The notes under the pieces are model-generated. The model saw nothing but the letters and a program-made list of their open reading frames with translations, did not search any database and was not told where the DNA came from. A DNA stretch of 63,844 bases, filler included, from Reclinomonas americana ATCC 50394 (lineage: Eukaryota): the NCBI GenBank assembly GCA_048213135.1. It is 7 parts of 3 records of this genome, joined end to end, with 100 filler letters (N's around TTAATTAATTAA, not from the genome) between each part and the next. Parts side by side here need not be neighbours in the genome. Positions count along the whole stretch, not along the records: positions 1 to 4,331 come from PS015157.1; positions 4,432 to 9,600 come from PS015157.1; positions 9,701 to 24,375 come from PS015157.1; positions 24,476 to 28,893 come from PS015157.1; positions 28,994 to 50,056 come from PS015157.1; positions 50,157 to 61,852 come from PS015158.1; positions 61,953 to 63,844 come from PS015159.1. One strand, written 5' to 3'. This document shows positions 1 through 63,844 of the stretch, piece after piece. How positions within the stretch are numbered: the stretch's first letter is position 1; each line of letters starts with the position of its first letter. The position numbers were made by a program, and so were the translations under genes.

Positions 1-76
1 GCCGCGCTCGCGCCGACTGCCGCACCTGCTTCTTCTAGTGTGAATCTCATCTGTGTGTGTGCTCTCCTCCCTCCAG

Positions 77-3000
77 AGTATCACATACGGCGAGCTGTAC
101 GGTGCCTACAATCTGCTGACACAAGAGTGGTTCGACGGCATTGTGCCGAAGATTGCGCGTACGTGCGTCAAGGACATCACCAACGACATCAAGTGGATTG
201 TGTTTGACGGCCCCGTCGACACGTTGTGGATCGAGAGTATGAACAGCGTGCTGGATGACTCCAAGCTGCTGTGCCTCGACAATGCCGAGCGCATCAAACT
301 CAACAACACCATTCGTCTGCTGTTCGAGGTGCAAGACTTGGCCGTCGCCTCGCCGGCCACCGTCAGTCGATGCGGTATGGTGTACATTGACCCCAACGAC
401 CTCGGCTGGCGACCAGTGGTGCAGACGTGGCTGGCCACGGCCGCGCGCCAGCATATTGCGGCGGAGCACATTCAGCATCTGAATCAGCTGTTTGAGGATC
501 ACGTCGAGGCGGGCATTCGCTTTGTGGAGAAGGAAGTTGCGGTGTTTCCCATTCACCGCCAGCTTTCCAGCCCCGTAACTCACATTCTCTTCGCTCTCTC
601 CGTGCAGTGCAAGCAAGACGTGGTGATGCCGTACCAGAACCTGGTGCAGAGCCTGTGCGACCTGATGGTTGCGCTCTTCCTCAGCGACTCTAAGCTGCGC
701 ATCGAATACTCGGCCGAGAACACCGAAGTCAATCGCCAGGCGGTCAAGATGATCAACATGATGTTCGTCTTCTGCTACGTGTGGTCTCTCGGCGGCAACG
801 TCAACACCAACTCGCAAGAGCTTTTCGACGGATTCGCGCAAAAGCAGTTCGAGTCGATTGGCCTGCCGGTTGGCGGCACCGTGTACGACTTTACGATTGA
901 CTTTGCCGAGCGCACATTCGTCAAGTGGGAGAAGCTGGTGCCGGCATTCACCTTCCGACCGGAGCAGTCGTTCTTCCAGATTCTGGTGCCCACGGTCGAC
1001 ACGGTCCGCACCACATTTATTGTCGAGTCGCTGCTGCGCCTCAACAAGCCAGTGCTGGTCAACGGCAACACCGGCGTCGGCAAGTCGGTGATGATTGTCG
1101 ACATGTTCCAGCGCCGCGCCGAGGATCTCGGCATTGTGTACACCACGGTGCAGTTCTCGGCGCAGACCAGCTCCGGTCGCACGCAGGAAATGATCGAGTC
1201 CAAGCTCGACAAGAGACCAAAGGTGAGAAAGAGTCTAGTGTGTGCCTTTTTTTTACCTTGCACACTCTGCTCTCTTTACTGACCCTTCATTCGCCTCCAC
1301 AGGGCATGATTGGTCCGCCGCCTGGTAAGCGCATGGTGGTCTTTATCGACGATCTGAACATGCCGCAAAAGGAGACATTCGGTGCGCAGCCGCCGGTGGA
1401 ACTCGTTCGCCAGCTGCTTGGCATGGGCGGCTTCTACGATCGCACCGATCTGTCGTGGAAGGGTGTGGAGGACGTGACGGTGACGGCGGCCTGCGGTCCG
1501 CCGGGTGGTGGCCGCAATGAGACCACTCCTCGCCTGCTGCGCTTCTTCCATGCGCTGTGCGTGCCGGAGCTGTCGGCCGAGTCGATGCAGCGCATCTTCA
1601 CCTCGATCCTCGCCGGTTTCCTCAAGCCGTTCGTCATTGACATTCGCGAGAAGGCGAGCAACGTGGTGCGTGCCAGTGTGGAACTCTTCCTCACCATCCG
1701 CCGCGAGTTGCTGCCGACGCCGAGCAAGAGCCACTACACCTTCAACCTGCGTGATCTGGCCAAGATCTTCCAGGGCATGATGCAAGTCAACCCGCGTTTC
1801 GTCAGCAACCTCGAAACATTCGGCCGGCTGTGGGTGCACGAGAGCATGCGCAGCTTCTACGACCGCCTCATCTCCGACAGCGACCGACGCACCTTCTGCG
1901 ACATGGTGTTGGAGTTGGCTCGTCGCCAACTCAACCTGAACTGGCAAGAGGAGGACATTTTCGGCGACCGTCCGGTGCTGTTTGTCGACTTTTTGCACCC
2001 AGAGGCCGACATTGCCGATCGCTACTACGAGGAGGTGACGGATCCGGCGGTGTTGCCGCGTCTGCTGGACGACTACCTCGAGGACTTTTGCATTGCCAAG
2101 AACCAGAAGATGAAGCTGGTCTTCTTCTCACAAGGTGCGTGCTCATCATGTACAGGTGTCTGGCGCGGACCGCACATTGTGTTTTTGACACCATGTATAT
2201 TGTTGTGTGTTGCAGCCGTACAGCACGTGTGTCGCATTGCGCGTATCGTGCGCCAGCCGCGTGGCAATGCCCTGCTGGTCGGCGTCGGTGGTAGTGGCAA
2301 GCGCAGTCTGACCAAGCTGGCCGCTTTCATGTGCGGCTACAACACGTACCAGATCAGCATGAAGCGCGATTACCAGCTGAAGGACTTCCGCGAAGACCTC
2401 AAGCAGATGTACATCAAGGTCGGCGTCGAGGGCAACCCGCTGGTCTTCATCTTTAGCGACTCGCAGATCACCAACGAGGCGTTTGTCGAGGATCTCAACA
2501 ACATTCTCAACTCGGTGCGTTTTTTTGTCTCATGGCGGCCCGTGACCTTATCGTGGTACTCATTGTTTGTGCGTGCTCAGGGTGAGGTGCCGAATCTGTT
2601 CGACCCCGACGAGAAGGAAAAGTGCATTGCGGACACTCGTGAGGCGTGCCGCAAGGCTGGACTGCCGGAGACACGTGACGCTGTGTACTCGTTCTTCATT
2701 CACCGTGTGCGTGAGAACTTGCACATGGTGCTCTGCATGAGTCCTGTCGGCGACTCGTTCCGCACACGGTTCGTCCCCATTGTGTGTGTGCGCCTTGCTG
2801 CTTTTTTTGCGATCTTCTCATCCTCTTTTCGTCTCAGTGTGCGCATGTTCCCGTCGTTGGTCAACTGCTGCACCATTGATTGGTTCGACGAGTGGCCGGC
2901 CGATGCGCTGCTGGCCGTGGCGCAACAGCATCTCACCACCAAGGAGGTGGTGGATGTTGAGCTGGTGCCCAAGTACTCGGCGCTGTGCGTGGTGGTGCAC

Positions 3001-4331
3001 GAGTCGGTGGCACGCATGGCCGATCGTTTCTATGCCGAGTTGCGCCGCCACTTTTACGTGACGCCGACGAGCTACCTGGAGTTCATCAACACCTACGGCA
3101 AGCTGTTGAAGGCCAAGACGGGCGAGCTGCGCAAAGCGCGCGACCGCCTGCGCAAGGGTCTCGACATTTTGGCCGACGCCGAGTCCAAGATCACGGTCAT
3201 GGAGGAGAACCTGAAGAAGCTGCAGCCAGTGCTGAAGGTCAAGTCGGTGGAAACCAAGGAGCTGCTGGCGCGCGTCGATGTGGAACGTGCCGACGCTGCC
3301 AAGACGCAGCAGGCCGTCGCCGCCGATGAGGCCGTGGTCAATGAGAAGACGCGTGAGGCCGAAGCCATCAAGACGTCCGCCGAGGCCGATTTGGCCGAGG
3401 CGCTGCCGGCTCTGGAGGCCGCCAACAAGGCGCTGAACGCGCTCAACAAGGGCGCCGTGGCCGAGGTGAAGGGCTACGCCTCACCACCGCCGCTCGTGAA
3501 GCTGGTCATGGATGCTGTGCTGATTCTCTTTGGCGAGAACAAGCCCGACTGGGAAATGGCGTGCAAGAAGTACCTGACGAACGCGCAGTTCCTCACCAAC
3601 TGCAAGAACTTCCCGAAGGACGACATCACCGACAGCACGCTGCGCCGCCTCCAGGTCTACATCAACGACGAGAACTTCAAGCCGGAGATTGTCGGCGGCG
3701 TGTCGGAGGCCGCCAAGACGCTGTGCATCTGGGTGCGCGCGCTCAACACGTATGCGCACGTCAGCAAGGAGGTGGAGCCGAAGCGTCAACGCCTGATGGC
3801 CGCCCAGCAGCAGGTGTCGGAGATGCAAGCGGTGCTGGCCGTGAAGCAGTCCGAGCTGCGCGAGATTCAGAACAAGCTGAATGCGCTGGAGTCGCTGCTG
3901 GAGCGCACCACCAAGGAGCAGCAGGATCTGGAGGCGCAAATCATCCTCAGCGAGGCGCGCTTGGAGCGTGCCGGCAAGCTGACGAACTCGCTGGCCGGCG
4001 CCAAGGTGCGCTGGCAGGAGACGGTGGTCGAGTACGAGAACCAGATCAAGGATCTGCCGGGCGATATCTTTGTGGCCGCCGCCTGTGTGGCCTACTACGG
4101 TGCCTTTACTGGCTCCTACCGACAGGAGCTGGCGGAGATGTGGCGCAACAAGTGCCGCGAGCAGGGCATCACTGTGTCGCCCAAGTTTGATCTGGCCAAG
4201 GTTCTCTCGGATCAGGTCGAAGTACGCGACTGGCAGATCTGGGGTCTCCCGAACGACCCGCTGTCCATCAACAACGCCGTGCTCACCACTCGCTCGCGTC
4301 GCTGGCCGCTCATGATTGACCCGCAAGGCCA
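77..4331 (+). CDS. Axonemal inner-arm dynein heavy chain, DNAH6-like (internal fragment, AAA2 to start of AAA5; partial at both ends)
   Basis: Motifs SITYGELYG, FDGPVDTLWIESMNSVLDD, FEVQDLAVASPATVSRCGMVY, P-loops GNTGVGKS and GVGGSGKRS, FSAQTSSGRTQEMIESKL, stalk coiled coil, RWPLMIDPQG. GT-AG introns at 536-607, 1223-1302, 2135-2215, 2515-2580, 2769-2837. Ends at a gap. DNAH6 subclass is from recalled motif similarity. Confidence 0.95.
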
Positions 4332-4375
4332 NNNNNNNNNNNNNNNNNNNNNNNNNNNNNNNNNNNNNNNNNNNN

Positions 4376-4387
4376 TTAATTAATTAA
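4376..4387. other. Artificial six-frame-stop scaffold linker TTAATTAATTAA in N padding (also 9645-9656, 24420-24431, 28938-28949, 50101-50112, 61897-61908)
   Basis: Identical 12-mer centred in a 100-nt N block six times. Confidence 0.97.
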
Positions 4388-4431
4388 NNNNNNNNNNNNN
4401 NNNNNNNNNNNNNNNNNNNNNNNNNNNNNNN

Positions 4432-4772
4432 ACTCCTCAAGCACATTGATCTGTCACACAATCGCATCACACGAAGTGGCGCCGAGGTGAGTTGTCCTCG
4501 CGATCGTGGGTGCATTGTCGTCGTGGAGCTCTGCTCACCATCCCCCCTCACAGGCGCTGGCAGTGGGCATTGCGGACTCGTCGTGCGATCGCGTGGTGCT
4601 GGCACACAACCCACTTGGTCTCGCCGGTCTCCTGGAGATTATCGACGCGGCCGCACGGGCCACTGGTGTGGCGGAAATCGACTTGCGTTCGTGCCACCCG
4701 TCATGTGAAGAGATCCAGCGCGCCATTCAGACCACCAGAGCCGACAATGAGAAGATCAATATCATGTTCTAG
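4432..4772 (+). CDS. 3' end of a leucine-rich-repeat (RI-like) protein
   Basis: LLKHIDLSHNRITRSGAE, intron 4487-4553 (GTGAGT..CAG), then ALAVGIADSSCDRVVLAHNPLG...INIMF-TAG. The 5' part lies in the gap. Confidence 0.7.
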
Positions 4773-5030
4773 TGCTTTAGAAGGCTCCGGCTTGAGAATT
4801 GAAAAAAAAAACCCATGTACACCGTTGTGATAACTTGAATATCCACCACCGCAATACAATACTCGTTTCGACATTCACACCCACACACAGACACATGACG
4901 ACCAAAAAAAAAAAGCACCCAACACATACACACACACACAACACAGACCATCAAAATAAACGCGACCGAGAAACAAACACAGATCCATCATCATCATCAC
5001 CACCACACCAGCATAACCATAACACGCAGT

Positions 5031-8000
5031 TTACGGGAAGATGCCGAGGCTCTTGTAGGCACCGGCAATGCGCGTAATGGCAATCTTCAGCGCAGCAGTG
5101 CGGTAGTTGAGGCTCTCGGCGCGGGCAGCGGCCGACACCTGGCGGGCAATGTCCTGAATGCCCTCCATCACCGTCGAGGTGACCAGAGTGACCTCGTTGG
5201 GACCCTCGGCGGCGGCGCGGCGCAGTGACTTCTCAATCGGAGACGAGATGCTCTCCACGTACGACAGGAAACGCTCATTAAAATTCTCCTCGTAGCGCTT
5301 CTCCTGCAAGGATGGGAGAGCGCACAGAGGTGAGATGAGGAGGACAGGGACAGAAGGGATGCGATGGGATGCGAACCATGCGGCCGTAGCGAATGTGAGT
5401 GAGGCCCTTCAGCCACTCGACGTAGTGAATGAAATCGGCCGACGGCACGACGCACAGGTCGGGAACAACAAACTGCACGCGTGCATGAGAATATAGAAGG
5501 GGAGGAAACAGAGAGAAAAGAGAGAGGAGTTACGTACCACGTTGTGATCCTCCAGGTACTTTTCGGCGGCAGGGGTGGTCGGGTTGACGGCAGCCTCTGC
5601 GTAGATCTTGAAGACAAGACGATGCGAAGTGAGACACACACAATGGAGATGCGAGGGAGCATCCATGAAAACATGCAAACCTTGCAGGAAATGAGGTGCA
5701 CATTGTCGGCGTTCACGGCGTTCTCCTTGGCTGCCGGGATGAACACGTCGACGGGCTTGCTGAACGCTGTTGCCTCGGAGACGGGGTGGGCGCCCGACAG
5801 ACCCTCGAGAGTGCCGCGCTTGTTGAAGTACTCAATCGCCGCCGGGATGTCGATTCCCGACGGGCTGTGCACGGCCGAATTCTTCTCGATGATCGTCGTC
5901 ACCACACCACCAGTCTCGGCGATTTCGAGCGCCAACTGACGGCCGACAAAGCCGAAGCCTAATGCAGGCGAAGAGGAATGAGCACACCATAGGGGCTGAG
6001 ACACTCTCTCTCATTTCCGTACCTTGCAGAGTCACCGTCAGGCCGTTGAAGCTGAAGCTCTTGCCCCACTGCTTGGCAAAGTTGACGTCGTGAATGGCCT
6101 TGAAGCGGCACGACTCCTCAATGCCCGTGCGGAAACCGCGGCCAAAAATGGTGTCGTGGCCTCGCAGGCCGCCCTGCGCCACCGACTTGCCAGTGACCAC
6201 AGCATGCTTGTTGACGTCGTACGGGCGAGCATTTCGGTAGGCGTACAGCACGGCGCCGAGCTCGGCTATAGGAGGGGAGGGGTGGGGGGAAGGGGAGGGG
6301 AAGGGGAAGGGGGGAAAGAGAACGTGAAGTCAGCGGCAGGCCATGAGGGACATAGAGAGAGAACACAGCAAACACATGGCGAAGAGCCACAAGCATGCAA
6401 AGGAGGAGCCACCCACACACGAGAATCACACACGAGAAAAACACATGTAGGACGACAGACTCACGTTGATCGCAGCCGTAATCAGGGGAAATCTGCACAC
6501 CATCAGTCAGCTCCACACGAACTGCGCAACACTGTTGGCGGCAAACACACACTCACCAAACCAACAGACGGGCCCAGGTATGAGTGATTAATCAAATCTT
6601 GGGCGTACAAGCGGCAAACGCGGTGAATCTGACGGCCTGTGCGCACGCCGGGTGAGTGAGTGACAAGATGGGAAACACAGCTCATGCAGGCACGAAAAGC
6701 AACGCACTCGAAAACTTCGCCTTGTTGATCTTGATGCCGCCCTTGGCACCACCCCACGGGATGTCGGCCAGAGCAAACTGCGCGCGAAGGAAAAGAGTGA
6801 GCAAACAGAGGGGGAAGTAGGGGAAGAGGGGCGACGAGAACAAAAAAGAATGAAAGAAATGAAAGAGAAGCAAGAGAGAGAGGGGGGAAGGAAGAAGGAG
6901 AAGAGGGGTGACTGAGAAATCAAAGAACGAAAGAACTGAAAGAGAAGCGAGAGAGAGAGAGGGAGAGGGAGAGAGGGGGAAGAGGGATCGATGATACAAG
7001 AACGCAGACCCACAGAGATTGGGAAAGACAGAGAGTGCGTGAACGAGAGGACGAGAACGCGGACTCCGAAAGCAAACACACAAACTTGAGAGAGGAAAGA
7101 GATTACGATGCACATTGAAAGGTGGAAGTCTGCGCGCAGCTCACTCAAAACACGATGCGCATCTCTTTGCGTGAACGTGTGTGACGACACGCGAGCTGGA
7201 CAGACTCCTTCGCATGTGCATCTCTGCGGGACCTTGCACCAGCCTTGCTGACTTTCTCGTTTTCTTAGTGCGTGTGTCTGACACGCCACAAGAACTGGAC
7301 AGACTCCTTCGCATTATGTACATCTTCGCGTGTGACTTCGCATCTGCTTGCTGAACTCTTGCTGACTCTCTCGTTCTCTTAGTGCGTGTGTGTGACACGC
7401 CACAAGAGATGAATCAACTCGCTCTGCACGTGCATCTCTGCTGGCGGCCTTGCGCCTGCCTTGCTGAACTCTCGTCTCCATTTCCGACTGACTCACTATT
7501 TCTCTCTCTCTATCTGCACGTGACTCTATTTTCTCTGTACGTGCAAACGAGAGAGATCCACACAAACGAGATGCGTGATACCTCCCACGCACGACAGCGC
7601 AAGGATCTAAGGCAGCAAGAGAGTGAAACACGAATGCATACACACACACGCACACAAACACATCTCTCCCTCCCCCTCTCTCCCTTCCCCTTCCCCTCCC
7701 TTCCCCCCTCCGACACTCAACTCGGAAGCTATTGACGGCGGCCAGAGTCTCCATCTCATCCTGCGTCACCGACTCGTCAATCACGAGTCCGCCCTTGGTC
7801 GGTCGCGAAATGTCCGAGTGGATGACGCGGAACGCCTCAATCACTTCCATGCCGCCGTCGTCCTTGATCAGCGGGAAAGACGTCTTGTAGATCAGCTCCG
7901 GCATGCGAATCACCTTCAGGAAGCCGCCAGTCGCCGGCACGTGACGCGCAGCAAGGTCGTAGAAGTGATCCTGTGGAGAGAGAGAGATGGAAAAGAGAGA

Positions 8001-8859
8001 GGTGAGGGAGAAGGGGAGTGTGAGATAGGGAGGAGAGGGGAGAGAGAGAGAAGATATAGAGAAGAAAGGCGGGTGAGTGTGCAAGAGAGGGAGCGAGCGA
8101 GTGGGTGAGTGACAGATCAGAGACAGGAGAGAGACTGGGAGAGAGACTTGAGTGAGAAAATGCGAGTGAGTGAGGTTGTGAGTGACTGTGTATGATAGAG
8201 AGAGAGAGAGAGCGAGTGAGTAATAGAGAGATCAGAGAAAGATGACAGAGAGAGAGAGAGTGCGAGAGGCAGTGTGTGTGAGAGAGAAGAGAGAGAACAG
8301 TGTGTGTGTGTGTATGCGCGCGCGTGTGTGTGCGAGTGAGAGAGCAGTGACCAGTGAAAAGATACGACTGACACAAAAAGATGCAGTTATTCTGTCATGT
8401 TTTTTCTTGTGTGTGTTGTGTGTGTGTGCGCGCGCGCTGTGTGTGTGAGTAAAGGAGGTTGTTCTATGTCTCTGTCTCTCTCTGTCTGTGTGTCTCTCTT
8501 TCTCTCACTCACCAAGTTCTGCGCCATTGGACGCGGCTCCATGTGCAACTTGTGATACCCCGAACTGCTCATCAGGCGCGCGCCATTGCGCCACGATGTC
8601 TGCGCAACACAAGTTTGCAAAAGTGAGTCAGTGAGTGAGCATATGAGAGAAGAGAGAGTGTGTGGAAGGGAGGAAGAGAGAGGTGAAAAGTTTTGAGAGC
8701 GGTCGTTGGGCATTTTTTCGGCCATGTGCGAAAAAACACAAGCTCCCTTTTTCGTATCGTGTGTGTGTGCGCGTGGAGAGAGAACAGTGCGCAGGAGATA
8801 GAGTGTGAGTGTGTGTGTGTGAGAGAGAGAGAGCAGACCTGCACTGCGCGCTGCAGCAT
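5031..8859 (-). CDS. Glutamate dehydrogenase-like protein (ELFV family), mitochondrial presequence, antenna region, divergent active site
   Basis: 11 exons spliced: MLQRAVQ|TSWRNGARLMSS..., RPTKGG, ADIPWGGAKGG, ISPDYG, AVVTGK, TLQGFGFVG, FIPAAKEN, AEAAVNPTTP, YVEWLKGLTHIRYGRM, YKSLGIFP-TAA. Introns 8600-8838, 7971-8512, 6778-7721, 6637-6707, 6493-6556, 6266-6464, 5959-6022, 5607-5680, 5473-5537, 5304-5376. Confidence 0.9.
7177..7480. repeat. About three degenerate 100-120 bp tandem units inside the 944-nt GDH intron
   Basis: Recurring CTGGACAGACTCCTTCGCAT, CTTGCTGACT(T/C)TCTCGTT(T/C)TCTTAGTGCGTGTGT and GACACGCCACAAGA blocks. Confidence 0.75.
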
Positions 8860-9182
8860 CTTGTTTGGTGTGAATGCGATGAGGGACAATCCGGATCGTC
8901 CTGTGCGCACGCGACGTCTGTGCAACTGATGTGCGCAGGCGCAGCGACGAGGCACACATTGCAACGAGAGAGCGCGCGCTGTTGACCCTGCGCATTCAGC
9001 GGATTTTTTCATCCGAAAACGTCGCAAAAGAAAATCGAATTCACGTACACTGGTCCTCGCTGAGTGCGGCGCAGTGCGTCGTGGAGAGCAAGCGATGCGA
9101 TACAATGCAAGCCGCACAGCGTCGCATACAACCATCAAACCAAGCTGTTTCACTCCACAGGACAAACTGATTGACAATACAA

Positions 9183-9485
9183 ATGACGACGGGCGTGGCA
9201 TGGCGACGCCCCAAGCCCGTTGCGTCACCAACACACACACTCCTACACACTCTCCCTCTCTCACTCCCTCTCTCCATAAAGGTTCGCGTTAAGGGAGCCG
9301 ATGGGCGGCACTTTTTGCGTTTTGAGACCGTCTCTGACGGTGTTCCGTTCTGGGTGTCGGAGGCGCACCGATCGGAGGTGGAACAGCTGCAAAGTGTGAC
9401 GGGAAGGTCGCCGGAGGCATTGCCGCGACCGGTCGCCACTTGGGTCGATCCTGATCGTGTGGTCGTAAAGTGGAAGGTATACACA

Positions 9486-9576
<91 letters not shown>

Positions 9577-9834
9577 CAGACGAGAGAGACGAGACGTAAG
9601 NNNNNNNNNNNNNNNNNNNNNNNNNNNNNNNNNNNNNNNNNNNNTTAATTAATTAANNNNNNNNNNNNNNNNNNNNNNNNNNNNNNNNNNNNNNNNNNNN
9701 GGTGGAACGAAGACTGCAAAGTAGTGACGGGAAGGGTACGGCCGGACGGGCGACTTGTCCGCCGACCGGTCCGGCCGACCTTCGGGTTCGGTAGTCCTCG
9801 TATCGTGTGGTCGTAAGTAGGAAGGTAGTACACA

Positions 9835-9887
<53 letters not shown>

Positions 9888-12800
9888 TCTCACACACACG
9901 CACACACTCACACACATACAGAGAGAGATGATCAGAGAAGTCGATTGTATGGAGCCGCAACGATCACTGAAAAGAGGGCCTCTTTGAGAATGAGAAACGA
10001 GCAGGGTGTGTGAGAGAGAGAGATCATATTGTGATAAGAGAGTGTAAGAGAGCGATCGTTTCATCTATTCTGTTCAATCGTGTCTTGATCGTTTCTTCTT
10101 CGCTTTTCTCACGTGTTGGCGTTGTTGCTGTTGTGTGTATGTCTGCTGCTAGCGTTCATCTTCCAGCGGTGCTCTTGTTCTATGGTCTGTTTTCTTTTCC
10201 TCAAAGAGGACCTCTATTCAGTGATCGTCGCTCTCCACTCTCTCCTCTCGGTCTTCGCGCTCTGTCGTTGCCTTCTTCTCATCTCCCCGCGATCGTCTTC
10301 TCCACTCTTTTTTCTTCTGCCTTGTCTCTCTTTCTCTCCTTCCATCAGTCTTTCCTTTATTTTCTGCCTTCTCTCCACTCATTGCTTCTCAGCCCCCTCA
10401 CCTGCCCGCATTCTCCTCGTCTCCACTCGTCCTCCCTCTCCACTCTCCTCTACTTATTCGTTCTTCCTTCCTTCTCCCTTCCTCGCTTCTCATCCCTCCC
10501 CCCCTCCCCCCCTCCCCCCTCTCGCCAGCGCCCCGCACCCTCCGCCTCCAACCCCATCATCCCACCACACACCGACCTGGGTCAGCTGGCACTGTGGATG
10601 TGCGACAAGACGCAGCTGTTGACGGCCAGGTATCATCAATCCACTGCAGTGATTCCCCCCAACCCTCTACACCTGTACTGACTGTGCGTTTCACTCGCGC
10701 CAGGGAGCGCTGGTTTGCTCACGTCGCTGAGGTGCCGTTTAGCAACGAACTGCACATGTCGCTGCGTGAGTTCTTGCAGTACGAGGATGACGTGGTGGAG
10801 CCCGAGGTCTGCTCGCCTCCTCCCCCTCCACCCCGTCTGCTCCCAACCTAATTGGCTACTACCACATCCAGATTCCCGAGCTCTTCTCGTCAGTGAGCAC
10901 CAAGCGGCTGTCGTTCCGCAACTGGGATCCGGCGGCCATGGTGCAGGCCGTCTCCAAGAACGATTTTATGCTGATTCCTCACGAACCGGTGCATGTGGAC
11001 CCGCATTTCGGTGTCGCCTGTTGCGTGCCTCGCCATTGTCGACACACTGAACGCCACGACCTCATCCATTTTGCACCACCACAGGGCGACTGCGACGAAT
11101 CGGCGACGAGGTGGAGGGCGTGTGTCTACTGGCCTACGGTTGGCGTACACCGTTGCAGCAGTTGGTGGCCACCTTTCGACGCCAGCGGCGGCGACGGCGC
11201 GAGGCTGGCGAGCTGCACTTTATCGACCACCACATCACGTGGTCAAACTTCCCCAAAGAGCTGATGGCGGAGGTGCTGTTTAAGCGGTTGGCCGCCGGCT
11301 GCGAGTCAGTGTGGCCGTCGGCCCTCGAGGTCAATCTGTGCTCGATGAAGGACGACGACGCTGTCCTTCAGGTGCCGCTGCTGCCCAACTATACTGGTGC
11401 GCAGTGTGCAAGTGTTTGCACAATGTCACTCACTTACTCACTCGTGCCGACGACAGGTTCCCGTGCGCTGTCGTTTTTATTCGAGGAGGAAAGTGCCGAA
11501 GAGGCGCTGGTGACTGTCCTCGACGGTGCTGCCGATCTGTTTGACATGCGCGAGTCCAACGATCACTGCAGTATTCGATTTGCCGTCACGCGTTTCGTTG
11601 CGTAGATCAATGCAGATAGCATTCGCTCGGCACGCCTCCTGGCTGACTGCGTGCCTGCGCAGGAACACCTCGGCAAGCCGAGCCAAACCGATCCCGGCCG
11701 ACCAATGCATTGCGTGCGTGTGTGCGCGCAGTGGAAGACACGCAACAAGGATCCGTCGGCCGACGACCCACCGTCCATGTCCCTGAATCTGTCGCCCGAC
11801 GCACGCGTATTCCGCACGGCCGGCTCGTTGCAGAACTCACCCGAGTTATTACGTTCTCCAGCCAGCCGCGTCTGTTTTTTCCCAATCCGAGACTTACTCG
11901 CAGGTTTTTGTTGCACAGGTCGACTGCTCCAGAAGGTAGAATAGCATCGTCGTGCTCATCGCCTCTTTTATGCAAACTGTTGACGTGTTTTCATCCATTG
12001 TTGCGCGCAGCGCAAGCGGCCGACACCATTCCCGGTCTGCGGGCCATGGTTGAGCAGATGAAGAAATTCGAGAAGCGGTTTGCGCAGCTTGCCGCTGTGG
12101 AGCCTTCGCCGCCGCCACCACCACCACCTCCGGCGCTGGCCACATCGACGACCGCAGTCACACACACCGTCCAGTCGACGGCGCCGCCCAGTGGGCAGTC
12201 GGCGACCGTGGCACAAGCGTTGCGCACGCACTCACTCCTTTCTGTGGCGGTGAATACCCGAAGACTAACTGTTTGTTTTCGTGCTTTGTTTCTCGGCAGC
12301 AGCGATACGCATGCGCGGGGAGAGACGCATGGAGAAGGCGCGGTCGATTTGTCCGACGTGGATGAGCCGCGGCACAAGCGTCCTCGTGCAGGTCTCTCAC
12401 CACGCACCCCGTCCTCCTCGACGTGGCGATTCCGTCGCAGCAGTGCCGATGCAGTTGCGTAGCGTGCCACGCACTCTCCCGCCACGCGTGTACACTGCCA
12501 ACACCTGATGCGTCGGTGTGCCCCTGCAGCAAGCGGATGACGGCAACGATTCTACATCTCCGGACCCGGGGGATGGCGAGTTCACACCTCGGCGCACACA
12601 CCGTCTGCCGCCCAGATCCCGCTCACGCGGCTCCAGCGCACCATCGACCCCACGGGAGTCGATCCCAACCGATGCTCCGCCCGTGACATTCGCAGCTGTA
12701 GCCGATTTGGTACGCGTGCCGGAAGACGATGACTTTGATTCGGGCTCGTCGGGTCAGTCAGTCTTGTCAGTGAGTGGCCTTGTTTTTTTTCGCTCATCCT

Positions 12801-15800
12801 TCCACAGATGACACGCTGTCTGCTGGCGGTTCGGGCGCCGCCGCACCTCACATTTCCGTGTCTCTCGGATCGGCGCCACCTGGCGAGGTCAGTGGCCTCG
12901 GTTGGTGCTTGCACACTGCGGGTGTCATTTGACATCGCGTCGAACAGGGTACAAAGGAGGAGACTGCCGGCGATGACCCGCCAGTACGACGAATTCGCAA
13001 GCTCGGCGCCCAGGGATCCAGCAAAGAGCACAAGAAACGATTGCACAGTGTCGCCGCGAGTGACACCTTCGGCGCCTCCGTCGCTGGTGACATGGCCGCT
13101 ATCGATGCTTTCGCGACTGATAGCCGCGCCGAGGCGCCATGGATGTCGGCTCCCACAGTGTACTTTGAGCCGCCAACGCCAGTCGAGGGGTGAGAAACGA
13201 TTGGTGTTTTGGAAAACACTTGTCACTCACTGCGGTGATGTCACAGTGTTCGTGCTGAACCGCCTCCTGAATCGTCCCTGGTCGACAAATTCCAGCACGT
13301 CAAGTCCCGTTTCCTGGGTGTGGTCGACAGCTGCGGCCTGTCGGTGGAGATGAATACGGTGCTCGGCTTCCCCTCCACCGCCGAGTTGACGCGCCTCCAG
13401 GAGTCACTGCTGGAGGCCAATCGGTGAGCTTGCGTGAATGTGTTGCGTTTTCCTTGTCATTCGATGCTCATGCGCGTCGCCGTTACAGCATCACACATCA
13501 GCACTTGCTGGAGTGCCGCGGACTGCGCGACCGCGTGTCCAGTGTGGATATGATGCACGATGAGGACCAGCTTCGCCACATGGTACATACATGCTGTTTC
13601 CATCATGTCACTTGGCTCCTAACATTTGCTGCGCGCGCAGCTGGATCCACCGTCCCCACTTCCCGACCTGTTTGGTGCAGTTGCGTCCTCGGCCTCCCTT
13701 GTGTACATGCTCACGAATTCGCTGTTTGCCAATCGCGCGAGTCTGCAGTCACGAGAGGCCTACGGCCAGTTGCTGTACCACTTGCAGCGTGCACCGACAG
13801 TACTCTCGGCACTGGCATTGCGGGTGAACGAGGACCATGCGGCAGAGTTCGCCGAGGCTGTGGTGCGTGGCGGCGTGGAACAGTGTGTGTGGCGCAAGAA
13901 CTCACCCGCATCACAGGTCACTGATCTCTTTTCGTACTACTCGACAAACGAACGGTTGCTGTGCGCCTTTATTCATCGCCTCATCTTGGACGTGCGCGTT
14001 CCGGCGTTGTTGGCCAGCCTTCGCGCGTCTCCGGATCCAGCTCTGCGACAGCCGCAGTCGGAGGTGCTCATGCACTGTCTGCGCGAAATTTCCAAGGTTG
14101 ATTGTGCCCAGCTGTTGTTTTCTCCACTCCCACTTCTTCTTCTTCTTCTCAACCAAGTGCGGCAGAGGGAAGATCTCAACTGGTTCCTGCGTCACACGGT
14201 GTGGGACTCGGTTGTTCGTGAACTACCGACCACCCCGTTCGACTTGGTGTCCGAGGGCTGGATGGACAACTTGGAGTCGCTCAGTCGCCGGCTCATTGAT
14301 CAGCTGCTCATGGTTGGTTCTGCCAGTCTTTGACCCCCTCTTTTATTGTCACTGCGATCCAACGCTTCTTTCTTGTGAAAAAGGATTCCTCCATTCGTGC
14401 GCTCCCGTCGGTGGTGATTGCCGCCTGCCAGGCTGTCAGCGCCGCTGCTGGCGGGTCGGCTGCCGCAGCTCAGGCCGGCAGCGAATCGACAAGCGGAGAT
14501 GTGGGACCGACCGTCGGCACGCAGTGCCTGCTGCGGCTGCTGTTTGGAGTGCTGCTGAAATCGTCGCTGTCGTCCATGCTTCTGTCGGAGGATCCTTCGT
14601 TGTTTGTCGGGCGTCGTCTGCTATCCGATCGTTGCGTGCACACGGTTTGTGAGGGTCACATTCGTGTTCTCTCATCACCACAATGTGCCAGGTGAATTCG
14701 CCGAGGCTGTGAGGCGGCCAACGCACTCGTTCACCAGTCTCACAAATCCTTTCCTTGTCGACCCGCTGCACATTTTTGACGACGCTGAGGGCGAGGCACG
14801 TCGCCTGTGTTTTGCGTGCGTGTGGCGGTGTGAACGGCTGACTGACGAGTGTTCCGTCTGCAGGTGGTCAATCCTCTCTTTCTTACGAACACAATGCAAG
14901 CCAACGCCCAGGTGTCGGTGCGCGAGATCTTCTTGCGGCAGTGGAACTTGTCGGTGCTGGCCTCGATCGTGGCCACAGTGACTTCGGGCTCCACCGAATT
15001 GTCCGTGCAACCGCCTGGCTCCGACAAGTCCGTGTCGTTGACGCCGGTGGTCGAACGCCTATTACACTCGCGTCTGTCGCAGCTCATTGATTTCGCGCAC
15101 CGGGTTCGTGTGCCGCGCGCGGACGCCAAGCCATTTCGTGCCTAACCCACCCCGTGCGTACAGATTGAGAAGAACGAGCGTCTGAAACAGGCCGAGTTGC
15201 CGCGGCCGCCAGAAGTCTCCGATCTGCTGGTCATTCGCACCTCCAGTGTGTACCTCCTGCACCGCCTGCTGCGAGAGAACCCGTCGACCATGTTGCCCGA
15301 CACTGCGTCGTCGGGGACCAACAATCCTGCTCGCTGGGTCACGTCGGTCGTGCGCGACAATCTTGCTGGTGCCGAACTACCGCCGGTCCACGAGGCGCAG
15401 CTCCTTACCGCACCAGTCATTATGCAACTGCTTCCGTTCAGGCCGCTTGGCAGTTGCGCGGAAGGGAGACGAGAGAGTGTTGTTGTGCAAGAGGGAGGCC
15501 AGGCCATTCAACTGATATTTCTCCTCCACACACAGTCGCACAGTTGCAGCTCGGCCGCGCCAATAACACAGTCGGCACTCTTCACGAGCCGGGTGTGCCG
15601 CCGCCCTCGCTCATCGAGGGTACTCGTGCAGTGTTGGAGCGCGTTTCGCGTGTGTATGGCCGTGTGCAGCCGGTGCAGGAGTTGGAGAGTGCCTCACCGG
15701 TTACGCTGGTCGACATGAACAATCTGATCCAGTTGATGAGCACGCACCGTCCGGCGGTCGTGGCCATCCTGCAGTACGTCTCTTGGATGAAGGTGCGTCG

Positions 15801-17558
15801 GCATGGCAGACGCGTGGCCGCTGTTCTTTCGTAGTGCGTGCGACTTATGTACGCGCACGTGTTAATGTGCTAGTCTGTGCTGGATCGGATGCCTGCGGCG
15901 CACGAGGAGCTCGCTCGCCGACGAATGCAGCTCCAGATGCTTCTGCAAATGCAAGTCATCACGCGGATTGCCTCGTTGCCACGCAGAGTGATGCCGTCGC
16001 CAGTGGTGCATGCGGGGGTTTCGCCGCTGGCGAGTGACCGAGCTCCTGTTGTGTCGCCCGTACAAGGTGCGCGCAAGCGAGCGCGTGCACGCAACTCACA
16101 GCTTTTGGTTGTGCTCATTTTTCGTTGGGATATCACAATGCAGTGCCGCGATCGGGTTCCAGTCGACAGGTGCCAGAACCGCCGCGTGCAAACAGTGTTC
16201 CCCGTGTTCGTTTCTCCGAGGCACCCCCCGTCAGCGACGACGGTGGTGCCCGTGATCGTGTGGCAACGGCGTCGTCGCCCAGGTCATCGCCAACATCGGC
16301 ACCACAAGCAGCAGCAGCACCAGCAGCACAACCGGCAGGGTGGCCGTATGGTGCCGTGCGATTTGAGCGGCCTTTTGCTGGGCCCGTTGGCGTTGCTGGA
16401 CTCGGGAGCAACAGTCCCACCTCTTCGTCATCAGTCGCAACCGCGGTCACGCCAACATCGCTGCCAACGTCGGCATCACCGTTTGCCAGCATGTCACTGC
16501 AGCTAGGACCGCAAGGTGCGACAACGGCACCGCCAGCGCCGACCGTCGTGCGACCTGTGTTTGTGTCCACCGGAACGTCGCCGGCAACGTCTCCAGTGCG
16601 TGAACGCGAGGTCCAGCCCGAGCTTCCGCGGCAGTCGTCGCCCACATCACCGACACGACTCGCCTCGCGTGTTGCAACACCACCGACGCTCGACATGCGA
16701 GCACTGCGCAGTAATCCGTCACTCAAGTCCATTGAGTCGCCAGTTGATGTGCGTCGCCTGGCGTCCCCGTTCGCCACAGCGCTTGCCGTGCGACAGTTGC
16801 CTCCGGGAAGTCTGTTTGGCTTCCCTGTGATGACCAACTTGCCACCCGCCAGTGGCATTGGTAGTGGTGATCCACAACCTGCGCCCGAGCATAAACGCAC
16901 GCCCACACCACCTCAAGCCGCTCCTGCTTCACCACCGCGCCGTGGCACTGCTACTGGTGGCAGTGGTGGTACAAGCTCGGCACGCGGCACCGTTCGTGGA
17001 AGAGGAGTTGGCGGTGGTGGAGGAAAGCGAGGACGACCCGCGTCGGGGCGCGGTTCACAAGTGCGTGACACGAACCCGCCGCCTCGCGGTGATATCAGTC
17101 GACGGGGAACTGGCGGTGGTGGTGGTGGTGATGGAGGGCGAGGCAAGGTTTCGCGACCAGCATCTGCGGCGACGTCTTCATCACCTCGACGCGTGAGCTC
17201 CAGCCCGCAGCAGCAGCAGCGTGCAAATGGCGGTCGCCAAGACGACGGTGCGTCGTCGGTGCCTGTAGTGCCCTTGCGCCTTTCGTCACTCCTCGGGCAG
17301 TCCGCTCGAGTAGAGTCGTCATCACCACCACCACCTCGCGCGGCGTCACCACCAGCAGAGGCTGAGGAGGAGCCAGGTCGCTCACTGTCGCCGGAATCGG
17401 CGTCACCACGATGGCGCCAGTGGCTGGCTGGCCCGGACGACGACGGAGCTGCCGGTACAACCGCTACAGCAGCACCAGCAGCAGTGGTGCCGGTGAACCC
17501 CTTGCAACAGCTGCTTGTCAACAAATTCGGCAGCAGTGCACCACCAGGCAACTACTGA
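9183..17558 (+). CDS. Large multi-exon protein with a divergent RasGAP/IQGAP-like helical region and a Pro/Ser-rich C-terminus
   Basis: Chain of GT-AG-joined exons from MTTGVAWRRPKP|VRVKG to ...SSAPPGNY-TGA. EAYGQLLYHLQRAPTVLSAL and FSYYSTNERLLCAFIHRLI resemble the region preceding the IQGAP/GAPVD1 GAP domain. May be more than one gene; not every junction was traced. Confidence 0.5.
9487..9572. repeat. (CT)n(CA)n compound microsatellite in an intron, at a contig end
   Basis: Visible directly. Similar CA/GA tracts fill most long introns and border several gaps (e.g. 38153-38214, 61640-61680). Confidence 0.95.
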
Positions 17559-17612
17559 ATAAAAAAAATATGCAAATTCGACGAGATTGCATCCCACTGT
17601 ATTCTGCCTACT

Positions 17613-20489
17613 TTAGAAGCGCTTGGCGACTCGGGCTGCAAGCAAATGAACTCGTCACACTCTCACGTCACCAGGTGCACTGTGGCACAACAAGCTGTCA
17701 GTCGCTTTGTTCCATCGTCCATCACAACGACGTACGCAACTCCGATCGGGCAATCTCAGTTGGTCCAAGTCACCAACAATGACCTCGTGTCTTTGACCGT
17801 GGTGGCGGTAGAGTACGCGGAGAAGCTTGCGCTTTCCGGGCGCCGGGTCAAAGAAACCGGGGAGTTCGCTCTTGGTGCGACCGCCGGCTGCAGCAGATCA
17901 CAGATTAGTGCACCACACAGGTGAGGAGCACTCGGAGACAGACAAAGAGAGACGCACGGATAATGATCATGCCGTCGTCGACCATGATTTGCAGCGGGAT
18001 GGTGACACACCAGATAGGAGGCACAGTGTCCGAGGAGGACGGCTCTGCAGTCGGCCCGGGCACATCATCATCAGCTCACCTCCTTGTGGTCGTGAAAAAC
18101 AACAACACCAACAATGCGCTCACTGCACCTTCTTCATCCTCTTCGTCTCGGACAGCGCGTGCTTCGCCGTAGTTGGCCACCAGGATAACCAAGCCACCAT
18201 TCTGGTCGTCTGCGCATCGACAGTCAACAAAGCCTCGAATGAGACAGGTTGTGACAGTGCACATTGGTGCGTGCGTCGTCCATGTACGCAACATTGCTCT
18301 CTTCGATCCTGCTCCAGCACTATTCGCTCATATTCTACACGCATGTCATCGACCGCGCTGGCGGCGCGTTCCCGAGCAGCAGCCACACGCTCCACAAACG
18401 AGTCATCGTGCGCGGCATCACTCCTGCAGCTCATCGAAAACAGTGTGAGAGGGTGAGCTCAGGCGTCGCACTGGCCGACCACTGGACGCAACTCATCCGC
18501 TCGGATCTTTTCTACAGGTCTGAAGAAGAGCTGGTTCGCGCAGGTGTAGAGCAGGAGCGGAAGACCCACCGCCAGACCAGTTCTGTACCAAGAGAATTTG
18601 TTCGCCGACGCCACCTTGGAATCGACCTCGAGCGTCTGCGAACCGCGCTCCAAGCTACCAAACGAGTGTTACAAGGGCTGTTGGACGCAACAAAAAACAG
18701 GGAGAAAGCGGGTGAAACGCAACTATGTACGCAATACCGTGTCACGCCCAGCACCAATGTGCACATCGGCGCCGATTGAAGACCGCAAGCCGAGAGCACG
18801 GGATCCGCCGACTCTCGCCTCGGGGCCTTTGCCAAAGAGCCAGGCCACCTGGTGATGCCAGTGTGAGTGTGCGCCATGCGAGAGAGGCGGCAGAGAGTGT
18901 GTGAGAGTGAAGAGACACACCTGTCCGTCGACCATTTCGTGCTCCGAGGCCTGGTACACGTACTTGGTGCGAATCTCACTGCCCATGCTGCCCGTCTGTA
19001 CGACGCGCAGTGCGCTCTCGGATTGTCAGAATGCAGGACGGCAAGAGGACAACGGCGACGAGCAATCATACAACACGTCACCTTGCCCGACACCGACACG
19101 ACATGCTTGTCGCCGAATCGATGGACGGCGCCGACGTGGAAGCTGTGCAGTTTCCCCAACAGCACGTCGATGTGCGTCTGCACGGAGCGGTGCACGTGAG
19201 AAGGTGGTGGTACGATGTGTGTGTGCGCGGCAATGAGACCAACCTGCGTGTGAGAACCGACAGAGTGTCGCGCCCCGAGGCCGACACCAAAGCCAAACAA
19301 CTGATTGTACGACAGCTCGACCGTGCCCGTGCTACTCGTTCGACAGCACACACACACACACAAACAGTTGAGGTCAGGAAGAGGGGAAAGAGGAGCTGAT
19401 CGGGGACGCAACGCCTTGGTGCTGAGTGGGACTCGTACCCACGTGCCAACACGATTGAAGACGCGCGCAGTGCCGACACGCAGCGACACCTGTGACGATT
19501 GCCGATGGATGATGAGAGAGGGAGAGAGACACGCCACTAGCTTCACCATGTAAAAAACAACAACAACGCAACTCCTGTCTCTATGCCCGACGGAAAGTAG
19601 TGCGAGTACTCGACACCGCCGCGGCCCCATCCACGGGTCTCGATCATGGCTGCCGCGCCGTGCACCTTCAGCCGACCGTGCTCACCAATGCGGTGCTGCG
19701 TTGTTATTTGTTGAGTCAAAAGATGATCGACATCCAGCCAGCCAGCCACGAAACGACAGCGCTCACCTCAAAGCTCTGGTTCACGTCAACGCCATCCACG
19801 TCTGGGTACCATTTGGGATTGTCGAGGTCGTATGGATCGTACAGGCACTCAATGTCAATGATCGCCTGCTCAACAACAACAACAACAACAGAAGAGTGAG
19901 GATCACAAACGATGCACACACTGGCAAAGAGGAACGCAACTCGCACAGTGCCACGCGCATTCAGCGCTCGCTTGCTCTCCTGTCGCCGCTTCTTCATCGT
20001 CTCCTTTACAAACTCTTCACGCATCTGCGGCGGACCGAGATGTGGTGTGAGTACCAGCATCGCCACTGACAATGGGGAATCGACACATCACCTCTTCTTT
20101 CGTCCTTACACGAGTGGCCACCTGCCAGTTGACGCCCACCAGTCCAAAGTAGTCGTACCGCAGGCGTTTTTGTGGGTCGCGCAGAATCTGGGAGAGAGAG
20201 AGAGAGAGAGAGGCGATACGTGAGGAGACGAACTGCGACGCAGACTCCTCCAGCACACCCTCACCTCTGCAGCCGACAACACCTCCTGGTACTCCTTGGT
20301 ACGTTTCTCGCGCTCCTCAGCTGTCTCATGCGGAAATCGATCGGGATGCAGCTGCTGGAGCAGACGCCGAAACTTGCGATCAATGTCCCGTTGTGAGGCC
20401 TACTCCGTCGTCATCGACGGGCGATGATGTCAACAAGATGAGCAAACAACAATGACGGGACGACATGTCGCACATAGACACACACGCAG

Positions 20490-20527
<38 letters not shown>

Positions 20528-21011
20528 ATGACAGTCGTCCACAGCAGAGGTACGCTCAACGACTCTCACGCTCTCTCTCTTTGCCTGTTGTCTTTACACA
20601 AAAGCACATTGTGTGTGTCCATCCTCTCTCACTCTCACTGCGCGCACATCAGTGCACCTTATATATCGCACATTCCACAGTGCACGCGCTGTCAATGTGC
20701 TCCTTCCCTTCCCTCTCTCTCTCTCTCTCACACACACTCACATCGCGCGGCAAGCCGAATTTCGCATACAGGTCGACCTCCTCACTGTGCTCCTCGCCTC
20801 CTTCGCCTGGCACTCCACCACCACCACCATGCGCCTGCCTCTCCTGCAGTTCGCGTTCTGCTTCAATTCGCTCCTGCTGAGCACGCCACCTCGCGCGCTC
20901 TTGTCGCAGCAAGTCGTCCTCGGCAAGTGGAGGAACGCGCACAAACGCATTCTCTTCGTCTTCGATAATTTGGTAGTGCGGCTCGCAACTGTTGTCGCTG
21001 TCGCTGCTCAT
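17613..21011 (-). CDS. DNAJC11: DnaJ homolog subfamily C member 11 (J domain plus DUF3395-type C-terminus)
   Basis: DLYAKFGLPRD|ASQRDIDRKFRRLLQQLHPD, ILRDPQKRLRYDYFG, NARGTVR|AIID, GGLVILVANYG, VTIPLQIMV, KSELPGFFDPAPGKRKLLRVLY. About 16 introns; the last intron and stop are tentative. Confidence 0.88.
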
Positions 21012-22478
21012 TGTCGTCGAGCGTGGCTCACGCGACAACAAAGAACGAACGACGAGTTGTCGTGCAGGACACGAATCAACCTTTGCGTCTGCTCTACTCA
21101 TTCCGAACTGCATATGCAGTGGCAGAGTTGAGATGAGGTGAGACACAGAGAGAGTCCAGAGAGCGTGACTGGGCGGGGAGTCAGCGCAGAAAGCCGGGGA
21201 ACTTGAACGTCGCGATATCGATTATCGTGTGCTTGGATTGTTCGGATCGCATCCTTCGCAGCACACTTCAGCTGGCTCTTGGGGCCGCTCTTGGCAATAC
21301 TGACATCCATCCCGTACAATTGACAGGGCATTCTGCATTCAGTCTCTGCCATGCATGCGCACACGCTTCTCTCTCAATCTGTGTTCGACGACAATGCAGC
21401 ATTGTTTTGCCATCGCTCTCTCTCACTACCTCCCACCGTCAGCAGATACGCGCCGCAATCTGATGACCACGGCTGCAGGACGAGAAAGACGGCGATGTGG
21501 CATGCGCATGCATTGCATTGGTCGACGGTCACGAGCAACGTCTGCATTGTACACTGCTCTCCAACTTCCCCCTTAAGCAGCAACCAGCTCTCCAACGCGC
21601 TGCCACTCCACTCGGTCAACGTACCATCAACCCTCTGCCACATGCAGGCGACGATTGGTCAAAATCAATATTGTCGGACACGAGTATCTTTTTGGATACT
21701 GCTTAGGGACTGAGTGTAGCGAGCGCACACGCGTATCCCACCCACGACGAGTCCCGCACAATGAGTTTTTTATGCGACCCCCGTGCGTTGCGCATATTGC
21801 GTATTCGTCGCACAAGTTTTGTCCGAAATGCATATTCACATAACGCCGACAAATTTCCTCTCTCGGCGCTCATAACAGTCAGTTGTGAGACCACGCGCGC
21901 ATATGCTCACATAGCACCCAGAAAGCGACAGAGCAGTGTGTGAGAGAGAAAGAGGCGTGATTTGGTTTTTAAAGCTGACGCGGGTGATTGCGCGGACGCG
22001 TATGGCAACCACGAGTGGCCTTTTGTGGATTCTGGCCATGTCCATCCTTCCTCTCCTCTCCCGCTCCTCTGTTCCCTCTCTTCCCTCGTGCTGTGATCTG
22101 TGTGACTCCCTCTGCGCTCTCCCTCGTTGCCACACGTTGTGTGCGTGTGCCTGTGGTTTGGGGGGGGGGCGGACGATCATTGCTGGCACACATCACGCCT
22201 GCCTCTCCTCGTTTTCTCCGCCACCGCCGATGCCTCTCAGTGCACAAGAACAAACAGAGGCAATCAGTGAGAGTGGTCACCAGCGATAGCCGTGATCGGT
22301 GGGGGGAGGGCGCGCGTGTGTGCGCGTGAGTTCGAACCTCTATCATCGTCATCCTCATCTTCGCGACCCTTACGATGTCTGCCCAACTCTCGCCTCCGCA
22401 CGAAACCACCTGTTTCCCTCCTTCTCTCGTTAACACCAGCACACTGGCGCCTCGTGTTTGCCTGTCTGTCAATCTTTT

Positions 22479-24107
22479 TCATTCTTGGGGGTTTCCACGA
22501 GTCATATGATACTGCTGCTGCTGCTGCTGCTGTTGCTGCTGAAGGAATTGCTGCGAGGGCGCTTGTGCCGCAGTGGGGGACGGCACCTGCTGATGCTGCA
22601 TGGGCGTCAGCGGCGAGCCGTGTGCGATCGGTGAGTTGAACGATGTCATGGGGTGATGGTGATGTCCGCCCCCGCCCGACGCCGCCGAGCCCAGCATCGC
22701 CCCGCCCGCCATCGTTGACAGTGGCTGGTAGGTGGAGTGCCCACCGATGATGGAATGTAGTGGCGGCAAAGGTCTGCACAACACAGAAAACACCGCACAA
22801 ACGCCGCACACGAGAGACACTGTCAATGGCCATCAAGCATCTCGTGCCGCGCAAGACACGTACCCTCGCTCAAACGCCATCTCCATGCCACTTGCGCCCA
22901 TGCTGCTGGCTGGCTTCACGTATCCGCCGTCGGCCACCGTCCCAAGACGGCTCGTCGGTGGAGACATGGCCGCCGCCAGTGAGTTCGAAGCGCCCATGGG
23001 CGACGGCGACAGCGGCGTCATCGACGAGCCTGGCGACATTGCGGCCAGAAGCGACGAAGTCGACATCTGAGACAGCAGCGACGGTCTGCCGTTGCTGCTG
23101 TTGTTGTTGCTGTTGCTGCTGCTGTTGTGGCTGCCGCCGATCGCTGCCGCCATGCCCAACGACGGCGAAGCCACTGGTAAAGGCACAGGAACCACATGAA
23201 GTGCAGTTGTCGAGCCCATCGGCGATCCCATGCCCGATGCCGTAAGAGGCAACGTGCCCGCTGAAGGCGAGGAGACCCTGCCGGTGGCGGTGGCTGGCAT
23301 GCGGTGGTCCAACATGTCGTCACGTGCCTGGCGTTTCCGCGGCGGTGACACTGAGCCGTCGGCTGCGCCCTGCAGCCTGTTCGACGCCGTGGCGGTCCTC
23401 GACGTGACTCCCCTTTTGTTCGACCGTTCCCTGCTGGCTGGGGGGCGGCGAGGCGGCTGCCGTGCGCGATCATCGTAGGGCACCGCGCTCCGCTCGCCGT
23501 ACTCGTACTCCTCGTTGTCGCTGTCGCTGAGGCTGCTGTTGTCGTCGAGGGAAGAGTCGTCCGAGTCGTCACACGATCGCTCCCGCTTGCGGGACCCAGC
23601 GACATGTGGCGGTGGTGGTGGCGGGTGCGGTACTGGCGGCGACATTGGCAGCGGCGAGGCAGAGGCAGTGGCGGAAGTGGAGGTCGAGGTGGAACCTGAA
23701 CCTGTCGCCGGGCCACCACCCTTCATGACATGCCACTTCAACGTGGACTGTGGCCGGTCGCTGAGCGCCAGCAGGTTCGAAAACGCTGGTGAACCGCTCA
23801 CGGCCTCGGCAAAGTCCTCCAGCCTGCGCATCTGACCGGCCGCCCGCATGGCCTCGGCAGTCGCCGGCGACGACGAGCTGCCGACCACTGCTGCCACTGC
23901 CATCGCCTCACTATTGGCGCCACTGCCCGCCATCTGCGTGACAGTAATACCGCCGCCTGCCGCAGTCGCGATGGTGGTGTTGGCGGCGGAAGGTGTGGAG
24001 GGCGATGCCACAGGTGCCAAGTGGGACTGTGGACTCAAACTGCTTCCCGCATCCGCCATCCCCACTTGCACAGCGCGGTCGCCAAATACCTCCACCAAAC
24101 CGGCCAT
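22479..24107 (-). CDS. Hypothetical low-complexity, probably nuclear protein (Ser/Ala/Pro/Gln-rich)
   Basis: ORF from MAGLVEVFG, intron 22774-22863 (GTACGT..CAG), ending QQQQYHMTRGNPQE-TGA. Basic clusters RKRER and PPRKRQAR resemble NLS. No domain recognised. Confidence 0.55.
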
Positions 24108-24475
24108 GGCCAGCTTGTGCTTTCTCCGCCTACAAGGGTCACGCAACGATGTGGAATAAAGGCAACACACAACACTCTGATGAATATACGAGCGCCGGTT
24201 TGTAAGAATGTAACTGGGAGGACACACGCACCTGTTCTCAAACCACACCTGCGCAGGCCAGCGGTAGCAGACGACAATGGAGCGTGTGCATGCGTCAGAA
24301 AGAGCGAGAAAAAACACGAGACCACAAAACCAAAACAAAAAAAAGTTGTGAGCGCAACTTGAATGCGATTCACAGNNNNNNNNNNNNNNNNNNNNNNNNN
24401 NNNNNNNNNNNNNNNNNNNTTAATTAATTAANNNNNNNNNNNNNNNNNNNNNNNNNNNNNNNNNNNNNNNNNNNN

Positions 24476-26623
24476 GACGGCGACACCGCTGCTGCTACCG
24501 CCGCCTCCACCTCCGTCCTCTTGTGCTCGGGGGTGGTGATGATGAGGGGAGGTGGCGGTGATGTTCGCAATGTCGACATGGCCGCCTTCGGCAGAAACAG
24601 GAAATGATTGTAATCGATCGTGACCACTGGCGTACTGTCGCGTCAGTGATGCCAGCACGTCCTGCATGGCAATGTCGACCGTGTCGGCCTCTGCTGGCGC
24701 GGGTGATGGTGAGGGGGACGCGGCATCGGGGCAGCTGGCGCCGACGCCACCAGAATCAGTGGTGGCATCCACATCGTCGGTGGCCGTAGAAGCAGTGCAA
24801 GTGTCGTGTTGCAGGTCAATGAATGGGTGCGACAAGAACTCGTCGACTGTGAGTCGTCGTGCAGGGTCCTGCTGCAGCAGTCGCACAAGCAAGTCGTAGC
24901 ACTGGTCGCTCATCTCCACATCGGCAGGTCGAGGAATCACTGGACAGCTTCGAATCACCGCCAGGAGCGCCATCTGAGACTTGGCGGTGAACGGTAATCT
25001 GCCAGTCATCATCTCGTACAGAATCACGCCGACACTCCACAGATCCACGTTCGAAGCGTAGTGTCCGTGATCCAGACATATTTCAGGCGCCTGCAAGACA
25101 AACTGGCAATCAGAACACACGCGACAACTACAATGCAGCGCTGCTGCGAAGCACCGCCAAACGCACCATGTACAAGGCAGTGCCCACTTGGCTGTGTTTC
25201 ATCACCATGTCCTCGTTGATGCACTTGGAGAGGCCGAGATCGGCAATCTTCAGGTGCGTTCCCTCCTCGTCCAACAGCAGCAGGTTGGCGGGTTTCAGAT
25301 CGCGATGCACCAACCGATGCTGGTGCAAGTAGGCGAGGCCCGAAGCCAGCTGCCGCATGAGGCGACGCGTTTCCACCTCCGGCAGTCGCCCGCGCCGTCT
25401 CAGCAGCGCCTGCAGATCGCCACCCGCACAGTACTCCATCACCATCCACAATTCACGCTTGCTGTGCACGTCAAAACTCTGCACAGAGAGAGACACGCGT
25501 GAGGGCACGGATCCAACCAAAGAAGAGGGAGGGGAGAGAGTGATAGAGAACGCAACATCCTCAATGGCAATCAGGTGTGGATGGCGCAACGCGGAGCAGT
25601 AGTGCAGCTCCGTGTAGAGGCCGTTGTAGAGAATTGGATCATCAAACCGATCAAGATTGACGACCTTGACAGCGACCGGGTGGCCATCGAAGCGATGCCG
25701 TCCGCGGTACACCTTGGCGAAGGAGCCACTGCCGAGCTTCTGCAGACCGGAGACGTAGTAGTCGCCCTACGGGGGGGAGAAGCGATACGAGAGGATGGGA
25801 GAGGAAGAGGATGAGAACGACAAGCGGAGGCGACACAGGTGGAACAACGGACAGGCTGTGGAAGATAACTAGACAGACTTGAGAGAAGGAGAACTGCCGC
25901 CACCACAGCAGAGTATATGCGACACGGCACGGACAAGAAGGACAACAGTGAAATGTGCCAGAGAGGCGATCGGGCAGCAGACACTGCCAAACGAAGAACT
26001 AGTCGTTCACAAGACGGATCACACGTGCTGAACAGAGGCGATCGAGTAGTGCACACCGTGACGAAAGAAAAGTGGGAGATTCTCAGAGTCACAGAACCAA
26101 ATGAGGCCTTTCGGCAGCAACAATGCACTCTCCGCCCTCGCTCAACGTGGGGGAGGAGACACGCAGGAAAACTTCAAAGTGAACCACGGGGGACGAAAGA
26201 TTAGCGAGCAGTGTTTTCCGAACAGCCAGACAAGCAAGACAATGAGACACACACACACCAGACAAGATGAAACGCAAGAGCGACATACACACACACACAC
26301 ACAATGCTAACGACATGCAAGTGCGCGTGGACACACAAAGGGCAACCACGAAACACAAAAACACACAATAGAAGATCTTGCGCTGACAGGATCTCTGCAC
26401 CTTGGTGGCAATCAGTGGGGGTGACGTGGATTCTCTATCTGCCTCTCACCACTGCTCTCACGTGAGTTGCATGTGCACTCACCCGTGGAAACTCGCCGCG
26501 CATTCGACGCAACGCGACTCTCGCCGCCTCTGCTGTCGCCAGAGATGACGGCGATGACGCACATGTCGGCTGCGCTCTTCCCCTCTGCTGCTCGTCTCCT
26601 TTTTCGGTTTCGGGGTGCTCCAT
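24476..26623 (-). CDS. ATG1/ULK-family Ser/Thr kinase (copy 2; 3' end in gap)
   Basis: LGSGSFAKVY, VAVK, MVMEYCAGGDL, HRDLKPANLLL, KIADLG, GTALYM|APE, DLWSVGVILYEM. Introns 25479-25556 and 25091-25166; first exon and intron 25767-26482 tentative. Confidence 0.85.
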
Positions 26624-27315
26624 TGCGTGACGATGCAGTGATTGTTTGTCGCTGCTGCTGTTTGTTGTGCGGGCGCAACGATTCTCTCCCGTTCTTTTCA
26701 ATGAAGACGACAGGACTTTGATTTCCGGCGGATAGGACAGGTCGCAGCGTTGACTTCCGCTGGAGGTTTTGATGCCAACGGTGTAGAAAAAGACAGCTCT
26801 GTGGCTTATAATCTAAATCCACTACTTCACACGATTTTTTGACTTATAAACGTACATTGGCAAGCGTTTTTGCACGCTTCTTTTCTTTCTTTCTTGGCGG
26901 GTAGTGGTGGTGGTGGTGGGCGGTGCGTGGAGAAGGGGAGTGGGGAGTGGGAGGTATGGGTGGGTGCACAACAATCTAGAGGTGTAGAAACAACAACAGC
27001 GATAACAACAACAACAACAAAAGCACAAACAACGGAGGTGGAACACACACATGCACACCAAACACACAGGGCAAAAAATCGCCACGCCGAGTCGAGAGGC
27101 ACAGTGCCGCTGCACCGACTGTCACAAACGGCACTTTGCTGCGGCGAGCGAGCCACACACACATATATACACAAGAGAGAGAGAGAGAGTCCGCGCAGAT
27201 TGTAAAATAAGGAGAGGAACATGCAAGGACGAGTGGCAACACAAGAATATACAAGACGCACACCGCACACACTCGTTCTCTCCGTGCAATAGACACCACA
27301 CATGCACCACCATTA

Positions 27316-30300
27316 TCATGCTGGCGGCTGTACGCCATAGTGCACAAGGGTCGCCAGTCGTCGATCCACGCCATCGACACCTGCGATACAACACCGTGAG
27401 CACAAGCAGATCGTCGCAAGTTGCGCAAAAATCAAGAAGACTTTTCCCCCCTTCCTCTCCCTCCCCCCCTCCCTCCCCCTCATAACTCCACACGCAACAT
27501 GTGTTGATGATGGTCTTGTCGGCGTCGGTCAACTCCGACTCGCGCAGCACCTCCAACAGCAGCTTTGCTTTCGAGTACAAGTGATGTGCGGTGTCGCCGT
27601 TTTGCAGCCACTCTTGCACAGCAGCCGTCCTCGCCTACACGAACGCGTCACGTCAGAACACACAAACAGAAACAGGAACAGTGCCGTGACGCAATGACAC
27701 ATACCAATTCCAGTGCCTCTGCATACAGCAGGTCCTCGGCGCGCACGTCGACGAGCACCGTGGAGGGCGCCGGCGACGGACCCGACGATGCAGACGTTTC
27801 GCCCCCGCTCGACGAGCCACTGTCGCCAGGCGTAGATGGTTGCGTCGAACGAGGCGCTCCTCCTGCTGCTACTGCTGCAGTTGTCGTGGCTGTCGTCGAT
27901 GTCGACGAGGCACCACCACCCGACGACGAGAGCGCAGCACTGTCGCGCTGCGCAGTTGTCTGCACCAGGGCCTTCTGAATGTTGTCGGCGCACTGCAAGC
28001 AGCCGCCAAAGTGCTCCATCGTCCACTCGCGAATGGCATCCAGCCGCGGTGAGCGAACCGCCATGCCACGCTCCCCCGACGTCTGCAGCATTTGCTCCAC
28101 ACTGCGAATGCGACCGAGAAGCACATTGTGCATGCGCAGCACCTTCAGGAAGATGACCAGCGACTCGCCGTACTCGTGCTCGTTCAACTGCGCACGCTGG
28201 TGGTGAGCCGTCGCACAAGTTGTTCACCGACTCGCTTTAACATTGGACGCAACTCTGGCCACCGCCACATCCGCCACAGTGAACACTCGCCGCGCATGCC
28301 CCTCCAGCTCCTCGAGTTGTGCCTGAATCAGTGGACCACAACCGTAGCGGCAGAACTCGGGGACACGAGGTGGCTCGTCGTCGGATGGCGACTCGGCGTG
28401 ACCCGGCGGCGACATGATGTTGTACGTGAGAGAGCCCTTGCCACGCTTCTTGCCCTTTTTCTGCATACACACAAACAAACACGCAGCGGGGGTGAGTGAG
28501 CGATGCGCACACGAGCACCTGTCCACTCCTTCGCATTACGCAACGGGTGACACCAGCGACGTGAGCGGCGATCTGCGGAATCGCTGACCACTGGTCGGCG
28601 ACATTGTGCCACCCACCGACAGCAGGCCATCCGACCCTGTAATGGCATCCAGTGGCGACAGCTCCGGCTCGTCGTCCGTGTAGGCGTCCGCGTCGAACGG
28701 CTTGAGCATTGGCCGTGCACGTGATGGCACCGCTGTTCGTGACGACTGCTGTTGTTGCTGCTGCTGCTGCTGCTGCCGTGATGGAGGAGGAAGAATGTCG
28801 TCGTGCGCCGAGAGCGGTGACAAGATGCCCGAGCTCTGGCTGCTGCCACCGCTGAGGCCCATACCACTGCCACTGCCACTGCCACCAGAGTCANNNNNNN
28901 NNNNNNNNNNNNNNNNNNNNNNNNNNNNNNNNNNNNNTTAATTAATTAANNNNNNNNNNNNNNNNNNNNNNNNNNNNNNNNNNNNNNNNNNNNGCCACAG
29001 CATGCGCGCGTCCGTCAAATGTCACTTGGTTCATGCAACCCTCGTTTCACAACGTACCATGTAGAGCGGGGTGCCGCAGATGGTGGTCATCATCGAGTCA
29101 TCGTCAAACGATTTGGCGAATCCAAAGTCGGCGATCTTGATCACGGCTTGGTACGAGGCCTCGCTGAGCAGCAGATTCTGCGGCTTCAGGTCGCGGTGCA
29201 CAATGTTCCGCGTGTACAGGAATGCCAGTCCGCGTGCTGCGCGCAAAGCATACACACACGTCAGTGAACGCCGCAGGGAACGAGAGGCAAATAGGGTGTG
29301 CGCGTGTGTTACAGTGTGGAGGTGCCTCACACTACGTGGCAACACACGCAATAAGATTCGCACGCACCAATCTGTCGCAAAAAGTTCTGCGCGATATGTT
29401 CCGGGAGGGGCCCATGCTGTCGCAAGAAATGCGACATGTCTCCGCCGGCACAGAACTCCATAAACAAATACACATGCGCTCGGCCCGTCTGTGCAAGCAA
29501 CACACACACACACACACACGTGATCGCATCGGTCAGTATGTCGTGCAGAAAATCCTTGTGTAAAATATGACAGCGACGCGTGGCATCTGGTGCAGAGACT
29601 GAAGGGAATAGAACACGCAGAGAGAGACACAGAGAGACACACACACACACAAGTGATGCTCCCATTGCGATGGACACGAACGATCGCGAATGCGAGAGAA
29701 GCGAGCGGGCCCGGAGTGTGAGCGCGTGAGCGCGGATGCGAGGTCTAATTTGAGAACTGAGAACGACGCACAACGAATACCTCACACACACGGGGCGATG
29801 GCGTGCGCATCTGTCTGCGCCACACCGCAATGTCTCTGACAGCAACCACATAGATGTACGGAGTACGGGCGTGCCCGGCGGGGGAAAGAGAATTTCCCGC
29901 GTAATCAAGAGTAACCGCTCCTGCTCACACACACTCTCTCTCTTTCTCTCTTTCTTCCGCCTCCCCCCCTTTCTCTCTACGTGTGTGCGCGTGTGAGACA
30001 TGAGCGAGTGAGCACGCGCGTGCGAAAGAGAGAGAGTCGGGCAAGTGTCAGTCGGTGTGTGATCACTACTCACACACACGCACACGCGCGCGCTCCACGC
30101 TCTCTTCGCTCTCACCTGCGAGTACTCCAACCCCACGATGTTCGGGTGCCTCAGCTCCTGGCAGATCTTGATCTCCTACGCACACAAACACACAGCACAA
30201 ACAAAAGCGTTACATAAAAGTCAACACGCGCACTCTCTTCTCCCTCTCTCTCTCACACTCTCTCTCACCTGTGCCAGGTTTTCCCTGCTCTTTGGTGAGA

Positions 30301-30529
30301 GCTTATCATTGGAGATGACCTTGACAGCGACATCGCGAAGGGTTTCCCGATGTCGACCTCGCCACACAATCGCAAACGATCCAGATCCACTGTCACACAC
30401 ACAAGCACACCGCGTTACTCTCTCGCACTGTTGTCATCGCCCCCCTCCTCTCTCTCCATGTGGCACACAAACTCACATTTTTTGTGGTGTGACTATGTAG
30501 TCACCAATGACTTTGTTTTGGTGTGACAT
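27316..30529 (-). CDS. ATG1: Autophagy kinase ATG1/ULK1 with C-terminal MIT-type (EAT) domain; spans a gap
   Basis: [53 protein letters not shown]-terminus [21 protein letters not shown]...[10 protein letters not shown]...[16 protein letters not shown] matches the recalled ATG1 C-terminal pattern. Continuity across the 28894-28993 gap is inferred. Confidence 0.85.
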
Positions 30530-30731
30530 TCTCTTGTCAGTCACACACGCGCGCGCACACACAGAGTGGTGTGTGCGCGTTGCTTGTCTTCCCCCTTCTC
30601 CAGTCACAAGCGACTGAGTCGAGTCTGTGCGCGTGCGACAGAGAGATCAGCAAGGAACATCATCATCGATCATCAAAGTCACTGCGCTCACCACACGATT
30701 TGCAACGATTGATTGCGAGGACAAGCAATTT

Positions 30732-33700
30732 TCAAATAACTACATTTTCAGACGTTCGCGACTGTCGCTCGCTCAGCGCCCTGTTGAGCTCGTCGAGTGC
30801 AAACTTGGCGCGGCTGGCCACTTGCGGATCCCGAGTGCTTCCGCCGGCGGCGGCGGCGGCGGAGGCTGCTGCTGCAGCAGTCGGAGCCCCGGGTGACGAG
30901 GCCGGAGCCCCGGGCGAAGCGATCGGAGCTGCGGCGCTGCTGGTTCCGGAGGTGAGATCGACGAGTGCCTCGTGGATACCGGCGTCCAAGAGGCGCACAG
31001 CTCGCTCGCGGTGTCCGGCGGTCCGTTCCAGAACGAGGTTGATAATGGTCCACAGAGCCGGCTCGGCGACGGTGGCGTTTGTGTGCTTCTGCGCAAAGCA
31101 AACTGCGGTCAGTTCGGCTCTTCACACACCCCTCTCTATTCGCGCTCGCCAACTCACCAGTGCAGATAATAGAATGCGCACACACTCGGCATCGTTGCAG
31201 AGCACGTCCTTTTGTCGCTGGCTGCCCGACGCAATATTGGTGAAGCAGAAGAGCACCTGCGACAGCAGCTCTTCACGCAGACTGCCGTCACTGGCGGCCA
31301 CAGGCGACGTTGCCGTGCCCACCGCAGCACTGCTGCTGCTGCCGCCCTGCGGCGACACAGCCATTCCTCTTCCTCCCTCTCCGTCATCTTCCTCCTCCTC
31401 ATCGTCCTCCTCCGCCTCGCCGCCACGCTGCTCCACCTCCATGCTCGACGCCGTCGACGCGTCTTGCATCTCTACATCAGACGTCACGCTGCGACTTGCT
31501 CTGCCCACCGCCGACTGCGCGATCCGCTTCAGCAAGCCAAACAGTTCACCATTCTCGGCCTCCAGCACGGCGGCAATGTTGGCCGCATCGGGAGACATCA
31601 AGTTGCGCACCAGCTTGATGGCTTGAATCGCCACTCGCCTGTCGCTATCCTCCAACAATCTACATGCGTGCGCGAGAGTGAGAGCATGTGCGGTGGAATG
31701 GTGACCCACATATGAGAGATGAACCTGAAAATGTGATCAAAGCCCACGTGCGACAACACGTTCTCCTTGACGGCGTCGCCGGCGTGGAACAGCAGATTCT
31801 TCAACAGCCACACAGCGTGCTCACGCACAGCACTCGGTTGCGATCGCTGCATGTCACGAACTGAGCGAGATCCATCACCTCGCGTGTCATCAAAGTCGCA
31901 CACAAACCTCCAGGAGCACCGCCACACGCGCCACGCCACCATTATCTACAAACGTGGTTTTCAACGGCGAAAAGTCGACCACCAGATTGCACAGCGCCGC
32001 CAGGCACAAGTTGCGAACCTCGGTGTCGGCGTCATCCAGAAGCTGGCAGATATGCACACACACTCAGCGCTCACTCCCTCTTCACCCCACCGCAGCACTT
32101 ACCGTCATCAGTGGCGCCACAATGCCCTCCTGTACGAGCGTGGTGCGTAGGTACTTGGTGGACCGCGACAGACACCGAGAGCAGTCGCAGGCAGCGGCGC
32201 GTACTCGTGCCGACGAGGTGTCACTCAACGCCGCCACCACGCGTGGAACCAACTGCGCGTCGATCACCGCCTTGCGACCCTCTTCACGTTCGGCCGAGAG
32301 TGCGGCCAGCAGGCGCAGCACGCCTTCACGCGCGCGCGGCAACGGATTCTCCAGCAACGGTGCCACCTTGGCAATCACATCACCATTCAACGCCGCCCTC
32401 TGCAACTCCACGTCCGATCGCACCAGCGTGCCTGGTTGTGGGCGACAGTGAGTGGCGACGATGCCGGAGCGTGACGACTCGGTGGCACGCACGCAACTCA
32501 GAATAAAGGGTATTTCTTCGATGAACGGCACCTGATCGGAGAGGAGCTTCATCAGTGCCGGCAGCACGCCAAACATCAGCGCCGCGGGTGACGGTCGCGG
32601 TCGCATGCTGGCCAAACTGATCGATCGGGCGAGTGTGGTGTGAGTGCATCATCGCGCAACAGTGCACCTCTGCCCTCATTGCACACGCACCATGCGCACG
32701 CCAGACTGCGTGTACGCGGTTGCTTGCTCTTCACGAGTGAACCGAGAGCGTCCTGCAGACTGGCGACGGCACTCGCCGCCGACGGCACCGACGACGACGA
32801 TGACGATGACGGTCCAGCGTCACGATCGCTCACTCGCGCCACCGTCACATGCTCCCGTAGCACCGCCGACGACTGCAGCAGCAGCTGCGTGCTACTGGCA
32901 TCGCCACGTGCGATAAGACTGGCGAGCGTGCCGAGTCCAGCCTCTTGCAGCTGCGGCGACGGAGCGAGATGAGAATGCGGGCGACACACAGAGAAAGAGA
33001 AAGAGAGGGGGAAAACATCACACAACGTTGGGCGACTCCGAGTACACCAGACGCAGCACGGCATCAAACAGACGCTGCGAGTCGAACACGACACTCGACT
33101 CTGGCAACGACACCGCTCGGCTCACCAACGCCGCCACATTCTGCTGCGTCTGATCGCTCCCACTGTGCGCGCGCGTCGACTCCAACAACTCAGTCAATCG
33201 CAGCACTGCATCGGGATGCTGCGCCAAACACACACACACAATCAGCCAGCCCATCATCTCCACTGAGCACAATCCTCGCCCTCACGCAACTCGCACAAAC
33301 GGCGCAATCGTCAGCGCCGACACATGCTGGTACCACAACTTCAGCGTGCGCGTGCCCGACTCAATCACCTTGCTCGACGCCTCCGGCATCACCAGCAGCT
33401 GCAGCAGCACATCCACCGCATCCTCAGGAATGCAAGCGTCGACCGGCTGCGGCGCTGCAATGGATCAGGCGTGTGAGCGACAGCGGGAGGGAGGGCGGAA
33501 GAGGGTGAGGGAGAGCGTGCGAAACTGCAAGCAAAGCTGCCGAGACAGGTCGATGCCTGCACCACAATGTCTTCCACGAGACTGCGTCGACGACAATGAG
33601 GAATTGGAACGACATGTCGTCACACTCACTCACGCACACACACACGCGCGCACACAGTACTCACTCTCTCACACACACTCACACACATGCTCTCTCTCTC

Positions 33701-34005
33701 TCTCTCTCACGCACGCACACACTCTATATCTCTCTCAATCACACACATTCACAGATTCACTTGTGCGCCCCCACCCCCACCACTTACCTCACATGCACGT
33801 GGGCGCTCAACCTCCCCACCACACTCAACAACAGCGGCAGCGCGCGCGCACTCAACGCCTCCTTCTGCTTCCGATTGCCGACCACCAAGTTCTTGCATCG
33901 TCGCACACACTCATGCAACACATGCAAGTCGATGTCGCCTTCTGCCCCGCTCACTGCACTCTCCAGCCCGCGCAGAACCTGCTCGTGAACCGCACTCACT
34001 GACAT
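30732..34005 (-). CDS. ARMC8: Armadillo repeat protein ARMC8 / GID5 (CTLH/GID E3 ligase subunit)
   Basis: CKNLVVGNRKQKE, QASTCLGSFA, DVELQRAA, RAAACDCSRCLSRSTKYLRTTL, ALCNLVVDFSPLK, HAVWLLKNLLFHA, LFCFTNIASG after splicing of about 10 introns. Confidence 0.9.
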
Positions 34006-34483
34006 CGACAAAGGAGGAGACAACTGAAATGGCGGCGCCTGGTGCGCGAAATGGCGATCAAAGTCGTCGCTGCGGTCGTCGTCGTCAGCTCGTTGATCGG
34101 CTGTCTGGCTGTGTTGCTTCAAGTGGGCGGCGGCGGCGGCGGGTGCAGTCGGCATAGCAGCAAATGACTGATTTTCAGGTCCACTTTGCGCGCGCTCACA
34201 CACCATTCGCATTCATACTCACACACACGCGCGCGCGCGTTCATGTTACACAGAAGCGACTGCAGGCGTTTCGTGAGCGACTGGCTGCGCATGTGACAAC
34301 GACAGACTCGGTGTGTGTGTGTGTGTGTGTGTGTTGTGTGTGAGAGAAAGAAAGAGTGGGCCCTCTTCACTCACAAGCTCGCAGGCGAATGAGACGTGGG
34401 GTGTTCCGCAGCTGGCCACTCGTCTTGTGCGTGATGTGCGCGACCAGGGCTCTGTGCGCGCCACTGCTGCAGTCGCAGGGTCG

Positions 34484-36162
34484 ATGGCGGCCATGGGAGC
34501 TGTCGGGGGAGGCGGAGGAGGAAGCGCGTACACATCGTCTGCGAGTGCTGCAGCAGTGACGCGATCGACCAATGCCGAGTGCGTGAGAGAGAGAGCAGGG
34601 AGTCGTGTTTGTGCTGCTACTGCCGGAGGCTCATTACGCGGTTCACAGTGCACATCTCATGGACATGCATTCGCGATTTGCGGAGCTCGAGCGTGATTTG
34701 CGACCGCTGCGCACGCTGCGGCATGAGGCTCCGGCGGCGCCTACAGTGGAGCAAGTGCGACAGGAGATGTCGGCACGACAGGAGACGCTGTCACAGTTGG
34801 GCAGGCCGTCGGTGGCCGTGGGAGCGGCCAGTGCTGCTGGGGCGGCGGCGGCCGCAGCGGCGCCCAGACCGTCGTCGTCGCAGCAGCAGCAGCAACCGTA
34901 CTACAACATGCGTGTGGAGACGGGCGATAATGTGGTCACTGCCAGCGATCTGGTGGCGCGCATGCAGTTGCAGAATGCGCGCCGGGGAATGCCATCGGCA
35001 TCGGTTGCGGCCATGCAGCAGCACCAGCAGCACCAGCAGCCGCAGCCGGATCCCATGAGCTTTTACTCGCGACCGGCGCCGCAAGTGGCGCCGCCTCCGA
35101 CGCAGCGCAACACCACCACGCGTATTTTGACCACGGGAGCGGCGCGACGCGGTGGCGGGTCGGCACAGGCGAATGCTGCCGCGGCGGAGGCGGGCGAATG
35201 GCGGGTTCCCAGAGCCGATGAGCCGGCGTGGACACAGGGTACAACTCAGCAGCTGGACATTGAGAAGTTTCATCAGCGCTGGCTCACATATAGATGCATA
35301 TGCATGTTTTCACTCACATGGGGCGCGTGCGCGACAGAGTGCTGGCCTTGTACCGCGCCACAGAACTACGCGAGCCCGACGATGCCGATCTACCACCGGC
35401 CCAGGCGCAAGCGCAACCGATGCCCAAGCCGGTGCCGCAACCGAACCCGCCGACTTTTACCGTGTCACTCTCAGCCTTGCAACAGCAACGCACCGTTCAG
35501 CCAGCTACCGCTGGCATCGCCACCGCTGCCACCACCACTACGACCACCACCGCAACGACCACCAACTATAATGGACGACAAGACCGCTCGCACACCGACT
35601 ACGAGGCGCTGTTTCGCGAGTTGTCCACTCGCCCGGCTGGGGCGGCGGATTCTCTGCCACTGACCACCACCGCGAATGCCGCCGCCGCTGCGTTGGCGCC
35701 GCCACCGACGGCCGCGATTCGACCATCGGCACAACCGCATCGCCCACCTCCGGCCCCGCCGCAGCCTGCAGCATCCACAACCATGGCTCCGCCACTCCCG
35801 CAAAAGCCTCCCGGGCGGGAACCACCACGGCGGCCACCGCCACCCCCACAAGCCGTGGACGCCACCTCCAGCGACGAGGAATTGGTGGCGTCCCATGAGA
35901 CGTCGCCCAAGGCCAATGCCGGCACAGATCACTCGCCTCGACGCACCTTGCCGCAGTCGCGCCTGCCCATTCGCAAGCCGCGTACCGGCCACGACGCACT
36001 GTCACCGGTGCGACCAAAGACGTCGGTGTGGATGGGCAACCAGGAATTGTCGCCTGTGATGCCGACCTCGAATTCGGTGGCCGACTCGTCGTTCGGCATG
36101 CCTTCGCCACCACCACCGCCCAAGATGTACGATCCGTCGCGATACGCGTCGCATCCTGCCGC

Positions 36163-36198
<36 letters not shown>

Positions 36199-36776
36199 GC
36201 AACAGCAACAAGCGTTGGCAGCTGCGCGGAGACAAGTCGACGAGACGGTTGATGGCGAGGAGCACCACGAGCAGGAGGATGACGAAGAGGAGTACGGCAC
36301 GCTGGCCGACCACAGCCAGAGCATGAAGATCTGGCAGATTGTGCGCGAGATTCTGCGCGAGCTGCAAGGCATGGAGGGCTCGCACAGGTTACGCCCGCAA
36401 CGGCGGCAACTGAAAATGCTGCTGCGCACACACGACGCACTGTTCGACGAGGAGCGTGAACTGAGTCGCATCGAGTACGGCCTGCTGTACGAGCAGTACG
36501 TGTTCCTGACCAAGCTGCAGACCATTGAGGCGCTCGGCGCGGCGCAAGGATGGGGTGAGCAGCTGGTGCTGGGTGAGTGACGATGTTCTCCGTTTCTTTT
36601 CATTGTCGTTGTGCATGATTTGACTGGCGGCGGATGCAGAGGGCAATGAGGACGAGGAGACTGTGGAGAATGAGACCGTGCTGCTGCAGACGATTCGGGA
36701 GCTGCTGTACCAGGAGAACGATCAGTTCCAGTTGGCGGATTACCGATTGCCAGATACCGACGGCAATGTGCGATAA
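34484..36776 (+). CDS. Low-complexity protein with a C-terminal EB1 EBH-like helical domain and an SxIP-like motif
   Basis: Exons joined at 34579-34648, 35267-35337 and 36573-36639. C-terminus EQYVFLTKLQTIEAL...LLQTIRELLYQENDQF; motif LPQSRLPIRKP; poly-Gln from (CAA)n at about 36164-36210. Confidence 0.6.
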
Positions 36777-36891
36777 TAATGAATGGGAGAGTGCGTCATT
36801 AAGCGGTTCACAACAAAATGGTACACATTTTACGATTGTACGCATACGAACGACAACAACAACAACAGGAAAGAAGCAGGGGCCATGTGGT

Positions 36892-38161
36892 TCACTTGGG
36901 CGGCGTGGTGACCAGGTCCAACAGGAACTTGAGGACTCCCTTGTCCTGCGTTGCGGGAGCACAAGATTTGTGAGTCTCTAGTCAGTTGGTGGACGGACGA
37001 CAAGCCAGTGTGCACGAACCGACAGGATGCCCATGTGGTCCTTCTCGGGGTACACGCGAGTCGTCACAGTGTTTCCCGCCGCCTGCCACTTGATGCACTC
37101 CTGCGGTAGAGGAGAGTGAGAAGGGTGCAAAAAGTCGTTTTGTCTTCCGTCGCCTCCGTTTACCTTGAGCGACTCGAGCGGCACCGTGCCGTCGCCATCA
37201 CCGCTGATCTTTGTCGGCTCAGCATCAAACGAGGCGTACACGAGGCCGTGCTCTGTCGGCACACCGCTGCCGTGCAGACAGTAGAGCGGAATACCGGGCG
37301 CCGCCTGCATGTCACCACTCAGCAATCCAGACACACACAAACTCTCGCGTGAAGGAGAAGAAAACCAACCAGACTGGAGATCTTGCCGCGCGTCGTCTTG
37401 TAAATCGCGCTCGTGATGGGCGCGTTGAGGTCGTTGAACAGCTTTTCGAAATCCGCGGCCTTGTATTCGCGCGGCGGATTGCCGACAGTGACCAGCACCT
37501 TCTGCTCGTTGAACTCCACCGTCGGCACCAGCCACACAACGCCACCAAACTGACGCGTCACGTCGCGGATGCGCAGGCGGTTCACCAGCTCCGTCTTGCC
37601 GACCTTGATGCCAAAATTGTCGCCGCTAATCACCGCACGGAGGGCCTTGACGGCCCCGAGCCACGGCGCACCCAGAGTGACCACTGGAGGGCGAAAAATG
37701 AGTCACTGGGAGGCGAGGGGGATAGAAAAGCGTGTTACGCAACGTGAATCAACATAGGTGTTCTTCCACTCGTCGCTCTGCTGATTCAAAAAGTGCACCG
37801 AGGTCGGGCCACCCATCGAGTGCGCCACCAGCACCACCTTGCGGTTGTTGTTGGCACGATACGTGTTCTCAATAAGTTGTCGCACGCGGTCGTTGTAGCT
37901 GTTCTTCGAGGAGTCCACGGGGAGGCGCCAGTCGTACTGCGGAGAGAGGATGAGAAAGAGAGAGGAAGCGCGGCGACAACACAACATGTGCTCTGCACGA
38001 AACAGGTGCGCCACGCAGATCTACTCCCGCACGGTATCCGACGGCCCTGAGCGACGCAATGAGTTCGTTGAAGTAGGCCGTGTACGTGTTGGGCACGCCC
38101 CAGCCGCGGTCGAGGAAATCAACGCCTGCGCAGACGCAAGGTAAGCGGTGTCACACACACA

Positions 38162-38216
<55 letters not shown>

Positions 38217-39535
38217 CGAACGAACGGAAACACACNNNNNNNNNNNNNNNNNNNNNNNNNNNNNNNNNNNNNNNNNNNNNNNNNNNNNNNNNNNNNNNNN
38301 NNNNNNNNNNNNNNNNNNNNNNNNNNNNNNNNNNNNNNNNNNNNNNNNNNNNNNNNNNNNNNNNNNNNNNNNNNNNNNNNNNNNNNNNNNNNNNNNNNNN
38401 NNNNNNNNNNNNNNNNNNNNNNNNNNNNNNNNNNNNNNNNNNNNNNNNNNNNNNNNNNNNNNNNNNNNNNNNNNNNNNNNNNNNNNNNNNNNNNNNNNNN
38501 NNNNNNNNNNNNNNNNNNNNNNNNNNNNNNNNNNNNNNNNNNNNNNNNNNNNNNNNNNNNNNNNNNNNNNNNNNNNNNNNNNNNNNNNNNNNNNNNNNNN
38601 NNNNNNNNNNNNNNNNNNNNNNNNNNNNNNNNNNNNNNNNNNNNNNNNNNNNNNNNNNNNNNNNNNNNNNNNNNNNNNNNNNNNNNNNNNNNNNNNNNNN
38701 NNNNNNNNNNNNNNNNNNNNNNNNNNNNNNNNNNNNNNNNNNNNNNNNNNNNNNNNNNNNNNNNNNNNNNNNNNNNNNNNNNNNNNNNNNNNNNNNNNNN
38801 NNNNNNNNNNNNNNNNNNNNNNNNNNNNNNNNNNNNNNNNNNNNNNNNNNNNNNNNNNNNNNNNNNNNNNNNNNNNNNNNNNNNNNNNNNNNNNNNNNNN
38901 NNNNNNNNNNNNNNNNNNNNNNNNNNNNNNNNNNNNNNNNNNNNNNNNNNNNNNNNNNNNNNGCACGAAGCAAGAGCTGAGTGAGAGAGAGAGGAGGGGG
39001 GAGGTGCGTGTGTGTGTGTGTGTGTGTGTCTCTCTCTCTCTCTCTCTCTCTCACTACCAACCTGGGAACAAGATGACTGGCTTGCGGAAGGCCGCGACCG
39101 CATTCGGATTGGGATGATCAGCCAAGAACTCAATGCCGGCCTCACCGGGGAATTCATGAGTCACACGGTCGCCAGCGGGGCAACTGCAAGAGAGAGAGAG
39201 AAGGGAGAAGTGAGAGAAGACAAAAGGAGACACCAGTCAAAAAGTTCTGTCTGACACCAATACCCTCTTTCTCTTCTCTTCTCCCTTCATCTCTCTCTCT
39301 CTCTCTCGCTCTTCTCTTCTCTCTCTGACACACACACACATACACACCGCATTGTGTTGAACAATGAGTCACGCGCATCATCGCAGTCCAGCATCACTTC
39401 GCCGGCGAGCTGCGCGGGACCCGCCCACTCCTTTGTCAGCGGCACCTGGCGTCCTGCATGCGCCACCTCGCTGCCACACAACACCAGCGCCACTACTAGC
39501 GCCAAGATGAGCGTGCACTTTCCGCTCGAAATCAT
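36892..39535 (-). CDS. LCAT / group XV lysosomal phospholipase A2 family; spans a gap
   Basis: Signal peptide MISSGKCTLILALVVALVLC, PVILFPG, LRGAP|YDWR, VVLVAHSMGG (nucleophile Ser), LGAPWLGAVK, GDGDGTVP (Asp), DHMGIL (His). Confidence 0.92.
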
Positions 39536-39769
39536 CGCGACGATGCGGCCAATACGTGGAGCAGGACATGTGCGAGCATGAACGTCTCATTGTGTCGTCG
39601 TGCAGCGCTGCTGCAAATGGTCGTGGTATGCTGTGTCGTTGTGTGCAGTACGGTGCGCGGGCGAACAGTGTTTCTTTCTGGTTGAGGACTGATTTTTTCG
39701 GTGCGTGAAGTTGTCGATAAACGTCGAAGTGCGGGTCTCCCGTGCGTGCATGTGCCTGTCGCGACACGG

Positions 39770-40007
39770 GCCGTTGGACATAGCTGATCAGCGCCTTGTC
39801 CCACAACGGGTAAAGGGTCAAGGGTCAAGGGTAGAGAAACAACGATTCCACGCGAGCGATGAGGCATATAGGGTAGAAAAAGACGCTGATCACACTCACG
39901 AATCGGTTCAAGGGTAAAGGGTTGAGGAAGACACTGATTTCACGTGATTTCAATGCAAATGGACAAATTTAGGCAAGGCGCTGATCAGCTTTATCCAATG
40001 ACCATAT
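39770..40007. mobile_element. Candidate MITE-like element: sub-terminal inverted repeats, 9-bp flanking direct repeat, internal AAGGGT-type repeats
   Basis: 39774-39798 TTGGACATAGCTGATCAGCGCCTTG and 39974-39998 CAAGGCGCTGATCAGCTTTATCCAA are reverse complements at 23/25. GCGACACGG occurs at 39761-39769 and 40008-40016. Confidence 0.45.
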
Positions 40008-40240
40008 GCGACACGGCGATCCACCGAACTTAGACCTTGCCGATCGACGTGTGATCATGTGTCTCGGCGCTCGCTGCGACATTTGAATTCGATTGCGACT
40101 CTTCGCTGACTGCAGCGCTGGCCATGGGCCTCGTCCACGGTAGATGCCTGCCTGCTTGCGTATACGTACGGACGCTCCATCGACACCCCACATCCACTGT
40201 CATCACCATCACATCAGCGGGGGTTTGCGTTTGCCTCATT

Positions 40241-40268
40241 TTTGCGGGAAAGTGGCACCTGAAAAATC
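40241..40268 (+). promoter_or_regulatory. Candidate promoter elements of the importin-5 gene: E2F-like site and AAAGTGGCACCTGAAAAATC motif
   Basis: GCGGGAAA is the reverse complement of the E2F consensus TTTCCCGC. A near-identical AAAGTGG-ACCTGAAAATC lies on the minus strand at 34170-34187, upstream of ARMC8. Confidence 0.35.
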
Positions 40269-40365
40269 TTCTCGTTTTGCGAGAGAACAGTTCGAGCGAC
40301 AGCCAGCTCGCCGCACTCCCCTCTGCCGTTATCCACCACCTTGTTATCCGCTATAGATCCATAAA

Positions 40366-43300
40366 ATGGTTTGCGCTCGCGTGGCCTGTGCGCGTGTGTG
40401 AGCCTGAACATTGTCAAACCTCTCACTCCTACTCCCACCCCCTGCTCTCCTCCTCTTCTTCTTCTGCTGCTGCCGTCCTTCTCCAGTGCACTCCCGAGGA
40501 CGTGGAGAATGCGTTGTACGCCATGCTCTCGGGCGACAATCCCGAAATCCGTCGCGCCGAGGCATACTTTGCCAGTGGACTCGCGCACCCCGACTCTCTC
40601 TCGCTCTCCTACATCCAGATCATCAGACAGCACAACGATCCCAAGGTGAGCACCGCTCCCTGAGAGGTGGCAGAAGAAGAGAGAGTATTTCCGATTTGGG
40701 CTCTGCGTGCTCGTGCATGTGCATGTGCACGAGCGACCTGTGAGGCGCCCCAGAATCGCTCCCCGATCGCTCTCCGTCGCAAGTCGTGTCTTTCTGTGTG
40801 CATGTGTGTGTGAGAGCGAGAACGAGAGGGGCATCGCTCGCTTGCTCGACGATCAGTTTGACACTGAAGCGGCTCGCTTGGGTGCACACAGGTCCGCCAA
40901 GGCGCTGCTGTGCTGATGCGCAAGGTGTTTACGATGGATGAGACCGATGTGTGGGCGGCGCTGGAGAAGGACACACAGCTGGCGCTCAAGGCGGAGCTGC
41001 TGGCGGCCATCAATGAGGAGCAGCAGGAGAACATTGCACGCAACGTGTGCGACGTGATTGGCACCGTGTGCGCCTGCTCGGCCGAGGAAGGTGTGTACTC
41101 TCCCCCACCCGCCACCCTCCCGCTCACCGCGGTTGTTGACCTAGTAGCACCCACACACACACGCAGGCTGGCCCGAGCTGCTTCCGGCACTGTTCCAGTT
41201 GGCGCACGCCGATCGCCCGATTATGCGCGAGGCTGCACTGCTGATCTTCAACGAGGTGTGCGGCTACGTGGCCGGCATTGAGGAGGCGATCGACGCCATC
41301 AAGCCCATCTTTGTGGCCGGTCTGAACGATTCAGCCATAAATGTGCGCGTGGAGGCCATCCGCACCGTCCTGGGATTTGTGTTGACGCTGAAAAAGGCCA
41401 GCGATCGCAAGAAGCTGCAGGGTGAGTGAGAGTCGGGAGTGAGTGATCATGGGTTGACGCCAACTGACGGTGCACACGCATGTTGCAGACCTCGTGCCTG
41501 CCAGCCTCGAAACGTGCCTCTTTTGCGTCACCGCCGGCGATCACGACGCCTCCCAAAAGTGCTTCGAGGTTGTGATCGAGGTGGCCGAGAGCCGCCCCGC
41601 CTTCCTCAAGCCCTACCTCAACGACGCCGCCGCCCTGTTTTACCAGTTTGCCAGCACGCCAAGTGTGCCGTTCGACCTGCAGTCGCAGTCGCTGGAGTTC
41701 CTCACCACACTGTGCGAGCAAATCCCCGAGACCATGCGCGGCATGGCCAACTTTGTGCCGACCATTTTGGAGCTCGGCGTGCAATGGCTGTTGAGCTACG
41801 AGCCAGAGGAGGACTGGGGCTCCAAGGTGGAGACCGACGAGCTGGAGGATGTACCGTATGACATTGGCTTGGAGACTCTGGATCGTGTGGCCACTGCAAT
41901 TGGCGGCGACTTTGTCGCGCCGCTGGTGGTCGACACCGTCAACACGCTGGCCTACAGCGAGGACTGGAAGGGTCGGTTCGCGGCGCTGCAGATCTTGACT
42001 GTCATTGCCGAGGGGTGCACTGCCGAGTTTGAGAGCGAGCTGCAGAACCTCATTCCGTTGCGTCTTGGTCACACGCGTGAGATGATTCCGCGCTCGTCTC
42101 TCATTCGTGCGTGCACAGTCTGATTGTGGATCGCGTGTCGGACCCGCAAATGCACGTGCGGTGGGCGGCACTGGGCACGATTGGCCAGTTCTGCATCGAC
42201 ATTTCACCGAGGATGCAGCATGACTTTTACGAGCCGCTGCTGAACAGCATGATCCAGACCATGGAGGATCCGGTCGTTCGCGTGCAGGCGCAGGCTGCGT
42301 CGATTGTGCAAAACTTCTTCGACTTGGCCGACACTGAGTTTGTGACGTCGACACTGGATGAGTTTGTCGACCCGCTGCTCACCAAGCTGGTGACGGTGCT
42401 GGAGTCGCCGGTGCACATGGTGCGCGAGGAGGGTGTCAAGTCCATCTCGTCGCTGGCGCAGTGCTCGGAGGGCCACTTTGGACCGGTATGTGTGTGTGTG
42501 TGTGTGTGTTGGGAATGCATGTGTTTCATTCCCAGTCAGTCGGTTCCTCACCCTCTGTGTGTCCACGCAGTACTACGAGTCGCTGATGCACGTGCTGAAG
42601 ACGATGCTGGCGTCGTGCACGACGGTGCGTGACCAGGAGCTGCGCGGCCGCATCTTTGAGGCCATGTCGCTGGTGTGCTGCGCCGTCGGCAAGGAGATGT
42701 GCATCAATGATGCGCTCGGCTTGATGCAAGTGATGGGCGACGTTGGTGAGTGGGCGGGGAGTCACATTTCTTCTTGCAATACGAGTGTGTCACTGATTTG
42801 TCGATGTTCCAGCCGCTCACTTGAAGTACGAGGACCCGGAGACGGAGCTCATCCAGCAGGCCTACACTCGCCTCTGCTCGGTGCTCAAGGAGGACTTTGT
42901 GCCGTACCTGCGCTTTGTCATCCCGGGCCTGCTTGTGTGCGTTCGCCGCGAGACCGAGATGCTCGTGACGTGTGGCGATGAGCCAGAGCCGGACCCAGAG
43001 GACGGCTGGGGCACCATGACATTCGAGTTCAAGGGTGTCGGTGAGTGCCCCCGTCTCTCTGCGCTTGATTGTTCTCACGGCATTTTGGCTGATAATGTCA
43101 CTTGGTCACACGTAGGTGTGCGTCGTGTGTCGATCAGAACCACGGAGCTGCAGGAAAAGGCGGCGGCGCTGGACAAGCTGTTGGACTACGTGACAACGCT
43201 GGAGGGCGGTTACGCCGAGTTCANNNNNNNNNNNNNNNNNNNNNNNNNNNNNNNNNNNNNNNNNNNNNNNNNNNNNNNNNNNNNNNNNNNNNNNNNNNNN

Positions 43301-44672
43301 NNNNNNNNNNNNNNNNNNNNNNNNNNNNNNNNNNNNNNNNNNNNNNNNNNNNNNNNNNNNNNNNNNNNNNNNNNNNNNNNNNNNNNNNNNNNNNNNNNNN
43401 NNNNNNNNNNNNNNGTTGACGGAGATGCTCAACTTCCTCCTCACTGCGAGCTCTGAGCGTCGCGAGAAGTTGCAGGGTTCGTGCATGTGTCGCCGTATGC
43501 GTGTTTGTGTGTTTGGCTCATGTCGCGCTCTCGACAGCTGACATGGCGGAGGAGTTGGCGGAGGGTGCGGAGGAGAATGCCTTTGAGGACAGGTTCGAGT
43601 TCGAGAACATGATCATTGGACAGTGGTCGGAATTCACCGGCGGCCTGATCAAGACACACGAGACATTCCTGCCGTTCTTCTACGAGACCTTCTGGCAGGC
43701 CGTGTGCTCCATGGCGGTGCGTTGAAGAAAATGGATGATGAGCCGCGTGCGTTGCACAGAATCTAATCTCTCTCTCTGGTTTTAGTCGACCGACTCGGTG
43801 CACGCGTACCGCCTGGCCGCCGTGTGTGTGTTCTGCGACCTGATCGAGTTCGCCAACGCGGTCGTGTCGGAGAATGCGCCGTTCATTCTGCAGACTCTGA
43901 TCTCGTACACGACCGACGACTCGGAGGAGATTCGACAGACCTCGATGTACGGCTGCAGTTTGTTTGCGGAGCGCGCGCCGCCAGAGGTGTGGAGCCAGTG
44001 TGCTGACAGTTGCGTGACGACGAGTGGTGGCGAGGGCAGGGAGGGGAGTGTGGCTGGGGCTGACAGTGCAAACGCGCAGCATTGATTCCGCTCTTTGTTC
44101 GCATGTCGGACAAGGAGGCACACAACTCAATTAGGAGGTTTGAGGGCGCACGCTGCAACGCCGTCAACGGGCTGTGGAGGGCGCTCACATGCCACCCGGA
44201 GTCGTTCAGCAATGCCGACGAGGTGAGCCAACTCATTTACTCTGTTTTCTTGTTGTGCACCCTGCCGTGTTACTCACATGAGCGCAATGCAGACCTTCTC
44301 GTACTGGTTCAACCATCTGCCAGTGATGGGCGATCCGGGCGAGGCGAAGAAGGTGTACGACGTGCTGATGGGCCTCATTGAATCGTTCGTTGCATGCATC
44401 TTGTCGTCATCGTTGTTGTTGCTGGTTGCTCATGATTGTTTCTCTTCAGTCAACACCCGGTGGTCACCGCCGTGGAATCGCTGCCGCGAGTGGTGGAAGT
44501 CTTCTCGAGCGTGTGGGGCTCGCAGTTCATCACTGAGGAGACCGGGCGCAAGGCTGCGCAGTACCTCCAGCACCTGCAAGCCTCGGGCATCAATCTGGAA
44601 CAATACGCCGCACACCTCTCCGCCAAGCACCAGAAGCGCCTGCGCCGATTGATGGCTGCCCCAGTGGCTTGA
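40366..44672 (+). CDS. IPO5: Importin-5 / karyopherin beta-3 (HEAT repeats); spans a gap
   Basis: LSGDNPEIRRAEAYF, VRQGAAVLMRK, GWPELLPALFQ, LDRVATAIGG, DWKGRFAAL, IAEGC, HVRWAALGTIGQ, RVQAQAA, LRGRIFEAMSLVCCAVGKE, SIRTTELQEKAAA. 13 GT-AG introns traced, the first directly after the ATG (40369-40486). IPO4-like not fully excluded. Confidence 0.88.
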
Positions 44673-45181
44673 GAGAGAGAGAGAGAGATGGAGAGGGGGT
44701 GTGGAAATAAGTGTGTTGTTGTTTGTGTGTGTGTGTGTCTATCCTCAAGTCATAATCTCATCGTCGTTAACAATGTATGCATCGTATTATCACAATCTCA
44801 TCATGATGGTGGCTTGTTGGATGTCACGGCAGTCGTCCACGCACTCATCGATTGCAGCACTTGCGCCTGCGTCTGCTGCAGTTCGCCCTCTGCGCCACAG
44901 AAGCGATTGAGTCGCTCCAGTGAATCGTTCCTGCGAGAGGCGAAATACACGCATGCGCACACAAGCAAGCGACTCGTGAGCATCAGTGTTGCACTGCTGT
45001 CTCTCCCTCTCACACACAGTCGACGAAACAGTTGCTCCACTGTTGCACGCACGGCGTACAGGTCCCTTTCCACGCGTTCCGACATAACATGCAATCAAAA
45101 TGGTCCTGTTGTGTCCTCTCCACAGTGCAGTAAGAGACGCAAGGAGAGAGGGTCTGTGTGTGCGTGAGAGAGAGAGAGAGG

Positions 45182-46674
45182 ATGGCACAATGCGAGATCT
45201 CTCGCATCACGTGTGCCATCTTTTGCTGCACGTGTGTGTCACTGCTCATCTCCTTTGTGTATCATGTCATTGCGTTTTGGTCCTCCGAGTCGAGAAAGTT
45301 GCATACCACACACACACACACACGCTCTCCGCCCACTCCTCTCCTCTCGATCACCAACGAAGAGAAGCAGACAGACATGATGCTGTGACAACTGCGATCA
45401 CTCATTCTCTCTCTCTGTACGTCTTCACAGGAGCTGGCAAAGACACAACTATCAGCAGTTCATCACGTTGCAGGTTTTGCGATTCACGGCTTCTGTGCAG
45501 AGTGCAGGTCTCCGCTTTGCATTGATTTCCCTGCCACAAAATGTCTTCTCGCTTCTCTCACCGCACTCTCCTGTTGACAACAGCTGTGGTCACTCGCTCG
45601 TGCGCCGGTCAGTTTCCGTGCCCACTGCACATCTATGACATGCCACGTTCGTACAGGAGTGTGTTGAGTTGTCGTTTCACCGCCTCGTCCTCATGCACCC
45701 CGGCCGCGCGCAGCTGTGCTGATGGTGGACCAGACGTCGACCAGCTTCAACGCCCTGCTCATCCTCTGCTACTGGTTCTTTGTGTTCTGGGCGCTGACTG
45801 CCACCGATCGCAACGAGCGACGGGTGCGACGGTCGGTGCTGTGGTCGGCGCTGCTGGGTGGCGTGCTGCTGGTGGCGCTCGCCCTGTTTCTGTTCCTCAA
45901 TGGGTACTACTGTGCGGCGTCGGATGCGACGACGCCGCGGCCCGAGTCGTGCACCCGGTGGGATGTATGGGTGGCGGTGGTGGGCGTGCCAGCCGTGTGC
46001 ATCCTGCTGTTGCCGGTGATCACCATGTTGCATTACCTGCTGAAGAATCGGTCGCCCAACCCGCTCATTCGGAAGGCGCTGTGGAAGGTGGGTGGGCGGA
46101 GTGGAGAGAAGAAGAGGAGCGCCATGCGATGTGCTCATTCGTGTGTTGTTGCTGCCAGACGGTATTCTTCTCGTCGGTGATCGCCCTTGCCGGGTTTCTG
46201 TTGATTATCAATTACCTCGGTTCCGGTGCGTCTGTTCCGCTCTTGCCCGTGCGCTGACGTATGGTGGTAGCTCATGTCTGTACAACAGCACTCGAGAGTG
46301 ACTGGGCGTTCAACTCTGTCAACATTTTCGTGCTGTACTGTGTGGTGCGCAAGTTGTTTAGCGTCTTCGTATCGCCGATCCACTCAACCGTGTGCTGCAT
46401 CTGACAGTACTCTCTAATTGGTCTCGGCGTGGTGGTGCTACTGCATACACCGCGGATTCGATACCGCCCGACCCACCTGCAGCAAATGGACATGAACCGC
46501 CGCTCGGTGCCCGCTGATGCGGCCTACGACTCCCTCTCGTCTGCGCCCGACGCCACCACCACCCTGCCGTACACCAAAGTGTCGGCCACCATTTCCGTGC
46601 CCTACCGGAGTGAGCAGCACGACTTGCTACCGCCCGCACCCAGTCCCTCGCCCGATAATCGATCCATGTTCTAA
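45182..46674 (+). CDS. Multi-pass (about 7 TM) membrane protein, GPCR-like
   Basis: Successive hydrophobic segments (ITCAIFCCTCVSLLISFVYHVI, FNALLILCYWFFVFWAL, VLWSALLGGVLLVALALFLFL, VWVAVVGVPAVCILLLPVI, VFFSSVIALAGFLLIINYL) separated by short introns, with a Pro/Ser tail ending PDNRSMF-TAA. Confidence 0.6.
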
Positions 46675-46797
46675 AAAATCACCGTGTATAATCTCGATCT
46701 CACCCCTTGTTTAATAAAAGATGATGCTCTTGTTGTTGCTGTTGTTGATGATGGCGAGAGACTGTTGCTACAATGCAAGGGAAAAGGCGAGACACCC

Positions 46798-49700
46798 TCA
46801 GCGAGTGTCATCGTGCGATCGATCCACTCCAAAATTGCGAATGGCCTCCAGGAGGAAAAAGTTGACCGCCTGCTCCTGCTTCATGGCGTTGGACACCTGA
46901 CGACAGCACGTGAGGACATCGCAGTGCGACAAGTTGTTGTAGGCATTAATGCACGCAGTCGACAGACCTTGGAGAGACGCTCCGACACGGCGCCCGAGTC
47001 GTACGACGCCGCTGGCGTGTACGAGGCCGAGGCAGCGGCCGTCGACGCAGGGTATTCGCGAGCGCCTTCCAGGAATCGTTGCAGTCGCTGGAAGACCCGC
47101 TCCGCAATGGCCACTCGCGAGTCAATCGACGACAGTTGCGACTCGAGCTGTGACACCAGGTGCTTGCGCTCGAGTTCCGCCTGCAGACGCAGTCGCTGCT
47201 CCACGTTGCGCTCCACATCTGTCAGCAGTTCACGCACGCGTCGCTCATGCTCCACTCGTTCCCGAATACCCTCCTCCTCCAACCACTTTGATTCCTCGCC
47301 AATGCGCTGCACCTCCGACTCCACACGCCGTTCCAGCTCGCCAAAGCGCCGCGTGTCCTCCTGACGTGCGGCTCGCACGGCCTCGCGTGTGCCGAGTGAT
47401 TCGCTCTTGATGAGAACTACTTCGTCCTCCAGTCGCGTCACGTCATCGCGTGACGCTTGCAGAGCGCGCAACGCTCGCTGCTCAGCCATGAATGACTGCA
47501 CGTGTTCGCGCAGATTGGACAGGTGGCTCGACAGGTCGTCCACCGTGACATGATACTCGCTCTCCAGTCGATCGACACGTGACTCCACCGTCTGCAGGCG
47601 ACTCAGCGAGACGCTCTGCTCGCGATCCACACGGGAGTTCATGTCGCGGCTCAGATCACTTACGCGCTGCTGCAGCATGGACAGCAAGCGATCTTCTTGC
47701 ACCTGGTGAGGGACAGGGTGAGTGGGTGACAGAAACCTGAGCGAGATACCCGGCTGCTGACCGCCCGTACCGACGACAAACTCTGCCGATCCTGCATGTG
47801 CGACACCAGCTGGTCCTCCAGGCGGTGAATGCGATTATCAGCCGTCGACACAAAGGCCTCCATGCGCTCTTGGTAGCGGCGCACGGTCTCACGTGAGGCG
47901 ACCAGCTCGTCTTGCAGCTGCTGGCTGCGAAGACGCTCCTGCCAGCGGAAGTATAGAGGGAAGAGAGAGTGAGAGATCGATACTATGGCTCTCTCGCACA
48001 CGCAGAACATCAAAACGAACCTGCACCACCATCTCGTTCGTAAGCTTGGTCAGCCGCTGCTCCTCCTCCAGCTGCTTGCGCGAGGCGCCGACGTCGTGCA
48101 CCGTCGAGCGCGTGCTTTCTTGCAACTCCAGCAGACGCGAATGCTCTTGAGACAAGCGCATTTCCAACTCCACCACGCGTCCCTCCAGCTCGTTCTTCGA
48201 CTTGCTCAGTCGTTCCACTCGATCACGTTCCCTATTGGTACACGGTGAGCACACGCACACTGCTTCTTCTGTCTGCACTCGCGACAAAACGAGCCACGCA
48301 ACAAATCAAGCGACTGCTGCAACTGCGTGAAAGCCACACGACTTTGAGCGCGCTCCACGTCAAGTTCGCGCTGCAGCACCTCCATTCGCTTGCCGTTCTC
48401 GCGCTGCTCGCTCTGCATGCGCGCCAGCACATCCCGGATCTCAATCTCCGCCGCCGTGGTCAGCGACGAGGCCGAGCTGAGTGAAAAGTACGGCGTCTGC
48501 ACCACCGGCGGCGGCGACGAAAGCACACGGTGTGAGCCGAGTGGTGCACCAGCGCCCGAGATGTACGTCGACGCCGGTGACGATGGACGGGAGGATCCGA
48601 GTTCCGTGGAGCGCCTCAGCGGCGGAATCGGCACCTGGTCGAGAGGCGGCACGCGTACTGGAGACGGCGATCGGCGGCCACTCATTGCGCCGGCGGTGAG
48701 AAGCGGGAGAGCAGCGACAGTGGGTGTTGGCGAGGTCATGGTGATGGGAATCGGTCCCAGCATGTCGCCCGAGCCGGACGCGCGATAGCGCACCTTGTGG
48801 AAGGCGGAGAAGGTGGAGGAGTCGGGCGAGGCCATGGACTCGCCGGTTACCACCAGGTCCTCCAGTGTGGCGTTCATCTCCAGTGACTGGCGAAGGATGC
48901 CGAGCTGGGAAAGGGGAGGAGGGAGAAGGACGACAAGACTCTAAGTTGATTGTCGAAGTAAGAAAGAGTTGTTTCGCTCCCCGCTCCTCACCTCGGAGCG
49001 CGTCAGTGAGCTGACATCAATGACCACCTGCCGCAACGTGCGGTTCACTTGCAGCATCTCGGCCAGTCGCTTGCCACCAACACGGCCGAGTACAATGCCC
49101 TCCAACTCGATGACTGTCAGCGTGTTGTTGGTCTCCAGCGCGTCGGCCAGCACCATCACACCATCCTCGCTGAAGCGGTTGTTGCTCAGGTTCACCTCAC
49201 GCAACGAACGATTGCTGTCGTGTCGCGCATGTCAGTGCCACAGCTTCATATCAGAAGCACCACGACGACGACGCAACAGATTAATGGCCTTGGCGATGGA
49301 CCGCACACCAATGTCGGTGATGAGGTTGTCGCGCACCCACAGCTTGACCAGTGTGTCGGAGCGCACCACCGAATCGCTCAAGCGATTCATGCCGGCGTCA
49401 GTGATGCCGTTGCCACTCAAGTCGAGTTCGCGCAACGAGAGGGACCGAGAGGCGGCCGACGCCAGCGCCGTGGCACCCTCGTCACCCAGCGCACAATAGG
49501 CCAGCGACAGGGTCGACAGGCAGTCGTTCATGGCCACGGCCTCGCACAGTCGCGAAAAGCGCGACGCACTCGCCCCGAGCCGATTGTGCGCCAGCGAGAG
49601 CTCTTGCAGCACGCGATTGACCGTCAGCGCAGCGGCCACGTCGTCGAGACATGCATGGGTGATGCCGGTGGCCTCCAGCGACAAGACGCGCAGCGATCGA

Positions 49701-49915
49701 TTGGCACGCAGTGCACGCATGAGTAGCACCACACCGTCGTTCTCCAGTCGCGGATTGCGCGCCAGCGAGAGACGACGGAGAGTGCGGTTGTCTTCCAGCG
49801 CGCGCGCCAAGTGACGCGACCCTGACGTGGCCACATCGTTCTGCTCCAGTGTGAGACCAAGGATGTTGTCGTTGACACGCAGCGCCTCGGCGAGGCAGTA
49901 AATGTCGCGATCGGT
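46798..49915 (-). CDS. RI-like LRR (NLRC3/CARMIL-type repeats) plus long coiled-coil protein; 5' part in gap
   Basis: Repeats such as LAEALRVNDNILGLTLEQNDV, NRTLRRLSLARN and NRSLREVNLSNN, a Ser/Pro linker, then heptad-rich ERLSKSKNELEGRVVELEMRL. Introns include 49215-49277 and 48232-48302. Confidence 0.75.
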
Positions 49916-50156
49916 CTGCGAGAAGAGAGAGAGCGAGAAGATGAGGGGATTTTTGTGCGTCATGCATGCACAAAATGCAATGTGCGCACCAGTGGCACAC
50001 TGCGTGCATCCAAGCGGCACAATTCGACAGTGTCGGGCGCTGCGAGGAGAGCCTCANNNNNNNNNNNNNNNNNNNNNNNNNNNNNNNNNNNNNNNNNNNN
50101 TTAATTAATTAANNNNNNNNNNNNNNNNNNNNNNNNNNNNNNNNNNNNNNNNNNNN

Positions 50157-53011
50157 TCAACCAATGCTCCCGGCGCTGACTCCACACCGCCCCTCCCAAC
50201 GACGGCGCTCGCAAGGCCGCCGCTCACCAGGCGCCCGCTCACCCTCGCCCACCTCCTACGGGCGCGACATCAACTCACCGCCACTCATTCCCGTCGGCCA
50301 ATCATCGCCTCCTCAGACACCAGCAACAGCAACAGCAGCGGCTCCCAGCAATCATTCCAAATCGGCAGTGTCGGCGCTTGTGAGTGGTCTGGCACGTTAC
50401 AAGTCACTGGCAGGTGGCGCCAATGGTGTGACTGTATGACGAGCATGCCCACTTCTCTCTGTCTGTCTGTCTGTCTGTATCACTCACACACGCACATTGT
50501 CGGATTCACGCAGCAATGACTCGAGCACAGGCGCAACGCCATCGCGCCTCCATGATGATGTACGACAAGGAGGTGCGTGTTGTGCGTGTGCAGAAGCAGT
50601 CGATATGTAAACCCGGCTTGTGTAATCACATCATCCGCATCGACAGCTGCGCGTGACTCAAAATCTCGTCAACGAGGACCGCTGGTTGCCGCCAGTCAAC
50701 ACGCACATCTACCGTCGCGCCTCGGTGGCCGGCATCATCACTGTAGCTTCGTCGCCGCCGAGTGGCTCACCGGGAGCTGCAGCCAGCGAGCCAGACGTGC
50801 ACAACAATAACAATAGCCATGACGATGATGGCGATGAGCGGCCACGAGCATCGCCACTGCAGCCGCAGCAGACGCTGGCGTTGATGACGGTGGAGAAGCG
50901 GATGCAAATGCGGCTGGCGGAGCTGCGCAGCGATAAGGAGCAGCGGCAGCAGTTGCTAAAGCGAGTGCACGAGTACGAGAGGGAGCGCAAGCCGGCGGCG
51001 CCACCCACGGCCGAGTCGTCGTATGTCGAGGCGAATAAGGAGCAGGCGTGGCTGCGTACGCGGGAGGCTTTGCGGCAGCATCTGCATTTGCTGGTGAGTG
51101 GTTTGGTCAGCCTCGTGCTGCGCTCTCGAACACTCAACACCTGTTGTGGTCAGAGTGAGCAGGAGAGTTTGCGACTGACCCAAGCGCTGAGTCGCAAGAC
51201 GGCGCTCACCGCCGAGCAGCGCGAGCACGAGGAGCTGCTGGCACGTGAGCTGGCGGAGCGCATGGAGGAGGCGGCGGAGCGGCACGAGTTCTGGGTGCAT
51301 GTGTATCCGATTGTTCGTCGCCTGCAGCGGCGCTGGTTAGGCTACTCGGCAATGGCATCGCGGATGGCTGTGCTGGAGCGTGCACTGTCCACGCACCGGC
51401 ACGATGACTACATTCAGCGTGTGCGAATGCGCGCCGCTCGATACCTGGAGCGTGTCTTCTTTCCACTCGTCAAGGCCCGCATCCGCCTGCGTCGGCGGCG
51501 ACTGGCGGAGATCATTGGCCGCCACACCCTCTCGCTTTCGATCGGCTGGCGCATTCATCGCAAGCGCCGACTGGCCACCGTCATTATTCACGCCATTTCG
51601 GCCTTTCGCCAAGTGCGCGATCTGGTGCAGCACGTGCGGCGGGCTCTCATGCAATGTTGCGTCACTGCTTCACAAAAATCAGTCGAGGGTGTGCACAGTG
51701 GATTTTCTGACTCTGTGTGTGTGTTTTCACCGCAGACAAACTGTCGGCGGCGGCAGTGCGCGACTGGATTCGGTGCACGCTGGCACGCCGTGCGCTGGTA
51801 CATCGACAGTGGCGACGCTTCTTCGAGCGGCATCGTGCACTCTGCCTGCGCCGTCTCGGTCAAGGGAATTCGTCGCGTGCTCCCTCTCGATCGCCGTCGC
51901 GCCCAGCCTCCCCGGGCAGTCGACTGTCGCCCGCTTCACTGCACACGACCAGTCTGTCGAGCTCCTCGTTCCCCGTGAAGCGGTCACCGTCGTCGCGACC
52001 ACCCACACCGCCACAACTGCGTCGCACCCAGTCGTCGATGTCACGGCAGCCATCGCCACGCTCCGTGCCCGCCGAGTTGGCGCTGACTGGAAGCCTGCTC
52101 TCGGTGCCATTGTCGATGTTGCGCAGTGCAGTGCTCTCTTGTGTATTACTTGGTGCGCGATATTGACCGTCGCTTGCCACAGGGACGCCAAGAGACCACG
52201 CCGCGACGCGCGCTCCGACGACACATTCTTCCTCAACTTCTTCACTGTGTGCGTCATGCAATCGCCGCGTGTGTGTTGCGTTACACTTCAGCTAATATCG
52301 TGAGACGATCTCGCGCACCGCAGAGATCAAGTTTGCGATCGTCAACCGTTGGTGGATTATGGTGTGGCGGCGGCGCGCGCCATGATGAAGGAGCACGTGC
52401 GCGAGCTTGGCCACTTTAGTCACGAAGTCGACCAATTCCGCATGGATGTCGAGGTGTGGTGCCTGCTACCAGGCATGCATGTGATGTGGTGCTGGTGGCT
52501 CACTCTGTTCTCGTCGCAGCGCCGACTGATTGAGGCCGCCGTCCGACACACGCTGATGACGGGAGGCTTCGAGTCCAGTGACGACACACCGACGTCCAAG
52601 TCCAACGATGCCCTTTACGCGGAGCCAATTCGCGCCTCGCGTGCGATTGTGCGGGCCGTGTCGCTCCTCGGCGGGCACATCAACTATCGTGCGCTGATCG
52701 ACGAGAATATGCCCACATCCACGCTGCCGGATGAACCGCGGGAGGAAGTGGCAGAGTGGCTGGCGGAGGAACGGCCGCATAAACCACTCCGCCGGGCGCT
52801 GCTTGGCGAAGCGCAGCTTCGCGAGATGTACGAGGTGAGTCCCCAGTTTACACAAACAGAAAGTGCGAAGGACAACTGATCCGTGGCGACACAGATGACG
52901 TACCAGCTGGCAGTGGTCGATTGCGCTGCAGCACTCAACGTAAGCGAGGACTCGGTGACTCGTCGCTGGCCTCTTTCTGTCTGCTGCGCCTGGGCACCAC
53001 CAACACAGTGA
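50157..53011 (+). CDS. Hypothetical coiled-coil protein with Arg-rich IQ-like segments (5' end may lie in gap)
   Basis: Coding-like exons (EKRMQMRLAELRSDKEQRQQLL, RAARYLERVFFP, AAARAMMKEHVREL) linked by GT-AG introns. No family recognised. Confidence 0.5.
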
Positions 53012-53091
53012 ATGTTTCGCGCCAAATCCGATCGATCCGATCCTGTCATTTTTCCTTCATCTCTCTCTCTCTCTCTCTGTGCACGCACAAA

Positions 53092-54948
53092 CATGGGCGA
53101 CTTTTGTCACAGTCTCCTCGACACCTCCTCACTGTTTGGCTTCACCAACATTGCGCGCACCCTGCACCAGCGCGAGGCTGGACAGGGGGCACCCTCGCTG
53201 CGTTTCCGACTGCACTTTGCCGGGGCGGCAGCCATCAATGATCACCGCATGCGCCTCGCCCACACAGTGCGTGATCCTTTTGCGTGTGTACAGTGTGTCT
53301 CCCCCTCCCGCATCCCTCACAGTGTGACAGAGCACCATGGACGCGCACGATGCGTCGTCGTCGCGCAGCAACAAACTGGCATTCTTGAAGCAGCGCTCCC
53401 GTGTGGTGGAGGTCTTGTGCGCGGAGCAGTTTGTCATCGTGCTCACCAAGTCGGGCGTGTGTGCTGTCTTTCATCGTCGTTGCGTCGGTGGCTGGAGTAT
53501 GGCCTGTGATGGTGATGGTGTTGGATGAAGTGGGTCTACAGAAACGCATTTCATGATCACAGATTCGCACCGCCGTGTGTGTTACCTCAATGTGCAACCG
53601 GATGAACTTGTCAGCAGTGTCACACACAACCGCGCCAACCGCTCCATCATCACCGTGTCGGTGCACAGTGCCGACAGCTATCAGACGTTGCATTGCCGCT
53701 CCACTCCGATCGAGTTGCGAGACAACTCCACTGCGCACGCGCACGCAGCGCTGTCTTGTTGCACTGCTGACCATTGAAGTTGATCGTCCTACTCCTTCTC
53801 CCTCTCTCCTCTGCCGTATGCAGATACCTCAGCAACAAGTGGGACGCCGGTCTGCAACTGTTCAAGTTCGAAGAGCTGAAATGGCCGGCGTTTGTGGAGT
53901 TTGACGAGACCGACGTGGACTGCCCCTACGTGCTGACCTACTCGTCTGTCACACACATGTTCCGGCTGTGGGACGGCTGCAACTACGACTTGGTGCTCTC
54001 CATCAACGACGATGGTGTTCAGGATGTGAAACTCAGGTCTCTCACCACCATCGCTTCCTGATCATGACGAGTGATTATCTCACTGACTGACTACGACACG
54101 GCAGCCCTGGCATCCTGCTCATTGTCTACCAGCGCACGGAGCACCACCTCCCTGTGCGTCTCGTCTCCGTCCGCGAGCGCCGCGTGATCAAGGCATGCAA
54201 GCTGCCGGTAGACCCGCAGTACCGCATCGATCTCATCGAGTTGATGGAGGACCGCGTGGTCATCAAGCAAGACGGCTGCCCACTCACCATTCATGATGTT
54301 GCGTCTCGTCCTCTCGCGGGCGTCCGTGAGGCTGTCGGCTCAACAACGTTGCATTCGCAGCTGACGCTGGACACACGCCTGGTGGTTCCCGAGTCGCACG
54401 ACATTGTTCCGAAGCGCTTTCTCTTTCTGCAGCAGAGTAATCTGTTCCTGACGCTGTGCGCCAACGAGGTCACCGTGTGGACCGTGACGGGCAAGCGAGT
54501 GATTTCGTTACGCTTGCTTGTCATGCATGCTAGCGCTACCAGCATTCATGCTTCTCATCTTCGCTTGCATGCTGCAGGTTCTTCACCGATGTGGATGACA
54601 AGGAGCGTGTGCAAAACTTCTTCCTCAGCCGCTGCCAGACTCGCGTGTTCCTGTACCAGAAACCGCAGGATTTCCGCCTCACAACGGCGGCTGGAGGTGA
54701 GAGATCTTGATCTCGCTTATTTATACGTCTGTTGGTGCTAATCTTTCCTGTTCTGAGTAGCCACGACAGGTGCCAGTCTGTCCATCATCGACCTTCGCTC
54801 CGGCGACTTTGCCGTGGCGCGACTGGCGGCCCACACCACTCCGGCGCCGGTCGCTCTGCACCAGGTGACGTCGGTTTGCATCGATGAGGAGCAGGGCACG
54901 CTGATGCTCGGCGATACGACCGGTGCGGTGCACTGCTGGAGCAAGTAA
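53092..54948 (+). CDS. Uncharacterised WD40-like beta-propeller of a family I recall from plants and protists
   Basis: LAFLKQRSRVVEV, LTKSGVCAVF, RRVCYLNVQPDE, SIITVSVHSADSYQTLHCRSTPIEY, LKWPAFVEFD, VQDVKLSPGILLI, LMLGDTTGAVHCWS. Introns 53267-53330, 53479-53562, 53714-53823, 54037-54104, 54298-54360, 54507-54577, 54697-54760. Confidence 0.8.
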
Positions 54949-55519
54949 GGAAAAGCGAAGGGGGGCCGCGAGGCCACAGGAAGAATCACGAAATCCGAAT
55001 GCCAATATCCAATACCAATGACAACCAATACAAACAATCAATCACGACATGTACAGTGCTTCGTTTGTGTTTCGATGCTTCTGAGCTGCCCTGTACTGCA
55101 GATGCAGTGTGTTCCTGTGTGCTGGCGACGAGGACTTTCGCAAAAGCGAACATGTTAACACGTTCGATATCCGCAACTTGCAACCGGACACCATTCATCT
55201 CTCTCTTCCCCCAAGCTCCGCCGCTGCTTCTTTCTTTACGCCCCACCCCTCTACCTGCATCAACACCCACACACTCCCCCCACCCCTCCCAGTCTCACCT
55301 CTATTGTTCCCTTGCCACACAAAACATTCCCTGTCCAAAAATCCACCTCAATTTGCACTTGTATTCGCCGCAGCGCAAGACCATCGCGGCAGTCTTCGCC
55401 ACCCGACTCGCACTCGCCATAAAGCCGCCACGATGGCCCATTGCAACCACCCATTACACCTCACTTGTGAGAGCTGACAACCTCCTTCCACACAACAACA
55501 GCAACAACCATCAACAACA

Positions 55520-58062
55520 ATGATGTTCTCTCCTCGTGTTCTTGCCGTGCTGGCACTCTTGGTCATCGTGGCCATCATGTGAGTCTCTTCTTCTCTCTTT
55601 TCCCCTCCCTCTCCCTCCACACCACAGCCCCACTCACCTCTGTTGATCACACAGTGTACATGCCGCTCCTCCTCCACCGCCACAGAACGGTGGTGGCCAG
55701 AACAATGGTGGNNNNNNNNNNNNNNNNNNNNNNNNNNNNNNNNNNNNNNNNNNNNNNNNNNNNNNNNNNNNNNNNNNNNNNNNNNNNNNNNNNNNNNNNN
55801 NNNNNNNNNNNNNNNNNNNNNNNNNNNNNNNNNNNNNNNNNNNNNNNNNNNNNNNNNNNNNNNNNNNNNNNNNNNNNNNNNNNNNNNNNNNNNNNNNNNN
55901 NNNNNNNNNNNNNNNNNNNNNNNNNNNNNNNNNNNNNNNNNNNNNNNNNNNNNNNNNNNNNNNNNNNNNNNNNNNNNNNNNNNNNNNNNNNNNNNNNNNN
56001 NNNNNNNNNNNNNNNNNNNNNNNNNNNNNNNNNNNNNNNNNNNNNNNNNNNNNNNNNNNNNNNNNNNNNNNNNNNNNNNNNNNNNNNNNNNNNNNNNNNN
56101 NNNNNNNNNNNNNNNNNNNNNNNNNNNNNNNNNNNNNNNNNNNNNNNNNNNNNNNNNNNNNNNNNNNNNNNNNNNNNNNNNNNNNNNNNNNNNNNNNNNN
56201 NNNNNNNNNNNNNNNNNNNNNNNNNNNNNNNNNNNNNNNNNNNNNNNNNNNNNNNNNNNNNNNNNNNNNNNNNNNNNNNNNNNNNNNNNNNNNNNNNNNN
56301 NNNNNNNNNNNNNNNNNNNNNNNNNNNNNNNNNNNNNNNNNNNNNNNNNNNNNNNNNNNNNNNNNNNNNNNNNNNNNNNNNNNNNNNNNNNNNNNNNNNN
56401 NNNNNNNNNNNNNNNNNNNNNNNNNNNNNNNNNNNNNNNNNNNNNNNNNNNNNNNNNNNNNNNNNNNNNNNNNNNNNNNNNNNNNNNNNNNNNNNNNNNN
56501 NNNNNNNNNNNNNNNNNNNNNNNNNNNNNNNNNNNNNNNNNNNNNNNNNNNNNNNNNNNNNNNNNNNNNNNNNNNNNNNNNNNNNNNNNNNNNNNNNNNN
56601 NNNNNNNNNNNNNNNNNNNNNNNNNNNNNNNNNNNNNNNNNNNNNNNNNNNNNNNNNNNNNNNNNNNNNNNNNNNNNNNNNNNNNNNNNNNNNNNNNNNN
56701 NNNNNNNGGCCAACTCGCTGCGCACGTTTATCGACGGCAAGATGAAGACCTCGGACGGCAACCTGCTGCCGACGAACGGCGCGTCGCCGGCGATCTCGTC
56801 GTACTTTGTGGCNNNNNNNNNNNNNNNNNNNNNNNNNNNNNNNNNNNNNNNNNNNNNNNNNNNNNNNNNNNNNNNNNNNNNNNNNNNNNNNNNNNNNNNN
56901 NNNNNNNNNNNNNNNNNNNNNNNNNNNNNNNNNNNNNNNNNNNNNNNNNNNNNNNNNNNNNNNNNNNNNNNNNNNNNNNNNNNNNNNNNNNNNNNNNNNN
57001 NNNNNNNNNNNNNNNNNNNNNNNNNNNNNNNNNNNNNNNNNNNNNNNNNNNNNNNNNNNNNNNNNNNNNNNNNNNNNNNNNNNNNNGGGCGATGTTCGCG
57101 TCAACGAGCAGTCCGGCCTCACCGCCATGCACACGGTGTTTGTGCGCGAACACAACCAGCTGTGCGACATTATCTTGGCCAACGACGCGCAGCTGGCGGC
57201 CATGACGGACGCGGTGGCGAAGGACGAGATTGTGTACCAGCGCGCTCGTCGCATTGTGGGTGCCGAGATGCAGCGCATCACCTACAAGGAGTTCCTGCCG
57301 GTGCTGCTGGGCGACTGCACGCCGTTCGACAGGATCAAGGCGTACAACTCCAACGCCGATGCCACCATCAGCAACGAGTTTGCGGCTGCGGCGTACCGCG
57401 TCGGCCACACGATGCTGAGCGATGCACTGCCGCTGATGGACGCGAGTGACCCGGAGCCGCGTGAGCCGTCGCTTGTCGACTTCTTCTTCGATGCCACCGA
57501 GATCCTGACGCACGGCGTGGATCCGGTGCTGCGCGGCTTGGCCAACTACCCGAGCGAGGAGGTCGACATTCACATTGCCGACAGCGTGCGCAACATGTTG
57601 TTTGAGCACGTGCCGGGCTTGGCACGTGGCCTCGACCTCGCCGCCCTCAACATTCAGCGCGGCCGCGACCACGGCCTCACCACCTACAACCAGACTCGTC
57701 GTCGCCTCGGCTTGCCTCCGCGCGCACTCTTCACCGACATTGCGGGCGGCGATGTGGTGGTGGCGGCGCAGCTGGCGGCGGCCTACAATGGCGACATTGA
57801 GATGGTGGATCTGTGGGTGGGCGGGCTGGCGGAGCCGCATGTGGCCGGTGGCATGGTCGGCGAGACGTTCCGGGCGATCCTCGTGCAACAGTTTGCGATG
57901 CTGAAGGCCGGCGATCGCTTCTTCTACGAGTGGCCGGGATCGCTGACGCAGTTTGAGCGCGACCTGGCTTCGCGCCCTCTGGGCCGCATCATCGAGGACA
58001 ACACTGGTGTGAGGTTCACGACGCACCAGGGCACCAGCATCATGTACCGCCCTCCGCAGTGA
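55520..58062 (+). CDS. Secreted heme peroxidase, peroxidase-cyclooxygenase superfamily; spans two gaps
   Basis: Signal peptide MMFSPRVLAVLALLVIVAI, GDVRVNEQ (distal Arg/Glu), HTVFVREHN, QRITYKEFLP, NEFAAAAYRVGH (proximal His), DLAALNIQRGRDHG, VDLWVGGLAE, GDRFFYE. Linking the signal-peptide exon across the gap is inferred. Confidence 0.9.
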
Positions 58063-58150
58063 ACACAGGCCTCGAGCAATCGCACGAGTGCCACACGACA
58101 ACTTTAAGGATGTACAGCTAATGAAATCAACAACTCGCCCTTCTTGATCT

Positions 58151-61100
58151 TCAGTCGTTCTCATCGGGTTCTCTGAGAAGCACATTGTCGACCATGGGTC
58201 GCGCAAATGGCAGCAGCACAGACCGCAAGCGCTGTGTGTATGCCTCGTGGCTCAACTCGCCAGGGAAGCCGTTTCTGTGCAGACAGGTGAGCTAGATACG
58301 TCGGCACCGCCACTCGCAAAGCACATACCCTGGTTCTATGACATCGGGTATATGGATCGCTTCAGCACTCGTGTCCTCGTTGGGGAACACAGTGGCGAGA
58401 CAATGCCGCAAGCTGTCCACATTATTCATCTCGTAGTGACAGACGAGAGGCAGCCCGGAAAATTGCTGTCGCGTACGGCCGATGAGCTCGAGCATCACGC
58501 TTGCGGCACAGATGGGAACTGTAAAAACAAACCAAAAACGCATGCTGCGACCGCCGATATATGCTGTTGACACGACTCGGCACAACAAATGTGGGATTGA
58601 GATAGGGGACGCCAGCCGCCAGCAGTTCGTACACCTCGAGCGCCTCCAGCGGAGTGCCCAGCTGCAACAATGCTTGAGTGCGCTCCGCTCTCAGTGACGT
58701 GCAGCCGCAGACACACTCACCCCCACGGCCACGCGCACTTCTGTGCCGAATCGCTTGCGCCAATCGTCATAAGAGATGAATGGTCGACGGCGCATATTGG
58801 GAAACGCGGCCTCTAAGTCGGTCAGGCGCTCCTCGCACGTGTAGTACACCACATCAACAACCGCGGCCAGTGCACCAAACACGTCCAGCTCCGTCTGCCG
58901 GTAGTCAGCCACGGTCTGCGTGCCACCACCATCCGCGTGAGTCTGCGGATCACTATTTTGCATCACATCGTGTGCATCCGCACCTTGCCGACAACGTAGG
59001 CCGCCACATGCGATCCAACGGGCGGCGTGTGCTGCTTTGCCTCGTCGCCTTCGGCGTCACTCGCCACCGCTCCCCGAAACAGATCGTCGCCAAGGTAGAA
59101 GCCCAAGAATGTGTTGCACGAGTTTGGCGTGCCGCTGAGAAAGTTGGCCAGCGGGAGGAGGCCGTCAAAGTACGTGCCCGACTTGTGACAGCGGCCGAGT
59201 GGACTGAGTACGAAGACTGCAGAGACGAAGAATTGTGAGACAGGTACAACACAGCGAATACGCAATGCGACGTACTGCGCTCCGTCGCCGGCTCCATCGC
59301 CTTCAGTGCAAAACTGACAAACAAGCGCCGCACCACGTCTGCCACGTACTTCTCGTCCACGATGAACACGCAGTCGCCCAACTCGAAGCAGTGCTCACGC
59401 AAAACCAAGTCCCAGTGCGTCATGCCATAGGTGCCGATGAGATCAGTATCGAGCTCACGCGACACCAGACGCAGAGAGTCGAAAAGGATTGTGTTGCCAC
59501 GAGGTCCACGAGCTGTGTGCATCGACGGATGATGAGCATCGAACAGGGTGCACGAAGCAAACTCGCCAGCAGAAAGCACAACTGTTCTTCTCATTGTCCT
59601 CCACCCACTCCGGTGTGAGGCCGTCCACGCGGGTGACAATCTTGAGCTTTTCGAGAATGCTCGGATCGTAGTCGACGGGAGGCATCCGCTCTGGTTCCTG
59701 TTCACCCTGCCCTTCTCGCGGCTTGCTGATCTGCGTCGAGCGCCGCATCGGCTCCCCAAGCAGCACTCTCAGTCTGCTAATGTACTCGTCCTCGGTGTAG
59801 TCGCGGGGAAGGGCTCTGCGCAGGCGGGTAAGTGAATGTCGCAAGTGTGAAAGGGTGAGAAACAGGGCACGAACGATATTTCGCGGGCCTGGCTCGAGAG
59901 GTACTCGATCGCTGCATGCATACACGCTAGTGCGCTGCTGGTGTCCTCCGTGTCGTACACGCACGTTGCCGGAAGGATCGTCTGCGCGAGAAGAGTGCAG
60001 TCAGTCCACACCTCCCGTGCCACCCTACACACTACGTTCCGGGTTGCACGTACCAGCGCCGGGTACTGTATGTGGCGAGTGACATCGTAGGTGATGGAAA
60101 AGGCGGCATTCATGACAAAGGCACCGGCACCGAGGGCCTCCATTGCCATCGGATCGTTGACTGGCTCTGTAAGGCCGACGATCACATCGATCTCGTCGCG
60201 CAGTGCGCTGCGCAACTTGTCGCGATCGGCGTGGTACGACGGCGGCAGGCGAACCACCTTGCCGTGTGTGTATGCACCCTCCAGCGCCGGCAGTGTCATC
60301 CGTGCGTCGTAGTACACTTTCGAGGCCAGTGGGACCAGGGCAGCGATGATGTGCCGCAGACTGTCGTACGATGCTGGATCCTTGCCACTCAGCAGCAGTA
60401 CTGGGTGACCGGAGAAGTGCGTTCGCCGCTGCGCCAGCACCGCCGGGGGTGCCGGCGGCACAAAGAAACCCAAGAACGAGTTGCACGGTGCCCCGGAGCG
60501 ATACGACACCAGGTACTGCGTCAGCGGGTACGCCTTGCCGTGCTCACGCAGCGGTGCATCGCACACCTCGTCCAGCGACAGCGAGTAGATTTGCCGAAAC
60601 ACATCCACCTCCTTGTACCGCAGTCGTTCGCGCTCCTCCGGCTCCATTGCCTGCCGATCGGCGTGTGGCGACGGCACAAACTGCGACAGCAGGTGGTCCC
60701 TGATATGCGGCTGCCACGCCACTTCGGTGATATGCACACAGCGCATCGGCGTATCTTCGCAGTGCCGATTGAACTGCTTGCGCCACTCCGTCATCGACGC
60801 GGTGATGATCACTTGTCGCACATGCAGCTGCTCCAGCCCGTGCACCAATGACTCCACCACCACCTGCCGACCGGATTGCGCTCCATCTTTTTCTTGCTGG
60901 TCAGCACTCGGAGCAGCAGCAATGCGAACAGAACACAAGACGCAACTCAACACGACTCGCTTCCACTCGCGGGCATGCACGTCGCAGCGAAGCAACACCG
61001 TGAGCGTCGACGGATCAGCAATGATCTTTGGTGGTGACGAAGGAGGAGGTGTGATCGGAGCCTGAGGTGATGGCGATGCAGGTGGTGGTGGCGGCGATGG

Positions 61101-61494
61101 AGACAGCGGCTCTGGAGGAGGAGGAGGAGGAGGAGGTGATGGAGGTGGCGGCGTCGGAGCAGGCTTGGTCTTCTCCTTGCGCTTCCGCTGCCGACACACA
61201 CACAGTTGAGAAGACGATCGCAGCGGATGACACATCACCACCTACCTCCGCCTCCTCTGCCTTTCTCTTCTCCTGCAGCTCACGTCTCTTGCGTGCATCC
61301 GCCTGCTCCTTCTCCAGCTTGCGCTGCAGCTCTCGTGCTCTCCTCTGCTCATCGGTCTTCTTGCCTTCCTCAACGCCCACGGGCGATGGTGCTGCCGGCC
61401 GGTACACACTGACCAGTACATATGTCACTGTGCACAGAATGGCCACAATGCCGACAATGATCACCCATGCAGAGGAGGAGGTGGAGGCTCGCAT
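58151..61494 (-). CDS. Type II membrane glycosyltransferase with two tandem GT18 (MGAT5/GnT-V-like) domains
   Basis: N-terminal TM AWVIIVGIVAILCTVTYVLVSVY and Pro-rich stem. Domain 1: CNSFLGFFV, LLSGKD, VIVGLTEPVNDPMAMEALGAGAFVMN. Domain 2: CNTFLGFYL, LLQLGTPLEALEVYELLAAGVPYLNP. Compared with recalled MGAT5 NSFLGFVV and LFVGLGFPYEGPAPLEAIANGCAFLNP. Confidence 0.65.
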
Positions 61495-61637
61495 GTGAGC
61501 TGGCAAAGGAAGAGTGGAAGGCGCAATTTCGTTTTCTCTTGTGTGTGTGTGAGAGAGAGCGTATGAAGTCGCCTGCTGGATGGGCGCCGCAAGAGGCCGA
61601 CGCACATGCAGCATCGCAAGGTGTCACTGTGTGCATC

Positions 61638-61684
<47 letters not shown>

Positions 61685-61952
61685 TTGACACGTGTGTGTG
61701 CAGAGGTGTGTTTCCGCGGTGGCCTGGTCGTTGCTGGTGTGGTCATTGGCTTGTGTGCGATCACGTTCCTCTACTCGATTGTGGCCATTCGCAAGTTGCG
61801 ATGATGATGATGATGCATTGTGTGTCTTTGTGTGTGATTGACTCAAGAGAGANNNNNNNNNNNNNNNNNNNNNNNNNNNNNNNNNNNNNNNNNNNNTTAA
61901 TTAATTAANNNNNNNNNNNNNNNNNNNNNNNNNNNNNNNNNNNNNNNNNNNN

Positions 61953-63420
61953 TGCGGTAAAACACATCGCGGCGATGGAACGCAATGCACGGCTTGTTGG
62001 CGACCATGTCTGTGCACGCGAGAGTCGCTTTAGAGAACACTGACGACGTGCGGAGAGCAACGTGGTCCCCACTGACCCTGTTCGTTGTCGAACACGTGCA
62101 TTACGCCATCCACCATCTTGTAGCGCTGCGTGGCCACCGGCAGCTGCGGCCCGTTCCACGGATCGTAGCTAACCTGCGGCAGTGGAACAGCGCCGTCCAC
62201 CTCCTCGCACTCCTCTCGCAAAACTTCGTCGGCACGTGGTGGCGCTCCCGACGCCTCATCACCTGTGCCGTAAATCGTCTTGCGCAGGTACACATAGGAC
62301 GGATTCTGCATGCACACGTGAGGGACGTGCGTTGGCCATCGCAAAAGTGAATTGCGACGTAACATCACTGGCTTCGGCGTCCCATCGGCACTTGTGACGA
62401 TAGTCCATGCACTCGAGCAACATTTCGGCAACCTCAATCGACTCATCCGACACATTCTCCTCCGTGATCGACAGCAGACCGAGATACGACGTCTTCGAGG
62501 TGAACGGGCCCAGCAGCGACTGCCCCGAGGCCATTTGACGGTCGGCTTGTGGCTGCAACACGTGGATCAAATCGCGCAGTTGATCAAACAGCCTGGTGAA
62601 CGGAGAGGACATGTGAGCTAGCCGTAGGGCGATTGCATCATACAGAAGAAGAATCGCGCAACTTGGTGTGAATGTTGGCACTCTGCAGGCTCTGCACGTC
62701 CACCAGTGGACTCGGTGTCGACGGCATGTGCGTCGCGGCCAGTGCAATGGCAAGACGCTTCTCCGCATCGGCTGTGAATGGCACGTGAGCGCACAAAAAG
62801 ACTTAAATTCGGCGACTGTGGTTTTCGGGCAGACAAACCTTGCGACGAGCGCGCTTCGTCCTCGTCCGGTCCGGGTGTCGGCATGTCGTATTGAGCGTAC
62901 GAACTGGCGGTGGAGGACAGCTTGCCCATGCCGCCATCCTCGGGGAACAACCGGCGAGTAGGGTGCGCAGCCGGTGCCGCAGCAGTTGCTACCGCCGGGC
63001 CGGCCGACGCTCCAACAGCAGTCGCTGCGCCAGGGGGTTTTCGCACAAGGTCGATGTGAGGAACCGGTGGTCCCATGGCGCCGACATGCGTAGCAATCGA
63101 CGCGGTGTGCAGTTCCGCCGCAGCAGCTGCTGTAACTCCATGGCTGCCTGCATCAAATGCCGACTGGGGCGTGTGAACGTGCGATGTGTGTTGGGGAGGG
63201 CGGAAGGCGGCGCTCGGTGGCAACGGTGGCATGCTCTGGTATCGGCCCGGCCCCAAGAATCCACCACCTCCAGACTGCGTTGGTGAGCCGACTGGTGAAT
63301 GCGACGGTGATGGGCCGGTGGTGGCCGTTCTGCGGCGAGACTCACAGTGAGGCAAGACGAGGAGAAGGAGGAGACCCAAACCTCACTGTCTCCAAACACT
63401 GTATGTATGAGCGTTGTCAT
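61953..63420 (-). CDS. AMP deaminase-like protein, N-terminal portion (catalytic domain beyond the gap; start uncertain)
   Basis: ESIEVAEMLLECMDYRHKC, YKMVDGVMHVFD and FHRRDVFYR resemble the pre-catalytic AMPD N-terminal motifs (R.KY, Y.M.DGV..V, F..D). Confidence 0.65.
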
Positions 63421-63520
63421 TGCATCACTTACTATCGCTGACTGCCTCTGTCTCTCTCGCGCGCACAACTCTTCCAACTGTCTCCTAACTCTCACACGCA
63501 CAACTCTTTCTCTCTCTCCA

Positions 63521-63692
63521 TGCGTGTGTTTGAGTTTTGTTGTCGATATAACGCTTATGATCGCTCGCAGTCTTGCTCTCCTATGCGCTCTCTCTCTATC
63601 TCTATCTCTTTCTCCCTCTCTTAGTGTGTGTGTGTGCGTGTGTTTGAGTTTCGTTGTCGATATAACGCTTATGATCGCTCGCAGTCTTGCTC
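63521..63692. repeat. 58-bp direct duplication upstream of the AMPD-like gene
   Basis: 63521-63578 and 63635-63692 TGCGTGTGTTTGAGTTT(T/C)GTTGTCGATATAACGCTTATGATCGCTCGCAGTCTTGCTC, 1 mismatch. Confidence 0.9.
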
Positions 63693-63844
63693 ATTTCTCT
63701 CTCTACGCTCGCTCTCACTCTCCCTCGTTCTCTCTCTCTGTGTGCGTGATTGTATCACTCTCCTCTCCTCCTCCTTCTCTCTCTCTCCCTCCTCCCTGTC
63801 GTCCACATGATGACACCCACCTGGCAAACAACTCCGGTGTGATA

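Follow-up and report, generated by a model that had tools for sequence, protein, structure and literature searches.

The introns in this stretch of Reclinomonas americana DNA raise the question of why about four in ten of them start with GTTGCGT rather than with GTGCGT or GTGAGT, and whether the choice between these donors is tied to the last base of the exon (position -1). The window, which is the whole stretch of 63,844 nucleotides that was analysed, is intron-rich and has eukaryotic gene content (dynein heavy chain, glutamate dehydrogenase, an importin-5 relative, and kinases). Its introns are GT-AG introns of 56-85 nt. Donors of the GTTGCGT kind are referred to here as shifted and the others as ordinary.

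The introns of this one 64-kb window were called from a codon-usage parse by our own rough gene finder, the donor model of which contained no exon positions. The parser was capped at an intron length of 300 nt and missed long introns, and some ordinary donors adjoining (GT)n runs were mis-set. A 236-nt intron called at 7013 was rejected as false, and the true intron there is 944 nt according to glutamate dehydrogenase homology. The core set consists of 84 of the 91 parsed introns (45-135 nt, start outside a (GT)n run). The coordinate of a minus-strand donor is its first intron base.

GTTGCGT occurs in 38 copies on both strands against 14.85 expected, a number that none of 100 shuffles reached, and its enrichment (z 6.7) ranks among the highest for non-repeat GT 7-mers. 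The coding strand inferred from the codon-usage parse carries 34/38 copies. The base preceding these 34 copies is A in 12, C in 11, T in 11, and G in none, and strong branch and acceptor signals lie downstream of 25 of them. GTTGCGT is the commonest donor 7-mer of the core set (22/84), where the shifted class makes up 31/84 introns. The shifted donors of the core set are more uniform than the ordinary donors, with GTTGCG in 26/31. The extra base of the shifted donors is specifically T: GTNGCGT occurs 38 times with T, 16 times with G, 12 times with C, and once with A.

Homology places the cut before GTT at 536, 7721, and 42057, and approximately also at 25556, in the following introns.

536..607, + strand: shifted-donor intron GAA/GTTGCGG, dynein gene, 72 nt, phase 0 (homologue scoring)
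6778..7721, - strand: shifted-donor intron CGA/GTTGAGT, glutamate dehydrogenase gene, 944 nt (GDH alignment)
25479..25556, - strand: shifted-donor intron GAT/GTTGCGT, kinase gene, 78 nt, phase 0 (AMPK comparison)
42057..42118, + strand: shifted-donor intron TCC/GTTGCGT, importin-5-like gene, 62 nt, phase 2 (6xte alignment)

Splicing at 536 gives the best score against 5/5 dynein homologues, and both a donor at 542 and the unspliced form score lower. The exons flanking 6778..7721 match GDH chain 6dqg/1nr1 to residue 109 and from residue 110 without a gap, and those around 42057..42118 match importin-5 chain 6xte to residue 400 and from residue 402, with the split codon as residue 401. When 25479..25556 is translated as if unspliced, the product has about 28 residues more than AMPK chains at precisely this place. 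Four ordinary introns of the dynein gene are available for comparison.

1223..1302, + strand: ordinary intron AAG/GTGAGA (dynein alignment resumes downstream)
2135..2215, + strand: ordinary intron AAG/GTGCGT (27-residue insert relative to homologue)
2515..2580, + strand: ordinary intron TCG/GTGCGT (22-residue insert relative to homologue)
2769..2837, + strand: ordinary-register intron ACG/GTTCGT with T at +3 and G at +5 (23-residue insert relative to homologue)

The other shifted donors are listed below.

11020..11084, + strand: shifted-donor intron CCT/GTTGCGT, 65 nt
11597..11662, + strand: shifted-donor intron TTC/GTTGCGT, 66 nt (alternative donor CGC/GTTTCGT at 11592; -1 is C either way)
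12219..12299, + strand: shifted donor AGC/GTTGCGC (acceptor uncertain, 12299 or 12440; outside core set)
12454..12529, + strand: shifted-donor intron GCA/GTTGCGT, 76 nt
14631..14691, + strand: shifted-donor intron ATC/GTTGCGT, 61 nt
15453..15535, + strand: shifted-donor intron GCA/GTTGCGC, 83 nt
17680..17740, - strand: shifted-donor intron GGA/GTTGCGT, 61 nt
18210..18292, - strand: shifted-donor intron AAT/GTTGCGT, 83 nt
18424..18492, - strand: shifted-donor intron TGA/GTTGCGT, 69 nt
18636..18691, - strand: shifted-donor intron TTT/GTTGCGT, 56 nt (alternative donor ATA/GTTGCGT at 18723)
19244..19412, - strand: shifted donor GGC/GTTGCGT (acceptor uncertain; outside core set)
19490..19572, - strand: shifted-donor intron GGA/GTTGCGT, 83 nt
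19696..19754, - strand: shifted-donor intron GTC/GTTTCGT, 59 nt
19866..19940, - strand: shifted-donor intron CGA/GTTGCGT, 75 nt
26395..26513, - strand: shifted-donor intron CGC/GTTGCGT, 119 nt
27381..27498, - strand: shifted-donor intron CAT/GTTGCGT, 118 nt
28188..28253, - strand: shifted-donor intron AGA/GTTGCGT, 66 nt
28461..28544, - strand: shifted-donor intron CCC/GTTGCGT, 84 nt
32432..32497, - strand: shifted-donor intron TGA/GTTGCGT, 66 nt
33219..33290, - strand: shifted-donor intron CGA/GTTGCGT, 72 nt
33455..33525, - strand: shifted-donor intron GCA/GTTTCGC, 71 nt
37684..37743, - strand: shifted-donor intron CAC/GTTGCGT, 60 nt
37937..38003, - strand: shifted-donor intron CCT/GTTTCGT, 67 nt
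44009..44079, + strand: shifted-donor intron ACA/GTTGCGT, importin gene, 71 nt
48232..48302, - strand: shifted-donor intron TTT/GTTGCGT, 71 nt
49215..49277, - strand: shifted-donor intron TCT/GTTGCGT, 63 nt
51656..51735, + strand: shifted-donor intron AAT/GTTGCGT, 80 nt
52118..52182, + strand: shifted-donor intron GAT/GTTGCGC, 65 nt
53479..53541, + strand: shifted-donor intron GTC/GTTGCGT, 63 nt
54298..54360, + strand: shifted-donor intron GAT/GTTGCGT, 63 nt
54507..54577, + strand: shifted-donor intron TTC/GTTACGC, 71 nt
60881..60946, - strand: shifted-donor intron TGA/GTTGCGT (acceptor 66 or 83 nt away)
62306..62363, - strand: shifted-donor intron GAT/GTTACGT, 58 nt
62593..62662, - strand: shifted-donor intron CAA/GTTGCGC, 70 nt

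G precedes none of the shifted donors of the core set (0/31; A14, C7, and T10) and 31/44 of the ordinary donors (24/33 of the GT[AG]NG form and 7/11 of the GTT[CT]G form). A contingency test of the -1 base against register on these predicted introns, with both ordinary classes pooled, exhibits a strong association (Fisher 5e-11). Codon composition gives an expectation of 10.3 G among the 31 shifted -1 bases, and the probability of finding none is 2.8e-6. Classing without regular expressions, by the position of a G-T/C pair (+5/+6 or +6/+7), gives -1 G in 0/33 shifted and 30/42 ordinary donors. The union of two parses gives 0/36 shifted entries (35 distinct donors) and 30/43 ordinary donors. 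With 12219 and 19412, the acceptors of which are uncertain, and the homology-backed 7721 added to that union, there are 38 distinct shifted donors and none of them follows G. Exons of the core set that end in G have the ordinary form in 36/36 cases, and those that end in A, C, or T have the shifted form in 31/48. These findings are consistent with a sequence-only reading of the same stretch, which had claimed that about 35 shifted donors never follow an exonic G and that most ordinary donors are G/GT, and which had proposed such a contingency test for RNA-seq-validated introns; 14/14 coordinates that it cited carry the sequence and strand it gave (its ordinary donor at 6464 was checked by eye only). 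Strict coupling of the shifted class to a non-G exon end is confirmed within the window. Among the shifted-motif sites that were not called introns, 13/83 are preceded by G, which indicates that GGTT is not generally avoided.

The coupling might be an artefact of intron calling in which GTTGCGT is partly coding or mis-set and G-preceded cases are missed, and we consider this highly improbable. The gene finder is rough, as exhibited by the missed 944-nt intron, the false call at 7013, and the mis-set donors adjoining (GT)n runs, and three G-preceded look-alikes (15700, 17148, and 36388) have fair 3' signals. However, the donor model is independent of exon positions, the GTTGCGT copies are gene-oriented with strong downstream signals in the numbers given above, and three residue-exact homology checks agree with the calls. 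On codon score, the interiors of the look-alikes at 15700 (0.38) and 36388 (0.33) resemble exons, and both sites were rejected as introns; accepted in-frame introns score at most 0.12. The third is as follows.

17148..17210, + strand: look-alike AAG/GTTTCGC after G, candidate intron within a terminal open frame

This candidate is 63 nt long, in frame, and stop-free within the 1415-nt terminal open frame 16144-17558, its codon score equals that of its flanks, and it is probably exonic.

Both donor classes appear to belong to ordinary major-spliceosome GT-AG introns, with an extra T after GT in the shifted class. Both classes have the same acceptors (GCAG/ACAG) and branch motifs (CTCAC, CTGAC, and CTCAT), their median intron lengths are 70 and 69 nt, and their G+C content is alike. 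The phases of the shifted introns are 11/13/7. A second, highly uniform donor class beside the ordinary one is also known from U12-type introns, but the shifted class, unlike these, shares branch sites and acceptors with ordinary introns; a search of the window for the U12-type donor RTATCCTT gave 0 matches. When the donors are aligned on the GCGT block, 63/75 have G in the column before [G/T]-T. The +1 G of the shifted G-T-T-G-C-G-T occupies the column of the last exon G in the ordinary G/G-T-G-C-G-T, which suggests that the splice-site reader keeps its recognition frame and that the cut is displaced by one base. The classes are not a single position matrix slid by one base, since the -1 base of shifted donors (0/31 G) differs from the -2 base of ordinary donors (9/44 G, p 0.009). 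The sequence statistics favour the earlier proposal of a single recognition frame in which cleavage falls one base earlier, and leave its GG-to-GT route of donor sliding unsupported; a slide of this kind would displace the end of the exon by one nucleotide and disrupt the reading frame. The classes could alternatively be converted by a one-base insertion or deletion of T at +3 with the cut unmoved. Orthologous introns for testing either route were sought and none were found.

The predicted duplexes with the canonical U1 5' end have a mean of -1.1 kcal/mol for shifted and -6.8 kcal/mol for ordinary donors, and the +1 G is paired with C9 in just 3/31 shifted donors. Changing the -1 base to G is predicted to stabilise the shifted donors by 2.9 kcal/mol. 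Given the weak duplexes and the gain from -1 G, canonical U1 energetics explains neither the abundance of the shifted class nor its avoidance of G. The bases downstream of GTT are mostly G-C-G, unlike the A-rich forms best suited to U1 pseudouridines. A search for snRNA genes within the window found none.

The poor fit to canonical U1 and the far greater uniformity of the shifted donors may point to a second U1 species or a divergent U1 5' end complementary to GUUGCGU (for example, with A replacing C across from the second base and with G-C facing C-G), with the shifted donors as its substrates and the ordinary donors using the usual U1. Variant U1 snRNAs (vU1) with altered 5' ends exist in humans (excerpts of PMC3561869), and it is a hypothesis only that such forms might supply the major spliceosome with a second donor specificity here. 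A dedicated U1, however, would bind G/GUUGCGU equally and alone does not explain the avoidance of G. The U1 5' end is also, to our knowledge, nearly invariant among eukaryotes, and we regard this explanation as rather unlikely. A distinctly unlikely explanation is a bulged U: +1 G and +2 U would pair with U1 as usual, one U (+2 or +3) would be bulged, GCGU would pair downstream, and neither cut nor register would depart from the ordinary. The bulge +2/+3 and +3 registers documented for human donors have, like the donors here, an extra nucleotide between GU and the paired block (Roca et al. 2012; excerpts of PMC4856993), hand-counted pairs are equal in the bulged and shifted registers for a non-G exon end, and 30/31 donors with -1 changed to G are predicted in the canonical register. 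However, a bulged register keeps the -1G:C9 pair of ordinary donors, so -1 G should be favoured, yet it is absent from the shifted donors. A bulge should also tolerate any base, but only T is enriched here and the extra base of shifted donors, unlike that of bulge registers, is always T. A very unlikely explanation is that U6, U5, Prp8, or a protein reads GCGU at a flexible distance from GU independently of U1, and that a -1 G disturbs the catalytic step only in donors with the extra U. The predicted U1 pairing is weak in every register, the avoidance of G exceeds that in the -2 column of ordinary donors, and U6, not U1, sets the cleavage site where U1 binds elsewhere (excerpts of PMC4856993). 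In ordinary donors, however, the distance from GU to GCGU is constant, and U6 pairing would likewise need a shift or bulge.

The best explanation, in which we have moderate confidence, would be a common frame that is read by a U1-like reader and cut before the available GT. Shifted base-pairing of U1 has been experimentally demonstrated in human cells (excerpts of PMC4856993 and PMC9311317). The human shifted-register 5' splice sites, like those here, belong to GT-AG introns; the intron G+1 lies opposite U1 C9 in place of the exon G-1, the downstream pairs are displaced by one, the cut is made at GU and not at the U1-defined junction, and the printed model shifted site ACA/GUCAAGUAU has an exon end that is not G (Tan et al. 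2016, excerpts of PMC4856993). The human sites are rare and atypical, and their downstream bases are A-rich and well matched to U1, whereas the class here makes up over a third of the core set with a fixed GTTGCGT, a poor fit to canonical U1, and a strictly non-G exon end. Roca and Krainer are said to have reported a few dozen such human sites in 2009.

We infer that U1 or a variant of it reads the common frame. The early reader of the 5' splice site would most likely be the U1 snRNA 5' end, possibly in a lineage-specific form, and it would need a G followed by G/T and by T-G-C-G-T, all in the same frame. Cleavage by the catalytic core would then take place before whichever GT is present, so that the cut in shifted donors falls one base earlier. 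The last exon base would set the form of the intron: G would give a full match with the ordinary form, and after A, C, or T the G would be supplied by the intron itself. The -1 base is codon position one or two in 20/31 shifted introns, which makes it most probable that introns adjust to exons and not the reverse. Selection would prefer the ordinary form after G over the shifted form, and the shifted form over the ordinary form after a base other than G.

Shifted donors, in which the intron starts with GTTGCGT or a similar sequence one base off the ordinary GTGCGT or GTGAGT, were never found after an exonic G in the window. The introns were called using a purpose-written Viterbi gene finder that combines codon log-odds with a mixture model of the donor and with terms for branch site, acceptor, and length. 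The donor model scored only positions +3 to +9 and left the exon positions unscored, so the last exon base (-1) was unable to bias the intron calls. The GT...AG ends of all parsed introns are by construction. The gene finder makes rough calls: a 944-nt intron and the long terminal exon at 16144-17558 were missed, a false 236-nt intron was called, and genes were split or merged. Because of this roughness, only signal-supported introns were used, in several versions of the set that include two parses. The gene finder also drifted to (GT)n donors (1238 for 1223, 42498 for 42486). (GT)n microsatellites lie just inside the introns at 1223/1238, 42486/42498, and 34268/34317, and the alternative GT donors that they create in frame mislead signal-based calling.

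The core set consists of 84 of the 91 parsed introns, where those outside 45-135 nt or with a start in (GT)n were dropped. It comprises 31 shifted donors (GTT[GAT][CA]G), 33 ordinary donors (GT[AG]NG), 11 ordinary donors with T at +3 (GTT[CT]G), and nine others. A frame-consistency test with flanks of 12 or 20 codons was too noisy for use.

G at -1 is exhibited by 0/31 shifted donors, 24/33 GT[AG]NG donors, 7/11 GTT[CT]G donors, and 5/9 others in the core set (Fisher, shifted versus both ordinary classes together, 5e-11). The sequence-only reading had claimed that shifted donors never follow an exonic G, and it had named a contingency test in which G|GTTGCGT at the expected rate would speak against the claim. 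The sequences that it cited are present at all of their coordinates. The claim held in all versions of the set: no G was found among the 31 shifted donors, where codon composition predicts 10.3 (probability of none 2.8e-6). When the donors were classed by the position of the G-T/C pair and not by regular expression, G at -1 was found in 0/33 shifted donors versus 30/42 ordinary donors. The union of the two parses gave 0/36 entries (35 distinct donors) versus 30/43. The distinct shifted donors total 38, none after G; this total includes 12219 and 19412, both with an uncertain acceptor, and 7721, which homology proves.

Counted from the exon side of the core set, all 36 exon ends in G are followed by a non-shifted donor, and 31 of the 48 exon ends in A, C, or T are followed by a shifted donor. 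The phases of the shifted introns are 11/13/7. The -1 base is the first or second codon position in 20/31 of them, which suggests that the intron end is fitted to the exon base. The GTTGCGT 7-mer itself has 38 copies versus 14.85 expected (matched by 0/100 shuffles) and stands, together with GTGCGTG and GTGAGTG, near the top of the non-repeat GT 7-mers by enrichment. The strand called coding by the codon-usage parse carries 34 of the 38 copies, with -1 bases A12, C11, T11, and G0, and strong branch and acceptor signal at intron distance follows 25 of these 34. A lone donor at 24750 (minus strand), CTG|GTGGCGT, has an extra G and not T before GCGT and follows an exonic G; it was called in both parses with intron scores of -5.1 and -0.9.

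Sites on the coding strand that match a loose motif follow G in 9/91 cases, and in only three of these does the 3' signal reach at least 3. The G-preceded look-alikes at 15700 and 36388 (GTTACGC) preserve the frame and contain no stop, and their interior codon scores (0.38 and 0.33 per codon) are exon-like, where accepted in-frame introns score 0.12 or less per codon. Both were rejected as introns on these scores, and use of 15700 as a donor would, in addition, leave behind an exon of 18 nt. The site at 16018 was rejected as a shifted donor because its acceptor belongs to a clear ordinary intron with donor AAG|GTGCGCG about 50 nt downstream. AAG|GTTTCGC at 17148 (63 nt, in frame) lies inside the terminal open frame at 16144-17558. 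Its codon score is -0.09 versus -0.12 and 0.11 for the flanks, so coding statistics do not discriminate, and we think that this site is exon. Motif sites that were not called as introns follow G in 13/83 cases; GGTT is thus not avoided generally. The terminal exon at 16144-17558 (plus strand, 1415 nt) encodes the Ser/Pro/Ala/Gly-rich low-complexity tail of a protein of about 1800 residues for which no relatives were found. Its codon score is near zero despite an open frame of 471 codons.

The window is eukaryotic DNA with 57% G+C. The genes that were named are as follows.

Genes of the window named by translation and homology
1-4380, plus strand: DNAH6-like axonemal dynein heavy chain
about 5031-7904, minus strand: glutamate dehydrogenase
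40916-44923, plus strand: importin-5 relative
minus strand: two protein kinases

The remaining genes are without clear relatives. The best relatives in the protein search with the dynein were just 54% identical. An importin exon as query of the protein search gave no match, the window's own protein included, and the genome of the window appears to be without annotated proteins in the collection searched. The search of the window against Rfam gave no match. Names from translation alone were given to a leucine-rich-repeat (RNI-like) protein with a long coiled-coil tail at 46798-49963 (minus strand) and to a single exon of 312 codons at 57127-58062 (plus strand) that resembles animal-type haem peroxidase. 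Six masked blocks (4332-4431, 9601-9700, 24376-24475, 28894-28993, 50057-50156, and 61853-61952) each consist of 44 N, 12 readable letters, and 44 N. Longer N runs lie at 38236-38962, 43224-43414, 55712-56707, and 56813-57086.

The introns are mostly 56-85 nt long, with the branch motif CTCAC, CTGAC, or CTCAT, a branch A that usually lies 13-27 nt before the 3' end, and the acceptor [G/A]CAG. The glutamate dehydrogenase intron at 6778-7721 (minus strand) is far above this norm at 944 nt; it has a shifted GTTGAGT donor and is rich in purine (GGGGAAGG-like) and (GT)n repeats. The same gene carries at 6437-6464 (minus strand) what we take to be a probable 28-nt micro-exon (ISPDYGCDQ), judged by eye against human GLUD1. 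It ends in a C|GTGAGT donor that the sequence-only reading had listed. Four of the five dynein introns examined (536-607, 2135-2215, 2515-2580, and 2769-2837, plus strand) are stop-free with lengths divisible by three, so a single frame spans three of them uninterrupted, from 901 to 4380. Length modulo three over the 84 core introns is 25/25/34, without an excess of lengths divisible by three.

Protein homology places the exon ends directly before GTT at 536, 7721, and 42057, where frame and residues are continuous after intron removal. In the dynein, splicing at 536 gave the top score against five of five homologues (196, 178, 183, 173, and 78), versus 184, 166, 171, 161, and 66 for the in-frame donor at 542 and 165, 144, 150, 156, and 48 for the unspliced sequence. 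At 7721, the upstream exon was aligned to residues 55-108 of the glutamate dehydrogenase chain, hence its last residue is 109. The second residue of the exon from 6777 was aligned at residue 111, which puts residue 110 at its start. The chain thus continues without a gap across the intron CGA|GTTGAGT...CAG|. At 42057, the flanking exons carry importin-5 residues to 400 and from 402 on, and the split codon is residue 401. The read-through translation of the kinase at 25556 is about 28 residues longer than AMPK chains exactly at the 26-codon intron. Many further shifted introns contain stops or have lengths not divisible by three, and the parse needs them for this reason. An mRNA of equal length would result if the two boundaries were each moved by one base, but this needs non-GT and non-AG ends and was set aside on the GT-AG rule.

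Both donor classes exhibit similar intron features. The branch motif CTCAC, CTCAT, or CTGAC was found in 23/31 shifted and 27/33 ordinary introns, and the acceptor GCAG or ACAG in 26/31 and 27/33, respectively. Median length is 70 nt for shifted versus 69 nt for ordinary introns, and G+C content is common to both. The introns show the U2-type GT-AG arrangement of a CTNAY branch site upstream of a pyrimidine-preceded AG. U12-type introns, with donor RTATCCTT and branch site TCCTTAAC, were considered and rejected; this donor has no match in the window, and the branch motifs are as in ordinary introns. These similarities place both classes in one spliceosome type. No orthologous or paralogous introns were found in a metagenome scan (two loci) or between the two kinase genes, which have no common intron position next to 25556. 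One metagenome locus (L002, 1-12907) encodes a dynein heavy chain of another eukaryote that is 57% identical in the best segment. It has 50% G+C, introns of 200-400 nt, ordinary GTGAGT/GTAAGT donors, and one GTTGCGT, so its splicing style is not related to that of the window. The shifted class thus does not belong to this dynein gene family as such.

With GCGT as the alignment anchor, shifted donors have their first intron G in the column of the last exon G of ordinary donors. This column is G in 63/75 donors, near the usual conservation of the -1 G in eukaryotes. Together with the exon ends that homology places before GTT, this supports the earlier proposal that the recognition frame is kept and cleavage occurs one base upstream. 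The inserted base is T (GTNGCGT counts A1, C12, G16, and T38), which is expected if the second T fills the +2 T column of ordinary donors. The proposed sliding from GG to GT would displace the exon end and with it the reading frame; a single T gained or lost at +3 would change the donor class with the cut unmoved.

The pairing with U1 was compared by hand count and by nearest-neighbour duplexes. Shifted donors form five pairs in the shifted register versus three in the canonical register by hand count. With the canonical U1 5' end AUACUUACCUG, which may not be that of the host, the mean duplex energy is -1.1 kcal/mol for shifted donors, -6.8 kcal/mol for ordinary donors, and -4.0 kcal/mol for GTT[CT]G donors. 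Under the same 5' end, the +1G:C9 pairing is predicted in only 3/31 shifted donors, and changing -1 to G in these donors is predicted to add -2.9 kcal/mol. After GTT, shifted donors are nearly all GCG and not the A-rich forms that best fit U1. The -1 column of shifted donors (0/31 G) also differs from the -2 column of ordinary donors (9/44 G, p 0.009). The weak duplexes, the GCG form, and this column mismatch fit poorly with canonical U1.

Shifted and bulged registers are both known in human cells. A bulged nucleotide at +2/+3 would let U1 keep its canonical pairs at -1, +1, and +2. This register keeps -1G:C9 and favours G at -1, yet G was found in 0/31 shifted versus 31/44 ordinary donors, and the bulged register does not agree with these counts. 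A second U1 species, or a U1 5' end peculiar to this lineage, is a live alternative. The best reading may be an order of preference, in which an ordinary donor after G would be best, a shifted donor second, and an ordinary donor after non-G worst; such an order would explain 36/36 and 31/48 alike. A more far-reaching reading, in which the major spliceosome of this lineage reads two donor registers side by side through a second U1 snRNA or a remodelled U1/U6 pair with a 5' end matched to GUUGCGU, seems to us rather improbable. If it is true, the choice of snRNA for each intron would be set by the last exon base, a non-canonical U1 would be needed for about 40% of introns, and exon ends would be freed genome-wide from much of the near-universal preference for G.

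The literature search was limited in extent and found no genome reported with a GTT-shifted class as a large share of introns, which does not prove absence. The donor motif itself turned up only in primers and papers on other subjects. Within this search, work on shifted base-pairing or a shifted register was found for human, yeast, and tunicate only, and the Plasmodiophora literature gave only branch-site and intron-length figures. A shifted U1 register has been demonstrated for rare human donors (PMC4856993, PMC9311317). The shifted class of the window resembles these donors in form. The cut at GU one base upstream of the junction in the pairing frame, which marks the shifted register of Roca and Krainer, was found here at the protein level.

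Gene finders whose training rests on ordinary donor matrices will annotate this genome wrongly. The constraint that splice signals place on exon ends would be measurable here, where 48/84 exon ends in the core set are not G. Usually the position of the cut is tied to the frame of U1 pairing, and in human genes exceptions to this are rare oddities. A genome with a one-base offset in about four of ten donors, governed almost absolutely by the last exon base, would show how a 5' splice site comes to be recognised and, after that, placed for catalysis.

Follow-up and report, generated by a model that had tools for sequence, protein, structure and literature searches.

Do introns of the intron-rich eukaryote Reclinomonas americana carry two 5' splice signals that differ in position by one base, and could a single recognition system read both? 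The question is raised by a stretch of DNA from strain ATCC 50394 (the window: 63,844 nucleotides, filler included), made of seven joined parts with linkers of the form N44-TTAATTAATTAA-N44. An earlier note proposed that many introns begin not with an ordinary donor, which has G at +5, but with an ordinary word plus one T, which puts G at +6. Here, the ordinary class comprises donors with G at +5, and the shifted class those matching GTT[GAT][CA]G. All seven parts carry shifted donors.

Introns were taken from two parses: a donor-agnostic one, in which the gene finder required only GT..AG (196 donors), and a self-trained one, whose donor model was trained on its own output (148 introns). Homology tests of cut sites used spliced alignment with GT..AG only.

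A frequent second class of donors

A second, one-base-shifted donor class is confirmed as real and frequent among the short introns of the window. The claimed words are present at all 35 sites of the earlier note, each on its assigned strand. G stands at +6 in 33 of these, the exceptions being 35267 and 45298, and none has G at -1. The words at the listed sites are 26 GTTGCGT, three GTTGCGC and one each of GTTGCGG, GTTGCGA, GTTGAGT, GTTACGT, GTTACGC, GTTTCGT, GTTTCGC, GTTGCAT and GTTTCAT.

Word counts point the same way. GTTGCGT occurs 38 times on the two strands, whereas 100 dinucleotide shuffles average 14.85 (maximum 27; 0/100 reach 38). Among 82 GTTGCG words, 53 lie in sense orientation in predicted genes, 18 are antisense and 11 intergenic, and those used as donors are all sense (33/33). 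GTTGCG is also the top donor hexamer of the donor-agnostic parse, where it starts 19 of 196 donors and 1.95 would be expected (binomial P 2e-13), and an unguided two-part motif mixture fitted to the same donors split G/GTGCGT from A/GTTGCGT.

The self-trained parse gives 88 introns with G at +5, 38 shifted (26%) and 22 other; these counts, like the phase and -1 statistics below, come from a donor model trained on itself, while the enrichment and the -1 result also hold in the donor-agnostic parse. The share is nearer a quarter than the "roughly a third" first estimated, or 43/148 if GTTGTG (two donors), GTGACGT, GTCGCGT and GTCTCGT are included. If positions were independent, GTTGCGT would be expected at 0.87 of the 148 donors, against 26 observed. 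The description "ordinary word plus T" is apt for the one-base displacement but does not extend to every ordinary word: GTTGCG heads 33/38 shifted donors, GTGCG only 17/88 ordinary ones. In a control with the same aligner, two dynein loci of other eukaryotes showed a shifted donor in 0 of 18 supported introns. We found no prior report of such a donor class in the literature.

Sites placed by homology or profile

Protein homology or Pfam continuity fixes nine shifted donors (536, 7721, 18723, 25556, 37743, 42057, 53479, 53714 and 54298), in the following introns:

536 to 607, plus strand: dynein heavy chain, GTTGCGG; homology, both parses
6778 to 7721, minus strand: glutamate dehydrogenase (GDH), 944 nt, GTTGAGT at 7721; homology
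18655 to 18723, minus strand: DNAJC11-like gene, GTTGCGT; homology
25479 to 25556, minus strand: protein kinase, GTTGCGT; Pkinase profile
37684 to 37743, minus strand: LCAT-like gene, GTTGCGT; LCAT profile
42057 to 42118, plus strand: importin-5-like gene, GTTGCGT; spliced alignment, both parses
53479 to 53562, plus strand: DUF7899 gene, GTTGCGT; PF25463 profile
53714 to 53823, plus strand: DUF7899 gene, GTTGCGA; PF25463 profile
54298 to 54360, plus strand: DUF7899 gene, GTTGCGT; PF25463 profile

Donor 536 was chosen by 47 of 77 covering homologues and 542 by 10. The proposed GDH donor was upheld by 13/13 bacterial GDH homologues, which join 7721 to 6778; the gene finder missed this intron because of its length. 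Donor 18723 drew 10 of 21 homologues, with no rival receiving at least two votes, and the junction at 42057 is gap-free in spliced alignment to P0121, the single homologue (1/1). The Pkinase profile runs up to 63 before the intron at 25556 and from 68 after it, continuous within 1-2 residues, and AMPK chains (PDB) align at query 4-71 and 103-190 around it, in agreement with the junction. The LCAT profile is exact across 37743 (92-154, split codon 155, then 156-251). Similarly, PF25463 is exact across 53479 (21-68, split codon 69, then residue 2 at 71) and 54298 (189-252 before, residue 8 at 260 after), and continuous within one residue across 53714 (118 before, residue 4 at 124 after). No other in-frame GT lies within 30 nt of 18723, 25556 or 37743. 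Cleavage would thus fall at the GT, as placed by protein homology at these nine sites and by gene models elsewhere.

Sites placed by gene models

Further shifted introns are predicted as follows, those marked new being additional to the earlier note:

11020 to 11084, plus strand: GTTGCGT, new; both parses
11597 to 11662, plus strand: GTTGCGT; both parses
12219 to 12299, plus strand: GTTGCGC; both parses
12454 to 12529, plus strand: GTTGCGT; self-trained parse, no other in-frame GT within 30 nt
13680 to 13748, plus strand: GTTGCGT, new; both parses
14631 to 14691, plus strand: GTTGCGT, new; self-trained parse
15453 to 15535, plus strand: GTTGCGC; self-trained parse
17680 to 17740, minus strand: DNAJC11-like gene, GTTGCGT, tentative; both parses
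18210 to 18292, minus strand: DNAJC11-like gene, GTTGCGT; both parses, homologues 4/21 (rival 4)
18424 to 18492, minus strand: DNAJC11-like gene, GTTGCGT; self-trained parse, homologues 4/21 (rival 3)
19332 to 19412, minus strand: GTTGCGT; both parses
19490 to 19572, minus strand: GTTGCGT; both parses, in-frame GT scan
19866 to 19940, minus strand: GTTGCGT, ambiguous; self-trained parse, homologues 2/21
24249 to 24358, minus strand: GTTGCGC, new, weak gene model; self-trained parse
28188 to 28253, minus strand: GTTGCGT; self-trained parse
28461 to 28544, minus strand: GTTGCGT; self-trained parse
32432 to 32497, minus strand: GTTGCGT; both parses
33219 to 33290, minus strand: GTTGCGT, ambiguous; both parses
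33455 to 33525, minus strand: GTTTCGC; self-trained parse
37937 to 38003, minus strand: LCAT-like gene, GTTTCGT; self-trained parse
44009 to 44079, plus strand: importin-5-like gene, GTTGCGT, candidate; self-trained parse
48232 to 48302, minus strand: LRR gene, GTTGCGT; self-trained parse
49215 to 49277, minus strand: LRR gene, GTTGCGT; both parses
51656 to 51735, plus strand: GTTGCGT, new; self-trained parse, no other in-frame GT within 30 nt
52118 to 52182, plus strand: GTTGCGC, new; both parses
54507 to 54577, plus strand: DUF7899 gene, GTTACGC; both parses
60887 to 60946, minus strand: GTTGCGT, new; self-trained parse
62306 to 62363, minus strand: GTTACGT; both parses, in-frame GT scan
62593 to 62662, minus strand: GTTGCGC; both parses, in-frame GT scan

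Of the 35 claimed donors, 31 reappear in the self-trained parse, which adds seven more (11020, 13680, 14631, 24358, 51656, 52118 and 60946); 7721 comes from homology, and three claimed donors were recovered by neither:

9219 to 9225, plus strand: claimed donor GTTGCGT; no scored gene model at the site
27381 to 27498, minus strand: claimed donor GTTGCGT at 27498; parse prefers another GT
35267 to 35337, plus strand: likely intron, GTTTCAT, 71 nt, ACTCAC branch, CAG end

The rival to 27498 is GTCTTCT at 27441, 57 nt downstream, in frame and with the same acceptor. Site 35267 falls outside the shifted class because it lacks G at +6. Donors 19940 and 33290 are ambiguous because each has GTGCGAG in frame 6 nt upstream. 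For 44009, the only homologue favoured GTGCTGA at 44000 and kept the acceptor. Intron 17680 to 17740 is the last of the DNAJC11-like gene, with only five codons after it. The acceptor of 37937 to 38003 fits the start of the LCAT profile match at 92 (acceptor side only), and the exon after 54507 to 54577 has no profile match.

In one rival reading, the shifted introns would be mis-traced: splicing would use neighbouring GTs, and GTTGCGT would be common for another reason. A donor model restricted to the ordinary class retained 9 of 37 shifted donors and exchanged the other 28 for in-frame GTs close by, so most are not dictated by reading frame alone. Within 30 nt, 30/38 shifted donors have one or more further in-frame GTs and only 8/38 have none. 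The nine sites set by homologues or profile continuity speak against mis-tracing, as do the tenfold excess of GTTGCG at donor-agnostic donors and the strong sense-strand bias of the word. Furthermore, the replacement donors share no motif or consensus, and the total score drops from 2839 to 2609. We consider mis-tracing very improbable.

A probable single signal in two registers

Features downstream of the donor are the same in both classes. A CTVAY branch-like motif is found in 32/38 shifted and 66/88 ordinary introns, at a median of 20 and 19 nt from the 3' end; intron lengths are alike (P 0.98), and C precedes the acceptor at -3 in 34/38 and 75/88. The donors differ in rigidity: the shifted class is nearly fixed (+4 G 34/38, +5 C 37/38, +7 T 29/38, with +3 T in 38/38 by class definition), whereas the ordinary class is looser (+3 G 50/88, +4 C 34/88). 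Phase counts are 14/13/11 for shifted and 57/20/11 for ordinary introns (P 0.01).

The strongly conserved 7-mer, the even spread of phases and the lack of AG/G exon context would suit recently inserted, transposon-derived introns (introners) with a common 5' end. However, positions +8 to +16 show no conservation, lengths spread from 58 to 944 nt, and all-versus-all BLAST of introns minus their first 7 nt returned microsatellite matches only (4 within the shifted class, 165 within the ordinary). With no similarity past +7 and varied lengths, an introner family is largely refuted within the window, and this origin is extremely unlikely.

The exon side is displaced as well. G occupies -1 in 70/88 ordinary but 0/38 shifted donors (Fisher P 9e-19), and in 0/19 shifted donors of the donor-agnostic parse; the shifted -1 instead resembles the ordinary -2 (A 19/38, G 0/38). 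Under ordinary columns, the log-likelihood of exon positions -3 to -1 is -152 slid by one, -213 in the same register and -161 for background. A single 8-mer, AGGTGCGT, fits both classes to a similar degree: the match is 5.74/8 for the ordinary class in normal register, and 6.13/8 slid by one against 2.26/8 in normal register for the shifted class. The normal donor reads AG/GTGCGT, variable at +3 and +4, and the second class A/GTTGCGT; with the third of the eight letters changed from G to T, the only GT is one base upstream.

The shifted introns are probably ordinary short U2-type GT-AG introns whose extended 5' signal lies one base deeper, with a single U1 working in two registers. The earlier interpretation is partly supported: the donors are real, frequent and displaced by one base, with the exon side displaced too. 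Most likely, one U1 snRNP would form the same helix with both types of donor. In the shifted register, G+1 would face U1 C9 and U+2 would lie opposite C8 as the sole mismatch, while U+3 would pair with A7, G+6 with C4, U+7 with A3 and exon A-1 with U10. Cleavage would then be set at the GT by U6, U5 and Prp8 in the later catalytic steps, rather than at the position indicated by the U1 register. Having one mismatch already, the shifted helix may tolerate almost no more, which would explain the near-invariance of the class. One count goes against a simple shift: as ordinary donors have G at -2 in 14/88, some G at -1 is predicted, and 0/38 was seen.

The earlier note left a bulge open. In a bulge, U1 would pair in its normal register with one U of +2/+3 looped out. 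The invariant +3 T, the UU run that would let a bulge migrate (a feature of human bulge sites) and downstream letters that fit as well as under a shift all accord with this. Position -1 would then face U1 C9, where the G expected from the ordinary class is absent from every shifted donor, and the exon-position log-likelihood is 61 units worse than for a shift. The exon side thus favours the +1-shifted register, and a bulge seems quite improbable.

A dedicated second recogniser of GUUGCGU, be it a protein or a variant snRNA of U1 type, would parallel U11, the reader of the rigid minor-intron donor. The far greater rigidity of the shifted class and the phase difference are in its favour. Canonical U1 has pseudouridines at positions 6 and 5, with which the near-fixed G+4 and C+5 would pair poorly, so either U1 differs here or another reader acts. 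Against this, branch motif, branch distance, length and acceptor are shared, AGGTGCGT is matched equally, and one reader with two registers is simpler; a second recogniser is unlikely. We infer U1 as the reader, with a single species serving both classes. The earlier note's candidate causes include a variant U1 or U6 snRNA and a tolerant spliceosome; a search of the window for snRNAs gave no match at gathering score, nor any with E up to 1.

Comparison with known systems

In the introner elements of algae and fungi, many introns share a common end sequence. The introns described here are likewise alike at one end, but not past +7. U12-type introns have an RTATCCTT donor and a TCCTTRAY branch and, as here, provide a rigid second donor consensus beside a looser major one. 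Unlike them, shifted introns lack both motifs and have the 3' features of ordinary introns. Abundance also differs: minor introns make up ~0.36% of human introns according to a passage of PMC4856993, and the shifted class a quarter of introns here.

Bulge and asymmetric-loop registers are comparable in that noncanonical U1 pairing lengthens the effective donor motif, but they keep normal exon-side pairing, against which the -1 statistics argue. Bulged-nucleotide U1 registers were reportedly described by Roca et al. in 2012. Bulged-nucleotide and asymmetric-loop registers also appear in the relevant passage of Tan et al. 2016 (PMC4856993).

Human +1-shifted sites, like those of R. americana, consist of GU, one extra base and the usual downstream consensus, with G at +6. 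Roca and Krainer are said to have described them in 2009 as atypical 5' splice sites read by +1-shifted U1 pairing, and to our knowledge a one-base-slid donor has otherwise been described solely from rare human sites. There, U1 is offset by one and cleavage stays at GU, as proposed here. In R. americana, the extra base is nearly always T, the word is GCGT rather than the human AAGT and, unlike in humans, exon -1 is never G. In PMC4856993, ACAGUCAAGUAUA serves as the test oligonucleotide. The Discussion of that paper puts all validated human noncanonical registers together at 3119, or 1.5% of 201,541 5' splice sites (PMC4856993), compared with 26% of 148 introns for the shifted class here.

Gene content of the window

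The window joins seven contigs through six identical linkers of 100 bases each (44 N, TTAATTAATTAA, 44 N), and holds four further N gaps. Genes cut at the linkers stop there with no continuation across, as the dynein gene does at 4331.

4332-4431, 9601-9700, 24376-24475, 28894-28993, 50057-50156 and 61853-61952: linkers

GC content ranges from 45 to 63% in 4-kb windows, and the genes are eukaryotic and dense in short introns (median 71 nt). Recognised genes encode an axonemal inner-arm-type dynein heavy chain, glutamate dehydrogenase (GDH), two protein kinases, an LCAT-like lipase, an importin-5-like protein, an LRR protein, a DUF7899 protein, an animal-type haem peroxidase and a DNAJC11-like protein. 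The peroxidase domain lies in a single uninterrupted exon bounded on its upstream side by an N gap, and its lack of introns is unusual compared with its intron-dense neighbours.

57087-58062, plus strand: animal-type haem peroxidase domain, 321 codons (Pfam E 2e-90)

An Rfam scan of the window gave zero matches at gathering score and no snRNA; at E values up to 1, only sub-threshold miRNA and snoRNA matches appeared. Most of these fall in one low-complexity stretch that attracts many unrelated miRNA models, and its miRNA matches are probably due to chance.

39180-39330, both strands: hairpin-like, low-complexity stretch

A frequent second class of 5' splice sites

Donor positions are counted from the G of GT (+1), with -1 as the last exon base. 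Ordinary donors have G at +5, while shifted donors (GTT[GAT][CA]G, mostly GTTGCGT) have it at +6. All 35 shifted donor words listed in the earlier note stand at their listed positions, and none has G at -1. The G at +6 ascribed to them holds for 33 and fails for the other two; the site at 35267 is intron-like, with G at +6 missing. GTTGCGT itself occurs 38 times in the window against 14.85 expected, a count reached by none of 100 shuffles. The shorter GTTGCG occurs 82 times, comprising 53 sense copies in genes, 18 antisense and 11 intergenic, and the 33 copies that serve as donors are all in the sense orientation. Seven copies window-wide are preceded by G, and none of these serves as a donor.

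Introns were traced with a Viterbi gene finder whose score combines codon usage with intron length and composition, a branch-like motif and a 3' matrix, and whose only demand on the donor is GT; finders built on codon usage alone were too noisy and were discarded. This donor-agnostic parse, noisy in its turn, yielded 196 introns and included 19 of the 35 listed sites. Its commonest donor hexamer was GTTGCG (19 versus 1.95 expected, P 2e-13), followed by GTGAGA (9) and GTGCGT (8). A motif mixture of two components plus background, fitted to these 196 donors, found both registers unaided in its first pass, as nnG/GTGcGt and gaa/GTTGCGT. Feeding the mixture back and iterating gave 148 introns in 23 gene models. 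This self-trained parse recovered 31 of the 35 listed donors, passed over the other four and added seven more.

Once one mis-parsed intron had been swapped for the homology-supported intron 7721->6778, the 148 introns comprised 88 donors with G at +5, 38 shifted donors and 22 others. The shifted class is thus frequent, as had been claimed, at a share corrected from roughly a third to about a quarter (38/148). In five of the 22 others the consensus likewise sits one base downstream (GTTGTG twice, GTGACGT, GTCGCGT and GTCTCGT). A further intron, whose donor cag/GTCTCTC belongs to neither class, shows exact continuity with the DUF7899 profile (187/188/189), indicating that real donors outside both consensus classes exist.

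54037-54104, plus strand: DUF7899 intron with donor cag/GTCTCTC

Anatomy of the two classes

The classes differ on both sides of the cut, including a strong contrast in G at -1 (Fisher P 9e-19) that is already visible in the donor-agnostic parse (0/19 shifted versus 51/85 ordinary). Beyond +7, the shifted class shows no conservation. The two classes are alike in intron length, in the branch-like motif and its distance to the 3' end, and in the acceptor. Intron phase is biased to phase 0 in ordinary introns and even in shifted ones (P 0.01).

Donor classes compared (counts of introns unless stated)
Feature	Ordinary (n=88)	Shifted (n=38)
-1	G 70	A 19, T 10, C 9, G 0
+3	G 50	T 38
+4	C 34, A 26, T 23, G 5	G 34
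+5	G 88	C 37
+6	T 58	G 38
+7		T 29
CTVAY branch-like motif	66	32
Median distance, motif to 3' end	19 nt	20 nt
C at acceptor -3	75	34
Phase 0/1/2	57/20/11	14/13/11

The earlier description of shifted donors as each ordinary word plus an extra T does not hold. GTTGCG makes up 33 of the 38 shifted donors, whereas GTGCG accounts for only 17 of the 88 ordinary ones, alongside GTGAG (21), GTTCG (10) and GTACG (7).

The shifted introns qualify as U2-type GT-AG introns, with GT and AG ends and a restored frame in 38/38 (by construction of the parse, and backed by homologues or profiles at nine of them) and the same branch-like motif and acceptor context as the organism's other introns. U12-type introns have the donor RTATCCTT and the branch TCCTTRAY; this type was rejected, as the donors are GTTGCG and similar words, and the branch motifs (CTCAC, CTCAT and CTGAC) are shared with the ordinary class. 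A family of introners was also considered. The shifted introns share no similarity beyond the donor word, with simple-repeat matches only, and this reading was rejected.

Placement of cut sites by homologues and profiles

Cut sites were compared with homologues using a spliced aligner of protein to DNA in which every GT..AG pair is permitted, and with Pfam profiles by scanning exon by exon and comparing profile coordinates across junctions. For dynein, the same five introns were recovered with nearly every homologue. The donor at 536 received 47 of 77 homologue votes, and a GT 6 nt downstream received 10. All 13 bacterial GDH genes agree on 7721->6778, a 944-nt intron over ten times the median length, which contains CT/GT microsatellites and at which the gene finder split the gene.

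6778-7721, minus strand: first GDH intron

In the importin gene, 42057 is crossed without gaps by one homologue, the single one from a word-based search, and the same homologue favours a GT 9 nt upstream of 44009. Among 21 distant DNAJC11-like homologues, 10 vote for 18723. At 18492, 18292 and 19940 their votes are divided or missing, and most junctions of this gene cannot be placed with proteins so divergent. A word-based protein search with the DUF7899 exons found zero homologues. Profile coordinates run on across 53479 (68/69/70-71) and 54298 (252/253) in DUF7899, and across 37743 (154/155/156) in the LCAT-like gene. At 53714 and 25556, continuity holds within one or two residues, and PDB kinase alignments concur at 25556. 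By this agreement of homologues and profiles, nine shifted donors (536, 7721, 18723, 25556, 37743, 42057, 53479, 53714 and 54298) are fixed at the protein level without recourse to a donor model.

Two distant dynein loci of other eukaryotes, the only yield of a metagenome scan for close relatives, were put through this aligner as a control. No shifted donors occurred among their 18 supported introns, and none of their intron positions coincided with those of the window.

In four of the five dynein introns the length is divisible by three and the frame stays free of stops, so that tblastn runs on through them. Across all 148 introns, lengths modulo three are 52/46/50, with no excess of multiples of three. 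A G-preceded GTTGCGC also lies in a homology-verified dynein exon, where it is read through and no homologue places an intron.

536-607, plus strand: dynein intron
2135-2215, plus strand: dynein intron
2515-2580, plus strand: dynein intron
2769-2837, plus strand: dynein intron
667-674, plus strand: GTTGCGC preceded by G, dynein exon

Elsewhere, tracing has limits. Another in-frame GT lies within 30 nt of 30 of the 38 shifted donors, so most sites are not dictated by the reading frame by itself. The donors at 19940 and 33290 are ambiguous, each with GTGCGAG 6 nt upstream, and 9219 and 27498 are candidates only. When the parse was restricted to an ordinary-only donor matrix, 9 of 37 shifted donors were kept and 28 were replaced by wrong neighbours with no common motif, while the total score dropped from 2839 to 2609. 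Wherever homology was at hand, it backed the shifted donor. Single-matrix gene finders would be expected to mis-call about a quarter of this genome's introns.

A proposed single recognition helix in two registers

The ordinary consensus from -2 (AGGTGCGT) and the shifted consensus from -1 (AGTTGCGT) differ at only one of their eight letters, and this difference moves GT upstream by one base. Agreement with AGGTGCGT is 5.74 of 8 positions for ordinary donors. For shifted donors it is 6.13 after a slide of one base and 2.26 in the normal register, as for a consensus displaced from GT by exactly one base. The exon preference is displaced as well, with -1 acting like the normal -2. The log-likelihood of the shifted exon letters is -152 under the ordinary columns when slid, -213 under these columns in place and -161 under background, as a +1-shifted U1 register predicts. 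A bulge at +2/+3, the other pairing raised for these sites, predicts the opposite on the exon side. The interpretation offered earlier, which left both pairings open, is partly supported, on the side of a shift rather than a bulge.

Together, the two-register matches and the exon-letter fit favour a single helix, which most likely serves both classes. It would bind ordinary donors in the normal register and shifted donors slid by one, and the catalytic steps would cut at GT regardless of helix register. General splicing knowledge suggests U1 as the reader.

A simple shift predicts about 6 of 38 shifted donors with G at -1, and its absence (0/38) goes beyond that model. Positions 5 and 6 of canonical U1 are pseudouridines. 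The near-fixed G at +4 and C at +5 would pair poorly with canonical U1 and would be left unexplained by a simple shift. From this poor pairing one would expect that U1 carries G5 and C6 here, or that another reader is at work. To our knowledge, the U1 5' end ACUUACCU is almost universal. A tentative proposal, which we hold with slightly more doubt than confidence, is that the spliceosome of this lineage makes regular use of a single 5' splice-site helix in either of two registers, with U1 register and cleavage uncoupled by one base in a quarter of all introns. The strict G at +4 and C at +5 and the exclusion of G at -1 would then reflect either a second recogniser or a U1 5' end that departs from ACUUACCU by carrying G5 and C6. 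If true, either would mean that 5' splice sites are naturally defined in a different way across a whole genome.

Comparison with known systems

Shifted U1 pairing has so far been treated as a rare exception, known from mutational work on a few human sites, and the closest precedent is reportedly the shifted U1 register of Roca and Krainer (2009). An organism with about one in four introns shifted would supply natural test cases by the hundreds or thousands, which could reveal how the cut is placed independently of U1 register and how many mismatches the helix can bear.

According to Tan et al. 2016, all validated noncanonical registers together account for 1.5% of 201,541 human 5' splice sites, and U6 pairing is free not to follow the U1 register (PMC4856993). 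In human donors, the most conserved positions after GU are the exon-end G and the +5 G (PMC8283771); the shifted class differs in having neither. A tunicate paper mentions a shifted register only as something that might occur (PMC13326754). The literature covered, human work and this one tunicate paper, reports no lineage with frequent shifted donors, although a lineage-specific paper may have been missed. The shifted register itself is already known; what differs here is its probable use by about a quarter of donors.
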